From Actinomycetaceae bacterium (GTDB lineage: Bacteria > Actinomycetota > Actinomycetes > Actinomycetales > Actinomycetaceae): a stretch of DNA of 64,000 nucleotides. The stretch spans positions 110,125-174,124 of the forward strand of contig JAUNUK010000003.1 of assembly GCA_030538185.1 (NCBI GenBank). Direction: 5' to 3'. The translations under genes were made by a program, and so were the position numbers. Of this stretch, positions 1 through 64,000 are shown piece after piece; positions within the stretch are counted from its first letter, which is position 1, and each line of letters starts with the position of its first letter. The notes under the pieces were generated by a model that was not told the DNA's origin, did no database searches, and saw only the letters and a program-made list of their open reading frames with translations.

Positions 1-2
1 GC

Positions 3-908
3 CACGAAGCCGCAGGCCAAGTCGCAGCCGTGGGCGCAAAGGTCACAGACTTACAAGTTGGTGACCGCGTCACTTTCGACTCGACCGTCTACTGCAACCG
101 CTGTCCATCGTGCAAAAAAGGCAATGTGAACCTGTGTACCGACCGGCAGGTCTTGGGCGTTTCTTGTGATGACTACCGCCGCAACGGGGCCTTCGCCGAG
201 TACATGACCGTGCCCTCATACATCTGCTACAAGCTGCCCGACAGTGTCAGCTACGTGCAAGCAGCGATGGTCGAACCCATGGCTATCGCCTACCACGCAG
301 CCACCCGCACCCCTATCGAAGCTGGCATGTCTGTGGTCATTGTCGGTGTTGGAACCATCGGCCTGCTCACCTTGCAAATAGCCAAAGCCATGGGCGCCAA
401 CCCAATAATCGCTGTCGATATCGACCAGGCCAAGTTAGACACCGCCCTCGGAAATGGGGCTAGTCATGCCATCAACTCAAACGACCCAGATGCCCTTGCC
501 AAGATCCTCGAAGCAACCCCCAACAAAGAAGGCGTCGATATTGCCTTTGATGCCACCGGCATTGACGCAACGGTCAACCTCAGCGTGCGCAGCGTGAAGC
601 TCAACGGTGCAATCGTGCTTATTGGCAACCTGGCCCAAAACACAAACTTCCCCCTGCAATGGGTCGTCACCAGGCAACTTAGCCTCTTTGGAACCTGTGC
701 CTCAGCCGGGGAATACCCCGAGTGTCTGCGTCTGATTGCCGAGAAAAAAGTCGACGTCGAGGCACTAATTTCCAAGGTCGTCCCCCTGGAAGACGGCCAC
801 GAGTGGATCACCAGGGTCTACAACCGCGAAGACGGTCTGAACAAGATCGTCGTGTGCCCAACGCCAACCGAAGCACCAACCTCAACACCAACGCCCGAAA
901 ACAACTGA
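3..908 (+). CDS. Zn-dependent alcohol/polyol dehydrogenase (MDR family), 5' end cut by window edge
   Basis: The frame is open from nt 3 (HEAAGQVAAVG). It has a structural-Zn CxxCxxCx7C motif (CNRCPSCKKGNVNLC), a GxGxxG motif (VGVGTIGL) and a Pro/Thr-rich C-terminal tail. Confidence 0.85.
   Translation, partial: HEAAGQVAAVGAKVTDLQVGDRVTFDSTVYCNRCPSCKKGNVNLCTDRQVLGVSCDDYRRNGAFAEYMTVPSYICYKLPDSVSYVQAAMVEPMAIAYHAATRTPIEAGMSVVIVGVGTIGLLTLQIAKAMGANPIIAVDIDQAKLDTALGNGASHAINSNDPDALAKILEATPNKEGVDIAFDATGIDATVNLSVRSVKLNGAIVLIGNLAQNTNFPLQWVVTRQLSLFGTCASAGEYPECLRLIAEKKVDVEALISKVVPLEDGHEWITRVYNREDGLNKIVVCPTPTEAPTSTPTPENN
443..455 (-). repeat. copy of 13-mer ATTTCCGAGGGCG (in ADH CDS)
   Basis: The plus strand reads CGCCCTCGGAAAT. 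Confidence 0.9.
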
Positions 909-925
909 AACCGAAAGGCCTACCA

Positions 926-2011
926 GTGACAGACATCAAAACCGCCGTTATTGGTTGCGGCAAAATCGGCCACTTTCACGCGAAATGCTACCAAACTCTG
1001 CCCGGCAGCCAGTTTGTCGGCGCCGTTGGAACCCGACCCGGTCGCGGCAAAGAATTCGGCGCCCAATACGGCGTGCCCGGCTTTGACTCCCTGGAAGAAC
1101 TGGTCGAAGAGACGGGGGCGCAGGCCATAAGTATCTGCACCCCTCACCCCAACCACGCCGCAGTAGCCGTCGAGGCCGTCCGCTTGGGCCTCCACATTGC
1201 GGTTGAAAAACCTCTGGCCTCGACCCTTGCAGACTGCGACCAGATCATCGCCGCAGCGAACAAAGCCAACATCGTGGGCACGACGATCTGTCAACGCCGC
1301 TTTTACCGCCCGGCCATGCGCGTAAAACAAGCCATTGACGCAGGGAAACTCGGCCAACCGATCCTTGGGACAGTCAATATGCTGGGCTGGCGCGACATGG
1401 ACTATTACCGCAGTGACCCGTGGAGAGGCACCTGGGAAGGCGAAGGCGGCGGCGTCTTGGTCAACCAAGCCCCACACCAACTGGATATGTTGCTGTGGTT
1501 TATGGGCCCAATCAAAGAGGTCGTGGCCACCTGGGACACTCTGAATCACCCCGAACTTGAGGTCGATGACACGGCCATGGCCCTCATTCGTTTCCGCAGC
1601 GGCGCCGTGGGCAATATCGTCGTCAGCAATTCCCAGAATCCTGCCCTGTTCGGCAATGTGCGCGTGCACGGTTCAAATGGCGCCAGCGCGGGTGTTCAAA
1701 CAGATGGCGGGGCCATGTTCATTGCCGGAACCTCTGCGATTTTGGAACCGCCCGTCAACGACATCTGGACCGTGCCGGGCGAAGAAGGCATGTTAGAGGT
1801 CTACCGCAAGGAGGACTCTGACTTCTTCAACAGCGTCGATTCCATGCACCACTTCCACCAAGAACAACTGGCAGATTTCCTCACCGCTATTCGCAATGAC
1901 AGCAAACCTCTGATCACCTTGGAAGACGGGCGAGCAACCGTAGAGTTATTCACCGCCATCTACTGTTCTCAAGAACAGCACAGCTGGGTCCAGTTCCCAC
2001 TAGAAGCTTAG
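926..2011 (+). CDS. Gfo/Idh/MocA family NAD(P)-dependent oxidoreductase
   Basis: It has an N-terminal Rossmann motif (AVIGCGKIGHFH) and an EKP motif (AVEKPLA). I place the start at GTG 926, after a GAAAGG Shine-Dalgarno; the upstream part of ORF 722..2011 overlaps the ADH gene. Confidence 0.85.
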   Translation: MTDIKTAVIGCGKIGHFHAKCYQTLPGSQFVGAVGTRPGRGKEFGAQYGVPGFDSLEELVEETGAQAISICTPHPNHAAVAVEAVRLGLHIAVEKPLASTLADCDQIIAAANKANIVGTTICQRRFYRPAMRVKQAIDAGKLGQPILGTVNMLGWRDMDYYRSDPWRGTWEGEGGGVLVNQAPHQLDMLLWFMGPIKEVVATWDTLNHPELEVDDTAMALIRFRSGAVGNIVVSNSQNPALFGNVRVHGSNGASAGVQTDGGAMFIAGTSAILEPPVNDIWTVPGEEGMLEVYRKEDSDFFNSVDSMHHFHQEQLADFLTAIRNDSKPLITLEDGRATVELFTAIYCSQEQHSWVQFPLEA

Positions 2012-2024
2012 GATTTCCGGCCAA

Positions 2025-2106
2025 AATTGCCGAGGGCGAAGTCCAAGGAATCTGTGGGCACACACAGTTTGTGCCGCAAGAGTTCCTGAGCTTCGCCCTC
2101 GGAATT
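2025..2106. terminator. about 80-nt imperfect palindrome / bidirectional terminator between convergent genes
   Basis: The outer perfect 12-bp stem is CCGAGGGCGAAG (2030-2041) paired with CTTCGCCCTCGG (2091-2102). Inner pairings are GGCACA/TGTGCC and AGGAA/TTCCT. Confidence 0.7.
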
Positions 2107-2115
2107 AGTCTTTGC

Positions 2116-2934
2116 CTAGCCCTTGACCGCGCCTGCTGTCAGCCCGGAAACAACATACTTCTGGGCGAATAGCGCGATGATCATGATTGGCAATGTCACC
2201 ACCGAGGCTGCCGCCATGAGGCCACCCCAGTCGATGCTGGCGTAGCCGATGAAGTCAAAGATAGCCACAGGCAGGGTCTTTGTCTTTGCACCGGACAGCA
2301 CCAAGGCAAACATAAAGTTATTCCAGGAAAAGATGAAGGACAAAATGGATGCCGTGGCAATCCCTGGGACGCTCATGGGTAGGGTGATGCGCAGCCACGC
2401 ACCGATGGGCGTGAGGCCATCAACCTCGGCTGCTTCTTCCAGTTCCAGTGGCAAGCCGTCGAAGAATCCCATCATGATGTACAAAATCAACGGCAGCGAG
2501 ACGAACATGTGGGACAGGATGAGGACCCCGTAACCGCCCACCATCCGCAGATTTGAAAACAGATAGAACCACGGAACCAGCAGTGACACACCGGGGATCA
2601 CGCGAGCCATTAGAACGACAATAGCCTGGCGTTTCATGACGAAACGGCTCATGGAATAGGCGGCGGGCACACCCAGAACTAGCGATATGCCTGTCGAGAT
2701 GGCTGCCACCAGGAAGCTATTCCACATGAACATGCCGAAATTGGCTTGCTGGAAAACCCGGTGATAGTTCTCCAGGGAAGGTTCGAAAACGAACAGCGCA
2801 GATGTGTCATAGATCTGAACGTTGTTCTTCAAGGAGCTAATGACCATAAACATAATGGGCAAAAGCATTGTGAACAGCAACAAGACAATGGCCGCCACAC
2901 GAAATATCTTAAAGCCTAGAGAAGTACGCATCAT
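2116..2934 (-). CDS. carbohydrate ABC transporter permease (MalG-like)
   Basis: This is a polytopic 272-aa ORF with an EAA-loop-like LELEEAAEVDGLTP. Its start overlaps the stop of the upstream permease by 4 nt. Confidence 0.85.
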   Translation of the reverse strand: MMRTSLGFKIFRVAAIVLLLFTMLLPIMFMVISSLKNNVQIYDTSALFVFEPSLENYHRVFQQANFGMFMWNSFLVAAISTGISLVLGVPAAYSMSRFVMKRQAIVVLMARVIPGVSLLVPWFYLFSNLRMVGGYGVLILSHMFVSLPLILYIMMGFFDGLPLELEEAAEVDGLTPIGAWLRITLPMSVPGIATASILSFIFSWNNFMFALVLSGAKTKTLPVAIFDFIGYASIDWGGLMAAASVVTLPIMIIALFAQKYVVSGLTAGAVKG

Positions 2935-3893
2935 CGCTCCTTATTCCGGGTCGTGAGCAGCAGCATTGCCACAATGATCAGGGCAAAGAACAAAATGAGG
3001 ACCGTTGAGGCCACACCGTACTCGTTGTAGTCAAAGCTCAGACCGTAGGCGTAGACGTTAAGGGTTTCGACTTCGTGGAATGAGCCACCACCGCGGCCTT
3101 TTGTCGAATAGAGAATGTCGAAGGTTTTTAGTGCATCGATACCGCGCAATAGCAAGGCAACGACAACCGATGGCCACACGAGCGGCAAGGTGACGTACCA
3201 GAACCGTTGCCACGCGCTTGCACCGTCGATGGCTGCGGCTTCGTCAGTTTCTTCCGGCAGAGAAGACAGACCGGCAAGAAGAATGAGGGCCACCATCGGG
3301 GTCCACTGCCACACATCGATCAGCATCGTGGTTGCCAGGGCCGTTTTTTCGCCAGAGAGCCACGGGAATGGGCCTAAACCAATAAGGCCCAGCAAGTAGT
3401 TGGCAGGTCCAATATTGGGGTCGAAGATGAGGCGCCACATCATTCCGACTGCAACGGGTGTGGCCACCAGCGGCATGAGAATAGCTACGCGCACAAAACC
3501 TTGTCCCTTGAAGGCCCGGCGCAGCAGCAAAGCGATACACATGCCCAAGACCATTTGCGCAAACAGGACCCCGCCGGTAAAGAAAAGCGTCCTCCACACC
3601 GAGGGCCAAAACCGGGCAGTGTCTGTCAAAACCTCGATGTAGTTGTCGATGCCGTTAAATTTCTTGGGTGCCCGAACCGAACCTTCTGCATTGGTAAAAC
3701 TGAGGTATATCGTCCATCCCAGGGGGAAAAGCAGCATTGCTGCGGTAAAAATCATCGCAGGTGCTGCCAACAACCACTTGCGATTCTTATTCGCCCAGCG
3801 AGAAAACTCACTTTGTTTCCGTCGCGGGTGATCAATGCTGGCCGAACCGGCCAAAATGCTAATGGGAACGTCAGAGCTAGTAGACATCCTCAC
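2931..3893 (-). CDS. carbohydrate ABC transporter permease (MalF-like)
   Basis: This is a polytopic 320-aa ORF with the EAA loop ETDEAAAIDGASAWQRF. It lies in an operon with the binding protein and the second permease. Confidence 0.85.
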   Translation of the reverse strand: MRMSTSSDVPISILAGSASIDHPRRKQSEFSRWANKNRKWLLAAPAMIFTAAMLLFPLGWTIYLSFTNAEGSVRAPKKFNGIDNYIEVLTDTARFWPSVWRTLFFTGGVLFAQMVLGMCIALLLRRAFKGQGFVRVAILMPLVATPVAVGMMWRLIFDPNIGPANYLLGLIGLGPFPWLSGEKTALATTMLIDVWQWTPMVALILLAGLSSLPEETDEAAAIDGASAWQRFWYVTLPLVWPSVVVALLLRGIDALKTFDILYSTKGRGGGSFHEVETLNVYAYGLSFDYNEYGVASTVLILFFALIIVAMLLLTTRNKER

Positions 3894-3911
3894 CTACCCT
3901 AAATTGTCGCA

Positions 3912-3974
3912 GTTGCGGGGATACCTGCGTTTCAGTCATAGAAAGAACTAGAAAGAAACAGGTATCCCCGCAAC
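3912..3974 (-). terminator. intercistronic stem-loop after the binding-protein gene (attenuator/mRNA stabiliser)
   Basis: A perfect 16-bp stem (GTTGCGGGGATACCTG / CAGGTATCCCCGCAAC) with a 31-nt loop sits between the SBP stop (3983) and the permease start (3893). Confidence 0.7.
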
Positions 3975-3982
3975 CATACGGG

Positions 3983-5272
3983 TTACTTATTCTCGTCGTC
4001 CAGGAATGCTTGGTACTCGGTGTGTGCGGAGGCTAATGCAGCCTCCCAGTCTTTACCAGTAATCCCCTCAACCAAAGGTTGACCCACGATCTCACGCGCC
4101 TTGGCGACCTGTATCACCAAAGGACGGTCGTGGCCGACACCAGTCTTTGCACCTTCTTGAGCTGCGGCAACCAAATCCTGTGGGTAGTCCTTCGTGGCTT
4201 CAGGATCTGCCCAGGTGGACACGCGCGCTGAAGGAACGCCAGACTGCTGGTTCTTCAGGGTCTGCGCCTTGCTGGTTGCCCACTCAATGAACTTCCAGGC
4301 ATTGTCCTTGTTCTTGGAACCTTCGTTCATGCCCAGTGCCCAGGAAGGAATATTGTAAGGCTTAGATCCTGCAGGTCCCGCGGGGAAGGCGGCGAAGCCG
4401 ACAGTCTCGGATACCTGGGACTTGGAAGGATCTGTCGCGTTCTTGTACAGGGAGTCAGCTTCAGTGTAGAAAGCCGACTGGCCTTGAGTGAAGACGGCCA
4501 TAGCCTCTGGCCAGCTCATATCAGTGGTGACCGAAGCGGGGCCATACTCACGGATCATCTTGCTGTAGAAGTTATAGGCATCCTTGGCTGCCTGTGTATC
4601 CAGCGTTGCCTTGCCGTCCTTGTCGAAGTCTCCTCCGAAGCTGTACAAGTAGCTAGAGAACTGGGTAACAGCAGCCGTGCGCCCTGTGCGAGCTACGAAT
4701 CCTGCGGTACCTGGGTTATCAGCCTTGATCTTGGCTGACATGCTCTCAAGTTCTTCCATAGTGGTGGGTGGTGCGCTGAAGCCGGACTTCTCTAGTAGAT
4801 CTTTTCGGTAGTAAAGGACCTCACGCTCGGTGATAATGGGGACACCCACAACCTTGCCCTCATATGTGGTGGCCGTAACTGGCCCTTCTTGATAGTCGGC
4901 CCAGTCCCAGTCTGCATTTTGCTTGACCATGTCAGTCAGATCGGACATCCACCCGTTGCGGGCGAACATCTTGCCTTCCTGCAGAGGGCGGTACATCATC
5001 ACATCTAGGTCTTCTGATCCAGCATTCAACTTGACGTTGTACTGGTCGGACAGCTGGTCCTCACCCAGCTGAGTAAGTTCAACCTTAAGTCCTGTTTCTT
5101 TTTCAAATTCCGGCAAGTCTGCCTTAATGTTTTCGGTCCACACGTGGTTGGCCAAAGTAACTCGAACGGTAGTGTCGCCTGCCTTGTCACCACCATCGCC
5201 TCCCCCACAACCGGCAAGGCCAAGTGATGCGATAATGGCAAGCGAAATACCTACAACATGGAAACGTCTCAA
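3983..5272 (-). CDS. sugar ABC transporter substrate-binding lipoprotein
   Basis: It has a signal peptide with the lipobox LAGCGG, is 429 aa long, and is the first gene of the ABC operon. Confidence 0.85.
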   Translation of the reverse strand: MRRFHVVGISLAIIASLGLAGCGGGDGGDKAGDTTVRVTLANHVWTENIKADLPEFEKETGLKVELTQLGEDQLSDQYNVKLNAGSEDLDVMMYRPLQEGKMFARNGWMSDLTDMVKQNADWDWADYQEGPVTATTYEGKVVGVPIITEREVLYYRKDLLEKSGFSAPPTTMEELESMSAKIKADNPGTAGFVARTGRTAAVTQFSSYLYSFGGDFDKDGKATLDTQAAKDAYNFYSKMIREYGPASVTTDMSWPEAMAVFTQGQSAFYTEADSLYKNATDPSKSQVSETVGFAAFPAGPAGSKPYNIPSWALGMNEGSKNKDNAWKFIEWATSKAQTLKNQQSGVPSARVSTWADPEATKDYPQDLVAAAQEGAKTGVGHDRPLVIQVAKAREIVGQPLVEGITGKDWEAALASAHTEYQAFLDDENK

Positions 5273-5349
5273 CAGATTCTCCTTTGATCAGTTGCTCGTC
5301 AGTGAGCGGTAGAAAGAGTGACTCCACCCGCATATCAACATGGTATAGA

Positions 5350-5364
5350 ATAAGTCAGACTTAT
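5350..5364. promoter_or_regulatory. candidate GntR-family operator
   Basis: The perfect palindrome ATAAGTC-A-GACTTAT (GT..AC core) lies in the 108-nt divergent region between the ABC operon and the GntR gene. Confidence 0.5.
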
Positions 5365-5380
5365 CAATTTAGGAAGCGCT

Positions 5381-6166
5381 TTGAGCAAAGTAATCAAATC
5401 TTTATCTAACCGAGAGCAAAGCTCCACCCTAGACCCCCCGGGCACACCCCCAGGTGGGAGCCTACAGCGCACCATTATCGAACGCTTTGGACGCAGCGTT
5501 ATAAGCGGCCAATGGGAAGCCGGGACCGTACTTAATATGGACGATCTGGCTCTTGAACACGGAGTTTCTCGCTCGGTCATCCGAGAAGCAGTGGGGGTGT
5601 TGACAAACTATGGCCTGCTCGAATCCAGAAAAAGAAGAGGAACCATCGTTCTTGAAAGCAGTGCTTGGAATGCTTTTGCCCCCGATGTCATTGCGTGGCG
5701 CCTAGACGATCCCCAGCAACGTGACGAACAGTTCAGGTCCCTTGTCGAACTGCGCATGGCTATCGAACCCGTCGCCGCATACCTTGCGGCCTACCGCATC
5801 GACCCTGAACAAGGCAAGCAACTAATCTCTGTGGCAGAAAAAATGATCGAGCTGGGCGCCTCGGGACGACTTGACCGTTTTTTGGAAGCAGACCTTTTAT
5901 TCCACCAAATTCTGCTGCAGGGATCGAATAATGACCTGTTTCTCACCTTAAACATGTTCATTGAAGAAATCCTCGCAGGCCGTCACCGCCTCGGCCGCAT
6001 GCCCTTCCGCACAGATCCTGGTGCAACAGATCAGCACCTTGTATTAGCTAAGGCCATCGCCCACGGCGATCCGCTCGCCGCTCGCGCAGCCTGCACCTAC
6101 ATCGTCGAACAGGCCGCTGAGGAACTTAACCTCGCCGACCCGACCTTGAGGGCCTTACACAATTAG
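5381..6166 (+). CDS. GntR/FadR-family transcriptional regulator (FCD domain)
   Basis: It has a winged HTH (LALEHGVSRSVIREAVGVLTNYGLLESRKRRGTIV) followed by a helical C-terminal domain. It is divergent from the ABC operon. Confidence 0.8.
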   Translation: MSKVIKSLSNREQSSTLDPPGTPPGGSLQRTIIERFGRSVISGQWEAGTVLNMDDLALEHGVSRSVIREAVGVLTNYGLLESRKRRGTIVLESSAWNAFAPDVIAWRLDDPQQRDEQFRSLVELRMAIEPVAAYLAAYRIDPEQGKQLISVAEKMIELGASGRLDRFLEADLLFHQILLQGSNNDLFLTLNMFIEEILAGRHRLGRMPFRTDPGATDQHLVLAKAIAHGDPLAARAACTYIVEQAAEELNLADPTLRALHN

Positions 6167-6202
6167 TTCTGTCGAAAACCGCGACCAGAGCAAGCACCAA
6201 GC

Positions 6203-6883
6203 CTAGGGCAGCGCCCACTCCACAGGCGTAGCACCCTGCTGCATCAGCAACTCATTCGCCCTCGAAAATGGTTTTGATCCGAAAAAACCGCGGGCAGCCG
6301 ACAAAGGTGATGGGTGCACAGATTCGATTCTCGGGGTTTCGCCCAGCATGGGGGCAAGGCTGCGCGCGTCATTCCCCCACAGGATTGCAACCAAAGGTTT
6401 GTTCCTGGCCACCAAAGCCTCGATCGCACACTGGGTGACTTCCTCCCATCCTTTACCGCGATGAGAGGCGGCCATGCCAGGCTGCACCGTCAACACACGG
6501 TTTAGCAAACACACACCTTGCTTCGCCCAAGGAATTAAATCTCCCGAGGACGGCATGCTTACACCCAAGTCGTCGTGCAATTCGTGATAGATATTGACCA
6601 AAGAACGTGGCGGGTTGACGCCGGGAGACACTGAAAAGCTGAGGCCCATGGCGTGACCTGGTGTTGGATAAGGATCTTGCCCCACCAGTAAAACCTTCAC
6701 CTCATCGAATGGGTAGGTAAAGGCGCGCAGCACGGCGCTGCCTGGAGGAAAGTAACCACGTCCCGCAGCTATTTCGGCGCGCAACATGTCACCCAGCACG
6801 CGGATCTGTCCTTCGACAGGACGCAAGGCAGTGGCCCACCCGGGATCTAGCAATTCTTCCAAAGGCTTTGGTGCATCGCTCAT
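6203..6883 (-). CDS. ung: uracil-DNA glycosylase, family 1
   Basis: It carries GQDPYP (motif A) and HPSPLS (motif B) and is 226 aa long. Confidence 0.92.
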
Positions 6884-6932
6884 ATTTCCAAGCCTAAGCT
6901 GTGTGTCCTTGTCTTGTCACGCGCGTCCCGCA

Positions 6933-8567
6933 TCAACTGGCGCGTCCCAACACTTCGTCAATCTTCAAGGCGAACTGGATATTGAAAAAGTCTTCTGATG
7001 TATCCACATCGCAGCTGAGAATTTTGTTTATTTTTTCAATCCGTGCGCGTAAGGTATTTTTATGAATACATAGCTGCTGTTCTGTGAGCACTTTAGAACG
7101 ATTGTTATTAATATATGTTTCCAACGTCTTTCTGAGCTCACTTCCATACTGGGTGTCGTGTGCAACCAAAGGCGATAGATACATGTCTTCCATTCTTGTC
7201 AAAAGATTGGCGTCAAGATTCCCTTCGTTGTCTATTAAAAATCTAATAACACCCAAATCTGAATAATAAACAAGGCTGCGACTAGCTTTCTTTCGTCTCG
7301 CGTAATCTGCTGCACGCATTGATTCAGATAGTCCTCTAGCCGTGTCCGACAAGGGCATTGGGCCACTTACCCCCACTGGAACCTCATACACATGCAAGGC
7401 CTTGACATAGAGTTCGCGGATTTTAAGAACGAGAGCTTCAATGTCAGTAAGTGAATCTGGGATAAGGAATAATTGTCCTCGTCTATGTTCGAACATAATA
7501 ATATGTTCCCATCGAAGAATATTTCTTTCGCACATTCCCTGGAAAAGACTCATCCTGCTGTTCATAGTAACCATAGAGTCCGCAAATTCTTCATGAGACA
7601 AGAAAACGAAATAATATCCAGAATGGATTTTTTTCTTGAGCGGTGAAAGGATACGCCGAGCACCCTCTGGGGTTAGTTGTGCCTCAGACAAAAGCACCTC
7701 AAGTAGGAGGCTGTTAAATTTTCGTGTCGCAGATGAGATTTCGTTTTGGCGGGTGAAGTGTAATGCCACAAAGAGGCTCAATGTCTGGACCTGTGTTAGC
7801 TCTAACCCTTGTAACGCTTCCTCTCCCTTTAAGGACGTCACCAGAATCCAGCCGTAGCGCGTCTGGTTAAATTCTACGGGATATGCAAAAACTCTAAGAC
7901 CGGCCTCAATCGTGGCCGAAGTGGTGATCTCTGCTGCCCCTGCGCCCTGCGAAGATTTTTGGGAGGTGGCACTGAGGCTAAGGTGACTACGGTCTGCCCC
8001 TTTCAGCAGCAGCTTCCAGTCGAGGTTGTCCGAGGCTCCAACCAGGTACAGATCGCTGTCTGCGATCGCAACCCCAAGTTTTGAGCCTGTAGCAGTGGTA
8101 GAGCAGATTTTACTTAAGGATTCACCTGCAATCACCGAGTTCATAAGCTCTTGATGGAAGTGTTGATTGTCTTCAATGGCACGATACGGGGCTCCGACCA
8201 TGGTTCTAATGATCGGATTCATCACTTGCCCCCAGTTCATATCTCCAGGGGCCAATAAGATAGGGAATCCAACTTCATCGCAATAGCTAAAGACTTCTTG
8301 AGGTAACCTTTCGGTGAATTTACTTTTCGTTACGATTCCTGCAACATCTTTGACGATCAGGGTGTCGATAAACTCTTTGGACAAGGTGTTTTCAAAGAGG
8401 ACACCCCCGATAAGCAATTCAAAACCGGTCAGCCAATCAGCTATATCTGGGATGTCCATAATGGTTACGGATGTAATTTTGCGCGACAGCCCTGTGGATC
8501 CTGCAAGGACGTGCAAGCTTCCGTCAACTTTCACCGCATCAGCAACTGTAAACACCTTGCCTCCCAA
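6933..8567 (-). CDS. PucR/CdaR-family transcriptional regulator
   Basis: It has a PucR-type N-terminal domain (HVLAGSTGLSRKITSVTIMDIPDIADWL) and a C-terminal HTH (LCIHKNTLRARIEKINKIL). Its composition is clearly AT-richer than the neighbouring genes. Confidence 0.8.
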   Translation of the reverse strand: MGGKVFTVADAVKVDGSLHVLAGSTGLSRKITSVTIMDIPDIADWLTGFELLIGGVLFENTLSKEFIDTLIVKDVAGIVTKSKFTERLPQEVFSYCDEVGFPILLAPGDMNWGQVMNPIIRTMVGAPYRAIEDNQHFHQELMNSVIAGESLSKICSTTATGSKLGVAIADSDLYLVGASDNLDWKLLLKGADRSHLSLSATSQKSSQGAGAAEITTSATIEAGLRVFAYPVEFNQTRYGWILVTSLKGEEALQGLELTQVQTLSLFVALHFTRQNEISSATRKFNSLLLEVLLSEAQLTPEGARRILSPLKKKIHSGYYFVFLSHEEFADSMVTMNSRMSLFQGMCERNILRWEHIIMFEHRRGQLFLIPDSLTDIEALVLKIRELYVKALHVYEVPVGVSGPMPLSDTARGLSESMRAADYARRKKASRSLVYYSDLGVIRFLIDNEGNLDANLLTRMEDMYLSPLVAHDTQYGSELRKTLETYINNNRSKVLTEQQLCIHKNTLRARIEKINKILSCDVDTSEDFFNIQFALKIDEVLGRAS

Positions 8568-8600
8568 GGCAATTCGTCATGCCATCGTCGGTCCAAGTTA

Positions 8601-8627
8601 GGACATAAGTCTTTTTAGACTATGTCC
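8601..8627. promoter_or_regulatory. imperfect palindrome in the pucR / carbamoyltransferase divergent promoter region
   Basis: The sequence is GGACATAAGTCT-TTTT-AGACTATGTCC (one bulged base). It shares the ATAAGTC/GACT half-site with the palindrome at 5350. Confidence 0.4.
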
Positions 8628-8759
8628 GATGGTACAAGAAAACCAGCAACAAACGTACCTTAGCACCATAGTTTTGCAGATAGTTTTCTCCCTACTCTAG
8701 AAACCTAGGCACCTGTTATCACACTGCCCCAGCAACAACGACGTAGCAACGGAGGATCT

Positions 8760-9698
8760 ATGCGTCACAACTTACGAGGTAACGATTACCTGGCATTCAA
8801 GGACATGACCCGAGAAGAAATTGAGTTCGTCGTAGATCTCTCTTTGGATCTCAAGAAGAAATGGGTGGCACGCGAACCCCACGAATACCTCAGAGGTCAG
8901 GTTTGGGCCGCTCTATTTGAAAAATCTTCCACCCGAACCCGTAACGCATTCCAACGCGCTGCAGCTGACCTTGGGATCACCAGCATCTACCTGCGTCCAG
9001 ACGAACTCCAAAGCGGCAGAGGCGAACCCTTGAAGGACACCGCCAGGATGTTCGACCGCTACTACGATGGCCTGTTCATCAGGACTTTTGGCCATGAAAT
9101 CGTGGAAGAGTACGCACAGTGGATGCAACACCCTGTTATCAATGGTCTAACCTCTTTGGCACACCCCACCCAAGGTATAGCCGACTTGATGACCATCAAG
9201 GAGAAAAAGCGAGACTACCCCGGTTTGAAGATTTGCTATGCCGGAAACCTCTACAACGTTTGCTATACGACCATGATCATGTGCGCAAGCTTCGGAATGA
9301 ACCTGACAGTGGCACGTCCTAACGGTATGGAACCCGAACCCATCATCCTGCAAGAAACCATGCGCAGGGCAGCGGTTAGTGGCGCCAAGATCAACTTCAC
9401 AGATAACTTCGATGAAGCACTTTCAGGTGCGGATATCGTCTACGGCATGTCCCATTACTCGATGGGCCAGCCACCGGAAGAAGTAGAGCAACTAAAGCGT
9501 GCCTTCGCCCCGTACCAAGTCAACAGTGAAGCGATGCGCAAGGCGAAGCCCGATGCGATTTTTATGCACTGTTTGCCGGCATACCGCGGAATTGATGTGA
9601 CGGACGAAGTCATGGAATCTGAGCAATCCATGGTCTGGGATCAAGGAGAAAACCGGATGCACTCTATCAAGGGCATCCTCGCCGCTGTTGCTCTTTAG
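8760..9698 (+). CDS. ATCase/OTCase-family carbamoyltransferase, atypical second-substrate motif
   Basis: It has STRTR, HPTQ and HCLP carbamoyl-phosphate motifs. The OTC motif DxxxSMG reads MSHYSMG, whereas the arcB paralog in this window has DIWVSMG. Confidence 0.75.
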   Translation: MRHNLRGNDYLAFKDMTREEIEFVVDLSLDLKKKWVAREPHEYLRGQVWAALFEKSSTRTRNAFQRAAADLGITSIYLRPDELQSGRGEPLKDTARMFDRYYDGLFIRTFGHEIVEEYAQWMQHPVINGLTSLAHPTQGIADLMTIKEKKRDYPGLKICYAGNLYNVCYTTMIMCASFGMNLTVARPNGMEPEPIILQETMRRAAVSGAKINFTDNFDEALSGADIVYGMSHYSMGQPPEEVEQLKRAFAPYQVNSEAMRKAKPDAIFMHCLPAYRGIDVTDEVMESEQSMVWDQGENRMHSIKGILAAVAL

Positions 9699-9773
9699 AA
9701 GATCCTCGCCATATTCACGGCACACCACCCAAAGGCGGGTAGGTGTTCTTTCTACAAAGATCTTGGAGTAATT

Positions 9774-11294
9774 ATGAAAACCAAGGAAGACTCTAGTAAA
9801 AAAGAAAAGAAACAGCTAAAGTCCCCGAATGCTTACGTCATTATTTTCTTCATTATTTTGGCCGTCGCTATTCTTACCTGGATAATCCCAGGTGGCCAAT
9901 ATGATCTGGATGAAAACGGCAGGGCGATTGGTGGAACCTATGAGTTAGCCAAGGCCAATCCACAGGGCCTATGGGACGTCATCATTGCACCCATTATTGG
10001 CATGGTAGGAAATAAAACCATCTCGGCTGCAATCGTGATCTCTCTCAACGTGCTGCTATTCGGCAGCTTCCTGGAGATGATGGAGACCTCGGGAGCCATT
10101 GGCCTTTTCCTAAAACGAGTTGCCATCAAAAACCAAAACAACTACAACCTGTTGATAGTCCTACTTACGACGATCATGGCTGTGTTCGGAACCGTTCAAG
10201 GCGCATACGAAGAGGGCTTCGTGTACCTTCTGATGTTCCTTCCAATCATCCTGGCTCTGGGCCTAGACACGATGGTTGCCGTCATGATTGTCGTCTTTGG
10301 AACGCAAGCAGGATGTCTGGCCTCCGTAGTCAACCCATTTGCAACCGGCATTGCTTCGGGAATCGCAGGGATCAGCCCCGGGGACGGAATGATTTTGCGT
10401 ATCGTCATCCTCATCGTCATGGTTGCCGTTGTATCCACCTACATTTGCCTATACGCCAAGAAGATTAAGGCAGATCCCAGCAAGTCTCCGCAGTTCTATC
10501 GCAGAGACGAAGACCTGAAGGAATTTGCAGTCGCCACCCAAGAAGACCTGTCTATGAGCAGGCGTCAAAAGGGTGTGTTGGGCATGTTTGCAGGGACCTT
10601 CGCAATCTTGATCGTCTCCCTAGTGCCGTGGGCAAGTTTGCATCCCAGTTGGACATTCTTCAAAGACTTCACGACGTGGATTACTGAAATGCCGATTTTG
10701 GGCACTGTCCTCGGGAAGAGTCTTGTTCCCTTCGGAGACTGGTATTTCAACGAGATTAATGCCTTGCTTATTGTGTCGACGATTATCTCTGGCTTCATTA
10801 TGGGATACAAGATCGATAAGACAATCAATATCATCATTAAAGGTGCAGGAGCGCTTATTGGCACAGCCTTTATCATTCCACTTGCGCGAGGAATACAGGT
10901 AATAATGGACGGAGGGAATGTTACACCAACAATCCTCCACTTTGGAGAGACCACCCTTTCCAGCCTGCCCCCCATGGTGTTTGTGATCGTTTGTTTGGTG
11001 TTCTATCTCGTCATGGCTTCGTTCATACCCAGTTCGACTGGCCTGGCAGCAGCCACAATGTCGATTATGGCTCCCTTGGCAGTCTTTGCGGGAGTAAAAG
11101 AAGAAATCATGGTGGACATCTACTTAATGGCTCTAGGGATGGCAAAGATGATCATGCCCACCTCTATTGTCGTCATGACCTGCACTCAAGCGGCGCATGT
11201 CAACTATGGAACATGGGTAAAAACAAACTGGAAATTTGTCTTAGTTTTATTTGCTATCTGCAGCGTATTCCTGCTTATTGGAATACTTCTGTAA
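9774..11294 (+). CDS. YfcC/DcuC-family anaerobic carrier (putative substrate/product antiporter)
   Basis: This is a 506-aa polytopic protein. Segments resemble E. coli YfcC as I remember it (EEGFVYLLMFLPIILALGLD, NPFATGIASGIAG). Confidence 0.75.
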   Translation: MKTKEDSSKKEKKQLKSPNAYVIIFFIILAVAILTWIIPGGQYDLDENGRAIGGTYELAKANPQGLWDVIIAPIIGMVGNKTISAAIVISLNVLLFGSFLEMMETSGAIGLFLKRVAIKNQNNYNLLIVLLTTIMAVFGTVQGAYEEGFVYLLMFLPIILALGLDTMVAVMIVVFGTQAGCLASVVNPFATGIASGIAGISPGDGMILRIVILIVMVAVVSTYICLYAKKIKADPSKSPQFYRRDEDLKEFAVATQEDLSMSRRQKGVLGMFAGTFAILIVSLVPWASLHPSWTFFKDFTTWITEMPILGTVLGKSLVPFGDWYFNEINALLIVSTIISGFIMGYKIDKTINIIIKGAGALIGTAFIIPLARGIQVIMDGGNVTPTILHFGETTLSSLPPMVFVIVCLVFYLVMASFIPSSTGLAAATMSIMAPLAVFAGVKEEIMVDIYLMALGMAKMIMPTSIVVMTCTQAAHVNYGTWVKTNWKFVLVLFAICSVFLLIGILL

Positions 11295-11326
11295 TATCCA
11301 AAATTTATACACACCAGGAGGAAACA

Positions 11327-12178
11327 ATGGAAAAGACCTTTGTAAGCAATGCGACAAATGTACTCAAAAGTGTGCTTGTGTGTTCTCCACAGTACTACGT
11401 ATTCAATGCTATAAACGAAATCACGAAAAGCTGGATGGAGAAAGGAGAAACCGAACAAAATGACCTGATGGTCAAAGAATGGAAGGAGCTAATGGATGCC
11501 TACCGAGCCAACGGAGTGACCGTTCACGAGATGGAACCAGATCCTTCCATGCAAATCCAAACCTTTGCCCGCGACTTTGGGGCGTGCATCAAGGAAGGGG
11601 CCATCATCGGCAAATTCCGCCACCCTGCTCGACAGGTCGAAACCGTAGCCTACGAGGCAAGGTTGAAGGAGCTCGGTGTCCCTATCGTTGCTCGCTGTAA
11701 CGCAGGATGTTTCGAAGGCGGAGACTTTTGGATGATCGATGAGCACACACTCGCCTTTGGCCTCGTAGACCGAACTGACCTGGCAGGGGTAGCTAACCTT
11801 CGAGAACAACTCGAAAAATTCGGGTACACCGTAATCGGGGTTCCAGTACCCCCAGCGAACCTTCACCTGGACATGGTTTTCAATATTGTGGCAGAGAAGG
11901 TCTGTCTAGCTGCCCTTGAACAACTTCCCTACAATTTTATACAAATGCTCAAGCGCAGGAACTTTGAGATCATTCCCGTGGAAAGCGAATTGGTCTTCAA
12001 ACATGGCTGCAATGTTCAAGCTCTGGGCGAAGGCAAAGTCCTTGGCATCACCAACAATGCGACTGTCAATCAGCGGATGAAAGCTCTGGGGATCGATGTT
12101 GTGGAAGTCGATTTGATGCAAATCCTTAAGGCAGGTGGCGGACCCCACTGCATGTCATTCCCTGTTGAGAGGCCCTGA
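11327..12178 (+). CDS. small guanidino-group-modifying hydrolase (amidinotransferase/DDAH/arginine-deiminase superfamily)
   Basis: ATG 11327 follows an AGGAGG Shine-Dalgarno. It has an ADI-like LHLDMVFN motif and a C-terminal catalytic-Cys motif GGGPHCMSFPV. At 284 aa it is much shorter than canonical ArcA. Confidence 0.7.
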   Translation: MEKTFVSNATNVLKSVLVCSPQYYVFNAINEITKSWMEKGETEQNDLMVKEWKELMDAYRANGVTVHEMEPDPSMQIQTFARDFGACIKEGAIIGKFRHPARQVETVAYEARLKELGVPIVARCNAGCFEGGDFWMIDEHTLAFGLVDRTDLAGVANLREQLEKFGYTVIGVPVPPANLHLDMVFNIVAEKVCLAALEQLPYNFIQMLKRRNFEIIPVESELVFKHGCNVQALGEGKVLGITNNATVNQRMKALGIDVVEVDLMQILKAGGGPHCMSFPVERP

Positions 12179-12179
12179 T

Positions 12180-13166
12180 ATGAAAGTCCTGATCAGTGAC
12201 TACAAGGACTCCATGATGCCGGAGCACAACTACGAGATTGAGGTGTTAAAGGCTGGTCTTCCCAACGTTGACGTCGAGGTATATGAATACACTGATGCAA
12301 ACCGTTTGAGCTTCATCGAAAAAATCGGCTCAGTTGATGCTTTACTAACGGCCTTTATTCCCATAGACAAGGCCATTTTGGACAACGCTCCAGTGCTGAA
12401 GGTCATTTCCTTGAACGCCACAGGCTACGACAATGTGGATCTCACGGAGGCCACCAAACACAGCATCGGGGTTTGTCCTGTGGGGGAATACTGCACTCAG
12501 GACGTAGCCGAACACACCATCGCGCTCATGCTAAGCCTGAACAAGAATCTCAAGTATTACGCCTACTCAATAGAACGGTCTTTCAAATGGGCTTTCGATG
12601 CGGCACCTGCCCCTGTCCGCATAGGTAATCAAACCTTGGGGATCTTTGGTCTCGGACGCATAGGGAGAGCCGTTGCAAGCAAGGCTCAGTGTCTGGGCAT
12701 GAAGGTCATAGCGCATGACCCGTTTGTTAACGCTGCAGAAGCGCAAGCATTGGGAGTCGAGTTAACCGATCTCAAAGATCTGCTCAGGCGTTCGGATGTT
12801 ATTTCAAACCACATGAATCTGGGAGAGGAGACTACACATTATTTTACCGATGCAGAATTCAAAGCAATGGCGCGTCGTCCCATATTTCTCAACCTGGGAC
12901 GAGGCTTGAGTGTCGATGAGGCCGCTTTGGTTGAGGCCCTTGATACAGGACAGGTTCGCGCAGCTGGTTTGGATGTACTGACGAACGAACGACCAGTCTT
13001 AGAAGGGCACCCCCTGACAAATAGACCAAATGTCATTATCACGCCACATTCAGCCTTTTACTCTGAGGAGTCATTCATAGATATTCAAAGAATTTCTTGT
13101 CAAAACATCGTCAACTATTTGACAAACAAGAAAGACAAAGTATTCAAACTAGTGAACGATGTGTGA
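12180..13166 (+). CDS. D-isomer-specific 2-hydroxyacid dehydrogenase
   Basis: It has the NAD motif GIFGLGRIGRAV...AHD, the catalytic region NLGRG...E...ITPHSAF, and its start lies 1 nt after the upstream stop. Confidence 0.8.
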   Translation: MKVLISDYKDSMMPEHNYEIEVLKAGLPNVDVEVYEYTDANRLSFIEKIGSVDALLTAFIPIDKAILDNAPVLKVISLNATGYDNVDLTEATKHSIGVCPVGEYCTQDVAEHTIALMLSLNKNLKYYAYSIERSFKWAFDAAPAPVRIGNQTLGIFGLGRIGRAVASKAQCLGMKVIAHDPFVNAAEAQALGVELTDLKDLLRRSDVISNHMNLGEETTHYFTDAEFKAMARRPIFLNLGRGLSVDEAALVEALDTGQVRAAGLDVLTNERPVLEGHPLTNRPNVIITPHSAFYSEESFIDIQRISCQNIVNYLTNKKDKVFKLVNDV

Positions 13167-13178
13167 AATGGTTTTTGG

Positions 13179-14564
13179 GTGGCACGCATTATCGTGCCAC
13201 CCAAAAACAAGAGGGAGTCACACGTGAATGAGACCACAGTCTCAAGGTCAAGGCTACTGAAGTTCTCAGCGGTGGCCTTGGTTGGCTTGGGCGCATTTAC
13301 TGTGCCTTTTCCGTACCAAGGCTCTGTCACCATTGCAGTTGGAGCCATTACTGATGTATTAACTTACATTTCACAAGGTGCCATTGATTTTGTTTTGATA
13401 TTCCTTACCTCCATCTCGACTATAGGCTCAGTCCTAGCCACGATCCTCAAACAGTTAAATAAGCTGAATCCTGAAAGCCAATTTCAAAAACTCTTTTACA
13501 CGACCCCGATATACCTGGTAACCAAGCTTATTGCCTTCGCCCTTTTAGTCGCCTATTACTCAAATTTCACGACCGACGTCTTGCCACTTTCTGAACCAAC
13601 AACACAGATGATCTCTTTGGCTAAGACTCTTATTGCCTTGGCAGTTTCCCTCAGTTTCTTGCTTCCTTTCCTCACCGAAGGAGGCTTGATGGAGTTCATT
13701 GGAGAACTCACCAAACCCTTTGTTCAACCCCTGTTCAAGGTGCCCTCGCACGCATCACTGGATCTCATAGCTTCCTGGTTGGGCGCATCAAGTGCCGCAG
13801 TGATCTTGTCGGCTGAAAAATATAGAGAGGGCTACTATTCAAAGCGAGAAGTAGCCAATGTCATGTGCAACTTCTCTCTGGTTTCCATTCCCTTTTGCTT
13901 GGTGGTTGCGAAGGCAGCAAGGGTCGATCAGTATTTCTCAATCATGTACCTGCTTTTGTGCGTATTAGGTGTAATCCTCGCAATAATTGCTCCACGGATT
14001 TACCCTCTGAACCGGATTGAAGACACTTTCATAGGAACCAGGACCAAACTTATTCCTCCAAGTTCCGACAAGCATATCCTTGCACGTGCTCTGGACTTGG
14101 GGTGCCAGCAAGTCCAACACTTCACCTGGCGCCTCCTGCTTCGCTCTGGCACACAAGTGTGTTTAGGAATTTGCCTAAACCTTGTGCCCATAGTCATCGC
14201 CTGGGGTGTTGCAGGACTTCTCGTAGTTCAACACACGCCCCTGTTGAACTGGATAGCCTTCCCCATGGGGCTGTTGCTCGAAGTAATGGGCGTTCAAAGC
14301 GCTGCATCTGTTGCCCCTGCAACCTTGGCAGGTTTCGTGGATATGTTTATACCCGCACTGCTCATAGGGGATGTCGAACCGACCGCGACACGATTCATTA
14401 TCGCCACCCTGTCCTTGATCCAAATCATCTACATCACAGAAGTCGGTGTCATCATTATCAAAACTGACGTTGGCCTCAATTTTTGGAAACTCTTCATCAT
14501 CTTCATTGAACGCACCCTAATCTCCTTGCCGCTCATCGTCCTAGTAGCGAAACTCATCTTCTAA
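13179..14564 (+). CDS. polytopic membrane protein, nucleoside-recognition (Gate)/YjiH-like putative transporter
   Basis: This is a 461-aa ORF with many hydrophobic segments and is the last gene of the AT-richer operon. The family assignment is from memory of YjiH-type proteins and the start codon is uncertain. Confidence 0.5.
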   Translation: MARIIVPPKNKRESHVNETTVSRSRLLKFSAVALVGLGAFTVPFPYQGSVTIAVGAITDVLTYISQGAIDFVLIFLTSISTIGSVLATILKQLNKLNPESQFQKLFYTTPIYLVTKLIAFALLVAYYSNFTTDVLPLSEPTTQMISLAKTLIALAVSLSFLLPFLTEGGLMEFIGELTKPFVQPLFKVPSHASLDLIASWLGASSAAVILSAEKYREGYYSKREVANVMCNFSLVSIPFCLVVAKAARVDQYFSIMYLLLCVLGVILAIIAPRIYPLNRIEDTFIGTRTKLIPPSSDKHILARALDLGCQQVQHFTWRLLLRSGTQVCLGICLNLVPIVIAWGVAGLLVVQHTPLLNWIAFPMGLLLEVMGVQSAASVAPATLAGFVDMFIPALLIGDVEPTATRFIIATLSLIQIIYITEVGVIIIKTDVGLNFWKLFIIFIERTLISLPLIVLVAKLIF

Positions 14565-14623
14565 TGCTGTAAGGACCCCTCACGCATCTGTTGAATACCT
14601 TCGTTATCCCATACAATCGACAC

Positions 14624-15949
14624 ATGCCTCAATCCCTGCAGATCTCTGCTGCCACGGTCGATCCTGCACTCCTAGACCTGCCTTGGGACATTGCCTTAGA
14701 ACAGTGGCCAGCCCACCATTTAGCCACTTTACCCAGGGGTATTTCTCGTCACGTAGTGCGTTTCGTGAACTTGTCTGGACGCATTATCGCGGTGAAGGAA
14801 ATCAGCGGGATCGTCGCGCGAGGGGAATATGACCTCTTGTGGGAGCTAGACAGATTGGGTGCGCCCTCCGTGCAAGCTACAGCGGTCATTACCGGACGCA
14901 CAGATGCCAAAGGTGAAGAGCTCAACTCCGCCCTCGTCACTGAGCATTTGTCGTATTCCTTGCCTTATCGCGCCCTCTTTAGCCAAAATATGCGCCCTGA
15001 AACGGCAACCCGCCTCATCGACTCTTTGGCGGTCCTCTTGGTGCGGCTGCACTTACTGGGCTTCTACTGGGGGGATGTCTCCCTGTCCAACACGCTCTTC
15101 CGCCGAGACGCCGGGGCGTTTGCCGCCTACCTGGTGGATGCGGAAACTGGGGAGCTACACCCCGAGGGACTAAGCAATGGCCAGCGCAACTATGACGTGG
15201 ACTTAGCGCGCACCAATATCATTGGCGAACTGATGGACTTGCAGGCCGGGGCCCTACTGGAACCCAATGTGGACACAATCGATGTGGGCAACCGGATTGT
15301 GGAACGCTATGAAACCCTGTGGGAGGAACTGACCGCGCGCGAATCCTTCACGGTCAAAGAACGCTGGCGGGTCCAAGAGCGCATCAGGCGCCTCAACGAT
15401 CTGGGGTTCGATGTGGGCGAACTGTCCATCACTCAAGATCCGACCACCGTTGGCCAAGCCAAACTATCCATTGAACCGAAGGTCGTGGATGCGGGGCACT
15501 ATCAGCGGCAAATCATGCGTCTGACAGGTCTGGATGTGCAAGAAAACCAAGGTCGGCGCATGCTCAATAACCTTCAGACGTATATTACGTTCAGCGGGAA
15601 AGAAAAGCTGCCCATTGAACTGGCCGCACACCAGTGGCTAGCCGAGGTTTTTGAACCCACAGTTCACGCCGTCCCCCCCGAACTATCCTCAAAGCTGGAA
15701 CCCGCCGAAATCTTCCATGAGGTCTTGGAACACCGCTGGTACCTCTCCGAGGAACGCAAAAAAGAAGTCCCCTTGCCCGAAGCTGTGAAATCTTACGTTA
15801 AGAAAGTGCTCATCAACCGGCCAGATGAGGCGGCCATGCTGGACCTGCCAAAAGAGACCGCAGATGGTTTTGATGGCATTAGTATCGAGGACACCACCAG
15901 CTACAGCCAAGATGATGGCTTCAAAGAAAGCGAGGAGCCAGTTGTTTAG
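14624..15949 (+). CDS. DUF4032 / lipopolysaccharide-kinase-like protein conserved in actinobacteria
   Basis: It has a kinase-like core (GFYWGDVSLSNTLFRRDAGAFAAYLVDAETGE). I prefer ATG 14624 over TTG 14591. Confidence 0.6.
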   Translation: MPQSLQISAATVDPALLDLPWDIALEQWPAHHLATLPRGISRHVVRFVNLSGRIIAVKEISGIVARGEYDLLWELDRLGAPSVQATAVITGRTDAKGEELNSALVTEHLSYSLPYRALFSQNMRPETATRLIDSLAVLLVRLHLLGFYWGDVSLSNTLFRRDAGAFAAYLVDAETGELHPEGLSNGQRNYDVDLARTNIIGELMDLQAGALLEPNVDTIDVGNRIVERYETLWEELTARESFTVKERWRVQERIRRLNDLGFDVGELSITQDPTTVGQAKLSIEPKVVDAGHYQRQIMRLTGLDVQENQGRRMLNNLQTYITFSGKEKLPIELAAHQWLAEVFEPTVHAVPPELSSKLEPAEIFHEVLEHRWYLSEERKKEVPLPEAVKSYVKKVLINRPDEAAMLDLPKETADGFDGISIEDTTSYSQDDGFKESEEPVV

Positions 15950-15953
15950 CAGA

Positions 15954-16679
15954 ATGCCCAGGATTTACGCACATCGGGGTATGTGCCTACAGGCTCCTGA
16001 AAATACCTTGGCCGCCTTTCGTATGGCTAAAGAGGCAGGCGCAGGATGGATCGAAACCGATGTCGACGTGACCAGTGATGGCACCCCCATCATCATTCAT
16101 GACACAGATCTGGACCGCACCACCAACCGAAGCGGCTCCATATATGACCTGGGGGCCGATGACCTTGAGGGAATCGACGCCGGTTCCTGGTTTTCTTCCG
16201 ATTTCGAGGGCGAACCCCTACCGACCCTGACCCAATTGGTGGATCTGATGAACGAGATCCACTTATCGGCAAATATTGAGCTAAAGTCACATGAAACCGG
16301 AGCTGCCCTGTCCAGGTCTTTAATCTGGAATACGATTGGCGAACTGATGCGTCTCAAGCGCGGCGCTCACGTCGTGGTTTCCTCCTTCAACCCCCTGCTG
16401 CTGGCGGAGTTCAAACGTGCGGCCCCCCAGTGGCCGGTTGCTTGGCTTACGACCCGCGAAACATTTGCTTCAGATTGGCGTTCCATGCTGGAACTCATTG
16501 ATGCCGACTATTTGCATCCCGAGGACGCCTCCCTTACACGCGAAAAAGTGCGTATGGTGCGCGCGGCAGGGTTCGGGGTCAATGTGTGGACCGTGAACTC
16601 TCGTGCAAGGGCCAATGAGCTAAAGAATTGGGGCGTAACCGGGATTATTACCGATCGCGCGGACCATTTGCTGAATTAG
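15954..16679 (+). CDS. glycerophosphodiester phosphodiesterase
   Basis: It has GDPD motifs (YAHRG...ENTLAAF, ETDV, IIHD). ATG 15954 lies just after the upstream stop. Confidence 0.85.
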   Translation: MPRIYAHRGMCLQAPENTLAAFRMAKEAGAGWIETDVDVTSDGTPIIIHDTDLDRTTNRSGSIYDLGADDLEGIDAGSWFSSDFEGEPLPTLTQLVDLMNEIHLSANIELKSHETGAALSRSLIWNTIGELMRLKRGAHVVVSSFNPLLLAEFKRAAPQWPVAWLTTRETFASDWRSMLELIDADYLHPEDASLTREKVRMVRAAGFGVNVWTVNSRARANELKNWGVTGIITDRADHLLN

Positions 16680-16691
16680 TTGACTTAGTTG

Positions 16692-18011
16692 TCAGGAGTC
16701 CAAGCGCGAAGCTCGGCGCTGTTCCAGTTCTTCTAGACGCCTGCTTTCCTTGGTGCCCAAGTACTTCGCGACGACGACCTCTCCTATGGCGTCCAATATG
16801 ATAACCACGCCACCTACAGAGGTGAGGAACTTGCCCAGTCCACCCATGCGTTGGGACTTCAGTGCCTTGAATACCAGTGCCCCGCCGGCAAGAGCTTGCA
16901 AAGCAGCAAAGATACGCACAATCCAAGGATTTTCGATGGCAACCTTGTGGTACATCGACCAGTAGGTCGATGAAGAAAAAGCAGGATCTGTCAAGATGAC
17001 ATCAACCGAACGCCCCAAGGCGTGTGTCATGCCTTTGTCTTCATGAACATCTGCGTCCTCAAGTTTTTCCGCAGGCAGGTTGCCCTTCAAGAAATCAATA
17101 ACCTCACCAGGCAGCCTTACAGCTCGGCACATGGCGAGGAACCCTACGGTTCCAGGTGTCTCTAAGGCGGTAATAACGGCCTTTGCATCAACCTCACCTA
17201 GTGCTTCATGAATCGCATCAACCAACCTGGCGCGTCCAACGAGGGAAGCAATCAGGTTTTTCGTCTCCGGATCGATGGCCTGGGGTTTGGAGCCCGCCAG
17301 GAGTATAGAATCCATTGCCCAGGTGTGCCCATCCCACGCCGCGCTGCCCTCGTCTGCGGCTTTCCAGATGCGAAGCGTTTGCTCGTCAGGAGACCATCGC
17401 AGCTCGATGACAGGAACCTCTGTCAAGCTCCAGGCCACTTTCGAGGCAGGTTCTTCTGGTCCTCGCTGCCACAAAACTAGTCTGCGGTCATCGTCGTAAT
17501 CCATGCAATGCAAGGTTTGGCCTTCTGCGGTTGCCCTGACCGGGATCGCTGCCGCCGCCATATGGGTGATTTCAACCGTACGCAACACCTGGGATGCTGC
17601 CTGTTCTTCTTCATCCACGACAGGAGGGGTGGTGTCTTGCGGATAATTGTCTATCGCCACCTGACCAATGCGCACATCGGCCTTGAAGGTCGAGGCCAGA
17701 GATAAAACCAGTTCTTCAAGGTCCAGACCTGGCTCCAAGGCGCCTTTTTTAATTACGGCGACCCGTGAGTCCGCGTCACAGGCCAGGGTGATGGACAACA
17801 AATGAGGGGTTGCTGGATACCATTCCAGGCAGGCCACGATGTCTTGGTCCTTGAGGAAGTCAGCGACCTGCGCAGGCGTAACCTCAGCCAAAACCACCAT
17901 GCCCTCGGTGCGATTCCACTGGGCGCCAAGGGCTTCATCCTGAGTATTCAAGGTCTCCTGCGCAACACGTAAATCTTCATGTGTCTGGTCAAGATCTGTT
18001 GACTTTTCCAT
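16692..18011 (-). CDS. hypothetical protein with C-terminal membrane hairpin
   Basis: ATG 18011 is preceded by GGAGGAATCT. I recognise no family. Two hydrophobic segments lie near the C-terminus (IVRIFAALQALAGGALVF, LTSVGGVVIILDAIGEVVV). Confidence 0.55.
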   Translation of the reverse strand: MEKSTDLDQTHEDLRVAQETLNTQDEALGAQWNRTEGMVVLAEVTPAQVADFLKDQDIVACLEWYPATPHLLSITLACDADSRVAVIKKGALEPGLDLEELVLSLASTFKADVRIGQVAIDNYPQDTTPPVVDEEEQAASQVLRTVEITHMAAAAIPVRATAEGQTLHCMDYDDDRRLVLWQRGPEEPASKVAWSLTEVPVIELRWSPDEQTLRIWKAADEGSAAWDGHTWAMDSILLAGSKPQAIDPETKNLIASLVGRARLVDAIHEALGEVDAKAVITALETPGTVGFLAMCRAVRLPGEVIDFLKGNLPAEKLEDADVHEDKGMTHALGRSVDVILTDPAFSSSTYWSMYHKVAIENPWIVRIFAALQALAGGALVFKALKSQRMGGLGKFLTSVGGVVIILDAIGEVVVAKYLGTKESRRLEELEQRRASRLDS

Positions 18012-18079
18012 AGATTCCTCCGATGTAGGCCAAGGGCACATCCACTAGCCTAGTGTACCCTCACGCCCTAAAAACGCCG

Positions 18080-19621
18080 TCACACAGAATGCCTCTCCAG
18101 GAACTCATAGACATCTCTATCATCCAGACCAGGGAAGGCACCTGGGGGGACTGCGGCCAAAAGATGCGAGTGTGCCCGCACGGACGGCCAGGCATAGTTT
18201 GCCCATTTTTCTGACAACTCTGCGGGTGGCTGGCGACAACATGTGGGATCAGGGCACATGGAAGTTCTGCGTTCCGCGGTGTCTCGCCCTCGGAAATAAC
18301 GGGACTGTTCAAAAGGCACACCGAAACCTATTGCGAAATCCCCTGCACTTGTGCGCTCGACCTGACAAATGGAAAAGAAGGTACCGACCGGGGTGTCCGT
18401 GTATTGATAGTGAGGAGCGAAGGGATCGCCGACCTCAAAAACCCTGCGCACGGACATCTCTCGGCAGGCCAGTTGGCCTTCAATCGCACCGCTGGCATCC
18501 GTGGGTAACACCAGGCCGTCATTGGCGTAGGCCTTATAGATAATGCCATCGCGACCAACCCTCATGAAATGCACCGTCATATCCAGGTGCTCAGAACACA
18601 GGTTCGTGAATCGATGCACCGCTGCCTCATAGCGCACCGAGGCATAGTCGCGCAGGTCAGAAAGCGCGAGGTCGCGTTGCCGGTAAGCGTTTTTCAACCA
18701 CGCCACGGTCGCTTCTTCTGGCATAAGGACCGCCGAGGCGAAGTAATTGCTCTCTACTCTTTGACGCAGGAAGTCTGAAAAGGACGTCGGAATCCGATGC
18801 TGCAGAGCGTGATCCGCCAAGGAACGCAAAATCACCATGCGCAGGTCCTTATCTCCGCGCGAAGTCACAGGCAAATAAATCCTACGGTTACGCAGGTCCG
18901 CCACCGAGCGTGCAGCATGTGGAAGATCCTCGACGCGATGGATTTGGAATCCCAGATAATTGGCAATATCGGTCACCCCGGATTCCAGCAGAGGTCCTCC
19001 CTTATGTCCCACTGCATTCGTGACGCGCTTTGCAATCGCCTCTATCTCTGGGAAGTAGTTGTTCAACTCGCGCATTTGCGCCCGCAGGCCGACATTTGCA
19101 ACCCGGGCGGCTTCCGGGCTTTGCACCCGCAGTTGCGCCGAGGAATCCAGCTGCTTATAGGCTGCTATCAGGGCCTTCAGGGCATCCGTGGGCAGACGCG
19201 GACCAATATAGACTTCAGGGATATTCCACGAGGCAAAACGTGGATCGTTTTGGGCAGATTTCAAGGCCAGTTCCATCGCAGCCCTTTCCGAGGGCGGCTC
19301 GCTTTTCATCAGGTCGCCGATGGAGACATCCAGCGTTTGGGCAATCGCAGATAACAATGAGACCTTTGGTTCACGTTTACCGTTTTCTATCTGTGAAAGC
19401 AGTGACGGCGCGCGGTTGACTTCCTCGGCCAGGGTCGCCAGAGTCATATTCCTAGATTGGCGCATATGGCGGATTCGAGCCCCTAGTGTTGCCAGGTCGA
19501 CGGAAGTGGGGTCCGGGATCTCCGCGTCCGTGTTTGAATCTGCCCATGACATAAGGGGAGACGCGTAATGATGCTCCTTCCCTAGAGGGGATGCGGGCCT
19601 CGACGGCTTTGCCTCTGACAT
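18080..19621 (-). CDS. ramB: RamB/ScfR-like regulator (XRE HTH + ImmA/IrrE-like + DUF2083 architecture)
   Basis: It has an XRE HTH (MTLATLAEEVNRAPSLLSQIENGKR), is about 510 aa long, and is divergent from isocitrate lyase as in corynebacteria and mycobacteria. Confidence 0.75.
   Translation of the reverse strand: MSEAKPSRPASPLGKEHHYASPLMSWADSNTDAEIPDPTSVDLATLGARIRHMRQSRNMTLATLAEEVNRAPSLLSQIENGKREPKVSLLSAIAQTLDVSIGDLMKSEPPSERAAMELALKSAQNDPRFASWNIPEVYIGPRLPTDALKALIAAYKQLDSSAQLRVQSPEAARVANVGLRAQMRELNNYFPEIEAIAKRVTNAVGHKGGPLLESGVTDIANYLGFQIHRVEDLPHAARSVADLRNRRIYLPVTSRGDKDLRMVILRSLADHALQHRIPTSFSDFLRQRVESNYFASAVLMPEEATVAWLKNAYRQRDLALSDLRDYASVRYEAAVHRFTNLCSEHLDMTVHFMRVGRDGIIYKAYANDGLVLPTDASGAIEGQLACREMSVRRVFEVGDPFAPHYQYTDTPVGTFFSICQVERTSAGDFAIGFGVPFEQSRYFRGRDTAERRTSMCPDPTCCRQPPAELSEKWANYAWPSVRAHSHLLAAVPPGAFPGLDDRDVYEFLERHSV
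18285..18297 (-). repeat. copy of 13-mer ATTTCCGAGGGCG (in ramB-like CDS)
   Basis: The plus strand reads CGCCCTCGGAAAT. Confidence 0.9.
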
Positions 19622-19755
19622 CTGAACTCCTTCGAGCGTGAGCTAGGTCTCTTTTTCACACGAGTTACACTCTACGTGAAATTTACGAAATCTTCACACC
19701 ATATTAGCTTGGTTTTGCCGTTGAAACGGTGTGAATATATGTATGTCATCATACT

Positions 19756-19776
19756 TTCACAAACACTGGTTGTGAA
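19756..19776. promoter_or_regulatory. candidate operator upstream of aceA
   Basis: The inverted repeat is TTCACAA-N7-TTGTGAA. Three further TTCACAC/GTGTGAA copies lie at 19655, 19693 and 19729 in the ramB-aceA intergenic region. Confidence 0.45.
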
Positions 19777-19787
19777 TAGGGGAATCC

Positions 19788-19814
19788 ATAAACTGATAGT
19801 AAGGCAGAGCCATG
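19788..19814 (+). promoter_or_regulatory. conserved leader/promoter block, copy 1 (aceA)
   Basis: ATAAACTGATAGTAAGGCAGAGCCATG is identical at 23 of 27 positions, at the same register to the ATG, with the block at 21197-21223. Confidence 0.6.
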
Positions 19815-21101
19815 ACTGAGACAGCAAAAGAACGAATCGCACGCCGCGGCCAAGAAATCGAAGCAGACTGGGCCAATAACCCACGTTGGGCCGGCGTGAA
19901 GCGCGACTACAGCGGTGCAGAGGTTGCACGCCTGCAAGGGCGTATGACCGAAGAACACACCATCGCACGTCGCGGGGCAGAAAAACTGTGGGAACTGCTA
20001 AACAAAGAAGACTACGTTCACGCTCTGGGAGCCATCACCGGAAACCAGGCAGTCGAAATGGCGAAGGCCGGCCTAAAGGCCATCTACCTGTCAGGCTGGC
20101 AGGTCGCCGCTGACGGAAACTCCGCCTCTGCTACCTACCCTGACCAGTCCCTATACCCCTATGACTCGGTACCCAAGGTGGTTCAACGCATCAACAACGC
20201 ACTGAGCCGCGCAGACCAGATTGACTACTCTGAGGGTCTAGATGAGGTCGATTACTTCCTGCCAATCGTCGCAGACGCTGAAGCCGGATTCGGTGGCCCA
20301 CTGAATGCCTACGAGCTGGCCCGCGCTTTGATCCGCGCCGGGGCTTCAGGGATGCACTACGAAGATCAGCTATCTTCTGAAAAGAAGTGTGGACACCTGG
20401 GCGGCAAGGTCCTTATCCCCACCTCACAGCATGTTCGCAACCTGAAGGCAGCCCGCCTGGCAGCCGACGTGGAAAACACGCCCACCATCTTGGTCGCACG
20501 TACCGACTCCTTGGGTGCCAACATCATCACCTCCGATGTTGACGAAACCGACCGCCCGTTCCTCACCGGGGAGCGCACGGCCGAGGGCTTCTACTACACC
20601 GAGCCCGGCACGCCCGTGGTCATTGCACGCCTTATGGAATTCGCACCATATGCTGACCTGCTCTGGGTAGAAACCGCCACACCAGACATGGACGTGGCCA
20701 AGGAAATCGCCGAGGCCGTCAAGGCCAAGTACCCAGACCAAATGCTGGCCTACAACTGCTCGCCGTCCTTCAACTGGAAAGCCAATCTGAACGACGACGA
20801 AATCGCCCGCTTCCAACGCGAACTGGGTTCCATGGGTTACGCCTTCCAGTTCATCACACTGGCAGGCTTCCACCAGTTGAACTACGGCATGTTCGACCTG
20901 GCCTACGGTTATGCACGCGAAGGCATGCCTGCCTACGTGCGCTTACAGGAAGAAGAGTTCGCCTCGGAGTCACGCGGCTACACCGCAACCAAGCACCAAC
21001 GCGAGGTCGGCGCCGGCTACTTCGACCTTATTTCAACGACGATCAACCCCGATTCCTCCACCTTGGCCCTCGTGGGCTCGACAGAGGAAGCGCAGTTCTA
21101 G
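19812..21101 (+). CDS. aceA: isocitrate lyase
   Basis: It carries the KKCGHLGGK signature and is 429 aa long. Confidence 0.95.
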
Positions 21102-21150
21102 GCATGTGATGTCTGGGACGCACAGTCACCTTTAGTGTGGCACTCCCTTT

Positions 21151-21192
21151 TGCTCGCCCTCGGCAATCTTAAAAAATTGCCGAGGGCGAGCA
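21151..21192 (+). terminator. perfect 17-bp hairpin between aceA and aceB
   Basis: TGCTCGCCCTCGGCAAT - loop CTTAAAAA - ATTGCCGAGGGCGAGCA. No U-tract follows on the + strand. Confidence 0.65.
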
Positions 21193-21196
21193 CCAA

Positions 21197-21220
21197 ATAA
21201 ACTGATAGAACGGTAGAGAC

Positions 21221-21223
<3 letters not shown>
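21197..21223 (+). promoter_or_regulatory. conserved leader/promoter block, copy 2 (aceB)
   Basis: The sequence is ATAAACTGATAGAACGGTAGAGACATG; see the copy at 19788. Confidence 0.6.
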
Positions 21224-22858
<1,635 letters not shown>

Positions 22859-22915
22859 GCACGTGATGTGCTAACGATCCAAGCCTGAGCCTCACCCGGC
22901 AGATGGCTTTCGAAA

Positions 22916-22953
22916 GGTGGTCCCTCGGCTTTGGCTCAAGCCGAGGGACCACC
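22916..22953 (+). terminator. aceB terminator hairpin
   Basis: A perfect 15-bp stem (GGTGGTCCCTCGGCT / AGCCGAGGGACCACC) with an 8-nt loop is followed by GCTTT. Confidence 0.75.
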
Positions 22954-22985
22954 GCTTTGAATTGTGTGTGCCACTCTTGCATGTT

Positions 22986-23006
22986 ACGTACGCTTTCGAG
23001 TACGCT
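22986..23006 (+). promoter_or_regulatory. candidate YefM-YoeB operator
   Basis: Two GTAC cores (GTACGCT at 22988 and 23000) are spaced 12 nt apart, just upstream of the yefM Shine-Dalgarno. Confidence 0.45.
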
Positions 23007-23025
23007 TATTTTGGAGGCAGAGAAT

Positions 23026-23271
23026 ATGACAACAACCATGACAGCGACCAGCGCACGTAGCAATCTCTATCGTCTGATTGACCAGGTCAACACCGAAAGT
23101 AAGCCATTGACCATCACGGGACAACGCGGCAACGCTGTGCTGATTAGCGAAGATGACTGGCTTGCGATCCAAGAAACCCTCGCGCTGGCAGCAGTCCCGG
23201 GATTGGTTGAGTCCATTAACCAAGCACGTCAAGAGGGAATAGAACAAGCAAGTGAAACCCTTGAATGGTAG
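23026..23271 (+). CDS. yefM: Phd/YefM-family antitoxin
   Basis: ATG 23026 follows GGAGG. The sequence ARSNLYRLIDQV...LISEDDWLAIQETL is typical of YefM. Confidence 0.85.
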   Translation: MTTTMTATSARSNLYRLIDQVNTESKPLTITGQRGNAVLISEDDWLAIQETLALAAVPGLVESINQARQEGIEQASETLEW

Positions 23272-23533
23272 CCCTTGGCGAGTCGTTTTCTCACGCCTTG
23301 CGCAAAAGGACGCGAAAAAACTGGCGAAAAGCGGCCTCAAAGCGCGAGCCCAAACCCTGATAAAGGTACTTGAATCCGACCCCTTCACAACCCCACCTCG
23401 TTTTGAAAAACTGGTTGGCGACCTTTCGGGATGCTATTCACGCAGAATCAACATCCAACACCGTTTGGTTTACGAGGTCATCACTGAGGAACACACCGTC
23501 CATGTCCTAAGAATGTGGACCCACTACGAATAA
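23252..23533 (+). CDS. yoeB: Txe/YoeB-family toxin
   Basis: The C-terminus RRINIQHRLVYEV...VHVLRMWTHYE is YoeB-like. It overlaps yefM by 20 nt, and the GTG start is uncertain. Confidence 0.8.
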   Translation: MKPLNGSPWRVVFSRLAQKDAKKLAKSGLKARAQTLIKVLESDPFTTPPRFEKLVGDLSGCYSRRINIQHRLVYEVITEEHTVHVLRMWTHYE

Positions 23534-23650
23534 CCTGGCAACAGCCCTGCATTTCCAAGAAAACCTCAGCGCATTCCTGGGATATGACCACCGCCTACAA
23601 ACCGCTGCCCAAGCCCTAGGCCTGCCCACTGTCAGCCCTGGCACGTAGAG

Positions 23651-26011
23651 TCAACGCACGACGGCCGTGGAGCGGGCGGGGAGGACTATTGTGCCACTGG
23701 CCTGGGTTGCGCTAAGTAGTTCTTGGCCGCTGACCCCTGCGATGTGTACGGTTTTGTCGCTGTGGTTCATGTAAAAGGTCAGGTCCCCGCGCTGGAGACG
23801 TTCAACGCCGGCAGGCATTTTGGGTTCCGTGATTTTCGCGTAGGCACACAACAGTCGCAGCAACACCGCCCGGGTTTTGCGGTCAGCGTCCGTCGCCACA
23901 TACCACCCCGCACCTTTCCCTTGGGCTTTGCGCGTCAAAGCGGGCTTGCCACCCAGGTCGCGGCAGGCTTTTTGCGGGGCAAAACGGGCCAGTATTTCCG
24001 TTCCCATTTCCGAGGGCGTTGGGTTGGAATCTGGCGCCAGGTTTAGAATCTGGACGTCCTCGGCCCAGATTTGTCCCGATAGCTCGATGAAAGGAACCGC
24101 TGCGTCCTTGGCGACCAGGTCGCATGTGCGCCTAAGTGCATCGGAAGTAATTTCTAAAGGCATGCCAAACTCGCCGCTGGGGGCAGTGATCGAGGCACTT
24201 ATTCGATCCATCACTACGTCAGGGTCATGTGTTTCGCCTGACGCCAACAAGGCCTCTGGCGAAAGCTGATACGGGGCGCTGCTGGCGACGTGCTCTGTCA
24301 CGTGAAGGCCCAAGAGTCCGCTCAGTTGTCGGGCATAACCGTCCAAGATGGCCTGGTTATTGCGATCCACAACGCCACTTGGGCCTTGTACGAGGACTTG
24401 CGCTCCCGCGCGTACCGCTGCCTCAAGGCGTCGAGCAAAGGCGTCATCCAGCGACCACAATTGCGGCACAACAACCAGGTCGTAGCCCGAGATGTCCGTC
24501 CCGGGCCGCACAATGTCGACCGGAATGTTGGCCTCGAAGAAACTTCGGTGCCAAGAACGCAAGGAGGCAAAAGGTGCTTCTTGCACAGGCCCACAACTGG
24601 CCGTGCGCAGCCACTGGGAATCCCAGTCCATCACCATGGCCGCGCGCGCACCCGTTATCGGTTTCGCATTCGTGGCTGGCGTGAGAGGACCAGGAAACAG
24701 CTCAGGTTTTTCTTCCCTGCCCACGTCTTGTGCATCTGTACCTTCAGTGGACATTGGGATTTTGGACAGTGTGTTGCCCAGGTCCACGACCTCACGCCAG
24801 ACCCTGGTGTCGGTTCCTGCGTGCGGAAGCATCCCTGAATGGAAGGCCTCGTTTCCTGCAACCGCCTGACGCCACTGGAACTGGCAGATCGCATCCGCAC
24901 CACGCGCAACGCGGGCCAAGGACCACAAGGCAAACTGTCCTGGTCGTTTAGGGGAGTTACGCCCGCGCCACTGGACGGCTGAAGGGGCTTGTTCCATGAG
25001 GATAAAACCCTCACCACCGGCAGGTATCCCTCCTTTTTGTGCCGCCTTTCGCGCTGCGGCTTCGACACTGCGCGCGTGGGTATCTTTGCCAAGGTTCGCC
25101 TTACGCGTTTGTCGGCCAAAACGCGCCTCGGCACCCAGGCCGCGCATGAGGTCCCCGATGAAGGCTACAAGAGACGCCGATTCAATACCTGCCGGATCCG
25201 GATAGGAATCGTCGGAGATAACGTCGATGTGCAGCGCCCATTGTGCGTAATCCAAATAGGGAAAAGCGCCCATAAAGTTTGTGGTCACAGGTATTGCAGG
25301 CGTTATGGCCCGCAACTCGCCTGCTTCGACCAAGAAGCACTCTAAAAGTTGGTCATTGGTGAAACGGCGCCAATCGGCCACATGCCCCGGATTACCGAAG
25401 GATGGCATGGCTACGGGCGCGTCAATCTCGTCGAAAGACCCGTAGCGTTGCGCCCACACCCAGGTTCCCCAGGCATTGTTTAGTGCGTCAATGGACTCAT
25501 AGCGGCTCGACAGCCACCCGCGAAACACGCGCACACAACGCTCACAGAAGCACTCCCACACGTGACAGCCGTACTCATTGCCCACGTGCCATAGCTTCAG
25601 GCCCGGATGCTGCCCCAGTTCGAGGGCCAACACACGAGCAAGCGAAGCCGCCCTCGCCCTAAAGTCTGGGGAGGTCGGACAATAGTGCTGGCGAGAACCG
25701 AAATTGAGCCTGCGTCCGGCAGAGGAAACAGGTAAGGAATCGGGGTACTTACGTGCGAACCACGCGGGAGGAGAGGCGGTGCCTGTGGCCAGGTCAACGG
25801 AAATCCCACGCGACCACAACCGGTCCATCAACTCGCGCAACCAGCCAAGGTCGTAGCGCCCCTCGGTGGGTTCCAGTTTTGCCCAGGCGAAGATCCCTAA
25901 GGAGACCATGGTGACACCGGCCTGGGCCATGAGGTCCAGGTCCTCATCGACAACACCCTCAGCCGATAACCACTGTTCAGGGTTGTAGTCGGCCCCGTAC
26001 ACGATCCCCAT
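23651..26011 (-). CDS. GH42 beta-galactosidase (long form with insertions)
   Basis: It has GADYNPEQW, the acid/base motif HVGNEYG, a Cys cluster (CHVWECFCERC) and the nucleophile region FILMEQ. It is 786 aa long. Confidence 0.88.
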   Translation of the reverse strand: MGIVYGADYNPEQWLSAEGVVDEDLDLMAQAGVTMVSLGIFAWAKLEPTEGRYDLGWLRELMDRLWSRGISVDLATGTASPPAWFARKYPDSLPVSSAGRRLNFGSRQHYCPTSPDFRARAASLARVLALELGQHPGLKLWHVGNEYGCHVWECFCERCVRVFRGWLSSRYESIDALNNAWGTWVWAQRYGSFDEIDAPVAMPSFGNPGHVADWRRFTNDQLLECFLVEAGELRAITPAIPVTTNFMGAFPYLDYAQWALHIDVISDDSYPDPAGIESASLVAFIGDLMRGLGAEARFGRQTRKANLGKDTHARSVEAAARKAAQKGGIPAGGEGFILMEQAPSAVQWRGRNSPKRPGQFALWSLARVARGADAICQFQWRQAVAGNEAFHSGMLPHAGTDTRVWREVVDLGNTLSKIPMSTEGTDAQDVGREEKPELFPGPLTPATNAKPITGARAAMVMDWDSQWLRTASCGPVQEAPFASLRSWHRSFFEANIPVDIVRPGTDISGYDLVVVPQLWSLDDAFARRLEAAVRAGAQVLVQGPSGVVDRNNQAILDGYARQLSGLLGLHVTEHVASSAPYQLSPEALLASGETHDPDVVMDRISASITAPSGEFGMPLEITSDALRRTCDLVAKDAAVPFIELSGQIWAEDVQILNLAPDSNPTPSEMGTEILARFAPQKACRDLGGKPALTRKAQGKGAGWYVATDADRKTRAVLLRLLCAYAKITEPKMPAGVERLQRGDLTFYMNHSDKTVHIAGVSGQELLSATQASGTIVLPARSTAVVR
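24006..24018 (+). repeat. copy of 13-mer ATTTCCGAGGGCG (in GH42 CDS, antisense)
   Basis: This is an exact match on the plus strand. Confidence 0.9.
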
Positions 26012-26109
26012 GTTTCACTCCTGTCGCACACTTGAAAACTGACGATGGTTGCACTTGTCGGCTCTTGGTTGCACCCCGGACGCAACCAACGCACCCCAAG
26101 CGCAACCAG

Positions 26110-27033
26110 CTACCCCTTGACCGCGCCCGCAGCCAGGCCCGCCCTCCAGAACCTCTGCAAGCCCAGGAACAAAATGATCAGCGGAATAACACCCAGCAAG
26201 GCACCGAGCATAACGGCGCCCTTATCGGGGGCAAAGTAGGACATCATGCCGTACAAGCCCAAGGTCACGGGCTTGATTTCGGGTGAAGAAACCATCATCA
26301 AGGGCAACAAGAAGTTATTCCAGGTCGCCACGAAAATGAACAAGAAGATGGTCACCATGGCAGGCGCCAGCAGGCGCAAGACGATGGTGAAAAAGATGCG
26401 GATCTCGGAAGCGCCGTCGATGCGTGCGGCCTCCAGCAGGTCAGAGGGCACAGAGGATTGCGCATAGACGCGCCCCAGGAACACCCCGAAAGGAGAAACA
26501 CACGAGGGGATGATGATCGCCCACATCGTATTGGTCAGCCCGATGCCGTGAAAGACCAGGTACAACGGAATGGTCAACAGTGCGACCGGCAACAAAAGAC
26601 CGGCCATGATGACGACCATGGCGACGTTCTTGCCAGGGAATTCGAACTTCGCCAGGGCGTAGCCAGCCATAACCGAAACCAGTGTCCCAAAGGCTCCGGC
26701 GACCGTGGAATACAACAGGGAGTTGATGACCCACCTGGGGAACATGTCCTTCGTCCACGACATGAGTGAGCCCCAGTTCGACCCCAGGTTGAAGTCTGCA
26801 AACCACAGAGAAAACGATCCGATCAAATCCGAGTTGTTCTTGGTCGAGGCAATAATCAGCCAGTAGATCGGGAACAAGAAATAAAAGACGGCCAGGAAAG
26901 CAACTGCGATCGCAATGACGCGAGCAGTTTGCGTGGGCCTATAGGAACGCGGGGGCTCGCCCTCGATGGATGGGCGATATGTGCGCCCGTCAGGCAGGGT
27001 GGCGACCTTCGGAGAACCTTTTAGGGACAACAT
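26110..27033 (-). CDS. carbohydrate ABC transporter permease
   Basis: It has the EAA loop LLEAARIDGASEIRIF. I prefer the start at 27033 (Shine-Dalgarno AAGGAAGG, 1 nt after the upstream stop) over 27063. Confidence 0.85.
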   Translation of the reverse strand: MLSLKGSPKVATLPDGRTYRPSIEGEPPRSYRPTQTARVIAIAVAFLAVFYFLFPIYWLIIASTKNNSDLIGSFSLWFADFNLGSNWGSLMSWTKDMFPRWVINSLLYSTVAGAFGTLVSVMAGYALAKFEFPGKNVAMVVIMAGLLLPVALLTIPLYLVFHGIGLTNTMWAIIIPSCVSPFGVFLGRVYAQSSVPSDLLEAARIDGASEIRIFFTIVLRLLAPAMVTIFLFIFVATWNNFLLPLMMVSSPEIKPVTLGLYGMMSYFAPDKGAVMLGALLGVIPLIILFLGLQRFWRAGLAAGAVKG

Positions 27034-27034
27034 C

Positions 27035-28015
27035 TCAGTCCACCTTCCTTTGCGCCAGGGCATAGATCACGGCCAAAGCACCTGCTATTAAGGCCATCAC
27101 CAAAGACACTGCCGAGGCCGGCCCGTCACCCGAGGGCGACAAGGTGCCCATCATGGTGTTGTAAGCCATCATCATCGGCGTGTAATCCTTACCCATCCAG
27201 GGGTTGACGGTGGACATAATGGTCGGCTCGTTGAACAGTTGAACGGTGCCGATAATAGAGAGCAAGACCGCCAGCAAGGCTGCACCTCGCAACAAAGGCA
27301 CCTTGATCTTTGTGGTGATTTGCCAGCCGGTTGCCCCGTCAATGCGCGCGGCCTCATAAAGCTCGTGTGGCACGGCCTGTAAAGCGGCCAAGAAGATGAG
27401 CATGTTATAGCCCGTGTAGGTCCAAGTCGTCATGTTCGCCATAGAGACCAAGATGATATTGCGGGACATGAAGTTGAAATCCACGCCCAGGGCGCTAAGC
27501 CCCTGGTTGATGGGAGAGATACCAGGCGTGTACAAGTAGAGCCACACCATTGCGGCAATGATGCCCGGTATTGCATAGGGCATAAACCACGACAGTCTAA
27601 AACCGCCGACCCGTTTCACCAGGAAAGAATCCAGTAACAGTGCCAGACCCATTGCCATCAAGATCATGATTGGGATCTGGAAGGCTGCGTAGAGAAGAAC
27701 GCGACCCATGCCTCGCCAAAAGGCCATATTGCTTACGACCTCGGCGTAGTTCAGGAAGCCGACGAAGGTGTCTTTTAGCTCGCCACCGCCGTACAAGCCC
27801 CCTCCCTCGGAAATCTGTTTGAAGAAGGAAGAGTAAAGCGAAACCCCAATGGGAATCAGGAAAACCAGGATGAACAAGGTCATGAAGGGGGCCATGAAGG
27901 CCCAACCAGTCAGGGCCTGTTTTCTAGTGGGGCCACGTCCGTGATTTTTTCTTGCCACTGCATCTCCAAACGCCGTGCTATTGGAATGATTCAGCGGGGT
28001 GCCAGACCTGGTCAA
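27035..28015 (-). CDS. carbohydrate ABC transporter permease
   Basis: This is a polytopic ORF with the EAA loop LYEAARIDGATGWQ. Confidence 0.85.
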   Translation of the reverse strand: MTRSGTPLNHSNSTAFGDAVARKNHGRGPTRKQALTGWAFMAPFMTLFILVFLIPIGVSLYSSFFKQISEGGGLYGGGELKDTFVGFLNYAEVVSNMAFWRGMGRVLLYAAFQIPIMILMAMGLALLLDSFLVKRVGGFRLSWFMPYAIPGIIAAMVWLYLYTPGISPINQGLSALGVDFNFMSRNIILVSMANMTTWTYTGYNMLIFLAALQAVPHELYEAARIDGATGWQITTKIKVPLLRGAALLAVLLSIIGTVQLFNEPTIMSTVNPWMGKDYTPMMMAYNTMMGTLSPSGDGPASAVSLVMALIAGALAVIYALAQRKVD

Positions 28016-28040
28016 ACCGGGCCTGACACCCCACCAACAA

Positions 28041-29384
28041 TTACTCCGCTGCGACCGGCAGGTTCATGGACTTCAAGGTATCCACAGAGGTCTTCTGTGC
28101 TGCCTCGAAGATATCCATCACTTTGCCGCCCGTTGCTACGTTGGCGGCTGCCTTCGCCATTTCAGGACCCACGGCAGAGAAACCAGGCATGTAGACAAAA
28201 TTCGGGTTCATATTGTCATTGGCCTTGGCCAGTTCTGCAGCCACATCCTGCCCACCAAACTGACGCTTGATCTTCTCAGGGGTGGCAACCGTGCCCTTGG
28301 CAGCAACGACCAGACCCTGTGAAGCCAGGGGATCAATCTGGGTGTTGAACCAGGCGTTGAACTTCATGGCCTGTTCTGGGTACTTGCAGCCCTTCATGAC
28401 GGCCACGCCGGAACCACCGTCGGGACCAGTCATAACTCCCTTGCCGAAGTCAGGTAGCTGCGTAACGGCCCACGTGCCTTGGGCGTCTTCTGCGACGATG
28501 CCGTCAAGCATGAAGCCTGCTTCCCATGCCGCACCGATATTGCCAATCAGCTGGCCGTCTTTCAGGGCCTTCGTGTAGGCGTCATCCCAGCGGTTGAGGT
28601 TCAAAGCCGCGTTCGAGTCCAACAATTCCTGCCAGAAGTCGGCAACAACCTTGGAACCTGCGCCATTGGTTTCGACCTTCCAGTTGTCAGCCTGAGCCGT
28701 GTACCACACGTCGCCTGCGGCAGCAGCCTGGCCGGATAGCCACATTTGGGCCTCGTCTGGCTCAAAGGCAGCAATGTACTTACCCTGAGCAGCAGCTTCC
28801 TTTGCCATGTTCTTGAATTCATCCAGGGTGGTGGGAACCTTCAAGCCCAGGGCCTCAAAAGCGGCCTTATCGTAGAAGTACACCAGCGGACCGGTATCCT
28901 GGGGCAGGCCGACAGCCTTGCCTGCCACTGTCATCAGGGAGTACGCACCTGGAGCAAAATCGCCCTTGTATTTTTCAGCTTCTGCGGTTACGTCTTCGAC
29001 CAGGCCCTTGGTGTAGAGCTCTGGGACCTCGGCGTAACCCAGCTGGGCCAAACAAGGAGCGTTGTCAGCCTTGATATCGGTCTCCAACTTCTTGATCATT
29101 TCGTTGGCTTTGCCATCGAATTTCGTGGCCGTGACCTTGATATCTGGATTTTCTTCATTCCACTTGGCCACAACATCAGCCACAGGTGTCATGCCGTCCC
29201 CATCGGGCAGGCGGTGCAGGTAAGCAATCTCTACCGTTTCAGCAGCATCTTTGCTTGGAGCATCAGCGGATTCTGTCGGTTCAGCTGCCTTGCCTCCCCC
29301 ACAAGCGCTCAAGCCCAGCCCAGCAGCGGCAACCAGTGCCACGAAAGACATCGTCTTGCGCTTTGACCATGTTGGTGTCTTCAT
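28041..29384 (-). CDS. sugar (GNB/LNB-type candidate) ABC substrate-binding lipoprotein
   Basis: It has the lipobox GLSACGG. I prefer the start MKTPTW at 29384 (AAAGGGA Shine-Dalgarno), with 29399 as an alternative. The 29615 start would overlap the GH112 gene. Confidence 0.8.
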   Translation of the reverse strand: MKTPTWSKRKTMSFVALVAAAGLGLSACGGGKAAEPTESADAPSKDAAETVEIAYLHRLPDGDGMTPVADVVAKWNEENPDIKVTATKFDGKANEMIKKLETDIKADNAPCLAQLGYAEVPELYTKGLVEDVTAEAEKYKGDFAPGAYSLMTVAGKAVGLPQDTGPLVYFYDKAAFEALGLKVPTTLDEFKNMAKEAAAQGKYIAAFEPDEAQMWLSGQAAAAGDVWYTAQADNWKVETNGAGSKVVADFWQELLDSNAALNLNRWDDAYTKALKDGQLIGNIGAAWEAGFMLDGIVAEDAQGTWAVTQLPDFGKGVMTGPDGGSGVAVMKGCKYPEQAMKFNAWFNTQIDPLASQGLVVAAKGTVATPEKIKRQFGGQDVAAELAKANDNMNPNFVYMPGFSAVGPEMAKAAANVATGGKVMDIFEAAQKTSVDTLKSMNLPVAAE

Positions 29385-29484
29385 CTGTTTCCCTTTCATT
29401 CTTGGAACTTCACGCCCTTGCGCGTCCGTGGAAATAGCTTTCCACCTCGAACGCAGCCATTTCCTTACGACGCATTGTGTGTCC

Positions 29485-31845
29485 CTATGGGTTGTGGAGA
29501 TCAAACCACCTGGCCTCAAGGCCACGCAGTCTGATCTCCTCCACCTGCGAACTTCCGTGAAGAGTGCAGGTGACATCGTGTTCTGTGTTGTTGTAGGCGC
29601 ACAACTTGACGCCATTTTCTCCCGTGTACACAGCTACTTCCACGCGAGGATCATCGGCATACCACAGGGGATCTTCTGCCCCTGCCGCGCGCGCCTGAAA
29701 ACCAGCCGCCCACAGGATTGCCCTGTACAGCACGCAAGCATTGGTCTCCGAATACGGCAAACCTGCCAGGTACACGCCATGCCCTTTACCGTAGCTGTTT
29801 ACCGCCGCTCGGATCCCGGTTTCGTTTAGCGCCAAAACCTGAGTGGCTTCGTTTATGGCAAAGACGTTCTTGGCATCTTCTGCCGTTTGATCCAGCTCCA
29901 GGCGGGTTTTGCCTCCCGGAGCTTTTTCGCTTCCGTCCAATACATAATGATTTCCGAGGGCGGTTTGTGGGCGACGTGACGACAGTCCCTGGCCCAGTTC
30001 TTTATCAACCCCCAACACGTCGGCCATCTGGAAGAAATGCGTTGACGCCCCAGGCTTGTGGACCTTGTGCGCAGAGGGTTCACCCACGCCAATAAAGCCA
30101 CCGCCGCCTGCGACCCAAGCGCGTAAGAGTGTCAGGAGTTGCGGATTTTCCCACACGCTCCCGCCGCTAAACGCCGTGTCCGCTGCCCCGACATTGATAA
30201 GGACATCGGTTTCTTCCAAGACGCTTTCATCACTAAGGATCTGGTCGAAGGACACGAAGCGCACGTCAAAAGGCAGTCCTGCCAAGGCTTCTAGGACACC
30301 GATCCACGGGTGTGTCAGTCGGTAATACTGTGCATGCGACACCATATGTGTCTGCCAGGAACGCAAGGCCCCCCAAGCGTTTAAAATGCTCACACGCACT
30401 GGTGAGTTCACGGGCCTCTTACCAGCACTGGCTGCGTGTATGCCCCGAAACTCTGCCACGATTTCTTCCATGCGGTCCATGAAGCGCGGATATTTCAAGG
30501 CCAGCGACAGGTAGCCGCCGTAGCCAATCCTGTCCAGAGGCGAACGCATGATGGCCCTGCGTGCGGCCCTCCATGATTCGTTGGCCTCCCCTACTGGATC
30601 GCCCTCGTCACAAAAAACGTCGGGGAAGAAATAAGGAAGGAAGCGCCCTTCTGTGTAGCGCACGCCCGGAATGTCTGAGATCATTCTGCAGGTGGCGGCA
30701 GATCCCACAGAGCCGACCACCGCGTCCATTCCGATGTCCGCAAAGTGCGGGCCGTAGGGCTCCGTGCCGATCCAGTTGTCGCCTAGGAACATCATGGCTT
30801 CTTTACCGGCCGCGTGGGCCTTGTCTACCAGGACCTTGGCGCGTGACGCCACGAAAGCGGAGAGAAAATCGATCCAATCCAGGAAGCGTCGCGAGGGACT
30901 GCGGAAAGGATTATTATAAAATCCCTGGTCAACAAAGTCTTCGGGGGTCAGTTCGTAGCCGTATTGGGCGGCGAAGGCTTGCAACGCCTCAATGGAAACG
31001 GAGGCAGAATACCCGAACCATTCGACGAACTTTTCGCGTCCTGCGTAGTCATAGGCGATGGTGAAGTGGTAGAAAAATGTTGTAAACCTGACAACGTCGA
31101 CCTCTGGGTGCTCGGCCAGCCACAGGTCCAGACCCTCCTGCATGTGCTGCCAAACCTCGGGTCGCCAGGCATCGTAGGGCAGCTCCTTGTGGCGCGCGGG
31201 GTCCTTATACCAGTCATTAGTCACGTAGTTATACATCTGAGTGGAGTCCCAGATCTGTTTGGCCAAGACATTCACCGTGTATTCGTGGCCGACCTGGGTG
31301 TTTTCGATGATCACGCGCACCGGCACCAGCGGCACAGACGGCGGCCTTGTTTCGGAAATATGTGCAGGGGCTGGATATTTGCCCTGGTCAGCTGTGTCTA
31401 CCAGATTTGCTTTGGGCACGCCCAGTTTCTTCGCCTCACCCAGATCCCTTGTCACATGCCACGCCGAGGGCGCCACGGTTTCACCCGTGGTCCTATCAAT
31501 GACCTGCCAGTATTTGGTCACGTCGCAGTCAATATCTGCCACGAACTGGTGCGGGAAGTACCCTGCCATCGGGTCTATTTCTAATGGGCCTTCGGCAAGG
31601 GATGTGCGGGGGGCTGACATGAGGTACTGGTGAACGAAGGAATCAGGATGTCCAAGCGCCCATTCTTGATCTCCGCGCGCCGGGAAATACGTCGAATAAA
31701 CCTTGGTTGCCAGTTCGCTCACGAGGGCGGGTAGTTCAGTGCCGTCAGAATTCCTGACTGCATCGGCTTTAAATCGCGCAAGCACTTGAAGAATCTGCTC
31801 GTCAATTCCAGTTTCAATAGGGAGCGTGAGCCTTCCAGCCGGCAT
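29485..31845 (-). CDS. GH112 1,3-beta-galactosyl-N-acetylhexosamine (galacto/lacto-N-biose) phosphorylase
   Basis: The N-terminus GRLTLP...DAVRNSDGTELP...YSTYFPARGDQEW matches my memory of bifidobacterial LnpA. It is 786 aa long. Confidence 0.85.
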   Translation of the reverse strand: MPAGRLTLPIETGIDEQILQVLARFKADAVRNSDGTELPALVSELATKVYSTYFPARGDQEWALGHPDSFVHQYLMSAPRTSLAEGPLEIDPMAGYFPHQFVADIDCDVTKYWQVIDRTTGETVAPSAWHVTRDLGEAKKLGVPKANLVDTADQGKYPAPAHISETRPPSVPLVPVRVIIENTQVGHEYTVNVLAKQIWDSTQMYNYVTNDWYKDPARHKELPYDAWRPEVWQHMQEGLDLWLAEHPEVDVVRFTTFFYHFTIAYDYAGREKFVEWFGYSASVSIEALQAFAAQYGYELTPEDFVDQGFYNNPFRSPSRRFLDWIDFLSAFVASRAKVLVDKAHAAGKEAMMFLGDNWIGTEPYGPHFADIGMDAVVGSVGSAATCRMISDIPGVRYTEGRFLPYFFPDVFCDEGDPVGEANESWRAARRAIMRSPLDRIGYGGYLSLALKYPRFMDRMEEIVAEFRGIHAASAGKRPVNSPVRVSILNAWGALRSWQTHMVSHAQYYRLTHPWIGVLEALAGLPFDVRFVSFDQILSDESVLEETDVLINVGAADTAFSGGSVWENPQLLTLLRAWVAGGGGFIGVGEPSAHKVHKPGASTHFFQMADVLGVDKELGQGLSSRRPQTALGNHYVLDGSEKAPGGKTRLELDQTAEDAKNVFAINEATQVLALNETGIRAAVNSYGKGHGVYLAGLPYSETNACVLYRAILWAAGFQARAAGAEDPLWYADDPRVEVAVYTGENGVKLCAYNNTEHDVTCTLHGSSQVEEIRLRGLEARWFDLHNP
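29950..29962 (+). repeat. copy of 13-mer ATTTCCGAGGGCG (in GH112 CDS, antisense)
   Basis: This is an exact match on the plus strand. Confidence 0.9.
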
Positions 31846-32027
31846 TCCTGCGCCTTTCTTTCACAACAGAGTTATAAGAAAGAATAGTCCCGATTGCTAC
31901 TTTTTGAAAGATTTACCTGATCTTCAATCAGTTTCAATCACCTATTAATATACTATTACCCGGCTAAAGACGCATCACCCCCAAGGTCTCAGTTTGGGCA
32001 CGAAATACTGAAAACTTCACTTCAACC

Positions 32028-33041
32028 TTACATTTGCGCGACGGTACCGCGTTCCTTTATCTCCGCAGCAATCAATTGGTGTCTCGGTGTGGGCTGTTTC
32101 CCGCCGACGACCTCGACCAGGTACTTACCTGCCTGTCGTCCAAGCAGGTCACGCGGAGAATACACCTCGGTGAAGGCACGCTCGAGATACCCGACTTTTA
32201 CACCCAGAGACACCACCGAGAGATCCCGAGGAATCCTCATCCCCAAGCTCTCACACAAGATACCCAAGCCTTCCAATGCGGGGGCATTATTTGATATCAC
32301 TGCCGTAATCCCTCGATCTTTTTTCAACCTCTCAAGGATCCCTAGCGCAGACGACACCTGCTCAGGGATAGCAATACGCTGCAGTTCCACGCCTAAAGAC
32401 TCAGCAGCCTTTGATGCACCGTGCCACAAACATCCATCAATTCTTTCACGAGAAGCCTTACCTGGACCGTCCACCGTTCGAAGCACGGTCAAGATTTTTT
32501 TGTGTCCATTATTCGCAACGTGCTCAATTGCCAAACGCGCCTGACCGATAAAGTCAGCGTCAACTGTGGGAATCCCATCCTCGACCCCTGTGGCGCCAAG
32601 CGCCACTGCCGGAACATTTTCCTTACGCAAGATGGCTTCACGTGAGTCGTTCAGACCTACATCCATCAATATGAAAGAGCTCACGGCACAGGATTGCACA
32701 AAGGCGCGGAAAGCCTGTTCATCGTCATCAATAATTGGGAATACCACCGAGGCCCCCAGCGGTTCAAACACCTGTCGCATGCCGTGGACATACTCGAGGT
32801 CAAAGGCATCCAAAACCGAGTTGCGATACTGAAAAGCCACCCCAACCGAATGCAGCCCCCGGCGCGCAAGCGCCTGGGCGCGGTAATCAGGGGTATAACC
32901 CAACTCGTCAATAGCCCCAAGCACTCTTAGGCGGGTCGCCTCAGAGATAGGCCTAGCACCATTGAGAACATAGGTCACCGTCGAAGGTGAGACCCCAGCC
33001 AATGCGGCAACATCACGCCTGGTTGGTTGAATTCTCGCCAC
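32028..33041 (-). CDS. LacI-family transcriptional regulator
   Basis: It has an N-terminal HTH (RRDVAALAGVSPSTVTYVLNG) and a periplasmic-binding-protein-like core. Confidence 0.88.
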   Translation of the reverse strand: MARIQPTRRDVAALAGVSPSTVTYVLNGARPISEATRLRVLGAIDELGYTPDYRAQALARRGLHSVGVAFQYRNSVLDAFDLEYVHGMRQVFEPLGASVVFPIIDDDEQAFRAFVQSCAVSSFILMDVGLNDSREAILRKENVPAVALGATGVEDGIPTVDADFIGQARLAIEHVANNGHKKILTVLRTVDGPGKASRERIDGCLWHGASKAAESLGVELQRIAIPEQVSSALGILERLKKDRGITAVISNNAPALEGLGILCESLGMRIPRDLSVVSLGVKVGYLERAFTEVYSPRDLLGRQAGKYLVEVVGGKQPTPRHQLIAAEIKERGTVAQM

Positions 33042-33108
33042 CTTGCCATCCTCTAACTACCGTAGACCCAACTGATGCGGATGAGCAGCCCACCCCAGCA
33101 ACTCAAGT

Positions 33109-34830
33109 TTACATTTCCGCAGGTCGCAGCCAAACAGCGTCATTAGGTTCCAATACGACCGGCATAGGTGAGCCCTCCGAATACTGCGGCCAGTCTCTAG
33201 AAGCCATAAGGACCTTCCCGGGCATGCACGTTTGAGCTTCCATACCCATATTGACTGCCAGAACAATATCGCCATTTAGGACCATCAGAACATCTGGGTG
33301 CGATTCCAGCCATATCAATCCGCCCTCGGCAAGTTTTAAGGACGATCGCGTGGCGATAAGTGCCCTGTACCACGCCAGGGTTGATGTGGGGTCAAGGTCC
33401 TGTGAGGAGGCAGACAGGCTCCCCCAGTCCTCGGGGATCGGAAGCCAGGATTTCCCACTTGCGCTAAAGCCCAGGGAATCCCCCTGAGTCTCCCACGGCA
33501 GGGGAACGCGACACCCGTCGCGCCCACGCACCCGGTGCCCAGTCCTGGCCCATATTGGGTCCTCGCGGCACTCATCAGGCAGCAAAGTGGCCTCTGGTAA
33601 GCCCAGTTCCTCGCCTTGGTAGATGTACCAAGAGCCGGGCAAACCCGCGAGGAACAGGGTCAGTGCCTTGGCCCTGCGCAGGCCCATAACACCATCGGGC
33701 TGCGGATCCGTGGGGCCAATGCCCGCAGACATATCTGCCAAATAAGGGTATCCAAATCGCGTGGCGTGCCTGACCACATCGTGATTGGACAACACCCAGG
33801 TCGTTGGCGCACCCACTGCCGCATTCGCAGTGACGCTATTGGTGATAATACGGCGTAATGTTTGGGCATTCCATCCACATTTGAGCACGTCAAAGTTGAA
33901 GGCCTGCGACATTTCGTCTTCACGGACATAGCGCGCCTGCCGTTCAGGTGGGGTCACCCATGCCTCAGCGACCATCATGCGATCGCTGCCATGCCCATCC
34001 AAGACCTTTCGCCAATCGCGGTAGATCTCGTGGACACCCTCTTGGTCATAATAGGGACCCGCATCCCCTGCCTTGGCACCATTGTCTTCAGAATGCCAGC
34101 GGTCAGGGCCAATATGGTCATCGGGGAAGGCAGGATCCTTGACTAGGCCATTGGCGACATCTACACGGAAGCCTGCCACACCACGATCCATCCAGAATTT
34201 AAAGAACTCCTGGAAATGATCGCGCACATCTTGGTTATCCCAGTTCACATCTGGTTGGCTGGGGTCGAAAAGATGCATGTACCACCAGTCTTTGTCCTCT
34301 TCCTTGCCAGATAGTGGCTGGACGAGAGACCAGGCAGGGCCACCAAAATTTGCACCCCAGTTCGTCGGAGGCTTTCCCTCGCTGTGTTTGAAGATATAGC
34401 GATCGCGTTCCCTTGACCCATGCCCAGCCCCGAGGGCGTCTTGGAACCACTGATGCTGTGAGGATGTGTGGTTTGGAACGACATCAATAATGATCTTGAT
34501 GTTGTTTTCCTTTGCCAGCTCGACAATCTGATCGAATTCTTCCAAGGTGCCGTATTCAGGGTTAATAGCGAAATAATCGCTTACGTCATACCCGGTATCG
34601 TTTTGCGGGGAAGGATAAAACGGCGAGAACCAAATCGCGTCAATCCCAAGATCAACAAGATGCGAGAAGCGTTGAATAACCCCAGAGAAATCTCCGATCC
34701 CATCTCCATTGCCATCAGCAAAGGAGCGAGGATAGATCTGGTAGATGACGGCCCTGCGCCACCACTGGTCGAGATCATGTCTGGGAACTAGGATCTCTGC
34801 CAAGTTCTTTGATACCGGTGTAACGCTCAC
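33109..34830 (-). CDS. GH13 alpha-glucosidase / oligo-1,6-glucosidase
   Basis: It has the conserved GH13 regions DVVPNHTS, GFRVDVAN, MVAEAW and LSNHDV. Its start overlaps the stop of the upstream permease gene (ATGA). Confidence 0.9.
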   Translation of the reverse strand: MSVTPVSKNLAEILVPRHDLDQWWRRAVIYQIYPRSFADGNGDGIGDFSGVIQRFSHLVDLGIDAIWFSPFYPSPQNDTGYDVSDYFAINPEYGTLEEFDQIVELAKENNIKIIIDVVPNHTSSQHQWFQDALGAGHGSRERDRYIFKHSEGKPPTNWGANFGGPAWSLVQPLSGKEEDKDWWYMHLFDPSQPDVNWDNQDVRDHFQEFFKFWMDRGVAGFRVDVANGLVKDPAFPDDHIGPDRWHSEDNGAKAGDAGPYYDQEGVHEIYRDWRKVLDGHGSDRMMVAEAWVTPPERQARYVREDEMSQAFNFDVLKCGWNAQTLRRIITNSVTANAAVGAPTTWVLSNHDVVRHATRFGYPYLADMSAGIGPTDPQPDGVMGLRRAKALTLFLAGLPGSWYIYQGEELGLPEATLLPDECREDPIWARTGHRVRGRDGCRVPLPWETQGDSLGFSASGKSWLPIPEDWGSLSASSQDLDPTSTLAWYRALIATRSSLKLAEGGLIWLESHPDVLMVLNGDIVLAVNMGMEAQTCMPGKVLMASRDWPQYSEGSPMPVVLEPNDAVWLRPAEM

Positions 34831-35666
34831 TGTTTCACTCCTCCTGCTGCCAATCCGGCAACTATTCTGCGTTGAAATAAAAGTACTAGCAAGATCAATG
34901 GGATGGTAACCAAGACACCTGCCGCCATTTGAGAGCCATATGGTGTCTCAAACTGGGACACTCCCCCGAACTTGGAGATGGCAACAGGTGCAGTCTGCAT
35001 GGTGGGGTCGTTGATCATTGTGGTTGCAATCAAAAACTCATTCCAGGTATTGATGAAGACAATGATCGCCGTCGTGAACACACCTGGGGCTGCTAGCGGC
35101 AAGATGATCTTTTGGAAGGACTGCCAGGGTGTGCAGCCGTCTACCATTGCCGCCTGCTCCAATTCCTGAGGCATCTGCTTAAAGAAGCTGGTCAGATTCC
35201 AAACAGCCAAGGGAATCGCAAAGGACAAATTGGGGACAACAAGGGCCTGGTAGGTGTTTATCCAATTCCAATCCGTAAAGAGTTTCAATAAGGGCACCAC
35301 GATAGCCACCAGGGGGAACATCGAAGTCGCAATAATGATGATCAGCAGCGCCCCACGTCCTCGAAACTCCAGCCTGGCCAGCGCATATGAGGCAAATGTG
35401 GCAATCACTAGGGCAATGACGGTTGTGGTAACCGATACGATCACCGAATTCAGCATTGATCCTGTAAAACCGCGACTTGGATCAAAGACCGCGCCGTAGT
35501 TTTCAAAAGACACAGTGGAAGGCCACCAAGAAATCTCGAAAACATCTTGTGGTCTGCGCAAGGATGAGACGATCATCCAATAGAAGGGAGCCAGACAGTA
35601 CACGATGATCAGTGCCACCCCTGCAACACTAAAGAGTATTGAGAGCTTTTGGGATTTGGGTTTCAT
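34827..35666 (-). CDS. carbohydrate ABC transporter permease
   Basis: It has the EAA loop LEQAAMVDGCTPWQ. I prefer the MKPKSQ start at 35666, just after the upstream stop at 35671. Confidence 0.85.
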   Translation of the reverse strand: MKPKSQKLSILFSVAGVALIIVYCLAPFYWMIVSSLRRPQDVFEISWWPSTVSFENYGAVFDPSRGFTGSMLNSVIVSVTTTVIALVIATFASYALARLEFRGRGALLIIIIATSMFPLVAIVVPLLKLFTDWNWINTYQALVVPNLSFAIPLAVWNLTSFFKQMPQELEQAAMVDGCTPWQSFQKIILPLAAPGVFTTAIIVFINTWNEFLIATTMINDPTMQTAPVAISKFGGVSQFETPYGSQMAAGVLVTIPLILLVLLFQRRIVAGLAAGGVKQ

Positions 35667-35670
35667 GGCT

Positions 35671-36711
35671 TCACCCTTCACTTCCACCGAGTACAGGCTG
35701 CAGCTTTCTGGCCTCAGTGTTTTCTATGGCTTCATTGGCTGCCTTGCGACGCTTCGCCTGGGCTCTGCGCGAGAACAGGCGCAGCTTTGAGCCCTTGGAA
35801 TCCCGGGAACCTTCGCTGCCAATAATGTCGGCACCCAAAATCTTTACGAAGACCAGGACGATGACGAAGATGTAGGCAAAGAGCAACATGGCATTGGCGC
35901 TGGCCGCTCCATATCTGAGATTAGAAGCGTGGTCTTGGACCAGCATCGACAGCGTCTCAACCGACTGTTTGCGTGCTCCTATCAGGATGTAGGGCAGGTC
36001 GAACATCCTCAGGGCATCAAGAGACCTGAATAAGACCGCCACCACCAGAGCAGGACGCACCAAGGGCAGTGTGATGGATGTGAATCTTTTCCACACATTT
36101 GCCCCATCGATTTTGGCTGCTTCGTAGACGTCCTCGGGAATAATCTGTAACCCCGCCAAAACCAATAGGCCGATAAATGGAGCTGTTTTCCACACGTCGG
36201 CGATAATAATGGCGCTCTTGGCCGTCCAGTCCCCCGTCGCCCAGAGGATCTGCTTACCGATAAGCGAATTCGCAACCCCGTGTGCGTCAAAAATCCATTT
36301 CCACAAGACGGCGGAAACCGCGGTGGGGACAGCCCAGGGGATCAAGATTGCTGCGCGTAGGACGCCACGTCCACGGATCGCCTGATTCATAATCAATGCC
36401 ATGGCCATGCCCAGTATGGTTTCTAGCGAAACCGTGATGACAGCAAATAGCGTTGTGTTAAACAGGGCGTTGAAAAAACGAGAGTCCCCAAATGCGGACG
36501 CGTAGTTATCCAAGGCAACGAAGGGGGAGGTTTCTTGGAAAAAGCCGTCGGCATCCATGCCTGGTTGCCCGAAGAAAGAGTTGATGATGGCCTGTAAAAC
36601 TGGCCACAAAATCACAACCCCGATAAGGATGACCGTGGGGGTAACCAGCATCAGAGCCATCCGTTGCTGCGAAGCCTGACGCTTCGAGAGTTTTATCTTT
36701 GTCTTTGCCAT
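35671..36711 (-). CDS. carbohydrate ABC transporter permease
   Basis: This is a polytopic ORF with the EAA loop VYEAAKIDGANVWKRF. Confidence 0.85.
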   Translation of the reverse strand: MAKTKIKLSKRQASQQRMALMLVTPTVILIGVVILWPVLQAIINSFFGQPGMDADGFFQETSPFVALDNYASAFGDSRFFNALFNTTLFAVITVSLETILGMAMALIMNQAIRGRGVLRAAILIPWAVPTAVSAVLWKWIFDAHGVANSLIGKQILWATGDWTAKSAIIIADVWKTAPFIGLLVLAGLQIIPEDVYEAAKIDGANVWKRFTSITLPLVRPALVVAVLFRSLDALRMFDLPYILIGARKQSVETLSMLVQDHASNLRYGAASANAMLLFAYIFVIVLVFVKILGADIIGSEGSRDSKGSKLRLFSRRAQAKRRKAANEAIENTEARKLQPVLGGSEG

Positions 36712-36721
36712 GATGGACCTC

Positions 36722-36755
36722 CGTGGCTGGAAGGCCCCAGGTCCTTCCAGCCACG
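36722..36755 (-). terminator. intercistronic stem-loop after the binding-protein gene
   Basis: A perfect 13-bp GC-rich stem (CGTGGCTGGAAGG / CCTTCCAGCCACG) sits between the SBP stop (36764) and the permease start (36711). Confidence 0.7.
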
Positions 36756-36763
36756 AGGGAGCC

Positions 36764-38077
36764 TCAGCCCTTGGAGACGATGGCTTCTAAAGATTTTTGC
36801 ATGGTGGCTAACGCTTCTTCAGGTGTAGCCTCGCCTTGCAGAACAGGGGTTACCGCATCCTGGATCGCGGCAGAGAAATCACCGTACTTTACAGCCCGAG
36901 GTCTGGGCTGAGCATTTTCAATCGACGCCTTGAGGGCGGGAAGGTAGGGGTAGAGCTTAGTCATCTCAGCATCGTCGTAAATCTCGCCGTAGACGGGCGC
37001 CAAGGATTCTTCTTTCAAGGTGTACTTTTGTGCTTCTGCATCCGAGTACCACTTCATGAAGTCCAGAGCAGTCGCCTTATTCTTACAAAAGCTTGAGATC
37101 GCAACGTTGTGCCCACCTAATGTGGAGGCCAGTGGCTTACCAGCGAGCGTAGGCAAGGATGTAACTCCAAAGGCATCTGCACCTATGGCCTTTTCATTGA
37201 GCGAGTATTGGTAAGGCCAGTTACGGTAGAAAATAATACGTCCGGCCTCAAAGGCTGCCCGTCCTTCTTCTTCCTTATAGGTCAAGGCTTCTTTAGGGAT
37301 AAACCCTGAAGCAAACCCATCGACTAAGAATTTTAGTCCGGCTGCCGCTTCAGGGGTGTCGATTGCGACCTTGCCTGAGTCATCCAGGAACTTGCCGCCT
37401 TGAGAGTTAATGACCTCTGAAGCGTTGACTGTCAGGCCTTCGTATTTGAAGAATTGTCCCGCATACCCACCGATTGTGGCGTACTCAGGCAGGGCCTTGA
37501 CTGCCTCCCAAGCCTTGATCATGTCTTCCCATGTCGCAGGAACGGTCGTGATACCGGCCTTGGCCAAAATATCCTTGCGGTAATACAGCAAGCCACCATC
37601 CGAGCTATGCGGGATAGCGTAGGTCTTCCCCAGGTACTGTCCCGTTTCCCACACGGGCTTCAGGAACTTGTCGACAGCGAATTCATCTGCTGGCAGTTCG
37701 TCAATCCACCTGTGCGCAGCGAACTCTGGCACATAGATGTTATCCACTGACAGTACACAGTAGGCATCCGACTTGGTCTGAGCATTATTGACCATAGACT
37801 GCCGCTGCTGGTCTGCCTCTGTGGACAGCTCAATCATTGTGACTTTTTCATCCGGATGTTTTTCGTTCCATTGATCCATCAATGCCTGCAGCTTGCCAGC
37901 GTTGTCTTTTCCTTGGACGTAGGTAATGGGACCGCGCCCCTCAAATGACCCACCATCCCCAGATGAGTCCTTCGTTCCACCAGAGCCACTAGAGCCAGAA
38001 CAACCCGCCAAGGCTATCAATGATGCCAGCGCTACGACAGCGCCCACCTGTTTAAGATATTTCTGTGTTTGTTTCAT
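36764..38077 (-). CDS. sugar ABC substrate-binding lipoprotein (alpha-glucoside operon)
   Basis: It has the lipobox LAGCSG and is the first gene of the SBP-permease-permease-GH13 operon. Confidence 0.85.
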   Translation of the reverse strand: MKQTQKYLKQVGAVVALASLIALAGCSGSSGSGGTKDSSGDGGSFEGRGPITYVQGKDNAGKLQALMDQWNEKHPDEKVTMIELSTEADQQRQSMVNNAQTKSDAYCVLSVDNIYVPEFAAHRWIDELPADEFAVDKFLKPVWETGQYLGKTYAIPHSSDGGLLYYRKDILAKAGITTVPATWEDMIKAWEAVKALPEYATIGGYAGQFFKYEGLTVNASEVINSQGGKFLDDSGKVAIDTPEAAAGLKFLVDGFASGFIPKEALTYKEEEGRAAFEAGRIIFYRNWPYQYSLNEKAIGADAFGVTSLPTLAGKPLASTLGGHNVAISSFCKNKATALDFMKWYSDAEAQKYTLKEESLAPVYGEIYDDAEMTKLYPYLPALKASIENAQPRPRAVKYGDFSAAIQDAVTPVLQGEATPEEALATMQKSLEAIVSKG

Positions 38078-38118
38078 CTCGCATAAACTCCCTCGTTGGT
38101 CCGCGAGCCATCGTTCTA

Positions 38119-38132
38119 TCGACGCGCGTCGA
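38119..38132. promoter_or_regulatory. 14-nt perfect palindrome in divergent SBP-SBP intergenic region
   Basis: TCGACGCGCGTCGA lies 42 nt upstream of the 38077 SBP start. Confidence 0.35.
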
Positions 38133-38366
38133 CATGTGTTATTGAGAACGCTACCACGGTTGTTTTCTCAATGCTAGAGCGAAAATGTCCGCATTTATCA
38201 ATAGGTGCGCAAACTTCGTCGCATGAAACCGCATTGAACCCCACCCGACCTCGGGCCAGACAATATCTGGTAGACGCCTACCATTATTTGGTCTCAATTT
38301 GGATACGACCCTGGCCTTCACCTTGACATCACAGGGTTTTCAAAGAATACTCGTAGTTGATCCTTT

Positions 38367-38383
38367 CTGATGTATTGCATCAG
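38367..38383. promoter_or_regulatory. palindrome upstream of the 38458 SBP gene
   Basis: The sequence is CTGATG-TATTG-CATCAG. Confidence 0.3.
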
Positions 38384-38457
38384 GAATCAATCATTATTTA
38401 TCACAACGTGGTGATGGCGCCTCGGGTGCCTGACCGGAATCGAAGGGACATAACTAC

Positions 38458-39729
38458 ATGCGAATCCCCGGAAAACGCCTAGGCATTGGCATTATGGCCG
38501 CTGCCCTCGCCCTGTCCATGGCAGGATGTTCAAATACAGATAAGCCCGCTGGCGACGACGGTACAAAGGATGCCGCCCCAGCTGGTGGTGCTACTGAAAT
38601 CAACTTGCTGGTTCCCAGCTACTCAGATGGCACAAAGGCCCTGTGGGAAGACATCATCAAAGGCTTTGAGGCCGAAAATAGCGACATCAAGGTCAAACTT
38701 GAGGTCCAGTCCTGGGACAACATTAACGATGTCGTGCGCACCAAGATCTCTGGCGATCAAGCACCTGACATTCTGAATATTGACTCTTTCACCTCATACG
38801 CAGCTGATGAACTGCTCTACGAAGCAGCAGACGTGGTTTCCCCTGACACCCTGTCCAACTTCCAGGACTCCTTCAATAAGAACGCCTCTGTTGATGGCGT
38901 CCAGATGGCCCTGCCATTCATTGCCTCGGCACGTGCATTCTTCTACAACACAGACCTGTTTGAAAAGGCTGGCGTAGCCGAAGCCCCCAAGACCTGGGCA
39001 GACTTTAAGGCAGCAGCCGAAAAGATCAAGGCCTTGGGTGAAGCAGGCGTCTCTGCCTACGGCATGCCACTGGGCTCCGAGGAAGCACAAGCAGAAACCG
39101 CTATTTGGTTCTGGGGTGCAGGCGGTGATTACACCGATGGCAAGAAGATCACCATCGATACGCCCGCCAACCTTGAAGGCGCAACCTTCATGAAAGAACT
39201 GATTGATGCAGGCCTGACACAAGCAGACCCAGGCGCATCACAGCGCACGCCGCTAGGCGAAACCTTCTTCCAAGGCAAGGTAGGCATGCTGATCGGCCTA
39301 CCCCAGTACATCAAGTTCATTGCAGACCAGAACCCAGATCTGAAGTACGCCATTGCCCCCATCCCCACCAAGGATGGTTCGGACATGACCCTGGGTGTGG
39401 CCGACCACATCATGGCCTTCAAGAACGACGAAACCAAACAAGAAGCCATCACCAAGTTCCTGGACTACTTCTTCTCTGACGCTGTTTACGTCAAGCACGT
39501 CCAGACAGAAGGCTTCATCCCCACCACCAAGTCCGGTGGCGAAGCCCTCAAGGATGACCCCACAATCAAGGACTTCATCCCCTTGCTGCCTGATGCCAAG
39601 TTCTACCCCTTCACTAACACAAGGTGGCAAGACACACAGGGCGCAATCCAACAAAACATTGGACGCATCGCAAGTGAAGACCCCGCAGGCATCCTGAAGG
39701 AAATCCAAGCAGTAGCTGACGAAGAATAA
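38458..39729 (+). CDS. sugar ABC substrate-binding lipoprotein
   Basis: It has the lipobox MAGCSN, is 423 aa long, and is followed by two permease genes. Confidence 0.85.
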   Translation: MRIPGKRLGIGIMAAALALSMAGCSNTDKPAGDDGTKDAAPAGGATEINLLVPSYSDGTKALWEDIIKGFEAENSDIKVKLEVQSWDNINDVVRTKISGDQAPDILNIDSFTSYAADELLYEAADVVSPDTLSNFQDSFNKNASVDGVQMALPFIASARAFFYNTDLFEKAGVAEAPKTWADFKAAAEKIKALGEAGVSAYGMPLGSEEAQAETAIWFWGAGGDYTDGKKITIDTPANLEGATFMKELIDAGLTQADPGASQRTPLGETFFQGKVGMLIGLPQYIKFIADQNPDLKYAIAPIPTKDGSDMTLGVADHIMAFKNDETKQEAITKFLDYFFSDAVYVKHVQTEGFIPTTKSGGEALKDDPTIKDFIPLLPDAKFYPFTNTRWQDTQGAIQQNIGRIASEDPAGILKEIQAVADEE

Positions 39730-39753
39730 CCCTTCGAAAGATATTCCAAGGTA

Positions 39754-39786
39754 ATGGGGCCCGTCCGAGCATCGGGCGGGCCCCAT
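39754..39786 (+). terminator. intercistronic stem-loop after the binding-protein gene
   Basis: ATGGGGCCCG...CGGGCCCCAT forms a 10-bp perfect stem with partial extension, between the SBP stop (39729) and the permease start (39891). Confidence 0.6.
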
Positions 39787-39890
39787 CCGTACATACACAC
39801 ATTTACGACGTACCGCCCTCGGGAATCTTTATAAAATATCTCTGAAGGCCAAAGTCGGCTAACCCTCCCCCTCCCCGAAGAAAGAACCTC

Positions 39891-40802
39891 ATGGCAAAAC
39901 GAGGACACAAAGACACGCGCACCTTGCGTGACACCATGCGCGCCCTGCCGTGGCTTTTCCCGGTACTGCTGCTCATAGCCAGCATCGTTGTCTACCCCAC
40001 TGGTGTGATGATTTTCAACTCAACCAGGAAAATATCGCGCTCTGGAGTTGATAAAGGCCCCATTGGCTTCGAGAACTATCATAAAGTTTTAGAAAACGCC
40101 GCCTTACCGCGCGTGCTGATGAATACGACCATTTGGGTTATCAGCATTGTCGTGTTGACTATCGTTATCTCCTTGGCTTTGGCACAGTTCCTGAACAAGC
40201 CCTTCCCAGGCAGGCGCCTGGTACGCATTGCGGTTATTGTGCCTTGGGCGGCATCTGTCGTTATGACAACCACAACCATCTACTACGGGCTGGAACCCAA
40301 GTTTGGGATTATTCAACAGTTATTTCATGACCTGGGATTCACGTCCTCTATTGAAACCGGGTTCACCAAACAGCCGCTACCGGCCTTCATTATCGCCATT
40401 ATGGTTGCCGTATTCGTGTCGCTACCGTTTACGACGTACACGATTTTGGCCGGGCTGCAATCGGTTCCCAAAGATGTGCTCGAAGCCGCCCGCGTGGATG
40501 GCGCCGGGCGTATGCGCACGTATTTTTCAATCGTTTTACCCCAACTTCGCCCAGCCGTTGCCACCGCAGCAACCATCAACATCATTAACGTCTTCAACAA
40601 CCTGCCGATTTTGAAGGTTTTGACAGGCGCGATACCGGGCAATAAAGCCGACACGACGACAACACTGATCTTTAAGATGATTGAGGCGCGTGGGCGTATT
40701 GACTTGGCGTCGGCCCTTTCGGTTATTAACTTCTTGATCGTCTTGGTTTTGATTGCTATCTATTTGGTTGTTGTAAAGCCGATGAAGGGAGTTGATGAGT
40801 GA
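39891..40802 (+). CDS. carbohydrate ABC transporter permease
   Basis: This is a polytopic ORF with the EAA loop VLEAARVDGAGRMRTY. Confidence 0.85.
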   Translation: MAKRGHKDTRTLRDTMRALPWLFPVLLLIASIVVYPTGVMIFNSTRKISRSGVDKGPIGFENYHKVLENAALPRVLMNTTIWVISIVVLTIVISLALAQFLNKPFPGRRLVRIAVIVPWAASVVMTTTTIYYGLEPKFGIIQQLFHDLGFTSSIETGFTKQPLPAFIIAIMVAVFVSLPFTTYTILAGLQSVPKDVLEAARVDGAGRMRTYFSIVLPQLRPAVATAATINIINVFNNLPILKVLTGAIPGNKADTTTTLIFKMIEARGRIDLASALSVINFLIVLVLIAIYLVVVKPMKGVDE

Positions 40803-41743
40803 TGTCTGCAAACTCTGCAAACAAGGTTGAAACCATTACTCCAAAAGCTGCACCGGCTGCGAAAAAATCCTCAATTCCGAAGTGGATGGCGCGTTACTAC
40901 ACGGACGTTGCACCCGGACACAAACCCCATATGAAACTGCGTGTCTTTATTGGTTTCTTGGTGTTCATGTTCTTTATGGCCCCTTACATTGTGATGTTCT
41001 TGGGTTCCGTGAAGTCTCGTCCAGAGATTCGCCGCATCCCACCAACGTATTGGCCTGAAGATTGGCGTTTGGATAACTACTTGACCATGTGGTCCACACC
41101 AGAAACCCCTGTCGGATCCAACCTGGTATCCACAATGGTCATCGCCACCTGCGCAACCATTGTGGTTCTGCTGGTCGCCATGCCAGCCGCCTATTACACG
41201 GCCCGTTTCGACTTCCCTGGTCGCCTGGCCTTCATGTTTACGGTCTTGTTGACCCAGATGCTGCAGCCAGCAGTGCTGGTCGCCGGCTTGTTCCGCCAGT
41301 TCTTGGGTTGGGGCATTCAGGACACGCTCTTGGCGATGATCTTAGTGAACTCTGCCTTCAACTTGTCTTTCGCGGTGTGGATGATGCACTCATTCTTCGC
41401 TTCCGTTCCGCGAGAGATTGACGAAGCGGCCCGCATTGATGGCTGTGGCCAGTTCGCGGTCTTGTTCAAGATCAACTTGCCGTTGGTATGGCCAGGCATT
41501 GTCACAGCAGTGATCTTCACCTTCGTGGCAGCTTGGAACGAGTTCGCCGCCTCCTTGGTGATCTTGTCGACGCCAGCAAACCAGCCTTTGTCTGTGGCTT
41601 TGACGAAGTTCGTTGGCCAGTACCAAACCGCATGGCAGTACGTATTCTCCGTGTCGGTTGTCGCGGTTATCCCCGTAATCATCTTGTTCGCGATTGTCGA
41701 AAAGCGCCTGATTGGCGGCCTCACGGCAGGTTCAATCAAGTAG
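40802..41743 (+). CDS. carbohydrate ABC transporter permease
   Basis: It has the EAA loop IDEAARIDGCGQF. ATG 40802 overlaps the upstream TGA. Confidence 0.85.
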   Translation: MSANSANKVETITPKAAPAAKKSSIPKWMARYYTDVAPGHKPHMKLRVFIGFLVFMFFMAPYIVMFLGSVKSRPEIRRIPPTYWPEDWRLDNYLTMWSTPETPVGSNLVSTMVIATCATIVVLLVAMPAAYYTARFDFPGRLAFMFTVLLTQMLQPAVLVAGLFRQFLGWGIQDTLLAMILVNSAFNLSFAVWMMHSFFASVPREIDEAARIDGCGQFAVLFKINLPLVWPGIVTAVIFTFVAAWNEFAASLVILSTPANQPLSVALTKFVGQYQTAWQYVFSVSVVAVIPVIILFAIVEKRLIGGLTAGSIK

Positions 41744-41753
41744 GGATATTTTC

Positions 41754-41766
41754 ATTTCCGAGGGCG
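41754..41766 (+). repeat. copy of 13-mer ATTTCCGAGGGCG (intergenic, abutting terminator)
   Basis: This is an exact match on the plus strand. Confidence 0.9.
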
Positions 41767-41799
41767 GGGCGTTGTGGCTGTAACGGTCACAACGCCCCG
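41765..41799 (+). terminator. terminator of the 38458-41743 ABC operon
   Basis: The 12-bp stem CGGGGCGTTGTG / CACAACGCCCCG is followed by TTAT, and a copy of ATTTCCGAGGGCGG sits immediately 5' of it. Confidence 0.7.
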
Positions 41800-41953
41800 T
41801 TATCTACAGGCTATATACGGCAGTGAACAGTGTTCGCACCAATCGAAACTGCCTGGTATGAATCCTCATTCGGACAGAGATGGTCTGCTGACAAGTTGCA
41901 GCGAACGGCACAGAAGTATTAGAGGTATCAGCAGACCGCAGACAATTGGTGTC

Positions 41954-42589
41954 TCACTGAGCCTTGCGAATATTCGGGTTTTCTCCCCCTTGTTGTTCTT
42001 CGACAATCAACACTTCCTTTTCATCCTCGCGAACGAATACGAATAGTTCACTTTGGGGCGCGTACTGTGGGGTATATGTACGGGCATGGATCCCGTAAGA
42101 AAACTTGGGTGGATTAAAACAATATTCCCAGATGAGAGGGGTTTTTTCTCTTTCTAGTTTTCTTAGCGTCGGCTTTTCAGCCGCAATTCGTTGTAGAACA
42201 TCACAAAGGTTTGTGAGTCTCCTGGTTCTTTCCGGTTCAATAAAAGGTGTCTGATCAAAGACTCCCTCTGGAACATCCTTGGCAAGGTGAATATCCTTGA
42301 CAGTATTTTGGAATTCCAGGACGTAGAACACAGGAGCCCTATCAAACCAGTGTGGCCCCCGAAAATCGAAGGTCTCTATGAGCGCATAATCATCGGGCAC
42401 AACAAGTCCCCAATCTGACAATACTGCTTCAATCCTGCGATCTTCTGGAGGCGGGATGGGGGGAAGCCCACATGACCCCAAGCTCAAGGACAACATCAAA
42501 ACAAAACCCACAACCCACAAGGATCGGAAGTGAACTCTATGCGACAGCTCTAACATAATATTCTGAAACAATGCCTGCATTTTTAGCAT
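41954..42589 (-). CDS. hypothetical lipoprotein
   Basis: It has a signal-peptide-like N-terminus with the lipobox-like LSLGSCG. I recognise no family. It is an AT-richer monocistronic gene. Confidence 0.5.
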   Translation of the reverse strand: MLKMQALFQNIMLELSHRVHFRSLWVVGFVLMLSLSLGSCGLPPIPPPEDRRIEAVLSDWGLVVPDDYALIETFDFRGPHWFDRAPVFYVLEFQNTVKDIHLAKDVPEGVFDQTPFIEPERTRRLTNLCDVLQRIAAEKPTLRKLEREKTPLIWEYCFNPPKFSYGIHARTYTPQYAPQSELFVFVREDEKEVLIVEEQQGGENPNIRKAQ

Positions 42590-42808
42590 GAGTCAACATG
42601 ACAGAAGCCGCACCACTGATCACTAAGATGGCAATCGTCGCAAGCCTCCGTTTTCAAGACCAGAGCCCAAGCACACCGTCCTCGGGAAGAAAAAGTGTCA
42701 ATCGCGAACCCTCGGGCATAATCATTTCTAGGATGAAATTATTGAGCGGTCACTGCCCACGCGCCATAGGTTCTGTGCGGGCACGGCCATATTCGCAAGG
42801 GAGCAATA

Positions 42809-44950
42809 ATGACACAGCCCTGGATGGATTCCAGCCTTTCGCCGCGTGAGCGTGCGGAAAAACTTGTTGAAGCCATGACCCTGGAGCAAAAGATTGCCCA
42901 ACTGCATGGCGCCATGGAAACGATCGACATCTATGCGATGGCCAACAATGCGAAAACAGCGGAGGAAATGGAACAACTGGCCGCCCAGATCCGCGTCGAA
43001 CGCCACGTCAAAGGCATAGACGAACTGGGCATTCCGCGTTTTCGCATCACAAACGGTCCCGTCGGTGTAGGCATGGGCGACGGAACGCCCTCACCACCTG
43101 CAACCTCCCTGCCTATGACGATTGGTCTGGCGGCAGGTTTCGACTTGGATCTGGCTCATTTGTACGGCGATATTATCGGTTCAGAAACCGCGACCCTTGG
43201 CCAACACGTCTTGGAAGGCCCCGGCGTGTGCCTGCACCGCACCCCCATTGCCGGTCGCAACTTCGAGTATTTTTCCGAAGACCCCTACCTGTCTGGCGTC
43301 ATGGGTGTGGCCGTCACCAAGGCCATTCAGGCTCATGACGTCATCGCCATGGGCAAGCACTACGTCGTCAACGACCAAGAATACGAGCGTTTTCGCACCT
43401 CGGTAGAGGTTGATGAGGACGTCTTGCGCGAAATGTACCTCATGCCCTTCGAAATGTTAGTGAAGGACGCAGACATTGCCGCCATGATGTCTGCCTATAA
43501 CCGAGTGCGCGGCGTGTACGCCACTGAATACCGCCACACCTTGACCGACATTCTGCGCAAGGAATGGGGTTTTGAAGGTTACGTGCAATCCGATTTTTGG
43601 TCAACCCGTTCGTGTGCTCCGTCCTTGAATGCGGGCTTGGACCACGAAATGCCGGATGCCAAATGGTTGAACGAAGACAATATCAAGGCCGCATTGAGCG
43701 ATCACTCGCTCGAAATCGAGACGGTCGACAGGGCTTTGGTGCGCCGCTACACACAGATGTTCCGCTTCAATCAGTTCGAACGCCCCTACAATCCGGGCGC
43801 AATCGACGCCAGAAAGCACGGCGCCATCAGTCGCCGCATCGGCCAAGAAATCGCGGTACTACTTAAGAACGAGGGCGGCTTGTTGCCACTGCACCCCTCG
43901 GGTTCAATCCTGATCGTCGGTCAGTCCACTTTCGTGGACGACGCCTGCCTTGGAGGGGGTGGGTCTTCCAAGGTGGACCCCCTTTACACTGTGCCGCCAC
44001 TGGAGGGAATGCGCGACGTTCTGACAGATTTGGGGGCCGACCAGGCAGCCTCGGTTGAAAAGTTCACGGTTGCCAATGACCTGTCGAACCTGGAAGACGC
44101 AAAAGCTGCAGCCGCTAAGGCCAACACCGTTGTGGTGATGGCCGGTTTGGTTGCCACCGAAGGGGCAGACCTTGAACATCCCGTCATGTTCAATGACCAA
44201 GACCGTATGGTTTCTGAGCTGCTGGATGTCAACAAACACACGGCAGTGGTATTGAAGACCTCCACACCTGTTCTTATGCCCTGGGTGGATAAGGCCCCAG
44301 CAATCTTAGAGGCCTGGAACCAAGGGACGGAAGACGGCCACGTGGTCGCCGACCTGCTGTTTGGTGTTGTGAACCCATCGGGCAAGGTGCCCACAACGTA
44401 TGCCAGGCGCGAAGAAGACCTCATGCACTTTGGTGCCCCAGAACGTCATCCGGGCACTGATGAAGGAGACGGCTACCCGGTTATTAGATACTCCGAGGGC
44501 CGCATGCTTGGCTATCGGTGGTTCCAGTCCCAAGGTATTGCGCCGCTGTTTGCCTTCGGGCACGGACTATCCTACACGACTTTTGAGGTTTCAGATTTTA
44601 GGGTGTCTTTGGATTCCATGAAGGCCGATGCGCCTGTTCCTGTCACGTTTAGTGCCCGTGTCACAAACACTGGCAAGCGCAGCGGTAAAGAAGTCGTGCA
44701 GGTCTACGTGGGTATTCCGCATGAAGGACAGCCACCCAAACGCTTAGTCGGTTTCGCCAAGGTAGAAGTTCAGCCGGGAGACAGTGAAACCGTAGAAATC
44801 ACGGTCGATCCCAAAGCCACCAATCATCCTCTAGGTGTGTGGTCGCTGTGCAAGAACGACTTTGTCATCAAACCTGGCGAATACACCTTCTATGTGGGAA
44901 CGTCCTCGGAAAATACCCCCTTTGAGGCAAGGGTGAACATCACCCGCTAA
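42809..44950 (+). CDS. GH3 beta-glucosidase
   Basis: It has a GH3 N-terminal domain with the nucleophile region GFEGYVQSDFW, a C-terminal fibronectin-like domain, and is 713 aa long. Confidence 0.88.
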   Translation: MTQPWMDSSLSPRERAEKLVEAMTLEQKIAQLHGAMETIDIYAMANNAKTAEEMEQLAAQIRVERHVKGIDELGIPRFRITNGPVGVGMGDGTPSPPATSLPMTIGLAAGFDLDLAHLYGDIIGSETATLGQHVLEGPGVCLHRTPIAGRNFEYFSEDPYLSGVMGVAVTKAIQAHDVIAMGKHYVVNDQEYERFRTSVEVDEDVLREMYLMPFEMLVKDADIAAMMSAYNRVRGVYATEYRHTLTDILRKEWGFEGYVQSDFWSTRSCAPSLNAGLDHEMPDAKWLNEDNIKAALSDHSLEIETVDRALVRRYTQMFRFNQFERPYNPGAIDARKHGAISRRIGQEIAVLLKNEGGLLPLHPSGSILIVGQSTFVDDACLGGGGSSKVDPLYTVPPLEGMRDVLTDLGADQAASVEKFTVANDLSNLEDAKAAAAKANTVVVMAGLVATEGADLEHPVMFNDQDRMVSELLDVNKHTAVVLKTSTPVLMPWVDKAPAILEAWNQGTEDGHVVADLLFGVVNPSGKVPTTYARREEDLMHFGAPERHPGTDEGDGYPVIRYSEGRMLGYRWFQSQGIAPLFAFGHGLSYTTFEVSDFRVSLDSMKADAPVPVTFSARVTNTGKRSGKEVVQVYVGIPHEGQPPKRLVGFAKVEVQPGDSETVEITVDPKATNHPLGVWSLCKNDFVIKPGEYTFYVGTSSENTPFEARVNITR

Positions 44951-44962
44951 ACCAAACAAAGT

Positions 44963-45034
44963 GCCGAGTATGTGCCGTGTGGCTGAAGTGTAGGAAATAA
45001 CCTAACACCCAACCACCTGGTACACACTCGGCGG
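44963..45034 (+). repeat. 72-nt palindromic intergenic element, copy A
   Basis: GCCGAGTATGTGCC...GGTACACACTCGGCGG is about 95% identical to copy B. It lies at the convergent GH3 / YfcC junction. Confidence 0.85.
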
Positions 45035-45054
45035 GAATTATTGTCCTGTGTGGG

Positions 45055-46647
45055 CTATCCGTATATCAGGACCTGGGCGACCAGCAGTGCGCCTCCAAAT
45101 CCCAAAACGAACAACACCATTGGCCAAATGAAACGCAACCAGTGGGAGTACTTCATGTCAAGCATCTGAAGGGTTGCCATAACCAGACCAGTTGGCGCCA
45201 AGAACAACATGGCGTATTGGCCCCATTGATATGCGCACACAACAATAAACCTTGGAATGCCAACCGAATCAGCAAGAGGCGCCAAAATCGGCATAGATAG
45301 CACAGCCAATCCCGAGGACGAAGGCACTACGAAGCCCAGTACGAAGAAAATCAACAACATAATGATGATGAAGAGTGGCCCCGACATTCCCTCAACCAGC
45401 TGAGAAGACTGGAACAATAGGGTGTCCGATATGAGGCCCTCGTTCATGACCAGGTTGATCCCACGGGCCAACCCGATGATCAAAGAGACCGCCACTAGGG
45501 ACGCCGAGCCATTCGAAAAGGCATCGACAAGCTGTTTTTCTGTCAGGCGCTGCGGCCCTGTAGCCGCCAGCAACATGATTGCAATGGCGACTGTCAGGAA
45601 CATTGAAGCCATCGCCGGGAACCACCAGCCCTGCGACATCACCCCCCACACCATGATCGGGAATGCGGCGACGAAAAGAACCAGGATAACCTTGCGCCGC
45701 CATGAGAAAGGAATAGATGCTGCGTTGTCACCTTCCATGGCCCACTGCTTGTTGAAAGCTTCATGGTCTGAATAGGTGTAGGAAAACTCAGGGTTGGCCT
45801 TTATTTTCCTGGCGTACCACCACAAGTAGACGATGACTGCTATGGCTCCTACGACACAGCCTCCCACACGCCACCACAGGCCCTCTGTGAAGACAATACC
45901 CGCTGCGTTTGAGGCAATAACGACCGAAAATGGATTGATCGTCGAGAAAGTGGTTCCCATTGAGCCGGCTAGGAAGATTGCCCCGACGCTTATTATTGAG
46001 TCATACCCCAGTGCTATAAAAACAGGCACCAGGATGGGATAGAAGGCCACGGCCTCTTCCTCCAGCCCGCAGCTTGTTCCCCCAAGTATCATCAATACCG
46101 ACACCACGAAGACCAAAGCAAACTCATGCCCTTTGGTCTTTTGCGTCAAGACAAAGAGGCCAGCCTCAAAAGCGCCCGTGGCCCGCACAACACCAATCAA
46201 GCCCCCCAAGACCAAGATGAACACAATGATGTCTGCTGCCTCAACAGTGCCTTTGACCATGGCGTGTGTGATTTCTGAAGCTCCAGCAGGGTTTTGTTCC
46301 AGACGCTCATAAGTACCAGGGATCGAAATTGGCTTAGTGATCGCACCCTTTTGGAACTGTTCAATGCCAATCTGGACCCCCATCTTGTCCAATTCGGCCT
46401 GTGTCGCCTCAACGGTTTCCACCTCCCCGCGAGGGTTGGTGACAGACAGCTGACTTGTTTCCTTGTCATAGGACAGCTTTGAGTAGCTACCTGCGGGAAC
46501 AGACCAGGTTGCTCCTACCGCCAGAATGGTTAGGATGAAAAGAATGGTAAAGGCCGAAGGTACCCCTATTCGAATCCTGTTCCTGCGACGTTCTGCTTGC
46601 CTCTCGGTCTCTTGCTTTGTTGGTGCTTGCGTAGACGACATTGTCAT
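45055..46647 (-). CDS. YfcC/DcuC-family carrier (ArcD-like putative arginine/citrulline-ornithine antiporter)
   Basis: GLEEEAVAFYPILVPVFIALGYDSIISV matches my memory of the E. coli YfcC segment GMGEEAVAFAIIIAPLMVRLGYDSITTV. It is 530 aa long and adjacent to arcBC. Confidence 0.75.
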   Translation of the reverse strand: MTMSSTQAPTKQETERQAERRRNRIRIGVPSAFTILFILTILAVGATWSVPAGSYSKLSYDKETSQLSVTNPRGEVETVEATQAELDKMGVQIGIEQFQKGAITKPISIPGTYERLEQNPAGASEITHAMVKGTVEAADIIVFILVLGGLIGVVRATGAFEAGLFVLTQKTKGHEFALVFVVSVLMILGGTSCGLEEEAVAFYPILVPVFIALGYDSIISVGAIFLAGSMGTTFSTINPFSVVIASNAAGIVFTEGLWWRVGGCVVGAIAVIVYLWWYARKIKANPEFSYTYSDHEAFNKQWAMEGDNAASIPFSWRRKVILVLFVAAFPIMVWGVMSQGWWFPAMASMFLTVAIAIMLLAATGPQRLTEKQLVDAFSNGSASLVAVSLIIGLARGINLVMNEGLISDTLLFQSSQLVEGMSGPLFIIIMLLIFFVLGFVVPSSSGLAVLSMPILAPLADSVGIPRFIVVCAYQWGQYAMLFLAPTGLVMATLQMLDMKYSHWLRFIWPMVLFVLGFGGALLVAQVLIYG

Positions 46648-46828
46648 TCAGCCCCCTGATAGAAATTGATTGCTTACAGACAAAAACTACGTAGGGATTG
46701 TGAGGGCGGAAAGGACTAACAACGGTCAATTCTGGGTCTATTATGGTTTATCCTGAACCAGGTGTCTCTAATACCTAACTAACCGCAGACTCAATGACGG
46801 GATCTACCTCAACGATGAGAGAAACGAA

Positions 46829-47794
46829 ATGTCATCGGTATTATTTTATTATACATTAACAATTATGCTGGTCTGCGGAATTGCAGGAGCCAGCAGCATG
46901 GGCGTCTATCTGATAACACACAGAAGAAGAACGCTTTATGTATTCTTTGCATTTTTGTGTTACTTCTTTGATGTGGCCCTTGTATTTGAAGATGACTTCC
47001 TTTATCACCAAGCCCTACATCTGGCACCTAAAGAAGCATTTATTGGTCACCCTATCGCCTCAATCATATTGGGATATGGGATATTACAAGGTTATTGGTT
47101 GTTCATCTGCGAATACTTGTCAGTTACGTCAAAAAAGATGCGCTACATCCCGGGGCTACTGTTCGTCATTTCGTCTGCTGCCACACTTCTGACGCTTCAG
47201 GCAGGAGGTCTCCAGACGTTTTTGTTCTACACGAATCGTGAGGTCTTTCTAGCGTGGATACTGTTATATATCGCCTGGGCCTACCTACAAGATCCCAGCA
47301 GCACTACCGCTGTTCATCTGTGGCGATACCGATGGTTCTACATCTCTCAGTGGGTCTTCGGCATCGCAATTGTTGTAGAGAACGTCATCTTCCAACTACT
47401 GCTTGAACCGAATTTATTCCTCGACGGCACATTATCTTTCTTCCCAGAACGAAGCTTTGCTGAAAATGCCACTATGGTTTCCGCTGCGATTTTGACAATG
47501 CTCAAGGCACACACAGGACTTTCCTTAAGATCCGAACATATCCCCGATGCCCATACACAGAACACTGAGCACCTCCTTCGCGACACAATTCTTGTTTTTG
47601 CTCCCTCAAATAACTTATCCAAACGTGAAACAGAACTTCTGGAACTGGTTTTAAAGGGATTGGACAACCGGCAGATCGCTTCAAAGCTATACCTCTCCAT
47701 TTCAACGGTAAAGGTTCATGTTCACAATATTTTGAAGAAAACCGGTACAAATAACAGGCAAGAACTAGCATCACTATTCTGGTCCGGAGCCTAG
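46829..47794 (+). CDS. membrane-embedded LuxR-family regulator (AguR-like architecture)
   Basis: It has about 6-7 hydrophobic segments followed by a C-terminal LuxR HTH (LSKRETELLELVLKGLDNRQIASKLYLSISTVKVHVHNIL). It is AT-rich. Confidence 0.8.
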   Translation: MSSVLFYYTLTIMLVCGIAGASSMGVYLITHRRRTLYVFFAFLCYFFDVALVFEDDFLYHQALHLAPKEAFIGHPIASIILGYGILQGYWLFICEYLSVTSKKMRYIPGLLFVISSAATLLTLQAGGLQTFLFYTNREVFLAWILLYIAWAYLQDPSSTTAVHLWRYRWFYISQWVFGIAIVVENVIFQLLLEPNLFLDGTLSFFPERSFAENATMVSAAILTMLKAHTGLSLRSEHIPDAHTQNTEHLLRDTILVFAPSNNLSKRETELLELVLKGLDNRQIASKLYLSISTVKVHVHNILKKTGTNNRQELASLFWSGA

Positions 47795-47982
47795 CCTCGT
47801 AATTATGCAGCTAAAAATGGGTGTAGATAGGTATAGGTGCCTCTAAACACCAAACCATCCCCCCTCTAGGCCCACAATGACACCTCTTGACTATTCGCGT
47901 TTGAATGCGCGCGTCCTAACCTAGAAATGTCAACGTCCACAGATGGAAAACACCTCTTTTTCTCTGGACATCCCACACAGCT

Positions 47983-49014
47983 ATGCAGCATTCAAAGGAG
48001 AATTTAATCGTGGCTTTCAATTTGAAAAACCGGCACCTGCTCTCTCTGGTTCACCACACCCCATCCGAAATCCTCTACCTGTTAGATCTCGCGAGAGACC
48101 TGAAGAGAGCAAAATACGACGGCACCGAACAACAGCGCTTACGTGGAAAAACCATTGCGCTAATCTTTGAGAAAACCTCAACCCGTACCCGTTGCGCCTT
48201 TGAGGTAGCCGCCTACGATCAAGGCGCAAATGTGACATACCTGGAACCTTCGGGTTCACAGATCGGTCACAAGGAAACCATGAAGGACACCGCCAGGGTT
48301 CTGGGCAGAATGTATGATGCCATCGAATACAGGGGTTTCAGCCAAAAACTGGTTCAAGAACTCGCCGATTTCTCTGGTGTTCCCGTTTTCAACGGCCTTA
48401 CAGACCAATACCACCCCACACAAATGTTGGCCGACGTCATGACGATGATTGAACACAGCGACAAACCCGTCCATCAGATTTCCTTTGCCTTTGTGGGTGA
48501 CGGACGCAATAACGTCTCTAATTCTTTGCTACTGATTGCAGCGAAACTGGGGATGGATGTGCGCATCGTTTCTCCCCGTGAGTTACAACCAACCAAAGAG
48601 CTTCAAACCATGTGTCAGGGGTTTGCCCAGGCGTCCTCGGCAAAAATATTGGTGACGGATGATATTGCTGCAGGCATTGACCACGTCGACTTCCTCTATA
48701 CCGATATCTGGGTTTCCATGGGAGAACCCCTTGAATCGTGGAAGGAGCGCATCGATATCCTGCTTCCCTACCAGGTCAACTCAGCCATGATTGAGGCCAC
48801 CCATAACCCCAAGGTGAAGTTCATGCACTGCTTGCCTTCTTTCCACAATTCGGATACCAAGATCGGGCAGGATGTCGCAAAGCACTACCCCCATCTAGCC
48901 AATGGCATCGAGGTAACAGAAGACGTGTTCGAATCCCCTATGAACATCTCTTTCGATGAGGCTGAAAACCGCATGCACACCATCAAGGCTGTCATGGTCG
49001 CATCCCTGGCCTAG
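47983..49014 (+). CDS. arcB: ornithine carbamoyltransferase (ArgI/ArcB type)
   Basis: It has [17 protein letters not shown] and [10 protein letters not shown] motifs, with close resemblance to my memory of E. coli ArgI. An alternative GTG start at 48010 follows AAAGGAG. Confidence 0.9.
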
Positions 49015-49039
49015 TCAGTCGGGTGGAGAGGAGAAAAAG

Positions 49040-49951
49040 ATGAGGATTGTCGTAGCTCTGGGTGGGAATGCGCTACTTAGGCGCGGTGAAGCCATGACCG
49101 CTGAAAACCAGCAAGCAAATGTGCGAATCGCCGCTAAACGCATAGCCGAGATTGTCAAAGAACACCAAGTGGTTATCGTCCACGGAAATGGTCCACAAGT
49201 TGGTTTATTGGCTTTACAGGCGGCTGCATACACGGATGTCGCACCCTACCCCTTAGACGTTTTGGTAGCCGAAACCCAAGCGCAGATTGGATACATGATT
49301 GAACAAGAATTGCGCAACGAAGTAGGGTCACACACCGCATTGGCGACCATGATGACCGTCATAGAGGTCGATCCTAAGGATCCGGCTTTCAATGCGCCAA
49401 CGAAGCCCATTGGACCAGTTTACGAAGAAGATCAAGCCAAGGCCTTGGCCGAAGAAAAAGGCTGGAGCATTGCGGCCGATGGCGCCAAGTGGCGTCGGGT
49501 TGTACCCTCACCTGCACCCATTGAGATTCTTGAAATCGAGTCCATCCGTTCATTGGTGGATACGAATACGGTTGTTATCTGCGCTGGAGGGGGTGGAATT
49601 CCTTGCGTCTATGATTCCGACAACGACACCTACACGGGTGTTGAAGCGGTTATTGACAAGGATTTGGCCTCGGCACTTTTGGCTCGAAAGTTGAATGCCG
49701 ACATGTTGATTATTGCTACTGATGTGGATGGGGTGCGCATGGACTGGGGGACCCCCCAGGAACACACCCTTGATCACGCAACGGTGTCTCAGCTGGAGAA
49801 ACTGGATTTCGCCAAGGGGTCAATGGGGCCAAAGGTTGAGGCGGCATGCTCCTTTGCCCGCAACAGTAACAAGACGGCAGTAATAGGCTGTCTGGACGAT
49901 ATCTCAAGGATTGTCCGGTCTGGGGCAGGGACCAGGATCACCTCCCAATAG
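49040..49951 (+). CDS. arcC: carbamate kinase
   Basis: The N-terminus is [17 protein letters not shown]...[12 protein letters not shown] 49040 follows GGAGAGGAG. Confidence 0.9.
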
Positions 49952-49967
49952 AGCTGATTAAAAACCC

Positions 49968-50038
49968 GCCGAGTGTGTGCCGTGTGGCTGAAGTGCAGGA
50001 ATAACCTAACACCCAACCACCTGGCACACACTCGGCGG
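49968..50038 (+). repeat. 72-nt palindromic intergenic element, copy B
   Basis: GCCGAGTGTGTGCC...GGCACACACTCGGCGG has the same orientation as copy A. It lies at the convergent arcC / fba junction. Confidence 0.85.
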
Positions 50039-50060
50039 AGTTGCTTGTGAGGCAGGAAAG

Positions 50061-51080
50061 TTACATCTTCTTGCCGGCGGAACCCAACTGCTGGCAGGAC
50101 TCTACGATGCGGGCAGCCATGGCACCCTCGGCGGCCTTGCCCCAGGCGCGTGGGTCGTACAGCTTCTTATTGCCGACCTCGCCCTCGATCTTTAGCACGC
50201 CCTCATAGTTGGTGAGCATCCAGTCCACAACGGGACGTGTGAAGGCGTACTGCGTGTCGGTGTCGACGTTCATCTTGATGACGCCGTTGCGCACAGCCGT
50301 GGCGATCTCTTCTGCAGAGGAACCAGAACCGCCGTGCATAACCAAATCAAAGGGAGATTCGACTCCGTACTTGGCACCGACCTCTTGCTGAATGGTGCCC
50401 AACAGTTCGGGACGCAGCTTAACGTTGCCTGGCTTGTAAACGCCGTGGACGTTACCGAAGGTCAGGGCTGTGAGGTAGCGGCCCTTTTCGCCCAGGCCCA
50501 GGGCCTCAATCGTCTTGATGCCGTCTTCTGTGGTTGTGTACAGGGAGTCGTTAATTTCACCAACAACGCCGTCTTCTTCGCCGCCGACTGCGCCGATTTC
50601 GACCTCGAGGATGGTCTTGGAACGCACAGCCAGGTCCAACATGACCTTCGCGATTTCCAGGTTCTCAGACAAAGCAATCGCGGACCCGTCCCACATGTGC
50701 GACTGGAACCAGGGCAGGCCACCCTTGGCAACGATTTCTGCTTCTTGCTCCATGAGGGGCTTCGTCCAAGAATCCAGGTTGTCCTTGGAGCAGTGGTCTG
50801 TGTGCAAGGCGATAGTCACGTTATAACCGGCAGCAATTTCGGCGGCGTAGGCAGCCATAGCACGTGAGCCAGCAACACGATCCTTGACCGTTGAACCAGA
50901 CCAGTATTCTGCACCGCCCACCGAAACCTGAATAATGCCGTCTGATTCGGCCTCGGCAAAGCCACGGATGGCCGCCGTCAAGGTCTGAGAGGATGTGACG
51001 TTAATGGCTGGGTACGCGAAAACACCTTTCTTCGCACGATCCAGCATCTCCGCATAAACTTCCGGTGTTGCAATGGCCAC
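50061..51080 (-). CDS. fbaA: class II fructose-bisphosphate aldolase
   Basis: It is 339 aa long with the typical actinobacterial class II FBA motifs (LHTDHC, HGGSGS). Confidence 0.9.
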   Translation of the reverse strand: MAIATPEVYAEMLDRAKKGVFAYPAINVTSSQTLTAAIRGFAEAESDGIIQVSVGGAEYWSGSTVKDRVAGSRAMAAYAAEIAAGYNVTIALHTDHCSKDNLDSWTKPLMEQEAEIVAKGGLPWFQSHMWDGSAIALSENLEIAKVMLDLAVRSKTILEVEIGAVGGEEDGVVGEINDSLYTTTEDGIKTIEALGLGEKGRYLTALTFGNVHGVYKPGNVKLRPELLGTIQQEVGAKYGVESPFDLVMHGGSGSSAEEIATAVRNGVIKMNVDTDTQYAFTRPVVDWMLTNYEGVLKIEGEVGNKKLYDPRAWGKAAEGAMAARIVESCQQLGSAGKKM

Positions 51081-51189
51081 GAGAATGCCTCCTAGTTATA
51101 GATTCCAGATATTGTCTATTGTTTCACTTTGCTTGACTTAACGCACCGGCATAATCCGTGCACCAAGTCACACGTACCTCACCTGCATT

Positions 51190-51978
51190 TTAGGCGAGCA
51201 CGACTTCCACCCCGCTGTTTTCTAGCAGCTCTCGCTGTTCAACTGAGACAGCATCGGTTATTAACATGTCGAGGGCGTCTATGTCGCAAATCTTTGCGAA
51301 GGCACGTCTGCCCAGTTTGGAAGAGTCGGCGATCGCCACAACCCTGCTTGCATTCTCAACAAGCGCACCGTTAACCATTGCTTCTCCAGCATCGTCGTTA
51401 TAGGCACCCCGCCTCGGCTCAAGGCCCACAAGCCCCAAAAACAGGGTGTCTATAGCGATGGCAGGCAATACCAATGCCGTGAGGGGGCCAGTCAATTCGA
51501 AGGTGTTGGGTCGCACTACTCCACCTGTGACCACAACCCGAAGCTGGGGACGAACAACGAGTTCATTGGCGATGTTGATGGCATTAGTGACGACCGTAAC
51601 CGAGGCAGGCCCAAATTGTTTATCTGCCCCGCAGCGCAGAGCAATTTCTCGACCGATCAGGGTTGTCGTCGTTCCGCCATTGAGCCCAATAGTGTCTCCT
51701 GGAAGCACCAATGCAGCCGCAGCCTTTGCTATGCGTTCCTTGGCGTCGTTGTGCAGGATCGTCCGATACCTGATGGGTATTTCTCCCGAGACTGGTGGGG
51801 CACTTGCACCCCCGCGGGTGCGCACAATCAGTTGTTGTGCCGCCAATTCGTCGAGATCTCTGCGTGCTGTCGCAGCAGAAATGTCCAGATTTTCGACAAT
51901 ATCTTCTACTCGCAGAGCTCCCCGCTCAATGACCAAAGCGGCAATCTGAGATAGCCTCTCGTGTCTGCTAATGCCCAT
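51190..51978 (-). CDS. DeoR-family transcriptional regulator
   Basis: It has an N-terminal HTH (RVEDIVENLDISAATARRDLDEL) and a DeoR C-terminal sensor domain. It is divergent from the sugar operon. Confidence 0.85.
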   Translation of the reverse strand: MGISRHERLSQIAALVIERGALRVEDIVENLDISAATARRDLDELAAQQLIVRTRGGASAPPVSGEIPIRYRTILHNDAKERIAKAAAALVLPGDTIGLNGGTTTTLIGREIALRCGADKQFGPASVTVVTNAINIANELVVRPQLRVVVTGGVVRPNTFELTGPLTALVLPAIAIDTLFLGLVGLEPRRGAYNDDAGEAMVNGALVENASRVVAIADSSKLGRRAFAKICDIDALDMLITDAVSVEQRELLENSGVEVVLA

Positions 51979-52085
51979 TGCCTTTAATCCTTTGGTTTGG
52001 TTATCTCGCCGTTCCGTATTACAACTATAACTGAGTAATTGTGAATCAAGACTGTATTTTTCAATCAGAAAGATGCATAATTGAG

Positions 52086-52097
52086 GAAACTTGTTTC
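52086..52097. promoter_or_regulatory. palindrome abutting the Shine-Dalgarno of the SIS gene (candidate DeoR-type operator)
   Basis: GAAAC-TT-GTTTC lies directly upstream of GAAGGAG and ATG 52110. Confidence 0.35.
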
Positions 52098-52109
52098 GAA
52101 GGAGAATCC

Positions 52110-52991
52110 ATGAGCCTCACCCTGAATGAAATCATGAGCCAACCAGAATGTTGGACGCAGGCCGCCGAGCTTGGGGCAAAGACCCCCGGCTTCCCTAAGG
52201 ATGGTGAAGCCATTGCCGTAGTCGGTTGTGGAACCTCCTGGTTTATCGCCGCTTCCTACTGCGCAGCTCGTGAAGCCGCAGGTAAGGGAGTTTCCGATCC
52301 TTTTACTGCCACAGAGTTCCCCCGCAGCCGTAAATACGACCGCGTCATTTGCCTCTCACGTTCAGGTACCACGACCGAGATTATCGACGTCCTACGGGAC
52401 ATCCACGGCAAGACCCCCAATCTCTTGGTCACCGCCGTCGGCAACGGGCCCATGGCACCTTACTTTGACTCTGAGATCGTCTTGGATTTTGCAGACGAAA
52501 CCTCCGTCGTTCAAACGCGCTTTGCCACCTCCGCCCTCGCACTTTTCCGCGCGTCCCTGGGCCAGGACCTGAGCCCGGCCATCGCAGATTGCCGCAAAGC
52601 ACTGGAACTGCCAATGCCCAAGGAATACGTCGACGCCGAGCAGATCACCTTCTTGGGCACTGGCTGGACCATTGGCATTGCCACTGAGGCCGGGCTCAAA
52701 CTGCGCGAAGCCTCCCAGTCTTGGACGGAAACCTACCCCGCCATGGAATACCGCCACGGACCCATTTCAATTGCTGAACCTGGCCGTCTCACCTGGGTGT
52801 TTGGCCCTGTCCCCACCGGTCTTGAGGCCCAGATAGCCAAAACAGGCGCCATGTTTGAATCCTCTGATCTGGATCCTATGGCTCACCTGGCGTTTGCTCA
52901 GCGCCTGGCCGTGGCCCGCGCTGAGGCGCGCGGTCTAAACCCCGACACCCCCAGGCACCTGACCCGCTCGGTCATCCTGGATGAGGACTAG
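52110..52991 (+). CDS. SIS-domain sugar-phosphate isomerase/deaminase (AgaS/GlmS-C/FrlB-like)
   Basis: ATG 52110 follows GAAGGAG. SIS motifs are present (VGCGTSWFIAAS, SRSGTTTE). Confidence 0.75.
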   Translation: MSLTLNEIMSQPECWTQAAELGAKTPGFPKDGEAIAVVGCGTSWFIAASYCAAREAAGKGVSDPFTATEFPRSRKYDRVICLSRSGTTTEIIDVLRDIHGKTPNLLVTAVGNGPMAPYFDSEIVLDFADETSVVQTRFATSALALFRASLGQDLSPAIADCRKALELPMPKEYVDAEQITFLGTGWTIGIATEAGLKLREASQSWTETYPAMEYRHGPISIAEPGRLTWVFGPVPTGLEAQIAKTGAMFESSDLDPMAHLAFAQRLAVARAEARGLNPDTPRHLTRSVILDED

Positions 52992-53027
52992 TCCTGCCCA
53001 GGGCACAATAAGACACGAGCACGCCTC

Positions 53028-54008
53028 ATGAATGCGGGTTACGTCATTGCTGTCGACGTAGGCGGCACCAGTATGAAACTTGGTGTCGCCTCACGCGACG
53101 GCAAACTCTTTCTCACCAGGACTGCACCAACTCCCAAGGGCGCCGCAGCAGTCGTCTCAGTTATTACCCAACAAGTCTCCATGTTGCGCGAAGTCGTCCA
53201 TAATGACCCCAAGAATGTCGATATCGCCATCGATTTATCGCCCAGAGTGGGGGTGGCAGTTCCAGGCGTCGTGGATGAGGCCACCGGGATGGCCGTCCTT
53301 TCTGTCAATGTTGGCTGGAAAGATGTGCCCATGCTTCACATGCTGGAAGAATCTTTGGCCTGCCCAGTTACCCTCGGTCATGACGTGCGCTCTGGGGCAC
53401 TGGCAGAAGCCCGTTGGGGGGCCGGCCTTGGCGACTGCATCTTCATCCCTATCGGTACAGGTGTTTCGGCCGGCATAGTCTTAAACGACAGGCTTTTGTC
53501 GCGGGCAGGTTGGAGCGGAGAAATCGGGCAAATTCTTCAAAAGGATCCCGAGGGCGACGCGCAGTTAGTCCCCATGGAACGCCTGGCCTCTGCGAAGGCC
53601 ATCTCTCGACGCTATCGAGAGCTTCACGAAAAGGGTCGTCAGCTTCCAGGCTGTATTGAAACACCTGTTCCGGGTACTCTCTGGCCTGGCACACGCGAGC
53701 TTTTCGACAGAGCCGAAAACGGAGATGAGCTGGCCCAACTGGTTATTGACCAATCGGTCCACTCTTTGAGTCAGGTCATTGCACAGGTCATAGGGATTTT
53801 AGGACCCTTGAGGGTCGTTATCGGCGGCGGTCTTTCCAACGAAGGGGGCGCCTACATGGCCGCCCTCGAAAATGCTATTGCCTCGCAACTGCACGTGGCA
53901 CCGATGCCGCCCATCGTCAAGGCCAGCCTCGGCTCCTGGGCGCAGTGCCTGGGCATTGGGGCACAGGCCTTTGATGCCGATGATGCGGCAGAAAGGTTGC
54001 AACAGTGA
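53028..54008 (+). CDS. ROK-family sugar kinase
   Basis: It has an N-terminal DVGGTSMKLG ATP motif and a ROK core. No HTH is present, so it is a kinase rather than a repressor. Confidence 0.8.
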   Translation: MNAGYVIAVDVGGTSMKLGVASRDGKLFLTRTAPTPKGAAAVVSVITQQVSMLREVVHNDPKNVDIAIDLSPRVGVAVPGVVDEATGMAVLSVNVGWKDVPMLHMLEESLACPVTLGHDVRSGALAEARWGAGLGDCIFIPIGTGVSAGIVLNDRLLSRAGWSGEIGQILQKDPEGDAQLVPMERLASAKAISRRYRELHEKGRQLPGCIETPVPGTLWPGTRELFDRAENGDELAQLVIDQSVHSLSQVIAQVIGILGPLRVVIGGGLSNEGGAYMAALENAIASQLHVAPMPPIVKASLGSWAQCLGIGAQAFDADDAAERLQQ

Positions 54009-55069
54009 TCTGGACTATCACGCCTAATCCGGCGATGGATATCACCTACCACCTTCCCGCCTTGAACCTGGGTCAGTCGCACAGAGTTGAAGACGTAACC
54101 ATCCGACCTGGGGGCAAGGGCTTAAATGTCGCCTTTGTAGCCGCACAAATGGGTGTTGACGTACAGGTCGTGGGGTTTCTTGGTGGCTCGGTCGGCCAGG
54201 ATATCGCCCAGCTAACAACCGCGCGCGCAAAGTCTCTACCAGGTAGCATTACCCCGCACTGGCTAGATGGTCCCGAACTGACACGAAAATCGATTGCTAT
54301 CGTGGCTGATGGGGATGCCACGGTCTTCAACGAGGCAGGTTCTCCGTTAAAACAAGGGGCCTGGGAAGCCCTGTACCGATTGGTCCAAGAGGAGATAGGG
54401 CCCGACGACATTGTGACCATCAATGGTTCCCTTCCGGCCTTAGCCCCGATCGATGCCCTGGGGAAACTTGTGGAACACTGCCAGCAGGCGGGTGCCTACA
54501 CGATTGTGGACACCTCTGGTCCTGCCTTATTGGCTGCTGCACGCAGTGGCGCACGGCTGTTGAAGCCAAACCATCTGGAACTTGCTCAGGTGACTGGCAC
54601 TGACTCCGTTCTTACCGGTGCCCACACGCTGCTGGCAGAGGGCAAACCCGGCATGTGGCTGGCTGTCTCCATGGGAGAAAAAGGCATGGCCCTTATTCGC
54701 AGCTTGCCCGATGATGCTGATGTACTCGACATCTGGCAAGCGTTCCCAGCAAGTCGTTTAGACGGCAACCCCACGGGGGCAGGTGACGCATCCGTCGCCG
54801 CTTTGGCCGTACACGCCCCCGCCCTCGTCAATCCGGGGGGCAGGTCAGAGCATCAAATAAGGATCCTGCCTGATTTGTTAGAAGAAAACGATCCAAGTCA
54901 GGCCCTTAAAGGCGATTTACCAGGGGAAGCCCTGGCCCTAAAGACAGCCGTAGCCTGGTCTGCCGCGGCCGTCCTTAAACCAGTGGCGGGCAGCATTGAT
55001 GAACACGCTGCCTCGTCCATGTTCAGCTCCATCCCTGTTCACCACTACTACGCGAAGGTACAAAAATGA
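54005..55069 (+). CDS. PfkB-family hexose-phosphate kinase (1-phosphofructokinase/tagatose-6-phosphate kinase type)
   Basis: It has TPNPAMD...GGKGLNVA at the N-terminus and GAGDA near the C-terminus. It overlaps the neighbouring genes by 4 nt. Confidence 0.8.
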   Translation: MIWTITPNPAMDITYHLPALNLGQSHRVEDVTIRPGGKGLNVAFVAAQMGVDVQVVGFLGGSVGQDIAQLTTARAKSLPGSITPHWLDGPELTRKSIAIVADGDATVFNEAGSPLKQGAWEALYRLVQEEIGPDDIVTINGSLPALAPIDALGKLVEHCQQAGAYTIVDTSGPALLAAARSGARLLKPNHLELAQVTGTDSVLTGAHTLLAEGKPGMWLAVSMGEKGMALIRSLPDDADVLDIWQAFPASRLDGNPTGAGDASVAALAVHAPALVNPGGRSEHQIRILPDLLEENDPSQALKGDLPGEALALKTAVAWSAAAVLKPVAGSIDEHAASSMFSSIPVHHYYAKVQK

Positions 55070-55905
55070 CTCAGGCCGATATTCGTACACTGTCCACCCA
55101 GTTTGCCGCCGAAAAGAAAGGTTTGGGGGCTTTCAATGTGGTGCTGCTCGAATTCGGTGAGGCCATCGTCGCAGCCGCCGAAGAAGCAGGGCTTCCGGTT
55201 ATTCTCCAGCTTTCCCAAAACGCGGTGAAATATCACCGAGGGCGACTCGCCCCCATTGGCAAAGGCGTTATTGCCCTGGCCGAAGAGGCTCGCGTACCCG
55301 TTGTGGCGCACCTGGACCACGCCGAGGACATAGACCTGTGCAAAGCGGCCGTGGACCTGGGCTTCACCTCGGTTATGTATGACGGTTCGCACCTGTCTGA
55401 TGAGGAAAACAGGCGCACAACCGCTGAGATCACCGCTTGGTGCCACGCCCGAGGTGTTGCCGTGGAAGCCGAGTTGGGCGAAGTGGGAGGCAAGAACGGG
55501 GTACATGATCCAAGTGCGCGCACCAACCCACAAGACGCCGCTCGCTTTGTGAATGACACCGGGGTGGACCTATTGGCTGTAGCCGTTGGTTCCTCACACA
55601 CCATGACCACCCGCACAGCAGAGTTGGACTGCCAGTTAATCTCCGAGATTCGTGACGCTATCAGTGTGCCTCTGGTTTTGCACGGCTCTTCAGGGGTTTC
55701 AGATGAAGGCATGAGGGCCGCCATTGAAGCCGGGATGACGAAGATCAACGTATCTACTCATTTGAATGTCTTGTACACCGCTCAAGTGCGCGCAGTTTTG
55801 GACGCGGATGAAAAAATCGTGGATCCCAGGAAGTACGGTAAACCTGGGAACGCCGCAGTCGAGGCAGAAGTTGCACGCTTATTACGTTGGTATGCGGGGC
55901 AATAA
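55066..55905 (+). CDS. class II ketose-bisphosphate aldolase (tagatose-/fructose-bisphosphate aldolase, GatY/KbaY-like)
   Basis: It has HLDHA, MYDGSHL and LHGSSG motifs and is 279 aa long. Confidence 0.8.
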   Translation: MTQADIRTLSTQFAAEKKGLGAFNVVLLEFGEAIVAAAEEAGLPVILQLSQNAVKYHRGRLAPIGKGVIALAEEARVPVVAHLDHAEDIDLCKAAVDLGFTSVMYDGSHLSDEENRRTTAEITAWCHARGVAVEAELGEVGGKNGVHDPSARTNPQDAARFVNDTGVDLLAVAVGSSHTMTTRTAELDCQLISEIRDAISVPLVLHGSSGVSDEGMRAAIEAGMTKINVSTHLNVLYTAQVRAVLDADEKIVDPRKYGKPGNAAVEAEVARLLRWYAGQ

Positions 55906-55914
55906 GGAAGGGAC

Positions 55915-56751
55915 CTACCCCTGAGCAATCACCCGGAGGATTATGGCTCCCCCACCTTCTTCGCACTGTTTTAACTCAACAAGATCCCAGACCGCCAGGT
56001 CCATGGGTTCCTGGCAGCGTGCCGGAAGATCCCGATTTGAACTGCGCACCTGTAGGCCCCCGTCCTCGGGCAAGGTGACGACCTCACCCAGGTACACCGG
56101 ACATTCACCCGAGGTTGAAACCCATTGAGGACAGCCTTCAATCGAAGCGCGGTCAAAGTGCACACTTGCCTCATCGATATCGAGTTCAGCAATTGTGTCG
56201 GCCAATATCGACAGGAAGTCGCTCGTGGAAGCAGCGGTACAGCCGATCGAAGCGACAGGATCTTCTTCAATAAGTAAATCCACCAGACTGTTTTCTGGCA
56301 GGCACTCTTTGGGTGCAGCAAAGACCGTCAATACACCCCAGGACTTGCAACGAAGCATAAACTCCGAGGCCATGAATAGGGAGGATGGCATTCCGCATAT
56401 CACCAAGGCATCGCCTGGCCGAAGCAACCTGCGCGCTGAAATAATAAAGTGCTGAGTCAATTCTGGTCGAGACAGATCGACAGGCACCAGCCCAAAGCCT
56501 GCTGTACGAACCTCGGCTTCATCTACGACAGTCAAGCCGGCAGAGTCAACAGGCCAAGGGTGGATTAAGCCACTGGAACGGTAGCCGGCACATTCGACGG
56601 CCCCAGCAAGAAATCCTGCGGAAAGCTCGTCGATGGGCAATACCCAACACACGGAAGACACGGAACGTTGCGTCAAAAATTGGCGGGAAACATCGGAGAA
56701 GGACATATGGCGAGCGTCGCTCAAGGTGGTGTCACTCGAGCTAATAACCAT
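55915..56751 (-). CDS. hypothetical Cys-rich protein
   Basis: This is the only long ORF in this interval. It is 278 aa with about 10 Cys and I recognise no family. It is convergent with the aldolase gene with a 9-nt gap. Confidence 0.45.
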   Translation of the reverse strand: MVISSSDTTLSDARHMSFSDVSRQFLTQRSVSSVCWVLPIDELSAGFLAGAVECAGYRSSGLIHPWPVDSAGLTVVDEAEVRTAGFGLVPVDLSRPELTQHFIISARRLLRPGDALVICGMPSSLFMASEFMLRCKSWGVLTVFAAPKECLPENSLVDLLIEEDPVASIGCTAASTSDFLSILADTIAELDIDEASVHFDRASIEGCPQWVSTSGECPVYLGEVVTLPEDGGLQVRSSNRDLPARCQEPMDLAVWDLVELKQCEEGGGAIILRVIAQG

Positions 56752-56954
56752 GGTTGCCTCTCATCCGTGATGCTGTGACCTGTCAACTATCAACTTCCAT
56801 AAAGTTACCAGGGATATTGCTGAAAATATCCTGAGAACATAATAACGCGCATTACTCTACAAACACAAGATTCGGTAATTTATTAAAGGGCATTAGGAAA
56901 AAACCCTAAATGCAAAATAAGTATTACCTTTATTTATATTCAAATATGAACTAA
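56752..56954. other. strongly AT-rich 203-bp intergenic tract
   Basis: It is visibly the most AT-rich stretch of the window. It contains the hairpins CAGGGATATT..AATATCCTG (56809-56833) and GCATTAGG-A6-CCTAAATGC. Confidence 0.6.
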
Positions 56955-57527
56955 TTAAATTAGTCCCAGATCATTTAGGTCTAAGGCGTAGAGGTAGCGA
57001 TAACCTTCCTCGGCAAGTTTTTCACGAACCCCTGTATTGCGGTCCACCACCACGGATACAGCCAAAACCGTAGCCCCAGCCTTCTTGGCCTCCGCTGCCG
57101 CCTGTAGCGGCGAGCCCCCTGTAGTCGAGGTATCCTCCAGGATCACGACCCTCTTGCCCTCAATTGAAGGGCCTTCTACAAGGCGTTTCATACCGTGGTC
57201 CTTAGCGGCCTTGCGCACCACAAAGGCATCCAGATTCAATCCACGCGAGGCGGCAGCATGAAGCATGGCCGTGGCGACAGGGTCTGCGCCCATGGTCAAA
57301 CCTCCAACTGCGTCCACGTCACCGATGCTTATTCCGTTATCTTCTAAGACATCGAGCATGACATGTCCGATAAGGGGCGCTGCCTCGTGGTGCAGGGTGG
57401 CGCGTCTCATATCCACGTAGAAATCCGACTCGATGCCGGAAGCCAAGGTCACCTTGCCCTCGATAACAGCAAGTTCTTTTACCAAAGTGGCCAGCCGGGC
57501 CTTGCGGGGGTCTTGTGTCACGTTCAC
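56955..57527 (-). CDS. pyrE: orotate phosphoribosyltransferase
   Basis: It has the PRPP-binding motif VVILEDTSTTGGS and is 190 aa long. Confidence 0.9.
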   Translation of the reverse strand: MNVTQDPRKARLATLVKELAVIEGKVTLASGIESDFYVDMRRATLHHEAAPLIGHVMLDVLEDNGISIGDVDAVGGLTMGADPVATAMLHAAASRGLNLDAFVVRKAAKDHGMKRLVEGPSIEGKRVVILEDTSTTGGSPLQAAAEAKKAGATVLAVSVVVDRNTGVREKLAEEGYRYLYALDLNDLGLI

Positions 57528-57562
57528 GCATCTAGGCTACCAACAGTGAGACAATTCCCCTT

Positions 57563-58336
57563 ATGGTCCCAATAGACGACACAGGTAATTCTTCAGATCC
57601 TTCTCACCAGGACACGCAAGCGACTCCTCCTTCCTCGCCTCCACCCGGAGAAATTCAGGGAGTTGGCCCCTGGTCCGAGGGCGATTACCCAAGTGATCCT
57701 CACTTTGATCCGCAGCTCTTGCGCGAAGGGGATGCGCGTAATGTGCTTGACCGCTATAGGTATTGGACAGTCGAGGCCATTGTGGAAGACCTTGACCGGC
57801 GTTTAGATGACCCGCCGATTGAGCCGAGTACTCCAGATGCTGCGCATGCGCTGGGCAAAACCACCACACAATCCCAGAAGCTATTGCCACGCCTGGATAT
57901 GGCAATAGAAAACCTGGGACACGATTTCAATATTGGCTCAGTCATACGCACCGCTAACTGCTTGGGTGTTCGCCACGTGCATATCCTTGGTCGCAAACGT
58001 TTCAACAGGCGAGGTGCCATGGTGACAGATCGATACCTGCACATGCACTACCATCCAGATATTTCTTCGCTAAAGGAATACGCTGTGCAGCAGCATTTAG
58101 TTTTGTGCGCGCTGGACAATCTGGAAGGCGCCCTGCCCCTGGAAACCGCAACAATTCCTGCCCGCATGATACTCATTGCCGGGGAAGAATCATCTGGAAT
58201 AACACCAGAAGTTGCAAGGAATTGCGAGATGATGTTCGAGATAACCCAGCACGGATCGTCAAGGTCCATGAATGTGGGAGCCGCTTCGGCCATAGCCATG
58301 TGGGCTTGGCGGGCCCAAAACCCACCACCGCAGTAA
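57563..58336 (+). CDS. SpoU/TrmH-family RNA 2'-O-methyltransferase
   Basis: SpoU motifs are present (NIGSVIRTANCLG, LIAGEESSGI, SMNVGAASAIAMW). The N-terminal roughly 60 aa are low-complexity and the start is uncertain. Confidence 0.8.
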   Translation: MVPIDDTGNSSDPSHQDTQATPPSSPPPGEIQGVGPWSEGDYPSDPHFDPQLLREGDARNVLDRYRYWTVEAIVEDLDRRLDDPPIEPSTPDAAHALGKTTTQSQKLLPRLDMAIENLGHDFNIGSVIRTANCLGVRHVHILGRKRFNRRGAMVTDRYLHMHYHPDISSLKEYAVQQHLVLCALDNLEGALPLETATIPARMILIAGEESSGITPEVARNCEMMFEITQHGSSRSMNVGAASAIAMWAWRAQNPPPQ

Positions 58337-58345
58337 GCGACTATC

Positions 58346-58358
58346 CGCCCTCGGAAAT
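58346..58358 (-). repeat. copy of 13-mer ATTTCCGAGGGCG (intergenic, 10 nt after TrmH-like stop)
   Basis: The plus strand reads CGCCCTCGGAAAT. Confidence 0.9.
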
Positions 58359-58384
58359 TGTTGGAATGAACTGAAGGAGTCAGC

Positions 58385-59161
58385 ATGTCTTGGGCCGTAA
58401 TAACCGGAGCCTCCAGCGGCTTGGGTGAGGAATTCGCCTGGCAGTTCGCGGCCGAGAAAGTCGGATTGGTTTTGGTGGCCAGACGCAAGGACCGCCTAGT
58501 CAGCCTGGCACACAAAATCTCGCAGGTCGCAGGCATACCTGTAGAAGTTTTGGTCGCTGACCTAGAGAAACGTGAAGACCTGGACCGGGTATGCAGGCGA
58601 GTGTCCGATCCCGACAAGCCTGTCGATGTGCTCGTGAACAATGCGGGCTTCGGTCTGGGGCAAAGCTTTTTAGGTGGGGATAGACACAAAGAAGAAGCCG
58701 CCTTGGACGTTATGGTGCGCGCGGTCCTGGTTTTGTCGCACGCGGCTGCACACGCCATGAGCCTGCGAGGACGCGGGGCAATCATCAATGTCGCCTCGGC
58801 CACGGCAGGTACGGCCATGGGCACCTACGCTTCACACAAGACCTGGGTCGTAAACTTCACCGAAGGCCTATCTACAGAACTCCAAGATACAGGAGTACAT
58901 GTCACAGCGGTTTTGCCCGGTCTTGTTCACACAGATTTTCACGAGACAGCCTCGATGGATTGGCGGGCTTGGCCCACTTTTGGGTTTATTTCGCGCGCCT
59001 TGGTTGTACGAGAGGCCATTGAGGCGGCTCGCCGAGGGCGGGTCTTGGTCACTCCAAGCGTTATGTATCAAGCTTTGGGGTGCATAATCCGCCATGCTCC
59101 GCGTCCGATGGTCAGGGCTCTTGCCGGGGCTGGACTCTTTGCCAGGGCACTTGATCGCTAA
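58385..59161 (+). CDS. short-chain dehydrogenase/reductase (SDR)
   Basis: It has TGASSGLG, NNAG and YxxxK (YASHK) motifs. Confidence 0.85.
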   Translation: MSWAVITGASSGLGEEFAWQFAAEKVGLVLVARRKDRLVSLAHKISQVAGIPVEVLVADLEKREDLDRVCRRVSDPDKPVDVLVNNAGFGLGQSFLGGDRHKEEAALDVMVRAVLVLSHAAAHAMSLRGRGAIINVASATAGTAMGTYASHKTWVVNFTEGLSTELQDTGVHVTAVLPGLVHTDFHETASMDWRAWPTFGFISRALVVREAIEAARRGRVLVTPSVMYQALGCIIRHAPRPMVRALAGAGLFARALDR

Positions 59162-59164
59162 GCT

Positions 59165-59950
59165 ATGCGTATGAGGCTTGCTACTTGGAATGTGAACTCT
59201 GCGCGTACACGCGTAGAGCGCATCACCGCGTTCTTGGAACGCTGGGACGTCGATGTTTTGGCCATGCAAGAAACCAAGTGTCGCGTCGACCAGTTCCCAC
59301 GTAAGCCTTTCGAGGATATGGGCTACCACGTCGAGGTTAATGGGGCGAACCAGTGGAACGGTGTCGCAATTGTTTCACGCATGGACAGCACCTTGATCGG
59401 CACTTCTTTCCCCGGACAACCCCCGTTTGGGGAGCCTGCGGCGTTGGAGCCCAGGACTATCGGCGTGCGCTGCGGAGGAATCGCTGTGTGGTCCTTGTAC
59501 ATACCCAATGGTCGCGAGCTAGGACACCCGCATTTCGACTACAAGCTGGCCTACCTGGACGCCCTGCGCACGCATGTCGAGGACACTTTGCGCAAGGACC
59601 CCGATTCTTTGGGTATTTACGTGGGCGACTTCAATATCGCTTGGCGGGATAGCGACGTGTGGGATATGGCAGCTTTCGAGGGCGCCACACACGTCACTGC
59701 TGATGAGCGGGCGAGGCTGGATGCTTTGGAAGCTGCGGGGTTGAAAGAAGTCACCCGTGAACTGGTAGAGGGCTATACCTATTGGGACTATCAGCGCCTG
59801 CGTTTCCCAAAGAACGAGGGCATGCGCATTGACTATGCCTTCGCTACGCCGGCTTTGGGGGCACATGTGGTGGCGGCACATTTGGACCGTGAAGAGCGCA
59901 AAGGCAAAGGCGCTTCAGACCACATCCCCGTCATCGTCGACATTGCCTGA
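59165..59950 (+). CDS. xthA: exodeoxyribonuclease III
   Basis: It has LATWNVNS at the N-terminus, a C-terminal SDHIPV motif, and is 261 aa long. Confidence 0.88.
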   Translation: MRMRLATWNVNSARTRVERITAFLERWDVDVLAMQETKCRVDQFPRKPFEDMGYHVEVNGANQWNGVAIVSRMDSTLIGTSFPGQPPFGEPAALEPRTIGVRCGGIAVWSLYIPNGRELGHPHFDYKLAYLDALRTHVEDTLRKDPDSLGIYVGDFNIAWRDSDVWDMAAFEGATHVTADERARLDALEAAGLKEVTRELVEGYTYWDYQRLRFPKNEGMRIDYAFATPALGAHVVAAHLDREERKGKGASDHIPVIVDIA

Positions 59951-59977
59951 GGTTTGATCGGCACGAGGCCAAAGGCA

Positions 59978-60832
59978 CTACCTGGCGAGGGCGGTTTCTA
60001 TGAGGTCTGGCCAGTTTTCTTTGTGCCAGTCGCCAAAGGGTTGGGCACCCAAGAACGCGATAACGGTGTCGGTCAGAGGGTTTACCAATAGGAAAGACCC
60101 TGACTGACCGAAGTGCCCGAAACAGTAGGGCGGGGTATTGACTGGTGTCCAGTGCGGAGTTTTTCGCCCTCGGATCTCTATGCCCATACCCCACAGGTTG
60201 TCATTCTGCCTGCCGTAACCCGGCAAAACCCCTGACAAACCGGGCATCCACGGCTGTTGGACCAAAGCCCACATATCCCTTGAGATCAGGGTGGGCTTGG
60301 CCAATTCTTGCGCAAATGTGAGCAAGTCTGTGATAGTGCCTCGCATTGAATCCGCAGGGGATCCCGGCATCTGTGTGCGGGTCATCTCCAGAGGCTCGGT
60401 GACGGTTTTCGCGACCCACTGAGAGATGGTCATGCGCGTGGCCTTTTCAACCATCTGTCCCACCAGCTCGAAGCCCCTGTTTGAATAGATGCGGTGTGTC
60501 CGCAGGCGGGCACTTAGATGGTTGGAGGCGAAGGCCAAACCAGTCGTGTGTCCCAACAGGTCAGCAAGTGTAGAACCGGGTGGACAAGGTTCGCCTGGGG
60601 GATCAGAGAAGGTCATCAAGCCGTCCTCGACAGCCTTCCAGGTCGCGAAGGAGGTTACGAGCTTGGACACTGAGGCCCACGGAAAAACCTGAGAGATATC
60701 GCCGAATAGCTCAACGCGCTGTCCCGGACTGCGCGACCTCAGTGGCCGTGATACCGCCAAGGCGTAGGGAAAGGGGATCGCGCTCAGTCTATTTTCTAGG
60801 GAGTCAAAGGGCACTAAGTCGTTGCTGGGCAC
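59978..60832 (-). CDS. serine hydrolase, beta-lactamase/PBP fold
   Basis: It has an SxxK motif (SVSK) near the N-terminus and is 284 aa long. Confidence 0.65.
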   Translation of the reverse strand: MPSNDLVPFDSLENRLSAIPFPYALAVSRPLRSRSPGQRVELFGDISQVFPWASVSKLVTSFATWKAVEDGLMTFSDPPGEPCPPGSTLADLLGHTTGLAFASNHLSARLRTHRIYSNRGFELVGQMVEKATRMTISQWVAKTVTEPLEMTRTQMPGSPADSMRGTITDLLTFAQELAKPTLISRDMWALVQQPWMPGLSGVLPGYGRQNDNLWGMGIEIRGRKTPHWTPVNTPPYCFGHFGQSGSFLLVNPLTDTVIAFLGAQPFGDWHKENWPDLIETALAR

Positions 60833-60844
60833 GGGTCGGTGCGA

Positions 60845-61522
60845 CTATCTGATCCAGCCACAGTCGTGGTAGTGATCAACCATATCTGGCATGAACTCGG
60901 GCGTGAAATGGGCCAATAAGGATTTGGCGAGGGCAGCAGGAATATCAAGGCTGCGGTCATATAACCAAACCGTCTTCAGGCCGTGCCACAACGCGATAGT
61001 GGCATTTGCCTGGTGTATGGCGTCTTCATCTGCACGCAACTTGCCTTCAAGCTGCAGACGCGTCCAAGCCCTAGTCAATATTTGGACTAGACGTTCATTA
61101 CGTGTGTTGAAGTGCTCGTGAGCTGGGTGCAAGGGGGATGAGGCCTCGACAACCAACATGCACTCCATTTCGACAATGACCGGGGTGTCATAGAGTTTTT
61201 CGGTCATCTCGATAAAAGAATCCAAGACGGCTAGGGGTTCCATCTTGTTAGACAAAGCAGCGTTGAGCCCGGCGTCATCCTCGTAATGTTCCACAACAGC
61301 CATAAGCAGGGCTTCTTTATTTGGAAAGTGGTAAATGACCCCGGGATGGGAAATACCGACTCGGCGCGCCACGTCCCGAAGCGACATTCCGTGGTATCCG
61401 ACCTCTGCGAGGAGATCCACTGTCACATCAAGAATTGCCTCCCGACGCGCGAGACCGGAGGCGTAAGGACCACGCTCACGCTTCTCGTCCACCACTAATC
61501 GGCTTCCTTCCTCGATTTTCAT
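60845..61522 (-). CDS. TetR-family transcriptional regulator
   Basis: It has the HTH MSLRDVARRVGISHPGVIYHFPNKEAL. I prefer ATG 61522, after AGGGAGAGA, over 61558. Confidence 0.85.
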   Translation of the reverse strand: MKIEEGSRLVVDEKRERGPYASGLARREAILDVTVDLLAEVGYHGMSLRDVARRVGISHPGVIYHFPNKEALLMAVVEHYEDDAGLNAALSNKMEPLAVLDSFIEMTEKLYDTPVIVEMECMLVVEASSPLHPAHEHFNTRNERLVQILTRAWTRLQLEGKLRADEDAIHQANATIALWHGLKTVWLYDRSLDIPAALAKSLLAHFTPEFMPDMVDHYHDCGWIR

Positions 61523-62014
61523 TCTCTCCCTATCGAGTACGGGAAAGGGTGAAAGCACACCTGCTACGTGAAACTATATCAAGTTACCACCCGGTAAGTC
61601 GACATGTCAGTCATCAAATTGTCGGTCCAAAAAATATATTATCTAGAATGATTCCACTCTGTTGTTGTGCGGAAATTCTTCTTTGCGCCCAAGAAACGGG
61701 TGACCACCTCCACTTTTCCGCATATTCTAAGGGAATACCTTTGTGAAAAACAGAGATCCTCAACCTGATTTTCACAGACAAGCGACCGGCCCTCAAACGG
61801 GTGCCTTTCAGGGAGTTTACACTCATTGCACAGTCAAATCTAAGATAAAATCTCATTATGTGGACACGGTGTCTTATCTCTGCTCACCACAGATCATAGG
61901 CACGCAAGCCACAAGAGTTCCTGGCATTTGCCAAGGTCGCACGTTTTCCAGCGCGATTCTACTGCGTTGCGCTACTATGCAAATATCCCTCGTGCATATT
62001 CGCACTTCAACAGC

Positions 62015-63712
62015 ATGACAACACCTAGGAAATGGGACATTATGCGGACGAAATTTTTCTCGCCTACCTCCGATGCAACCGTGAAAGGTACCCCTGACGC
62101 AACCGTGGAGAGCTCCTCTGACACAACCGTGAAAGGTACCTCATCCCTTTCGATGCGCGTCCTAACGCTCACAGTAGGGCTGCTGCTCAGTGCGCTCCTT
62201 ATTGGGATTCTCGGCATATTCAATGTCTCTCGGGTCTATCAAGCCTCGCAAGAGATTGCACACCTTGACGAGTTGAGCTACCAGGTAGCCCAAACTAACA
62301 CCGCCATGTTGCAGGTCCGCTTGAAGGTTGTCTCTATCCCCGGTGTAAGCGGCACAGCAGACAAAGAAAAGTATCTCGAAGAGCTCAAAGAAGGCGATGC
62401 ACAGCTGCGCGAAATCTGGGCGAAAATTGAGCAACTAGGAGGTCTGGAGGTAATGCCCTCCTGGCTGGCCTATCAAGATGCGTATTCCAAATGGGAGCAG
62501 ATTCGTGATACGGCAGTAATCCCGCCCGCTATGGCCGATGACAGGGCAGGGTACAAGACAGGCCTAACAGATGGTGGATACCGAGATAACCGTGACGCCT
62601 ACCAGGCTGCCTTTAAAGAATCCCTTGAACAGATCAATACGGAAATTGCGAAAGAACGCGACGAGATCAAAACCGCCTTTTGGATGGCCATTATTACGAT
62701 ATCGCTAGTGTTTACCCTAGCCATTCTGATCGGATTATTCGTTGCCCTGCGTGTACTACGCTCCATTTCGACTCCCACCAAACAAATGCGTGATGCGCTT
62801 GGCGCATTGGCTAATGGCGATCTGTCTGTTTCCGTAAATATTCGCAACAATGACGAAATTGGTCAAATGGGCCAGGCATTTAACCGTGCGGTCCTCTCTT
62901 TACGTGAACTCCTTTCCACCGCTGGCGACATTTCGCGTGGGGTAAAGGGCACCTCCGACTCTCTACAGGGGATAGCCAGTGCGGTATCAACCGAGGTAAA
63001 CGGGGTGTCAACCCAGGCATCCTCGGTTGCAGGTGCTGCCGAGACAGTCTCGCGTAACGTGGAAACCGTGGCTGCAGGCGCCGAAGAAATGGGCGCTTCT
63101 ATCCGAGAAATATCCACCAACTCCTCCGAGGCTGCCCGGGTGGCTGCCGAGGCCGCTACCGTAGCCCAGCAGACCAACCAAATTGTTGCAAAGCTTGGTG
63201 TTTCATCTCAGCAAATCGGGGAAGTGGTAAAAACCATTACTACCATTGCTGAGCAAACCAATTTGTTGGCGCTCAACGCCACCATTGAAGCCGCTCGCGC
63301 CGGAGAATCTGGAAAGGGCTTCGCAGTGGTAGCCGGAGAGGTAAAGGACCTCGCAGCGGATACTGCTCATGCGACGGAAGAAATAGGTAACCAAGTCACT
63401 CAGATACAGGCCGACTCAGATCGGGCGGTAGAGGCAATAGAAAATATCAACGCTATTATCGCTTCAATTAACGACTACCAGACCACGATTGCTGCTGCCG
63501 TTGAAGAACAGACCGCCACCACAAATGAGATGTCACGCTCGGTGCAAGAGGCGGCCCGTGGCGCGGCAGAAATCGCTGAAAACATCCGCGATGTTGCCGA
63601 GTCTGCTTCGGCGTCTGCCAAAAACATGGGTGACATGGGGGAAGAGATCATCCAACTAAATGGCATGTCGCAACGGCTTGATGAGCAGATGAGCCAGTTC
63701 CAAATAGGGTAA
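62015..63712 (+). CDS. methyl-accepting chemotaxis protein
   Basis: It has a TM segment, a ligand domain, a second TM segment, a HAMP domain and the conserved signalling hairpin EQTNLLALNATIEAARAGESGKGFAVVAGEVKDLA. The start is uncertain (61928, 62015 or 62042). Confidence 0.85.
   Translation: MTTPRKWDIMRTKFFSPTSDATVKGTPDATVESSSDTTVKGTSSLSMRVLTLTVGLLLSALLIGILGIFNVSRVYQASQEIAHLDELSYQVAQTNTAMLQVRLKVVSIPGVSGTADKEKYLEELKEGDAQLREIWAKIEQLGGLEVMPSWLAYQDAYSKWEQIRDTAVIPPAMADDRAGYKTGLTDGGYRDNRDAYQAAFKESLEQINTEIAKERDEIKTAFWMAIITISLVFTLAILIGLFVALRVLRSISTPTKQMRDALGALANGDLSVSVNIRNNDEIGQMGQAFNRAVLSLRELLSTAGDISRGVKGTSDSLQGIASAVSTEVNGVSTQASSVAGAAETVSRNVETVAAGAEEMGASIREISTNSSEAARVAAEAATVAQQTNQIVAKLGVSSQQIGEVVKTITTIAEQTNLLALNATIEAARAGESGKGFAVVAGEVKDLAADTAHATEEIGNQVTQIQADSDRAVEAIENINAIIASINDYQTTIAAAVEEQTATTNEMSRSVQEAARGAAEIAENIRDVAESASASAKNMGDMGEEIIQLNGMSQRLDEQMSQFQIG
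62072..62143 (+). repeat. 3 x 24-nt imperfect tandem repeat inside the MCP N-terminal coding region
   Basis: The units are GATGCAACCGTGAAAGGTACCCCT / GACGCAACCGTGGAGAGCTCCTCT / GACACAACCGTGAAAGGTACCTCA, encoding D(A/T)TV(K/E)G(T/S)... Confidence 0.85.
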
Positions 63713-63775
63713 GGCCATACCAGCTCCTATTTCCAATAGCTGATCAGTGGCGACCCACACAAGGCATCGCTACTG

Positions 63776-63810
63776 GGTGACCCGCGAATTACTGTTATTC
63801 GCGGGTCACC
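63776..63810. terminator. bidirectional terminator between the MCP gene and the convergent downstream gene
   Basis: A perfect 14-bp stem (GGTGACCCGCGAAT / ATTCGCGGGTCACC) has a 7-nt loop. Confidence 0.75.
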
Positions 63811-63835
63811 CAATTACTGTTATTGGCGGGTCACC
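63786..63835 (+). repeat. 25-nt tandem duplication of the terminator right arm
   Basis: GAATTACTGTTATTCGCGGGTCACC is followed by CAATTACTGTTATTGGCGGGTCACC. The second copy overlaps the stop codon of the minus-strand ORF. Confidence 0.8.
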
Positions 63836-64000
63836 TCGCAGGCACCACCGATACGCGTAGGCCATAGGGACGTCTGGCATCCATGTAGACACCTCTGTCA
63901 CTACCACCTTCATCAGTTACAACACTGAGTTCGCCACCTTCAGCACCCACCGGCACATCGGGTACTTCTACCACAATGTGCGCGCCATCTTCGACCGAGC
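63831..64000 (-). CDS. 3' end of an unidentified CDS whose start lies beyond the window
   Basis: My hand translation of the minus strand is open from the window edge to TGA (plus-strand tca at 63831-63833): ...VEDGAHIVVEVPDVPVGAEGGELSVVTDEGGSDRGVYMDARRPYGLRVSVVPAR*. Confidence 0.4.
   Translation of the reverse strand, partial: SVEDGAHIVVEVPDVPVGAEGGELSVVTDEGGSDRGVYMDARRPYGLRVSVVPAR

What the first reader, a model, noticed from the sequence alone, without database searches (positions are those of the whole stretch)
443..60173. Over-represented word (A)TT(T/G)CCGAGGGCG(R) in genes, after stops and in terminator stems: DNA-uptake-sequence or Chi-like signal
Reading both strands by eye, I count 21 exact copies of CCGAGGGCG/CGCCCTCGG.
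- Forward copies start at 2030, 19288, 21180, 24010, 27130, 29954, 31464, 34430, 41758, 53548, 55236, 57675 and 59032.
- Reverse copies start at 443, 2094, 18285, 21155, 33321, 39814, 58346 and 60165.

With equal base frequencies, a given 9-mer is expected about 2 x 64000 / 4^9 = 0.5 times. GC bias could raise this only modestly. Thirteen of the 21 copies are preceded by TT(T/G/C), and 18 of 21 are followed by a purine. The 13-mer ATTTCCGAGGGCG occurs six times, and the 14-mer with a final G occurs four times.

Copies sit inside unrelated genes, on both sense and antisense strands and in different frames. Examples are A-L-G-N in the ADH and GH112 genes, Y-F-R-G-R in the ramB-like gene, P-S-E-M in GH42, P-E-G in the ROK kinase, and R-G-R in the aldolase and SDR genes. 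Some are singletons just 3' of stop codons (39814, 41758, 58346). Others form inverted pairs that make terminator stems (2030/2094 and 21155/21180, plus the variant CCGAGGGAC pair at 22920/22941).

I saw no exact copy in the AT-richer segment at 6.9-14.6 kb, and none between 41.8 and 53.5 kb.

The pattern has five parts: a short GC-rich core with an AT-rich flank, roughly one copy per 3 kb, frame independence, pairing into terminators, and depletion in putatively foreign DNA. This matches what is established for the DUS of Neisseriaceae and the USS of Pasteurellaceae. I am not aware of an equivalent described for this kind of actinobacterium. Alternatives are a Chi-like recombination signal, a nucleoid-protein site, or a degenerate REP family.
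Basis: partly seen in the sequence, partly recalled or inferred. Interest (0 to 1): 0.82.

Follow-up and report, generated by a model that had tools for sequence, protein, structure and literature searches.

The report
Hyper-abundant uptake-sequence-like DNA word
An uncultured Actinomycetaceae bacterium carries the 14-base word ATT(T/G)CCGAGGGCG(A/G) about 30 times more often than chance, spread over genes, gene ends and hairpins in the way DNA-uptake sequences of Neisseria and Haemophilus are, which would be a first for a Gram-positive lineage if it works the same way.

Summary
CCGAGGGCG occurs 21 times at exactly the listed coordinates, against 0.6-0.75 expected. It is the most over-represented 8-, 9- and 10-mer of the window. 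The full word is 14 nt, ATT(T/G)CCGAGGGCG(A/G): 17 copies with at most one mismatch against 0.15 expected. A second, related word, TCCCGAGGACG, occurs 5 times against 0.04 expected.

It is not a long repeat, because flanks beyond the 14 nt carry no information. It is not a codon or peptide bias: four of six frames are used, and synonymous-codon shuffling predicts 1.15 coding copies against 14 observed. At conserved peptides the word is built from synonymous codon choices that relatives do not share.

It shows no strand skew (8-mer core 19:17; sense:antisense 15:14). It is enriched between genes (7 of 21 copies in 8.6% of bases). It forms two exact inverted-pair hairpins plus one variant pair, is patchy along the window, and is absent from the nearest available relatives.

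Known Chi-type or KOPS-type skew, REP/MITE elements and palindromic HIP-type words each fail a defining feature tested here. A DUS/USS-like uptake or self-DNA word is the best-supported reading (about 0.4). Function is untested, and density is 3-10 times lower than in classical cases.

The parts
443..451 (-). Exact 9-mer; full 14-mer ATTTCCGAGGGCGG. Lies inside the Zn-ADH gene (30-908 +), antisense, read as A-L-G-N.
2030..2038 (+). Exact 9-mer (ATTGCCGAGGGCGA). Left arm of a long hairpin between convergent genes.
   Evidence: I1
2094..2102 (-). Exact 9-mer (AATTCCGAGGGCGA). Right arm of the same hairpin.
   Evidence: I1
2026..2106 (.). About 80-nt imperfect hairpin whose stem base is the inverted motif pair. 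It sits between the stops of the GFO/IDH/MocA oxidoreductase gene (2011) and an ABC permease gene (2116).
   Evidence: -53.7 kcal/mol, z -5.45
18285..18293 (-). Exact 9-mer (ATTTCCGAGGGCGA). Sense strand of the RamB-like regulator gene, TAT TTC CGA GGG CGA = Y-F-R-G-R, on a peptide in which F and G are invariant and the second R nearly so across nine of its ten closest listed homologues. Relatives use CGC GGT CGT or CGC GGC CGG.
19288..19296 (+). Exact 9-mer (CTTTCCGAGGGCGG). Antisense in the RamB-like gene, on the conserved peptide E-P-P-S-E-R.
21155..21163 (-). Exact 9-mer (ATTGCCGAGGGCGA). Left arm of the hairpin between the isocitrate lyase and malate synthase genes.
21180..21188 (+). Exact 9-mer (ATTGCCGAGGGCGA). 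Right arm of the same hairpin.
21151..21192 (.). Perfect 17-bp stem hairpin made of two full 14-mers (loop of 8 nt) between ICL (stop 21101) and MS (start 21221). No T-tract follows on either strand.
   Evidence: (I20)
22916..22953 (.). 16-bp hairpin made of the variant pair AAGCCGAGGGACCACC / GGTGGTCCCTCGGCTT, 58 nt after the malate synthase stop. Terminator-like with a T-rich tail.
24010..24018 (+). Exact 9-mer (ATTTCCGAGGGCGT). Antisense in the GH42 gene, read as T-P-S-E-M.
27130..27138 (+). Exact 9-mer without the AT flank. Antisense in an ABC permease gene, read as S-P-S-G.
29954..29962 (+). Exact 9-mer (ATTTCCGAGGGCGG). Antisense in the GH112 gene, read as T-A-L-G-N.
31464..31472 (+). 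Exact 9-mer without the flank. Antisense in the GH112 gene, read as A-P-S-A.
33321..33329 (-). Exact 9-mer (CTTGCCGAGGGCGG). Sense in the alpha-amylase-family gene, read as L-A-E-G-G.
34430..34438 (+). Exact 9-mer. Antisense in the same gene, read as D-A-L-G-A.
39814..39822 (-). Exact 9-mer (ATTCCCGAGGGCGG). Intergenic singleton between a solute-binding-protein gene (stop 39729) and a permease gene (start 39891), just 3' of a separate 15-bp GC hairpin.
41758..41766 (+). Exact 9-mer (ATTTCCGAGGGCGG). Intergenic, 15 nt after a permease stop (41743); its 3' end runs into an 18-bp terminator-like hairpin.
53548..53556 (+). Exact 9-mer. Sense in the ROK kinase gene, read as D-P-E-G-D.
55236..55244 (+). 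Exact 9-mer. Sense in a class II aldolase gene, read as H-R-G-R.
57675..57683 (+). Exact 9-mer. Sense in the SpoU methylase gene, read as S-E-G-D.
58346..58354 (-). Exact 9-mer (ATTTCCGAGGGCGG). Unstructured intergenic singleton between the SpoU stop (58336) and the SDR start (58385).
59032..59040 (+). Exact 9-mer. Sense in the SDR gene, read as R-R-G-R.
60165..60173 (-). Exact 9-mer. Sense in a beta-lactamase-family gene, read as I-R-G-R.
6256..6269 (-). One-mismatch 14-mer, ATTTTCGAGGGCGA, in the UDG-family gene.
27801..27814 (-). One-mismatch 14-mer, ATTTCCGAGGGAGG, in an ABC permease gene.
53860..53873 (-). One-mismatch 14-mer, ATTTTCGAGGGCGG, in the ROK gene.
54819..54832 (-). One-mismatch 14-mer, ATTGACGAGGGCGG, in the PfkB kinase gene.
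6542..6552 (+). Second word TCCCGAGGACG (A variant of the core).
16517..16527 (+). Second word TCCCGAGGACG.
36129..36139 (-). Second word TCCCGAGGACG.
42677..42687 (-). Second word TCCCGAGGACG, intergenic.
45310..45320 (+). Second word TCCCGAGGACG.

Best explanation
The word ATT(T/G)CCGAGGGCG(A/G), with a minor variant TCCCGAGGACG, is a lineage-specific genomic signature sequence of the DUS/USS type.

Proposed mechanism (inferred):
- A sequence-specific step in the intake of extracellular DNA, such as a pilus, pseudopilus or surface DNA receptor, favours fragments that carry the word.
- Homologous recombination then fixes incoming copies.
- Over time the word accumulates wherever it is tolerated: in any permissive reading frame through synonymous codon choice, at gene ends, and as inverted pairs that double as hairpins or terminators.
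- It stays rare in recently acquired DNA.

Shown here: the word itself, its extent, its enrichment at the DNA level rather than the protein level, its strand symmetry, its intergenic excess, its hairpin pairs, its patchiness, and its absence from the closest available relatives.

Inferred by analogy only: that the selective agent is biased DNA uptake followed by recombination.
For: 1. **Strong, word-specific enrichment.** 21 copies vs 0.62-0.75 expected. The 14-mer with at most one mismatch occurs 17 times vs 0.15. It is the top word of the window by many orders of magnitude.
2. **Defined extent.** Information is confined to 14 positions, A-T-T-K-C + CGAGGGCG + R. Nothing is conserved beyond them and there is no long repeat family.
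3. **DNA-level, not protein-level.** Synonymous-codon shuffling that keeps proteins and codon usage gives 1.15 +/- 1.05 coding copies (maximum 5 of 500) against 14 observed. Four of six frames are used. At the conserved FRGR peptide this genome uses TTC CGA GGG CGA, where Mobiluncus porci has TTC CGC GGT CGT and the L084 relative has TTC CGC GGC CGG, although CGA makes up only 10% of Arg codons here.
4. **No strand bias.** Counts are 19:17 for the 8-mer on the two DNA strands and 15:14 sense:antisense.
5. **Intergenic excess.** 7 of 21 copies lie in the 8.6% of non-coding bases (p = 0.0013). Two exact inverted pairs and one variant pair make hairpins at gene ends. DUS likewise sit mostly between genes and commonly form inverted pairs at terminators (PMC3630211, PMC2397512).
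6. **Patchiness.** There are gaps of 16.2 and 11.8 kb (joint p = 0.003), and no G-type copy in the genes below 50% GC. DUS are absent from recently acquired genes (PMC2397512).
7. **Lineage specificity.** There are 0 copies in 64 kb of the three nearest genome representatives of similar GC (L002-L004), and 0 in L084 and L086.
8. **Two related words in one genome.** A second enriched word differs at one core position, as with the two single-nucleotide dialects in Simonsiella muelleri (PMC3630211).
Against: - No functional evidence exists. Competence genes, pilus genes and a receptor could not be looked for, because only 64 kb of an uncultured MAG was accessible.
- Sequence-specific uptake is known only from Gram-negative Neisseriaceae and Pasteurellaceae. 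No Gram-positive example is known to me, and none turned up in the literature searches.
- Density is 3-10 times lower than in classical cases: one 9-mer per 3 kb here, against about 2,200-5,900 DUS per genome (5,918 in the 2.4-Mb K. oralis genome; PMC3630211) and, from my own knowledge, about one USS per 1.2 kb in H. influenzae.
- In the classical families the word or a dialect runs through whole genera. Here the nearest relatives lack this word, and evidence for their own words is weak (L084 E = 5e-4, within reach of background loci at about 2e-3).
- Part of the DNA that is lineage-specific relative to the relatives (24-42 kb) is motif-rich, so 'depleted in foreign DNA' is not clean.
- The 21151-21192 hairpin has no T-tract, so 'terminator' is not established for it.
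Confidence: 0.4

Rival explanations
1. The word is the binding or processing site of an abundant sequence-specific DNA protein unrelated to uptake, for example a nucleoid-organising factor or a recombination/repair loading signal that works in either orientation. Selection for many dispersed sites keeps it frequent.
For: The enrichment acts on DNA rather than protein, the word is a defined 14 nt, and both strands are used equally. Spacing of one site per 1.3-3.8 kb would suit a chromosome-wide factor. Two related words fit a degenerate protein site.
Against: From my own knowledge, the chromosome-wide sites I know of (parS, NBS, SBS, matS) are palindromic and far rarer, and none accumulates 30-fold inside genes by synonymous changes. 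This reading gives no reason for inverted pairs at gene ends or for the total absence of the word in close relatives. No candidate protein is visible in the window.
Confidence: 0.22
2. The word is a by-product of a mutation or repair bias, comparable to the hyper-abundant HIP1 palindromes of cyanobacteria. A sequence-specific methyltransferase with very-short-patch-type repair, or biased gene conversion, would steadily convert near-matches into the word without any function of the word itself.
For: The word is made by point (mostly synonymous) substitutions at otherwise conserved positions. It is lineage-specific. It occurs in coding and non-coding DNA on both strands.
Against: From my own knowledge, the word excesses attributed to VSP-type repair are modest, not 30-fold to several hundred-fold. 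The word is non-palindromic and 14 nt long with an AT-rich flank, which is longer than typical methyltransferase sites. A pure mutational drive does not explain the intergenic excess or the inverted pairing. The window is too small to test for depletion of deamination variants, whose expectations are below 1.3 each.
Confidence: 0.15
3. The word is a Chi-like recombination hotspot recognised by RecBCD, AddAB or AdnAB, which protects self DNA from degradation.
For: The density (one per 1.8-3 kb) and the G-rich 8-mer core resemble known Chi sites (own knowledge). The word is enriched inside genes.
Against: The 8-mer core is 19:17 on the two strands in a window whose GC skew has the same sign in most 2-kb bins, with a steadily falling cumulative skew. 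A 75% Chi-type skew would give 19 or fewer of 36 with p of about 0.003, by my own arithmetic from the counts. The strict 13-mer is 3:3 and the 14-mer is 6:11. From my own knowledge, Chi sites are 5-8 nt, lack an AT-rich flank, are not enriched between genes and do not form inverted pairs (compare). With 21 copies, the 13:8 split of the 9-mer alone cannot exclude a mild skew.
Confidence: 0.08
4. The word is a degenerate REP/MITE-type mobile repeat or merely a reusable terminator stem, with the copies inside genes incidental.
For: Two exact pairs and one variant pair form strong hairpins at gene ends. The two exact-pair hairpins share about 32 nt at 81% identity (D17).
Against: 14 of 21 copies are single copies inside genes, sit on conserved peptides and involve no insertion. 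Flanks carry no information beyond the 14 nt. No repeat family longer than about 20-30 nt contains the word. Three intergenic copies are singletons outside any stem of their own.
Confidence: 0.04
5. The excess comes from chance, base composition, or a codon or peptide bias.
For: Markov order 5 raises the expectation to 5.7. The peptides R-G-R and A-L-G recur.
Against: The order-5 expectation is inflated by the word's own copies. Shuffles never exceed 3 copies. Synonymous-codon shuffling gives 1.15 against 14. Four frames plus seven intergenic copies are used. Relatives of similar GC have 0 copies in 64 kb.
Confidence: 0.01

Closest known systems
DNA uptake sequences (DUS) of Neisseriaceae, e.g. 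AT-DUS ATGCCGTCTGAA and its dialects
   Same: - A short non-palindromic word with a strongly conserved core and a softer flank.
- Hyper-abundant and present on both strands.
- Found inside genes in several frames, and more often between genes.
- Inverted pairs form stem-loops at gene ends.
- Absent or rare in some DNA segments.
- Single-nucleotide variants can coexist in one genome.
- Lineage-specific.

(PMC3630211 and PMC2397512)
   Different: - The sequence is unrelated.
- Density is about 3-10 times lower.
- The host is a Gram-positive actinobacterium, in which the ComP minor-pilin receptor of type IV pili is not expected.
- No dialect series could be shown across relatives.
- Uptake bias is untested.
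Uptake signal sequences (USS) of Pasteurellaceae, e.g. AAGTGCGGT with AT-rich flanks
   Same: A 9-nt core plus an AT-rich flank gives an extended consensus. Coding copies are accommodated through tolerated peptides and codon choice. Inverted pairs act as terminators. Positions differ in how strictly they are kept: here positions 1 and 7 of the 9-mer are soft.
   Different: Here the AT-rich flank lies 5' of a GC-rich core and is only 4-5 nt long. Density is lower. The taxon and cell envelope are different. No receptor or uptake data exist.
Chi sites (e.g. E. coli GCTGGTGG)
   Same: A G-rich 8-mer core, a density of one per few kb, and location mostly within genes.
   Different: No strand skew (19:17), a 14-nt extent with an AT flank, an intergenic excess and inverted pairs.
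HIP1-type highly iterated palindromes of cyanobacteria (GCGATCGC)
   Same: A hyper-abundant short word in both coding and non-coding DNA, created by point substitutions and varying between lineages.
   Different: The word here is not palindromic, is longer and is far less dense.
REP/BIME and MITE-type intergenic repeats
   Same: Some copies form intergenic hairpins.
   Different: Two thirds of the copies are single and inside genes. There is no extended homology.

Membership tests
DUS/USS-type uptake sequence | Short (9-14 nt) word far above compositional expectation | tested here: met
   21 copies vs 0.62-0.75; the 14-mer with at most one mismatch 17 vs 0.15. Density is lower than in classical cases.
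DUS/USS-type uptake sequence | No replication- or transcription-strand bias | tested here: met
   8-mer 19:17 on the DNA strands; sense:antisense 15:14. This rests on one 64-kb window only.
DUS/USS-type uptake sequence | Copies inside genes in several reading frames, imposed at the DNA level | tested here: met
   Four of six frames are used. Synonymous shuffle gives 1.15 vs 14 observed. Codon comparison with orthologues.
DUS/USS-type uptake sequence | Excess between genes and inverted pairs forming terminator-like hairpins | tested here: met
   7 of 21 copies are intergenic, p = 0.0013. Three hairpins. Only one of them has a T-rich tail.
DUS/USS-type uptake sequence | Enriched in core DNA and absent from recently acquired DNA | tested here: inconclusive
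   The distribution is patchy (p = 0.003) and genes below 50% GC carry no G-type copy. However, GC3 correlation is weak, and some DNA that relatives lack is motif-rich.
DUS/USS-type uptake sequence | Shared, or replaced by dialects, across the related taxon | tested here: inconclusive
   The same word is absent from all relatives sampled. A different candidate word occurs in L084 (E = 5e-4), but loci of 14-21 kb lack the power to decide.
DUS/USS-type uptake sequence | Competent cells preferentially bind or take up DNA that carries the word | not testable with these tools
   Uncultured MAG; needs uptake or transformation competition assays.
DUS/USS-type uptake sequence | Competence machinery and a sequence-specific receptor are encoded | not tested
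Chi / KOPS-type polar signals | Strong co-orientation with replication | tested here: not met
   19:17 for the 8-mer and 6:11 for the 14-mer, in a window whose GC skew keeps the same sign in most 2-kb bins and whose cumulative skew falls steadily.
Chi / KOPS-type polar signals | Recognition by RecBCD/AddAB/AdnAB or FtsK | not testable with these tools
   Biochemical assay needed.
REP/MITE repeats | Intergenic, palindromic units with extended homology | tested here: not met
   14 of 21 copies lie within genes. Flanks carry no information beyond 14 nt. No long repeat family.
HIP-type iterated palindromes | The word is its own reverse complement | tested here: not met
   CCGAGGGCG differs from CGCCCTCGG (read directly from the sequence).
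Known structured RNA family | Match to an Rfam covariance model | tested here: not met
   No Rfam family reaches its gathering score anywhere in the window.

The most novel reading that the evidence does not exclude
This uncultured Actinomycetaceae lineage uses ATT(T/G)CCGAGGGCG(A/G) as a true DNA uptake sequence. That would make it the first sequence-specific self-DNA recognition system for natural transformation in a Gram-positive (Actinomycetota) bacterium. It would necessarily use a receptor unrelated to neisserial ComP, and TCCCGAGGACG would be a second dialect in the same genome.
Probability: 0.35. Interest if true: 0.9.

Novelty: new variant of a known kind. Interest (0 to 1): 0.68.

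Why it matters
Sequence-specific DNA uptake is known from only two Gram-negative families. It underlies ideas about bacterial 'sex', species barriers and genome maintenance.

A word with the same genomic anatomy in an actinobacterium would have three consequences:
- It would imply that this strategy evolved independently on a different cell envelope.
- It would point to an undiscovered DNA receptor.
- It would predict natural competence in a group (Actinomycetaceae, Mobiluncus-like) where none is described.

Even if uptake is not the cause, a 14-nt word written into conserved genes by synonymous codon choice shows a strong, unexplained DNA-level force. It also gives a practical marker for binning and for detecting foreign DNA in this lineage.

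Tried and rejected
1. **Literature search by sequence.** Searching for CCGAGGGCG/CGCCCTCGG returned only incidental primer and construct hits. Searches for uptake sequences together with Actinomyc*, Mobiluncus or Actinobacteria found nothing relevant. A search on competence in Actinomycetaceae gave only general ComEC papers.
2. **Extending beyond the window.**
   - Look-ups with three edge ORFs (722-2011, 2116-2934 and 61928-63712) found no gene with that exact product on record.
   - The contigs that other window genes returned (L001, L082, L083) lie within the window or extend less than 3 kb beyond it.
   - As a result, genome-wide counts, replichore mapping and a search for competence genes were impossible.
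3. **Genome-contig scan with isocitrate lyase.**
   - Only three Actinomycetaceae relatives came back; the other 77 loci were distant high-GC actinobacteria.
   - Those served only as a background control: 169 copies of the 9-mer in 1.54 Mb at mostly 60-74% GC.
4. **Metagenome-contig scan for ATTTCCGAGGGCGG.** It returned 120 stretches with one match each and none with a high density of the 9-mer, i.e. chance-level matches. The lineage was not found there.
5. **Own words ('dialects') in relatives.**
   - L084's GTTTGGCTGGAGGG is suggestive (8 copies of its core in 14 kb).
   - Its corrected E of 5e-4 is close to the best words of unremarkable control loci (2e-3 to 5e-3).
   - A word as dense as the window's would reach only about 1e-3 in 21 kb (my own estimate), so this line is undecided.
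   - GCGCACTAG in L085 is not significant.
6. **Correlation of motif density with GC3.** Weak: rho 0.21, p 0.13.
7. **Known RNA families.** None in the window.
8. **Resemblance to the Bacillus Noc-binding site.** ATTTCCCGGGAAAT shares ATTTCC with the word. I considered and rejected this: that site is palindromic, about 20 times rarer and specific to Firmicutes (own knowledge).

Full report
**Observation**

Dinucleotide-preserving shuffles give a mean of 0.62 and never more than 3. Markov models of order 1-3 expect 0.62-0.75 copies. Orders 4 and 5 give 1.8 and 5.7, but they are trained on a sequence that already holds the copies.

An unbiased scan of all words shows that this word and its sub-words are the most over-represented 8-, 9- and 10-mers of the window. 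Bonferroni-corrected Poisson E-values are 5e-22 for CGAGGGCG (36 vs 3.0) and 3e-18 for the 9-mer.

TT(T/G/C) precedes 12 copies rather than 13.

**Extent of the word**

Aligning all 36 copies of the 8-mer core shows information only at five upstream positions (A, T, T, T/G, C) and one downstream position (purine). Every other flank position is at background. The unit is therefore 14 nt, ATT(T/G)CCGAGGGCG(A/G). With at most one mismatch it occurs 17 times against 0.15 expected.

Single-substitution analysis shows which positions are soft:
- Position 1 of the 9-mer is soft (C 21, T 7, A 5, G 3).
- Position 7 has a real variant, CCGAGGACG, with 9 copies against 0.6 expected.
- That variant carries its own flank. 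TCCCGAGGACG occurs 5 times against 0.04.

A repeat search finds no family longer than about 20-30 nt that contains the word.

**Not a protein-level effect**

The window is 91% coding (gene set and the Logan gene calls). Fourteen 9-mers lie in genes, seven sense and seven antisense. They use four of the six possible frames, giving R-G-R, x-E-G-x, A-L-G and P-S-x.

I shuffled synonymous codons among identical amino acids across all genes, which keeps every protein and the codon usage. This gives 1.15 +/- 1.05 coding copies, with a maximum of 5 in 500 shuffles, against 14 observed.

The RamB-like regulator shows how copies arise. Both of its copies sit on peptides conserved across nine of its ten closest listed homologues, FRGR and EPPSER. 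At FRGR this genome reads TTC CGA GGG CGA, where Mobiluncus porci reads TTC CGC GGT CGT and the L084 relative reads TTC CGC GGC CGG. CGA is only 10% of Arg codons in the window. The word is thus written into genes by synonymous substitutions, not inserted.

**Strand, position and structure**

- **Strand.** The 8-mer core is 19:17 on the two strands, the 9-mer 13:8 and the 14-mer 6:11. None of these is significant. GC skew keeps the same sign in most 2-kb bins and the cumulative skew falls steadily, so the window probably lies in one replichore.
- **Intergenic excess.** Seven of 21 copies lie in the 8.6% of non-coding bases (p = 0.0013).
- **Inverted pairs.** Four of those seven form two inverted pairs. 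One is a roughly 80-nt hairpin between two convergent genes (2026-2106). The other is a perfect 17-bp stem made of two complete 14-mers between isocitrate lyase and malate synthase (21151-21192). A third hairpin after malate synthase uses the variant CCGAGGGAC (22916-22953). All three fold far better than shuffles, z about -5.5. Only the third has a T-rich tail.
- **Singletons.** Three singletons lie just beyond stop codons. Two of them (39814 and 41758) sit beside independent GC-rich hairpins.
- **Known RNAs.** No Rfam family matches anywhere in the window.

**Distribution along the window**

The copies are patchy. Gaps of 16.2 kb (2102-18285) and 11.8 kb (41766-53548) have a joint probability of 0.003 under uniform placement. 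Genes below 50% GC (the PucR-to-Gate block, hyp211, LuxR) hold no G-type copy.

The link to 'foreign' DNA is not clean:
- GC3 correlates only weakly with density (rho 0.21, p 0.13).
- Relatives have EEP, malate synthase, ICL and RamB close together, so about 36 kb of the window (23-59 kb) is lineage-specific relative to them. Its first half is motif-rich.

**Organism and relatives**

The RamB-like protein is identical to MDO5672555.1 from a MAG labelled 'Actinomycetaceae bacterium' (contig of 408,518 bp). Logan contigs from run SRR24915823 are 100% identical to the window.

By isocitrate lyase, the nearest species representatives are Mobiluncus porci (81%), an Actinomycetaceae MAG (80%) and a Varibaculum MAG (79%). 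Their 64 kb of DNA at 54-60% GC holds no 9-mer and six 8-mers, which is background. Other relatives reached through the regulator (L084, L086) also lack it. L085 (5 kb) has one copy without the characteristic flank.

The two background controls behave as chance:
- 77 distant actinobacterial loci (1.54 Mb, mostly 60-74% GC) hold one 9-mer per 9 kb.
- 120 metagenome contigs that were selected for holding the 14-mer hold only 24 further 9-mers in 720 kb.

One relative, L084, has its own candidate word, GTTTGGCTGGAGGG, whose core occurs 8 times in 14 kb on both strands and in both genes and spacers. Its corrected E of 5e-4 is not far from the best words of ordinary control loci, so 'dialects' in relatives remain only a lead.

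**Interpretation**

The tests reject or disfavour the following:
- chance or composition;
- codon or peptide bias;
- a long mobile repeat or REP family;
- palindromic HIP-type words (the word is not palindromic);
- strongly polar signals such as KOPS.

A Chi-type 75% skew is unlikely for the 8-mer core (19 of 36, p of about 0.003 by my arithmetic). The 9-mer alone cannot exclude a mild skew.

What remains is a strand-symmetric, DNA-level, lineage-specific word that is favoured between genes and as inverted pairs. This is the anatomy described for neisserial DUS: dialects, inverted pairs at terminators, a majority of intergenic copies, and absence from recently acquired genes (PMC3630211 and PMC2397512). 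From my own knowledge, the same holds for pasteurellacean USS. The coexistence of two words that differ at one core position also has a precedent in Simonsiella muelleri.

I therefore rank a DUS/USS-like uptake or self-DNA word first, at about 0.4. The caveats are substantial:
- No function has been tested and no competence gene has been seen.
- Density is 3-10 times lower than in the classical families.
- No Gram-positive precedent turned up.
- The nearest relatives lack the word.

The main rivals are an unknown abundant DNA-binding or DNA-processing protein site (0.22) and a mutation or repair drive of the HIP type (0.15). ComEC-type proteins are common in Actinobacteria, missing in only 10.7% of strains (PMC6299819), so their presence alone would not decide the matter. 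Their absence would.

**Novelty and verdict**

I found no description of this word, or of any uptake-type sequence, in Actinomycetaceae. The finding is real and statistically overwhelming within the window. I file it as a new variant of a known kind (an uptake-sequence-like genomic word in a new phylum and on a different cell envelope), with interest 0.68.

The decisive computations need the whole MAG and related genomes: genome-wide count, replichore orientation, core-versus-island density, competence gene inventory and a family-wide word survey. They are straightforward for anyone with that access.

Noticed in passing
window 44963-45035 and 49966-50038: Two copies of a roughly 72-nt element (94-97% identical, each able to form a hairpin). 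They flank a 5-kb low-GC cassette (DcuC-type carrier, LuxR regulator, ornithine/putrescine-type carbamoyltransferase, carbamate kinase; 45055-49951). This could be a duplicated terminator or the scar of an inserted cassette. The cassette holds no G-type copy of the word, only two A-variant 8-mers.
   Followed up: partly
L084 (Logan SRR17641486 contig, 14 kb), e.g. 5403, 5421, 10646, 11118: A relative with 61% identity in the RamB-like regulator and 63% GC has its own frequent word, GTTTGGCTGGAGGG. Its core TGGCTGGAG occurs 8 times vs 0.35 expected, on both strands and in genes and spacers. It shares TTT...GAGGG with the window's word. The corrected E of 5e-4 makes it suggestive only.
   Followed up: partly
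window 23000-59000 compared with L002, L084, L086: In relatives the EEP-family gene, malate synthase, isocitrate lyase and the RamB-like regulator lie close together. In the window about 36 kb of carbohydrate-uptake and glycosidase genes (GH42, GH112, GH13-like, GH3, four ABC systems) and two catabolic modules sit between malate synthase and the EEP gene.
   Followed up: partly
window 8760-11294 and 45055-49014: Two paralogous sets of a carbamoyltransferase plus a DcuC-family carrier. Both lie in the lower-GC, motif-poor stretches.
   Followed up: no
window 62042-63712: A methyl-accepting chemotaxis protein gene (HAMP + MCPsignal) in an Actinomycetaceae MAG. Chemotaxis and motility are unusual in the family and fit a Mobiluncus-like organism.
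   Followed up: no
L044 (Corynebacterium sp. H113) and L209 (Logan SRR15244393): Other loci show modestly over-represented words: GCTTTGCGACG 5 times in 21 kb in L044, and the palindrome GCGAATTCGC 4 times in 12.7 kb in L209. Corrected E is about 4e-3 for each, so they are not distinguishable from background at this sample size.
   Followed up: no
window 39754-39786 and 41763-41801: Perfect 15-bp and 18-bp GC-rich hairpins within and after an ABC transporter operon, each adjacent to a single copy of the word. The word is not part of the 15-bp stem and only abuts the 18-bp stem.
   Followed up: partly

Follow-up and report, generated by a model that had tools for sequence, protein, structure and literature searches.

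Our analysis of a 64,000-nucleotide stretch of an Actinomycetaceae genome (the window) identified an island that is a horizontally acquired catabolic operon, a mobile six-gene module conserved across 52 or more further bacterial species. Judging from its sequences the module resembles the ATP-making arginine deiminase pathway but probably burns a different guanidino acid, because its enzymes no longer have the residues for recognition of arginine, citrulline and ornithine. We propose, with modest confidence, that the operon serves deiminase-carbamoyltransferase-kinase catabolism of a guanidino acid of ornithine length that lacks the alpha-amino group, the likeliest being 2-oxo- or 2-hydroxy-5-guanidinovalerate. 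The first-pass annotation had stated that this enzyme set does not match the arginine deiminase, agmatine deiminase or oxalurate/oxamate pathways, and our literature searches found no published account of the cluster.

Layout and origin of the island

The arrangement proposed earlier, a PucR-family regulator gene pointing away from a tightly packed operon of five genes, was confirmed at 6933-14564 and the operon gaps of 75, 32, 1 and 12 nt proved exact. The hydrolase belongs to the guanidino-modifying superfamily as claimed, but its true length is 283 and not 284 aa. The features are as follows:

6203-6883: ung, island flank
6933..8567, minus strand: PucR-family transcriptional regulator, divergent from the operon (Pfam PucR N-terminal domain 74 bits, HTH_30 56 bits)
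8568..8759, no strand: divergent intergenic region of 192 nt between regulator and operon, presumed promoter/operator
8760..9698, plus strand: OTC-like carbamoyltransferase (CTase), class 1, not an OTC (Pfam OTCace_N, OTCace)
9774..11294, plus strand: YfcC/DcuC-family carrier, presumed substrate/product exchanger (Pfam DcuC 283 bits)
11327..12178, plus strand: 283-aa guanidino-group-modifying superfamily hydrolase (GME), presumed deiminase (Pfam DDAH_eukar, ADI)
12180..13166, plus strand: NAD-type D-2-hydroxyacid dehydrogenase (DH) (Pfam 2-Hacid_dh_C 174 bits, 2-Hacid_dh)
13179..14564, plus strand: Gate-domain (YjiH-like) membrane protein/permease, accessory transporter (Pfam Gate 38.8 bits)
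14591-15949: DUF4032 gene, island flank
49040..49951, plus strand: carbamate kinase arcC, outside the island (NCBIfam carbamate kinase 475 bits vs cut-off 361)

A sigma-70-like site, a terminator and an inverted repeat were sought in 8568..8759 and none stood out. The motif AGGAGG precedes the GME gene, and the DH, which starts 1 nt past the GME stop, is translationally coupled to it.

The island had been described as AT-richer, and its GC content is indeed 0.479 against 0.545 for the remaining window. Same-size non-overlapping segments (n=209) have a mean GC of 0.544 (sd 0.0195, minimum 0.510), and the island, ~3.3 sd under that mean, has the lowest value of the window. GC3 changes little in the operon genes (0.535-0.61 vs 0.57-0.64 in the flanks) and clearly in the PucR gene (0.47), whose GC of 0.457 is the lowest within the island. 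The window contains 21 copies of the word CCGAGGGCG where 0.62 would be expected and, as noted at first pass, none of them lies in the island. This absence is a weak sign of acquisition, because ~2.5 copies are expected per 7.6 kb (P about 0.08) and the word-free stretch (2103-18284) reaches far past the island. The best matches are Firmicutes-like, as the first-pass annotation had expected of acquired DNA: GME and CTase share 85-86% identity with copies from Lachnospiraceae. Copies from Klebsiella are equally close. The flanking DUF4032 gene has at most 75% identity to any other Actinomycetaceae copy. In addition one copy of the cluster is carried by the conjugative Enterococcus plasmid pLDW-8, and this together with the low GC and the high identities is our ground for horizontal acquisition.

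Conservation of the gene set

Comparison with 52 species loci from three phyla showed that the genes form a conserved unit, as had been suspected: CTase, YfcC carrier, GME and DH occur all together in 45 loci, and six of the remaining seven are cut by contig ends. The YfcC carrier is present in every related cluster without such a cut, GME and DH are adjacent in 47 loci, a PucR-family gene adjoins the cluster in 33 and the Gate-domain gene is found in 14; no further recurring enzyme family was detected among the 52. The host species come from gut, urogenital and plant-associated habitats. In 27 loci the cluster itself includes a carbamate kinase gene, and this cluster-borne arcC is bona fide (412 bits vs cut-off 358). 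The island has none, as had been noted, the arcC at 49040 being the only one in the window; it is the likely consumer of carbamoyl phosphate in this genome and would presumably serve the island pathway. No arcA is present in the window.

Two clusters that are otherwise intact, those of Isobaculum melis and the E. mundtii plasmid, lack the DH, which is therefore accessory and not essential to the core chemistry. It scores under every NCBIfam equivalog cut-off, and its catalytic Arg, Glu and His align with those of P. horikoshii PGDH. The GME-DH gap, 1 nt here, is 0 nt in the Vagococcus elongatus cluster (L015), and a second GME-DH pair in another cluster (L047) overlaps by 4 nt. The YfcC carrier reaches 191 bits with the NCBIfam YfcC model, under the cut-off of 500, and shares only 24% identity with the other YfcC in the window. 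Conserved divergent adjacency suggests that the PucR-family protein controls the operon. This family is historically associated with purine and ureide catabolism.

Active sites and the likely substrate

The altered second-substrate motif reported for the transferase is real. The class-1 CTase retains STRTR, HPTQ, HCLP and the Lys of FEKxSTRT, with GN-LYNV in place of GDGNNV and GMSHYSMG in place of TDVWASMG, and the same changes are seen in 33 class-1 homologues. The Asp of DxxxSMG, which is the active-site residue Asp263 of human OTC (PMC6098936), is thus Met and that of GDxxNN is Asn. The Lys two residues before STRT, which in OTC pairs with the ornithine alpha-carboxylate (PMC3282769), is kept together with the SMG loop. 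Class-2 CTases (Eggerthellaceae, Olsenella, a Lachnospiraceae MAG, a Bacillota MAG, Clostridium lamae and Neobacillus) are nearer to true OTCs (44-48%) than to class 1 (36-42%); in the motifs compared they differ from true OTCs essentially only at the same two Asp, which become Asn and Gln, and in an SMG-loop Ser to Ala change. The alignments indicate that both Asp were lost in two independent CTase lineages with the carboxylate-pairing Lys retained in both. With both ornithine-site Asp absent the enzyme is not the normal OTC that the first-pass annotation had weighed, and the genome has a separate canonical OTC with GDGRNN and TDIWVSMG. Annotation pipelines label the transferase argF.

The superfamily fold of GME was confirmed, at the level of predicted structure, by an AF2 model (pLDDT 86) and Foldseek: the nearest folds are the ArgZ N-domain (TM 0.82/0.85) and PaDDAH, all at no more than 22% identity, and the top matches include NnhA as well as ArgZ. 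GME has counterparts of ADI E224, H278, D280, H405 and C406 and of PaDDAH D66, R85, E114, R132, H162 and C249 (hhalign probability 99%). The catalytic C275, H180 and E130, the clamps D83 and D182 and both DDAH-type carboxylate-binding Arg (R102 and R149) do not vary among 51 homologues; R98, H99, R123, H226 and H274 are additional invariant residues, with Arg98 and His99 adjoining the carboxylate site. Position 77, Val or Ile in all 51, aligns with PaDDAH Asp60, which we equated with hDDAH1 Asp73, an alpha-amino ligand (PMC10958460), each standing six residues before the guanidine-clamp Asp (PaDDAH Asp66, hDDAH1 Asp79). The V. elongatus cluster has an extra DDAH paralogue, a close PaDDAH homologue, with Ser at Asp60. 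GME itself is far under all NCBIfam ADI and DDAH equivalog cut-offs (arcA: 75 bits vs 489). With these misses and Val/Ile at the alpha-amino Asp site GME is not a standard DDAH or ADI, and we regard it as a new family, catalytically equipped as a deiminase and presumed to be one.

In the scheme that we propose the YfcC carrier, aided by the Gate-domain protein, would import the substrate, probably swapped for the amine product. The Cys-His-Glu hydrolase would convert the guanidino to a ureido group with release of ammonia, the CTase would phosphorolyse the ureido compound to carbamoyl phosphate and the amine, and carbamate kinase (arcC at 49040 here, cluster-encoded in 27 other species) would turn carbamoyl phosphate and ADP into ATP, CO2 and NH3. 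Co-occurrence of the four core genes and the kinase inside 27 clusters argue for this logic, and the latter also supports the carbamoyl phosphate to ATP step suggested earlier. The substrate would have a carboxylate, positioned as the alpha-carboxylate of arginine or ornithine, because GME R102 and R149 and the Lys and SMG loop of the CTase are kept. It would lack the alpha-ammonium group because of three to four independent residue losses (GME, class-1 CTase, class-2 CTase and the L015 DDAH paralogue), read from alignments at about 20-45% identity. A link to a 2-hydroxy or 2-oxo acid is suggested by the DH gene adjoining or overlapping the hydrolase gene, again in the second pair of L047, and a C5 chain by the retained OTC-like geometry. 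The likeliest substrates would be 5-guanidino-2-oxopentanoate (2-oxoarginine) and its reduced form 5-guanidino-2-hydroxypentanoate (argininate), which the NAD-dependent DH would interconvert. One speculative rationale for the DH is that the amine product 5-amino-2-oxopentanoate cyclises spontaneously to pyrroline-2-carboxylate, which could pull an unfavourable phosphorolysis forward. The PucR-family protein is presumed to be a substrate-responsive activator.

Every testable element of the earlier interpretation was supported, and of its three routes the active sites favour the first, a 2-oxo/2-hydroxy arginine analogue, speak against the second, from methylarginine to citrulline, and make the third, by ureide and oxalurate, unlikely. 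We counted against this reading the transferase score above the NCBIfam OTC equivalog cut-off, the purine/ureide ties of the PucR family, the partly hydrophobic replacements at the alpha-amino position and the two intact clusters without DH. On the same side, 2-oxoarginine and argininate are not known as abundant in the gut, urogenital and plant-associated habitats of the host species.

The same scheme might instead act on a plain omega-guanidino acid (5-guanidinovalerate, 4-guanidinobutyrate or 3-guanidinopropionate) with a peripheral or redox role for the DH, which we consider unlikely. The hydrophobic residues at the old alpha-amino site (class-1 CTase Met, GME Val/Ile77) are no worse a fit for an unsubstituted methylene, such as that of 5-guanidinovalerate, than for a hydroxyl or keto group, the carboxylate ligands are kept and two intact clusters do without the DH. 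However the DH stands in 47 loci, translationally coupled to the hydrolase and paired with it a second time in L047, class-2 CTases have polar residues, Asn and Gln, where the two Asp used to be, and the extra invariant Arg98 and His99 lie beside the carboxylate site.

Less probable again is a ureide route, the third proposed at first pass, where the DH would oxidise ureidoglycolate to oxalurate, the CTase would be the long-sought Gram-positive oxamate carbamoyltransferase and the hydrolase would open allantoate or a related ureide. It would suit a regulator of the PucR family, and the oxalurate pathway is the one known route in which 2-hydroxyacid oxidation is joined to a carbamoyltransferase with its own dedicated carbamate kinase. 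The oxamate transcarbamylase gene of Enterococcus and Streptococcus, genera in which the cluster is present, was still unknown in 2012 (PMC3282769), and the E. coli oxamate enzyme is the unrelated AllFGH (PMC11326118). Moreover the superfamily includes enzymes with hydrolytic action on ureido groups (ArgZ) or on ring carbons (NnhA), and both are top fold matches of GME. Yet the hydrolase retains both ADI-type guanidinium Asp clamps and has two Arg at the spacing that suits an arginine-length carboxylate, class-2 CTases retain a Lys/SMG geometry for a distal carboxylate that is unsuited to two-carbon oxamate, allantoinase, allantoate amidohydrolase and ureidoglycine hydrolase occur in 0/52 clusters, and PucR-family proteins also control non-purine pathways (matching NCBIfam model names PmfR, AdeR and CdaR).

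We think it very unlikely that the operon is an ordinary arginine deiminase variant composed of a mini arginine deiminase, a catabolic OTC and a YfcC arginine/ornithine antiporter. The CTase passes the equivalog cut-off of TIGR00658 (332 vs 281 bits) and NF001986, PGAP names its plasmid homologue argF, YfcC-type carriers are described as acting as ArcD in streptococci (PMC4129364) and the window is without arcA; against this stand the two Asp gone in two CTase lineages, a hydrolase without alpha-amino ligand and far from the arcA cut-off, the canonical OTC already in the genome and a DH left without a role. Least probable is the methylarginine route, with a DDAH-like hydrolase turning ADMA/MMA into citrulline for phosphorolysis by the CTase: GME is DDAH-sized with DDAH_eukar as best Pfam match and L015 adds its PaDDAH homologue, but the guanidinium clamp is ADI-type (H-L-D) and not the DDAH-type C-terminal Asp, the alpha-amino Asp is missing in GME and in that paralogue, the CTase lacks the residues for the citrulline/ornithine alpha-amino group, and scores fall far under all three DDAH cut-offs. 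A pathway for arginine, citrulline or methylarginine was rejected, the alpha-amino Asp residues being lost in CTase and hydrolase alike.

Comparison with known systems

With the arginine deiminase pathway (arcA-arcB-arcC-arcD) the island shares a Cys-hydrolase of the guanidino-modifying superfamily, a phosphorolytic OTC-fold CTase, an ATP-making carbamate kinase and, as with streptococcal ArcD, an exchanger of the YfcC type. It differs in that its hydrolase has 283 aa without the ADI helical insertion and at most 22% identity to any solved ADI, DDAH or ArgZ structure, in that hydrolase and transferase both lack the alpha-amino-holding residues, and in having a D-2-hydroxyacid dehydrogenase and a PucR-type instead of an ArgR/ArcR regulator. 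The Enterococcus faecalis agmatine operon aguR-aguB-aguD-aguA-aguC has the same order as the island (regulator, transferase, carrier, deiminase, with or without kinase). Agmatine deiminase belongs to a different branch of the superfamily from the island hydrolase, and the agmatine pathway is without the dehydrogenase that the island has. Its transferase derives from OTC and has been adapted to another amine through changes in the SMG/230 loop (PMC3282769). In this PTC the Lys that pairs with the carboxylate is gone, as is the SMG signature, since putrescine carries no carboxylate, whereas the island CTase keeps both and loses acidic residues.

The oxalurate/oxamate pathway likewise joins a 2-hydroxyacid dehydrogenase, a carbamoyltransferase and a dedicated carbamate kinase and is associated with purine-catabolism-type regulation. 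However the E. coli AllFGH is unrelated in sequence family to the island enzyme, as is AllD, the pathway requires no guanidino-modifying hydrolase, and the active-site geometry of the island would suit a longer carboxylated guanidino substrate. Finally, the N-terminal domain of the cyanobacterial arginine dihydrolase ArgZ/AgrE and Pseudomonas DDAH share with GME an alpha/beta-propeller fold (TM 0.77-0.85), a similar size, the Cys-His-acid triad and the two carboxylate-binding Arg. At about 21% identity GME is set apart from them by its ADI-type H-L-D clamp, by Val/Ile for the alpha-amino-binding Asp and by its further invariant residues R98, H99, R123, H226 and H274.

Layout and composition of the island

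The island comes from an Actinomycetaceae metagenome-assembled genome, where it is flanked on one side by ung and on the other by a DUF4032/Kdo-kinase-like gene followed by a GDPD gene. Its genes were assigned from an ORF map together with Pfam and NCBIfam.

Genes of the island (window coordinates, strand, product)
6933-8567, minus strand, PucR-family regulator
8760-9698, plus strand, carbamoyltransferase related to ornithine carbamoyltransferase (OTC), here CTase
9774-11294, plus strand, YfcC/DcuC-type carrier
11327-12178, plus strand, guanidino-modifying hydrolase of 283 aa, here GME
12180-13166, plus strand, D-2-hydroxyacid dehydrogenase, here DH
13179-14564, plus strand, Gate-domain membrane protein

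Order, strands and families are those of the first-pass annotation, with Pfam and NCBIfam in agreement for every family, and its gaps of 75, 32, 1 and 12 nt between the five operon genes were reproduced; for the hydrolase the family stood and the length of 284 aa was corrected to 283 aa. The regulator is separated from the five co-oriented genes by 192 nt, and GME starts at an ATG with AGGAGG 5' of it. Scans for promoters, terminators and inverted repeats across the island and the divergent intergenic region gave nothing above shuffled expectation. The regulator carries an N-terminal PucR domain (74 bits) and a C-terminal HTH_30 domain (56 bits), both above the Pfam gathering thresholds, which identifies it as a predicted member of the PucR family. 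Proteins 100% identical to GME and to the DUF4032 protein are recorded under an Actinomycetaceae name; an exact-sequence look-up with GME returned no match.

The block had been described as AT-richer, and indeed its GC content is 0.479 against 0.545 in the remaining window, below the minimum (0.510) of 209 island-free windows of equal size (mean 0.544, sd 0.0195). Third-position GC is shifted mildly in the operon genes and clearly in the PucR regulator (GC3 0.47). The 9-mer CCGAGGGCG occurs 21 times in the window against 0.62 expected, on both strands, within and between genes and mostly preceded by an A/T-rich ATTT or ATTG, with sites that include 443, 2030, 2094, 18285, 21155, 21180 and 60165 and close inverted pairs at 2030/2094 and 21155/21180. 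With this pattern the 9-mer recalls genomic words of the DNA-uptake-sequence-like or REP-like type. Its reported absence from the island holds, with zero copies there, but is too weak a sign of foreignness: about 2.5 copies would be expected in the island (P ~0.08), and the stretch free of the word (2103-18284) is wider than the island.

The second lowest GC content (0.510) was found at 41801-49432 (7.6 kb). Positions 45055-49951 hold a second YfcC carrier on the minus strand, a LuxR-type regulator (GC 0.44), a canonical catabolic OTC (PRK01713, 621 bits) and arcC. Apart from GME, the 64 kb yielded no arginine deiminase (ADI) and no other ORF of the guanidino-modifying superfamily. One possibility is that this patch is a unit for citrulline catabolism, another that arcA is located elsewhere. 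At 14591-16679 the DUF4032 ORF is listed with a TTG start and 452 aa, 11 residues more than the 441-aa database protein, and runs 125 nt past the listed start of the GDPD ORF that follows it; both genes therefore probably start further downstream than listed.

Conservation, hosts and mobility of the cluster

A scan with one genome per species yielded 52 related loci whose encoded hydrolase is 66-86% identical to GME, and their content was determined by tblastn and ORF clustering. The conservation of the gene set, which the first-pass annotation had proposed to check, is borne out: CTase, YfcC, GME and DH are present together in 45 of the 52 species loci, six of the other seven being truncated by contig ends and the seventh, in Isobaculum melis, being without DH. 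A PucR-family gene adjoins the cluster in 33 of the 52 loci, a carbamate kinase lies within it in 27 (arcC model 412 bits, cut-off 358), a Gate-domain gene is found in 14 and a sodium:solute symporter in nine. The last family (F7) was considered as a proline carrier and rejected at 105 bits against a PutP cut-off of 515. No further enzyme family recurs across the 52 clusters.

The hosts comprise Lachnospiraceae and Oscillospiraceae; Enterococcus, Streptococcus (including Streptococcus suis), Vagococcus and other Lactobacillales; Lactobacillus jensenii and Levilactobacillus; Paenibacillus, Neobacillus and Clostridium; Klebsiella spallanzanii and K. indica; and Eggerthellaceae and Olsenella. The carriers live in gut, urogenital, food and plant-associated habitats. 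No copy was found in complete E. coli genomes. Firmicutes-like best matches had been expected, and the island GME and CTase are indeed 85-86% identical to Lachnospiraceae copies, as they are to those of Klebsiella, whereas the flanking core gene DUF4032 reaches at most 75% identity to other Actinomycetaceae copies. One copy of the cluster without DH (PucR, "argF", YfcC and an "arginine deiminase family protein", with a recombinase gene alongside) is carried by the 147-kb conjugative Enterococcus mundtii plasmid pLDW-8 (NZ_CP018062.1, 62942-68880). Together, these data show that the module is conserved and mobile and support horizontal acquisition of the island copy. Among relatives of the host no clean empty insertion site was found, the nearest DUF4032 homologues being just 68-75% identical. 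These relatives keep DUF4032-GDPD with a different upstream neighbour: a MalK-like ABC ATPase takes the place of ung in Buchananella, Boudabousia and Actinomycetaceae TAE3-ERU4. This broken synteny makes a clean before/after comparison impossible.

In Lactobacillus jensenii (L031, 1838-3695) and Streptococcus didelphis (L017) an ornithine-cyclodeaminase/mu-crystallin gene, accompanied by a membrane protein of 291-302 aa, lies directly beside the cluster PucR. It scores 439 bits on PRK08618 and also matches pyrroline-2-carboxylate reductase models; it would suit reduction of a cyclic imino-acid product and, occurring at two loci only, is a lead. More distant GME relatives (~30% identity) are found on Sinorhizobium meliloti plasmid pMl1 (L057) and about 75 other plasmids, rhizobial or from Phaeobacter and Streptomyces. 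The neighbours on pMl1 differ (amidase, class-III aminotransferase, 3-keto-5-aminohexanoate cleavage protein, FCD regulator and amino-acid ABC transporter), and in this one context the relative probably belongs to another uncharacterised guanidino-compound pathway.

Active sites of the hydrolase, transferase and dehydrogenase

The best PDB sequence matches of GME are weak (E ~1e-8 with the single sequence, ~1e-11 with the family profile) and are to ArgZ, NnhA, ADI, amidinotransferase and dimethylarginine dimethylaminohydrolase (DDAH). Its AlphaFold model (pLDDT 86) superposes on the ArgZ N-domain (TM 0.82/0.85) and P. aeruginosa DDAH (PaDDAH; 0.77/0.85) at identities of at most 22%; normalised to ADI the TM score is just 0.55-0.57. 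In HMMER alignments E130, H180-L-D182 and H274-C275 of GME match ADI E224, H278-L-D280 and H405-C406, and D83 matches the D166-type FxRD of ADI. The ADI-type Cys-His-Glu triad and both Asp guanidinium clamps are thus all present, and they are invariant in 51 sequences. At 283 aa GME is too short for an ADI (~410 aa with a helical insertion), and it scores 75 bits on the arcA equivalog TIGR01078, whose cut-off is 489.

Alignment of GME with PaDDAH by hhalign (probability 99%) equates D83 with D66, R102 with R85, E130 with E114, R149 with R132, H180 with H162, C275 with C249 and I77 with D60. We equated PaDDAH Asp60 with Asp73 of human DDAH1, each standing six residues before the guanidine-clamp Asp (Asp66 and Asp79, respectively). 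In the human enzyme Asp73 is the ligand of the alpha-amino group and Arg145 that of the carboxylate, with Asp79 and Asp269 acting as guanidine clamps (PMC10958460). Position 77 of GME is Val in 48 and Ile in three of 51 homologues, so the alpha-amino Asp of DDAH is missing; the catalytic and carboxylate residues are invariant across the same homologues, as are R98, H99, R123, H226 and H274. GME passes the superfamily-level Pfam domain DDAH_eukar and nothing more specific, with 85, 75 and 50 bits on the NCBIfam DDAH equivalogs (cut-offs 300, 340 and 450). Judged by its sequence, GME is a distinct family, of roughly 800 members, with a predicted ADI-type active site; public names for it range from arginine deiminase to nitrate reductase. 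The Vagococcus elongatus cluster (L015) has an extra gene (4573-5355) between carbamate kinase and YfcC, encoding a close PaDDAH homologue (E 1e-77) with Asp60 replaced by Ser; its substrate may be an arginine analogue that is dimethylated and lacks the alpha-amino group.

CTase keeps the carbamoyl-phosphate motifs SSTRTR and HPTQ, and HCLPA too. Alignment with the P. furiosus OTC and with the window's canonical OTC (47983-49014) made the altered second-substrate motif noted earlier evident: GDGNNV is replaced by GN-LYNV (Asn for Asp, Tyr for the first Asn, the second Asn unchanged) and TDVWASMG by GMSHYSMG, with Met at the Asp position of DxxxSMG. This Asp, Asp263 in human OTC, is presumably the one that contacts the ornithine alpha-amino group in OTC-PALO structures. 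The GDxxNN motif, human Asp196 to Asn199, is absent from CTase and reads GDGRNN in the window's own OTC, whose SMG loop is TDIWVSMG. The active-site residues listed for human OTC include Asp263, Asn199, Ser267 and Met268 (PMC6098936). CTase retains the SMG tripeptide. It also has the Lys that stands two positions ahead of STRT; this Lys ion-pairs with the ornithine alpha-carboxylate in OTCs, and putrescine carbamoyltransferases lack it (PMC3282769).

The 44 alignable cluster-linked transferases fall into two classes. Class 1 proteins are 63-85% identical to the island CTase, and all 33 homologues in it carry the motif changes. Class 2, found in Eggerthellaceae, Olsenella, one Lachnospiraceae MAG, one Bacillota MAG, Clostridium lamae and Neobacillus, is 36-42% identical to class 1 and 44-48% to true OTCs and has the E. 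coli-type insertion after HCLP. Its GDxxNN region reads GQGRNN and Asn stands at the DxxxSMG Asp position, so that, in the motifs compared, GD to GQ, TD to (A/T)N and SMG to AMG are essentially all that sets it apart from OTC. Two lineages sharing this conserved cluster have thus lost one and the same pair of acidic residues, with the carboxylate-binding elements kept. CTase scores above the OTC equivalog cut-off of TIGR00658 (332 bits against 281) and above that of NF001986, so the TIGR00658 model does not set this subfamily apart; PGAP labels the pLDW-8 homologue argF, ornithine carbamoyltransferase, with an arginine-biosynthesis GO term. Its motifs indicate that CTase is OTC-derived and not an OTC. 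Against a normal OTC paired with a standard DDAH, the outcome that would have made the cluster ordinary, stand these motif losses and the position of GME below the ADI and DDAH cut-offs. Two published candidates were discarded as matches: the UGTCase paper concerns pseudo-ATCases, outside the OTC-like clade, and that on the reductive uric-acid pathway concerns YgeW.

DH matches 2-Hacid_dh_C (174 bits) and 2-Hacid_dh (82 bits) in Pfam, and GLGRIG...HD, the R in NLGRG, the E in LTNE and the H in TPHS align with P. horikoshii PGDH. With two domains, an NAD-type fingerprint and the Arg/Glu/His triad it is a predicted D-isomer-specific 2-hydroxyacid dehydrogenase, below the cut-off of each specific NCBIfam equivalog. 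Its gene abuts or overlaps that of GME (spacing 1 nt in the island, 0 nt in L015). Downstream of the cluster of Lachnospiraceae bacterium MGBC000001 (L047, 14700-16432) lies a second, divergent GME-DH pair with a 4-nt overlap (28% identity for the hydrolase, 55% for the dehydrogenase, to the island proteins), which suggests a recurrent functional coupling of the two families. DH is missing without remnant from two clusters, those of Isobaculum melis and pLDW-8. Coupling and absence together indicate that DH is tied closely to the hydrolase step and is not indispensable.

A proposed carbamoyl-phosphate pathway

The clusters co-encode a hydrolase, a transferase and the exchanger-type carrier YfcC, a set of the type found with ADI and agmatine deiminase (AgDI), with carbamate kinase in the 27 clusters that include it and here elsewhere in the window. 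We infer from this gene set an ATP-yielding scheme of the ADI/AgDI type. GME would first deiminate a guanidino substrate, CTase would next release carbamoyl phosphate by phosphorolysis and, as the last step, carbamoyl phosphate would yield ATP. The alignments show both enzymes without the acidic residues predicted to bind an alpha-amino group and with the predicted carboxylate ligands. The substrate would be an ornithine-length guanidino acid that has the carboxylate and lacks the alpha-ammonium, and the coupled dehydrogenase makes 2-oxoarginine or argininate the most economical candidate. Cyclisation of 5-amino-2-oxopentanoate could then exert a thermodynamic pull on phosphorolysis. A 2-oxo/2-hydroxy arginine analogue was one of three routes put forward in the first-pass annotation, and residue losses, kept carboxylate ligands and the coupled DH favour it.

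A plain guanidino-alkanoate is also a possible substrate; it would fit the hydrophobic replacements and the absence of DH from two clusters. Three features speak against the purine ureide/oxalurate route: GME has guanidinium clamps, class 2 CTases have a distal-carboxylate geometry like that of OTCs, and the clusters contain no allantoin or allantoate enzyme. Pfam and NCBIfam results for the island proteins include no AllD-type (Ldh_2) or AllFGH-type family, and the oxalurate/oxamate literature searched offered just the unrelated E. coli AllFGH enzyme. It is improbable that CTase is the long-sought OTC-type oxamate carbamoyltransferase of Gram-positive allantoin/oxalurate fermenters. Arginine/citrulline and methylarginine routes, the latter proposed earlier as methylarginine to citrulline, conflict with the residue losses in both enzymes and with the canonical OTC in the same genome.

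In its fullest form, our preferred reading of a 2-oxoarginine/argininate-type substrate is a tentative one, given less than even odds: the cluster might add a fourth natural carbamoyl-phosphate fermentation to those of arginine, agmatine and oxalurate, a mobile and widespread one gaining ATP from such acids through a new deiminase family and two CTase lineages converged by the same two Asp losses, with cyclisation to pyrroline-2-carboxylate driving phosphorolysis. To our knowledge, substrate-level phosphorylation via carbamoyl phosphate is known for very few substrates. If the reading is true, models of host-associated anaerobes would gain another, horizontally spread carbamoyl-phosphate energy source. 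Guanidino acids accumulate in uraemia and argininaemia, and the pathway would then suggest a microbial sink for them. The two CTase lineages, with the same two Asp residues lost, would make a clear example of convergence to a changed specificity within a textbook enzyme family, and the passage of CTase through a curated OTC model to an argF label and an arginine-biosynthesis GO term exposes a systematic annotation error.

Public annotation names the parts as argF, arginine deiminase or DDAH family, YfcC and 2-hydroxyacid dehydrogenase. The earlier view of a candidate undescribed pathway agrees with the full-text literature searched (coverage mostly outside subscription journals), which contained no description of the cluster. 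We would classify its carbamoyl-phosphate logic as the known one of the ADI/AgDI type, and the hydrolase family, the non-OTC transferases and the added dehydrogenase as new.

Follow-up and report, generated by a model that had tools for sequence, protein, structure and literature searches.

The OTC-fold carbamoyltransferase described here (cTC) is encoded in the window, the whole 64,000-nucleotide stretch of DNA that was analyzed. On balance, cTC was judged to be an enzyme with a non-ornithine acceptor in a pathway formed by a mini arginine-deiminase-like guanidino-modifying enzyme (GME, mini-ADI), cTC, and carbamate kinase, with the probability somewhat in favor of this view. In the best reading of the sequences, cTC would be the second, phosphorolytic enzyme of a further deiminase-type pathway, which would yield ATP and share the layout of the arginine and agmatine deiminase pathways. 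Table 1 gives the features concerned.

Table 1. Features discussed in the text, with positions counted from the first letter of the window.
Feature	Position	Strand	Basis
PucR-family regulator, divergently transcribed	6933..8567	-	Pfam PucR and HTH_30
OTC-fold carbamoyltransferase (cTC), Asp-less clade, 312 aa	8760..9698	+	OTCace_N and OTCace matches; STRTR, HPTQ, and HCLP kept; Met at the Asp of DxxxSMG
G-N-L-Y-N-V replacing OTC G-D-G-N-N-V, codons G162-V167	9243..9260	+	Alignments and group conservation; Tyr165 for the first Asn, N166 kept
Altered SMG-loop motif V-Y-G-M-S-H-Y-S-M-G-Q, codons V227-Q237	9438..9470	+	Alignments and group conservation; Met230 at 9447-9449
DcuC/YfcC-family membrane carrier (putative substrate/product antiporter)	9774..11294	+	Pfam DcuC; NCBIfam YfcC 191 bits, below cut-off
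Mini arginine-deiminase-like guanidino-modifying enzyme (GME, mini-ADI), 283 aa	11327..12178	+	Conserved ADI-equivalent residues
D-isomer-specific 2-hydroxyacid dehydrogenase	12180..13166	+	Pfam 2-Hacid_dh and 2-Hacid_dh_C; no NCBIfam model at cut-off
Gate-domain membrane protein (second putative carrier)	13179..14564	+	Pfam Gate
Carbamate kinase of the second arcB-arcC pair	48956..49951	+	Pfam AA_kinase

The reading frame of cTC is open and starts with ATG. Both Pfam domains were detected, PF02729 (OTCace_N) with an E-value of 5.7e-42 and PF00185 (OTCace) with 6.5e-48; by these domains and its SxRT, HPxQ, and HxLP motifs, cTC is assigned to the transcarbamylase superfamily (ATCase/OTCase fold). 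The preliminary description of this gene had claimed that the carbamoyl-phosphate motifs were kept while the Asp of the OTC DxxxSMG motif was replaced by Met and the Trp by His. All of this held: the motifs read FEKSSTRTR, HPTQ, and MHCLPAYRG, and the OTC stretch A-D-V-I-Y-T-D-V-W-A-S-M-G aligns with A-D-I-V-Y-G-M-S-H-Y-S-M-G of cTC, which places Met230 at the Asp and His232 at the Trp. The same gap-free register of cTC between the invariant anchors A-D-x-x-Y and S-M-G was obtained in three independent alignments, namely, phmmer against the P. furiosus OTC 1pvv/1a1s and T. maritima 1vlv, BLASTP against the arcB gene at 47983-49014 of the same window, and MAFFT with 254 sequences. Moreover, cTC has no acidic residue between Asp225 and Glu240; thus, a shifted register, by which a conserved Asp might have reappeared, could not supply one. 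In the GDGNN region, the Asp is Asn163, the first Asn is Tyr165, and the second Asn is kept as N166. The latter is the equivalent of the ornithine-binding N167 of E. coli and N199 of human OTC, as mapped by its distance of 64 residues from position 230.

The role of the lost Asp as an ornithine contact, as given in the preliminary description, is in line with the transcarbamylase review, where D231, S235, and M236 of DxxxSMG together with N167 are the ornithine contacts (PMC4581275). According to the same source, DxxxSMG separates OTCase from other family members (PMC4581275). When human OTC was scanned by mutation, activity was null or low for all D263 substitutions tested. Among the sequences aligned here, Met was found at this position in 89 of 89 Met-subtype relatives collected, and Asp in 94 of 94 canonical OTC sequences of the same alignment; by this comparison, the exchange in cTC is not a chance substitution. 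In the phylogeny, the Asp-less proteins separated as one clade (SH-aLRT 97; support of the inner clades, 100 and 95), whose subtypes carry Met, Asn, Val, or Ala at the Asp position.

The nearest homologues of cTC (83-85% identity) are mostly metagenome or assembly proteins, and the few named ones belong to Oscillospiraceae, Clostridiales, and Klebsiella. The L. jensenii protein is 72% identical to cTC. The island was not found in the 40 relatives examined; on this distribution and that of the closest homologues, the cTC island is taken as acquired. Among the matches listed in the genome-collection scan with the family alignment, which were dominated by generic OTC patterns, all loci showed at most 54% identity, and no neighborhoods of the close family were among them. 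The metagenome scan provided 8 loci, several of which were too short for neighbor genes, and the representative search, in which no match exceeded 49% identity, provided the outgroup and the deeper Asp-less members. In the literature searched for the operon and for new deiminase/carbamoyltransferase pathways, no paper characterizing the Asp-less clade was found.

In the case of family models, TIGR00658, the NCBIfam OTC equivalog, gave 332.2 bits against a cut-off of 280.85, although passing this cut-off does not test specificity. Because the clade scores above it, every named homologue is labeled OTC, whereas the DxxxSMG motif with its Asp is not found in cTC (G-M-S-H-Y-S-M-G). The models of other transcarbamylases stayed below their cut-offs, with 262 bits against 500 for TIGR04384 (PTC), 128 against 288 for AOTCase, and 59-64 against 453-500 for YgeW. 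PTCase was ruled out since cTC has Lys rather than Gln in FxQxSxRT, retains SMG where PTCase has a (Y/W)(G/W)(V/L/I)x loop, lacks a C-terminal extension, and falls below the TIGR04384 cut-off. DBTCase/DPTCase were ruled out by HCLP instead of HDLP and by G-M-S-H-Y-S-M-G instead of (T/S)RWQ(S/T)(M/T)G, and UGTCase by motifs and model scores. [quoted passage not shown]

The genes around cTC were compared with those of homologous loci. No locus that has sufficient flank and a cTC with 57% identity or more lacks the mini-ADI gene (~283 aa), and most of these loci also have PucR and carrier genes. A PucR gene flanks cTC in L001-L005, L094-L098, and L100-L103. The DcuC/YfcC carrier is conserved with the subtypes M1 and Na, and is 24% identical to the YfcC-type carrier at 45055-46647 beside arcBC. 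The 2-hydroxyacid dehydrogenase, which among solved structures is closest to PGDH, CtBP, and glyoxylate reductase, follows the GME gene in all M1 and Na loci and is absent in the M2, Nb, V, and A loci. Homologues of the Gate-domain protein were found in L005, L008, L095, L098, L101, and L103. A carbamate kinase lies inside the homologous operon in seven loci (L003, L005, L008, L092, L095, L098, and L103), which indicates a catabolic direction. Promoter and terminator searches of positions 8400-14800 yielded nothing above the shuffled expectation.

The true start of the mini-ADI is the ATG at 11327, which is preceded by an AGGAGG ribosome-binding site. The protein keeps the equivalents of ADI Phe158, Asp161, Arg180, Glu213, Arg232, His269, Asp271, and Cys398 but not the helical insert, which comprises about 85 residues in ADI. 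With the catalytic and guanidinium-binding residues of ADI and both carboxylate-binding Arg residues kept, the mini-ADI looks active. An atlas look-up gave generic names only for it (amidinotransferase, DDAH, and ADI family). As the alpha-amino contacts of ADI are mainly backbone carbonyls, the presence or absence of an alpha-amino group in the mini-ADI substrate cannot be read from the sequence.

Contig C1 of the same genome carries a canonical arcA-arcB-arcC set, and the genome has a second arcB-arcC pair as well. Genome-wide AA_kinase matches gave two carbamate kinases, none of them in the island, and either could use the carbamoyl phosphate of the island. Since canonical sets are already present, the cTC island is no replacement for the arc genes. 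It was considered whether cTC is still an OTC. In that case, the mini-ADI would produce citrulline from arginine (or, in the manner of DDAH, from a methylated arginine), and cTC would phosphorolyze it through a re-wired alpha-amino contact in a redundant, horizontally acquired ADI pathway. The TIGR00658 score above the cut-off, the kept SMG, Asn166, Lys55, and HCLP, the arginine-binding residues of ADI kept in the mini-ADI, and the YfcC/ArcD-like island carrier would all fit, and given the ornithine contacts retained (S-M-G, Asn166, and Lys55), a residual or real citrulline activity may be conceivable. This explanation was nevertheless judged improbable, because the Asp is invariant in the canonical OTCs and intolerant of substitution in the human enzyme, Met cannot bind ammonium, and the clade-specific positions include no compensating acidic residue. 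It would also add to a genome with one ADI and two canonical OTC/CK pairs and leave the conserved 2-hydroxyacid dehydrogenase without a role. The earlier suggestion that the acceptor is neither ornithine nor putrescine is supported, by inference, from the Asp being an ornithine contact intolerant of substitution in human OTC, the clade-fixed change, the non-arc operon, the canonical ADI/OTC/CK genes elsewhere, the low PTC model score, and the Lys in place of the PTC-type Gln.

In the preferred deiminase-type pathway, four steps would follow one another. The carrier would import a guanidino acid, and the mini-ADI, as a hydrolase, would turn its guanidino group into a ureido group and ammonia. 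Phosphorolysis of this ureido compound by cTC would then give an amine plus carbamoyl phosphate, and from the latter carbamate kinase would form ATP. The kinase gene is part of the operon in many relatives, and in the source genome it lies elsewhere. The components found agree with a deiminase-type ATP pathway, namely, a co-operonic mini-ADI with its catalytic residues, cTC, and a carrier, with carbamate kinase outside the island here. As carboxylate-binding residues are kept in both enzymes while the alpha-ammonium Asp is Met, the substrate would most likely be an arginine-like omega-guanidino carboxylic acid without a cationic alpha-amino group. More specifically, and only as a tentative guess, it may be a 2-oxo or D-2-hydroxy analogue of arginine/citrulline (2-oxoarginine or argininic acid, giving 5-amino-2-hydroxy/oxo-pentanoate); the D-2-hydroxyacid dehydrogenase always travels with the Met subtype (M1 loci). 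The role of this dehydrogenase in the pathway is likewise guessed. In the literature searched, neither 2-oxoarginine nor argininic acid was described as a nutrient of bacteria.

Following the same pathway logic, the acceptor could be another non-ornithine amine, such as a plain omega-amino acid derived from its guanidino acid (5-aminovalerate, GABA, or beta-alanine), an N-alpha-blocked ornithine (e.g., N-acetylornithine from N-acetylarginine), or sarcosine/glycine from creatine/guanidinoacetate. Loss of the ammonium-binding Asp is compatible with every one of these candidates, and the hydrophobic Met would pack against a CH2 or acyl group. The M2, Nb, and V subtypes have APC-family amino-acid permeases and no dehydrogenase, class III aminotransferases adjoin distant members in L004 and L006, and catabolic beta-alanine-type transcarbamylases have been anticipated (PMC4581275). 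The strict linkage of M1 to the D-2-hydroxyacid dehydrogenase would, however, be left unexplained, and acceptors as short as glycine or sarcosine would not extend to the SMG-loop contacts that are kept. These amines were considered unlikely.

Counter to the preferred pathway, the PucR regulator and the purine-related neighbors in some loci point to a different substrate class. Such a class would be represented by an oxamate carbamoyltransferase or another ureido-acid transferase of purine/allantoin fermentation, in which the dehydrogenase would oxidize (S)-ureidoglycolate to oxalurate and cTC would split oxalurate into oxamate and carbamoyl phosphate. L003 carries an AMP nucleosidase and L005 an adenine deaminase; in L004, xanthine-dehydrogenase-like genes are accompanied by M20 and a PuuE-like deacetylase, and L007 has AllF/AllG/Ldh_2. 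The operons of relatives include carbamate kinase. Moreover, streptococcal/enterococcal oxamate transcarbamylase activity has been reported without a gene (PMC11326118), and by our own stereochemical reasoning (S)-ureidoglycolate is spatially like a D-2-hydroxy acid. Even so, the oxamate explanation was considered very improbable. It has no place for the invariant GME partner with its intact guanidinium-binding Asp pair and carboxylate clamp; the dehydrogenase is absent from half of the subtypes; and the distal carboxylate contacts (SMG loop and Asn166) suggest an acceptor longer than oxamate. The oxamate transcarbamylase of E. coli is AllFGH, which is unrelated to the OTC fold (PMC11326118), and cTC accordingly has no homology to AllF, AllG, or AllH. 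As AllF and AllG genes adjoin the cTC cluster in L007, cTC would be redundant there as an oxamate enzyme.

Carbamoyl-phosphate-linked ATP formation is known for arginine, agmatine, and allantoin/oxalurate, and recently for uric-acid intermediates (YgeW). We propose, as an evenly balanced hypothesis, that the clade and its mini-ADI form a third deiminase-type family of substrate-level phosphorylation after arginine and agmatine. It would act on host-derived guanidino acids without a free alpha-amino group (e.g., 2-oxoarginine/argininic acid in the Met/dehydrogenase subtype), with the Asn, Val, and Ala subtypes tuned to other guanidino compounds. It would have spread horizontally among animal-associated Firmicutes, Actinobacteria, Spirochaetes, and Enterobacteria, with all members mis-annotated as OTC. 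If true, this widespread branch would offer gut, urogenital, and animal-associated bacteria one more way to gain energy, among them Lactobacillus jensenii, Enterocloster, Klebsiella indica, and several species of Streptococcus, Enterococcus, and Vagococcus, and would point to a host or dietary guanidino compound consumed by them. The OTC name on the whole clade can distort reconstructions of arginine metabolism. Furthermore, the Asp/Asn/Met/Val/Ala series at a single position of the pocket lends itself directly to studies on the evolution of transcarbamylase specificity.

Among known systems, the short-type OTC (EC 2.1.3.3; P. furiosus 1pvv/1a1s and catabolic ArcB) has the same unknotted fold as cTC. 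The alignment with the P. furiosus OTC is full-length (E 3e-75), with one single-residue gap after residue 240, and STRTR, HPTQ, HCLP, the Lys of FxKxSxRT, the second Asn of NN, and S-M-G are common to both. By analogy with OTC/ArcB, cTC is probably a trimer that phosphorolyzes a ureido compound and feeds carbamate kinase. The differences from OTC are Asp to Met, Thr to Gly229, Val to Ser231, Trp to His or Gln, and GDGNN to G-N-L-Y-N; cTC lies in a separate clade, and its partners are the 283-aa mini-ADI and the 2-hydroxyacid dehydrogenase, not arcA.

PTC of the agmatine deiminase pathway (E. faecalis 4a8h/3txx) resembles cTC in being catabolic, in belonging to the OTC branch, and in its changed 230s loop; its partners are likewise a guanidino-modifying deiminase, an antiporter, and carbamate kinase. 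The earlier statement that PTC replaces the SMG loop altogether was roughly right, as PTCase lacks SMG, but its Asp is kept (D227); it further has Gln in FxQxSxRT and a C-terminal extension of ~20 aa (PMC4581275). None of these features (D227, Gln, SMG loss, and the extension) occurs in cTC. DBTCase/DPTCase resemble cTC as OTC-branch enzymes with the DxxxSMG Asp replaced (by Thr or Ser) and a new acceptor; they carry HDLP, with alpha-amino binding shifted to the Asp of this motif, and have a TRWQ(S/T)(M/T)G loop (PMC4581275). However, they are anabolic and lie in antibiotic gene clusters, whereas cTC has HCLP, G-M-S-H-Y-S-M-G, and a catabolic context. YgeW, for which a 2025 preprint shows cleavage of 2,3-diureidopropanoate for ATP formation, is likewise a gut-bacterial catabolic transcarbamylase paired with carbamate kinase and acting on a non-classical ureido acid, but it is knotted, has 396 aa, and belongs to a different branch. 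The ADI pathway (ArcA, ArcB, ArcC, and ArcD) follows the same logic, in that a deiminase from the guanidino-modifying superfamily acts together with a transcarbamylase, carbamate kinase, and an exchanger. In contrast to it, the island has a deiminase without the helical insert and a transferase without the ornithine Asp, adds a D-2-hydroxyacid dehydrogenase and a Gate-domain carrier, and has a PucR-type regulator.

The gene of the Asp-less OTC-fold carbamoyltransferase (cTC) was found to be open, encoding 312 aa with both transcarbamylase Pfam domains. The preliminary description held that this protein keeps the carbamoyl-phosphate site but replaces the Asp of the OTC DxxxSMG motif with Met and the Trp with His, and both statements were confirmed. 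The motifs FEKSSTRTR, HPTQ, and MHCLPAYRG were intact. The register was determined from three independent alignments, namely, phmmer with solved OTCs (P. furiosus 1pvv/1a1s and T. maritima 1vlv), BLASTP with the arcB of the same window (36% identity), and MAFFT of 254 family and outgroup proteins. All three aligned Y-T-D-V-W-A-S-M-G of OTC with Y-G-M-S-H-Y-S-M-G of cTC (Met230 and His232), with zero gaps between the invariant anchors A-D-x-x-Y and S-M-G. Moreover, a register shift could not supply the Asp because the residues between Asp225 and Glu240 are all non-acidic. The pocket was also changed at a second site, where OTC G-D-G-N-N-V corresponded to G-N-L-Y-N-V; the first Asn was replaced by Tyr165, and the second was kept as N166. 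As N166 and position 230 are spaced by 64 residues, like N167-D231 of E. coli and N199-D263 of human OTC, N166 is the predicted equivalent of the ornithine-binding Asn.

In E. coli OTCase, N167, D231, S235, M236, and L274 make up the site for the second substrate, and DxxxSMG sets OTCase apart from other transcarbamylases (PMC4581275). In a mutational scan of human OTC, every tested D263 substitution gave null or low activity (bioRxiv 10.1101/2022.10.26.513893). As D231 contacts the substrate and D263 substitutions are null or low, Met230 is hard to reconcile with ornithine binding. Ordinary OTC activity of cTC is considered unlikely. All source-named family members carry the name ornithine carbamoyltransferase. 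This uniform annotation arises because the NCBIfam OTC equivalog TIGR00658 scores the clade above its cut-off (332 bits for cTC against 280.85); the naming is probably a systematic mis-annotation. Because Lys55, Asn166, and S-M-G are kept, cTC may still recognise a carboxylate at the acceptor's far end.

Homologues with 57–85% identity to cTC form a well-populated family in a large protein collection. The named sources were Lactobacillus jensenii, Streptococcus didelphis, S. himalayensis, S. halichoeri, Enterococcus mundtii, E. phoeniculicola, Vagococcus, Isobaculum, Atopobacter, Ignavigranum, Enterocloster aldenensis, Klebsiella indica, Oscillospiraceae, a spirochaete, and an actinomycete MAG. 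In the joint alignment, Met occupied the Asp position in all 89 Met-subtype members and Asp in all 94 canonical OTCs, while more distant family members had other residues. The loops were G-M-S-(H/Q)-Y-S-M-G-Q in M1 (including cTC), G-M-T-(H/Q)-Y-A-M-G-H in M2, G-N-A-Q-Y-S-M-G-Q in Na, and G-N-T-W-H-S-M-G-E in Nb; subtypes V and A had Val and Ala, and the deepest branches had Leu or Ile. Maximum-likelihood analysis of 77 rows (IQ-TREE quick, LG+C20) recovered one clade of 36 rows (SH-aLRT 97), 35 of them without the Asp. Nested within it were a 20-row clade of the M, V, A, and Na subtypes (support 100) and a 17-row clade of Met forms with Na forms inside them (support 95). Positions distinguishing the clade from canonical OTC clustered at 163–165 and 229–231, with a few others, and no compensating acidic residue for ammonium binding was present among them. 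The sole Asp-bearing member, P0118 (52% identity, Y-A-D-A-W-H-A-M-G), had no arginine-deiminase-like (mini-ADI) neighbour; a class III aminotransferase and a 350-aa amino-acid-kinase-fold protein were encoded downstream, with MttB-family, proline-racemase-like, and isochorismatase genes nearby. No paper characterising the Asp-less clade was found in the searchable library.

Coordinates of the cTC operon and of related features
Feature	Sequence	Coordinates	Strand
PucR regulator, divergent	window	6933-8567	-
cTC	window	8760-9698	+
DcuC/YfcC-type carrier	window	9774-11294	+
283-aa guanidino-modifying enzyme (mini-ADI)	window	11327-12178	+
Mechanical mini-ADI ORF	window	10991-12178	
D-2-hydroxyacid dehydrogenase	window	12180-13166	+
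Gate-domain membrane protein	window	13179-14564	+
Second arcB-arcC pair with YfcC-type carrier and LuxR regulator	window	45055-49951	
arcB aligned with cTC	window	47983-49014	
Canonical arcA-arcB-arcC operon	contig C1	207843-210928	
P0118 locus	L006	9001-12426	
Ala-type cluster	L004	1544-18176	
Nb-subtype cluster	L007	1359-5597	
Genes upstream of PucR, Lactobacillus jensenii	L001/L002	6199-7179	

The mechanical mini-ADI frame opens at a TTG and overlaps the carrier gene by ~300 nt; the real start is the ATG at 11327, preceded by an AGGAGG ribosome-binding site. The protein scored far under the cut-offs of all DDAH, ADI, and ArgZ models, and its nearest solved relatives were ArgZ, 2-nitroimidazole nitrohydrolase, ADI, and DDAH (E ~1e-8). 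On alignment with M. arginini ADI, with residue roles from PMC3474736, the equivalents of Phe158, guanidinium-binding Asp161 and Asp271, catalytic Glu213, His269, and Cys398, and carboxylate-binding Arg180 and Arg232 were kept in all subtypes, whereas the five-helix insert of ADI was absent. With these residues in place, mini-ADI appears to be an active enzyme that hydrolyses a guanidino carboxylic acid. ADI holds the alpha-amino group mainly through backbone carbonyls (PMC3474736); thus, the mini-ADI sequence cannot tell whether its substrate bears this group. A plain omega-amino acid or N-alpha-blocked ornithine as the cTC acceptor is regarded as doubtful.

Neighbourhoods were tabulated by tblastn from eleven fetched contigs and metagenome loci. 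Wherever cTC was at least 57% identical and the locus had enough flank, a mini-ADI gene was present, and most of these loci had PucR and a carrier as well; at loci with cTC of at most 54% identity (L006, L012-L015), tblastn detected no mini-ADI. As carbamate kinase lies within the operon in seven loci (L003, L005, L008, L092, L095, L098, and L103), a catabolic, ATP-yielding direction is indicated. The 2-hydroxyacid dehydrogenase with a DcuC-type carrier, usually with the Gate protein, was restricted to M1 and Na; M2, Nb, and V had APC or SSF permeases instead, and one Nb locus had an aminotransferase.

Individual loci had further features. In L004, a 57%-identical Ala-type member was accompanied by PucR, a TRAP transporter, UbiD decarboxylase, M20 amidohydrolase, PuuE-like polysaccharide deacetylase, a 333-aa guanidino-modifying enzyme, and xanthine-dehydrogenase-like genes. 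This cluster looks like purine-ring catabolism, and its cTC may act on a ureido-imidazole or allantoate-like intermediate. The Nb cluster of L007 comprised cTC, APC permease, mini-ADI, and SSF carrier; ~3 kb away were AllG, AllF, and Ldh_2 (AllD-like) genes, representing the non-homologous oxamate transcarbamylase system and ureidoglycolate dehydrogenase. Just upstream of PucR, the Lactobacillus jensenii loci carried a TauE-like exporter and a gene of the ornithine-cyclodeaminase/mu-crystallin family. None of the other fetched loci showed this arrangement, which might matter if the pathway yields a cyclic imine, e.g., pyrroline-2-carboxylate.

By its anatomy, the island matches a deiminase pathway. 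Judging from homology and gene order, a guanidino acid would be imported by the carrier and converted by mini-ADI into a ureido acid with release of ammonia; cTC would phosphorolyse the latter to an amine and carbamoyl phosphate, from which carbamate kinase would form ATP. The PucR regulator and, in L003, L004, L005, and L007, purine-related neighbours hint at oxamate or another purine-derived acceptor, a very improbable reading that gives the guanidino enzyme no role. The tentatively preferred candidate is the 2-oxo or D-2-hydroxy analogue of arginine and citrulline, in view of the carboxylate contacts kept in both enzymes, the loss of the ammonium-binding Asp, and the strict linkage of the Met subtype to a D-specific 2-hydroxyacid dehydrogenase. 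Speculatively, a D-2-hydroxy acid would turn its hydrogen toward the former Asp position, suiting Met.

As the 2.42 Mb genome carries both a canonical arcABC operon and a second arcB-arcC pair, the island is not a substitute for missing arc genes. The second pair lacks arcA but has a LuxR-type regulator and a YfcC/DcuC-type carrier, the latter divergent; the pair could be a citrulline-utilisation module or the carbamate kinase source for the island. A search of 40 genomes from the same family or order yielded no close cTC homologue, only ordinary OTCs (40–41% identity). The GC content was 48.7% at window positions 8001-12000 and 52–57% in the flanks. The closest proteins (83–85% identity) were mostly unnamed proteins from metagenomes and assemblies, the few named being from Oscillospiraceae, Clostridiales, and Klebsiella. 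This absence, the lower GC, and the sources of the closest homologues point to horizontal acquisition of the island, and a recent transfer from Firmicutes or gut bacteria would fit.

The earlier proposal that the acceptor is neither ornithine nor putrescine gains support from conservation, phylogeny, context, and published mutational data. The predicted role of cTC is that of a transcarbamylase of the OTC branch that uses a new acceptor and belongs to a new deiminase-type pathway. YgeW is a different protein, a catabolic transcarbamylase recently assigned to 2,3-diureidopropanoate, and so is the E. coli oxamate transcarbamylase AllFGH (PMC11326118). PTCase still has the Asp, which serves putrescine's distal amino group, and in DBTCase and DPTCase the Asp is replaced, with a new acceptor and a compensating Asp in HDLP (PMC4581275). 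Assignment of cTC as PTCase, DBTCase/DPTCase, UGTCase, or a knotted enzyme was ruled out, as it lacked the defining features of each. By fold and carbamoyl-phosphate site, cTC belongs to the unknotted OTC branch, but it differs from OTCase in the defining DxxxSMG feature.
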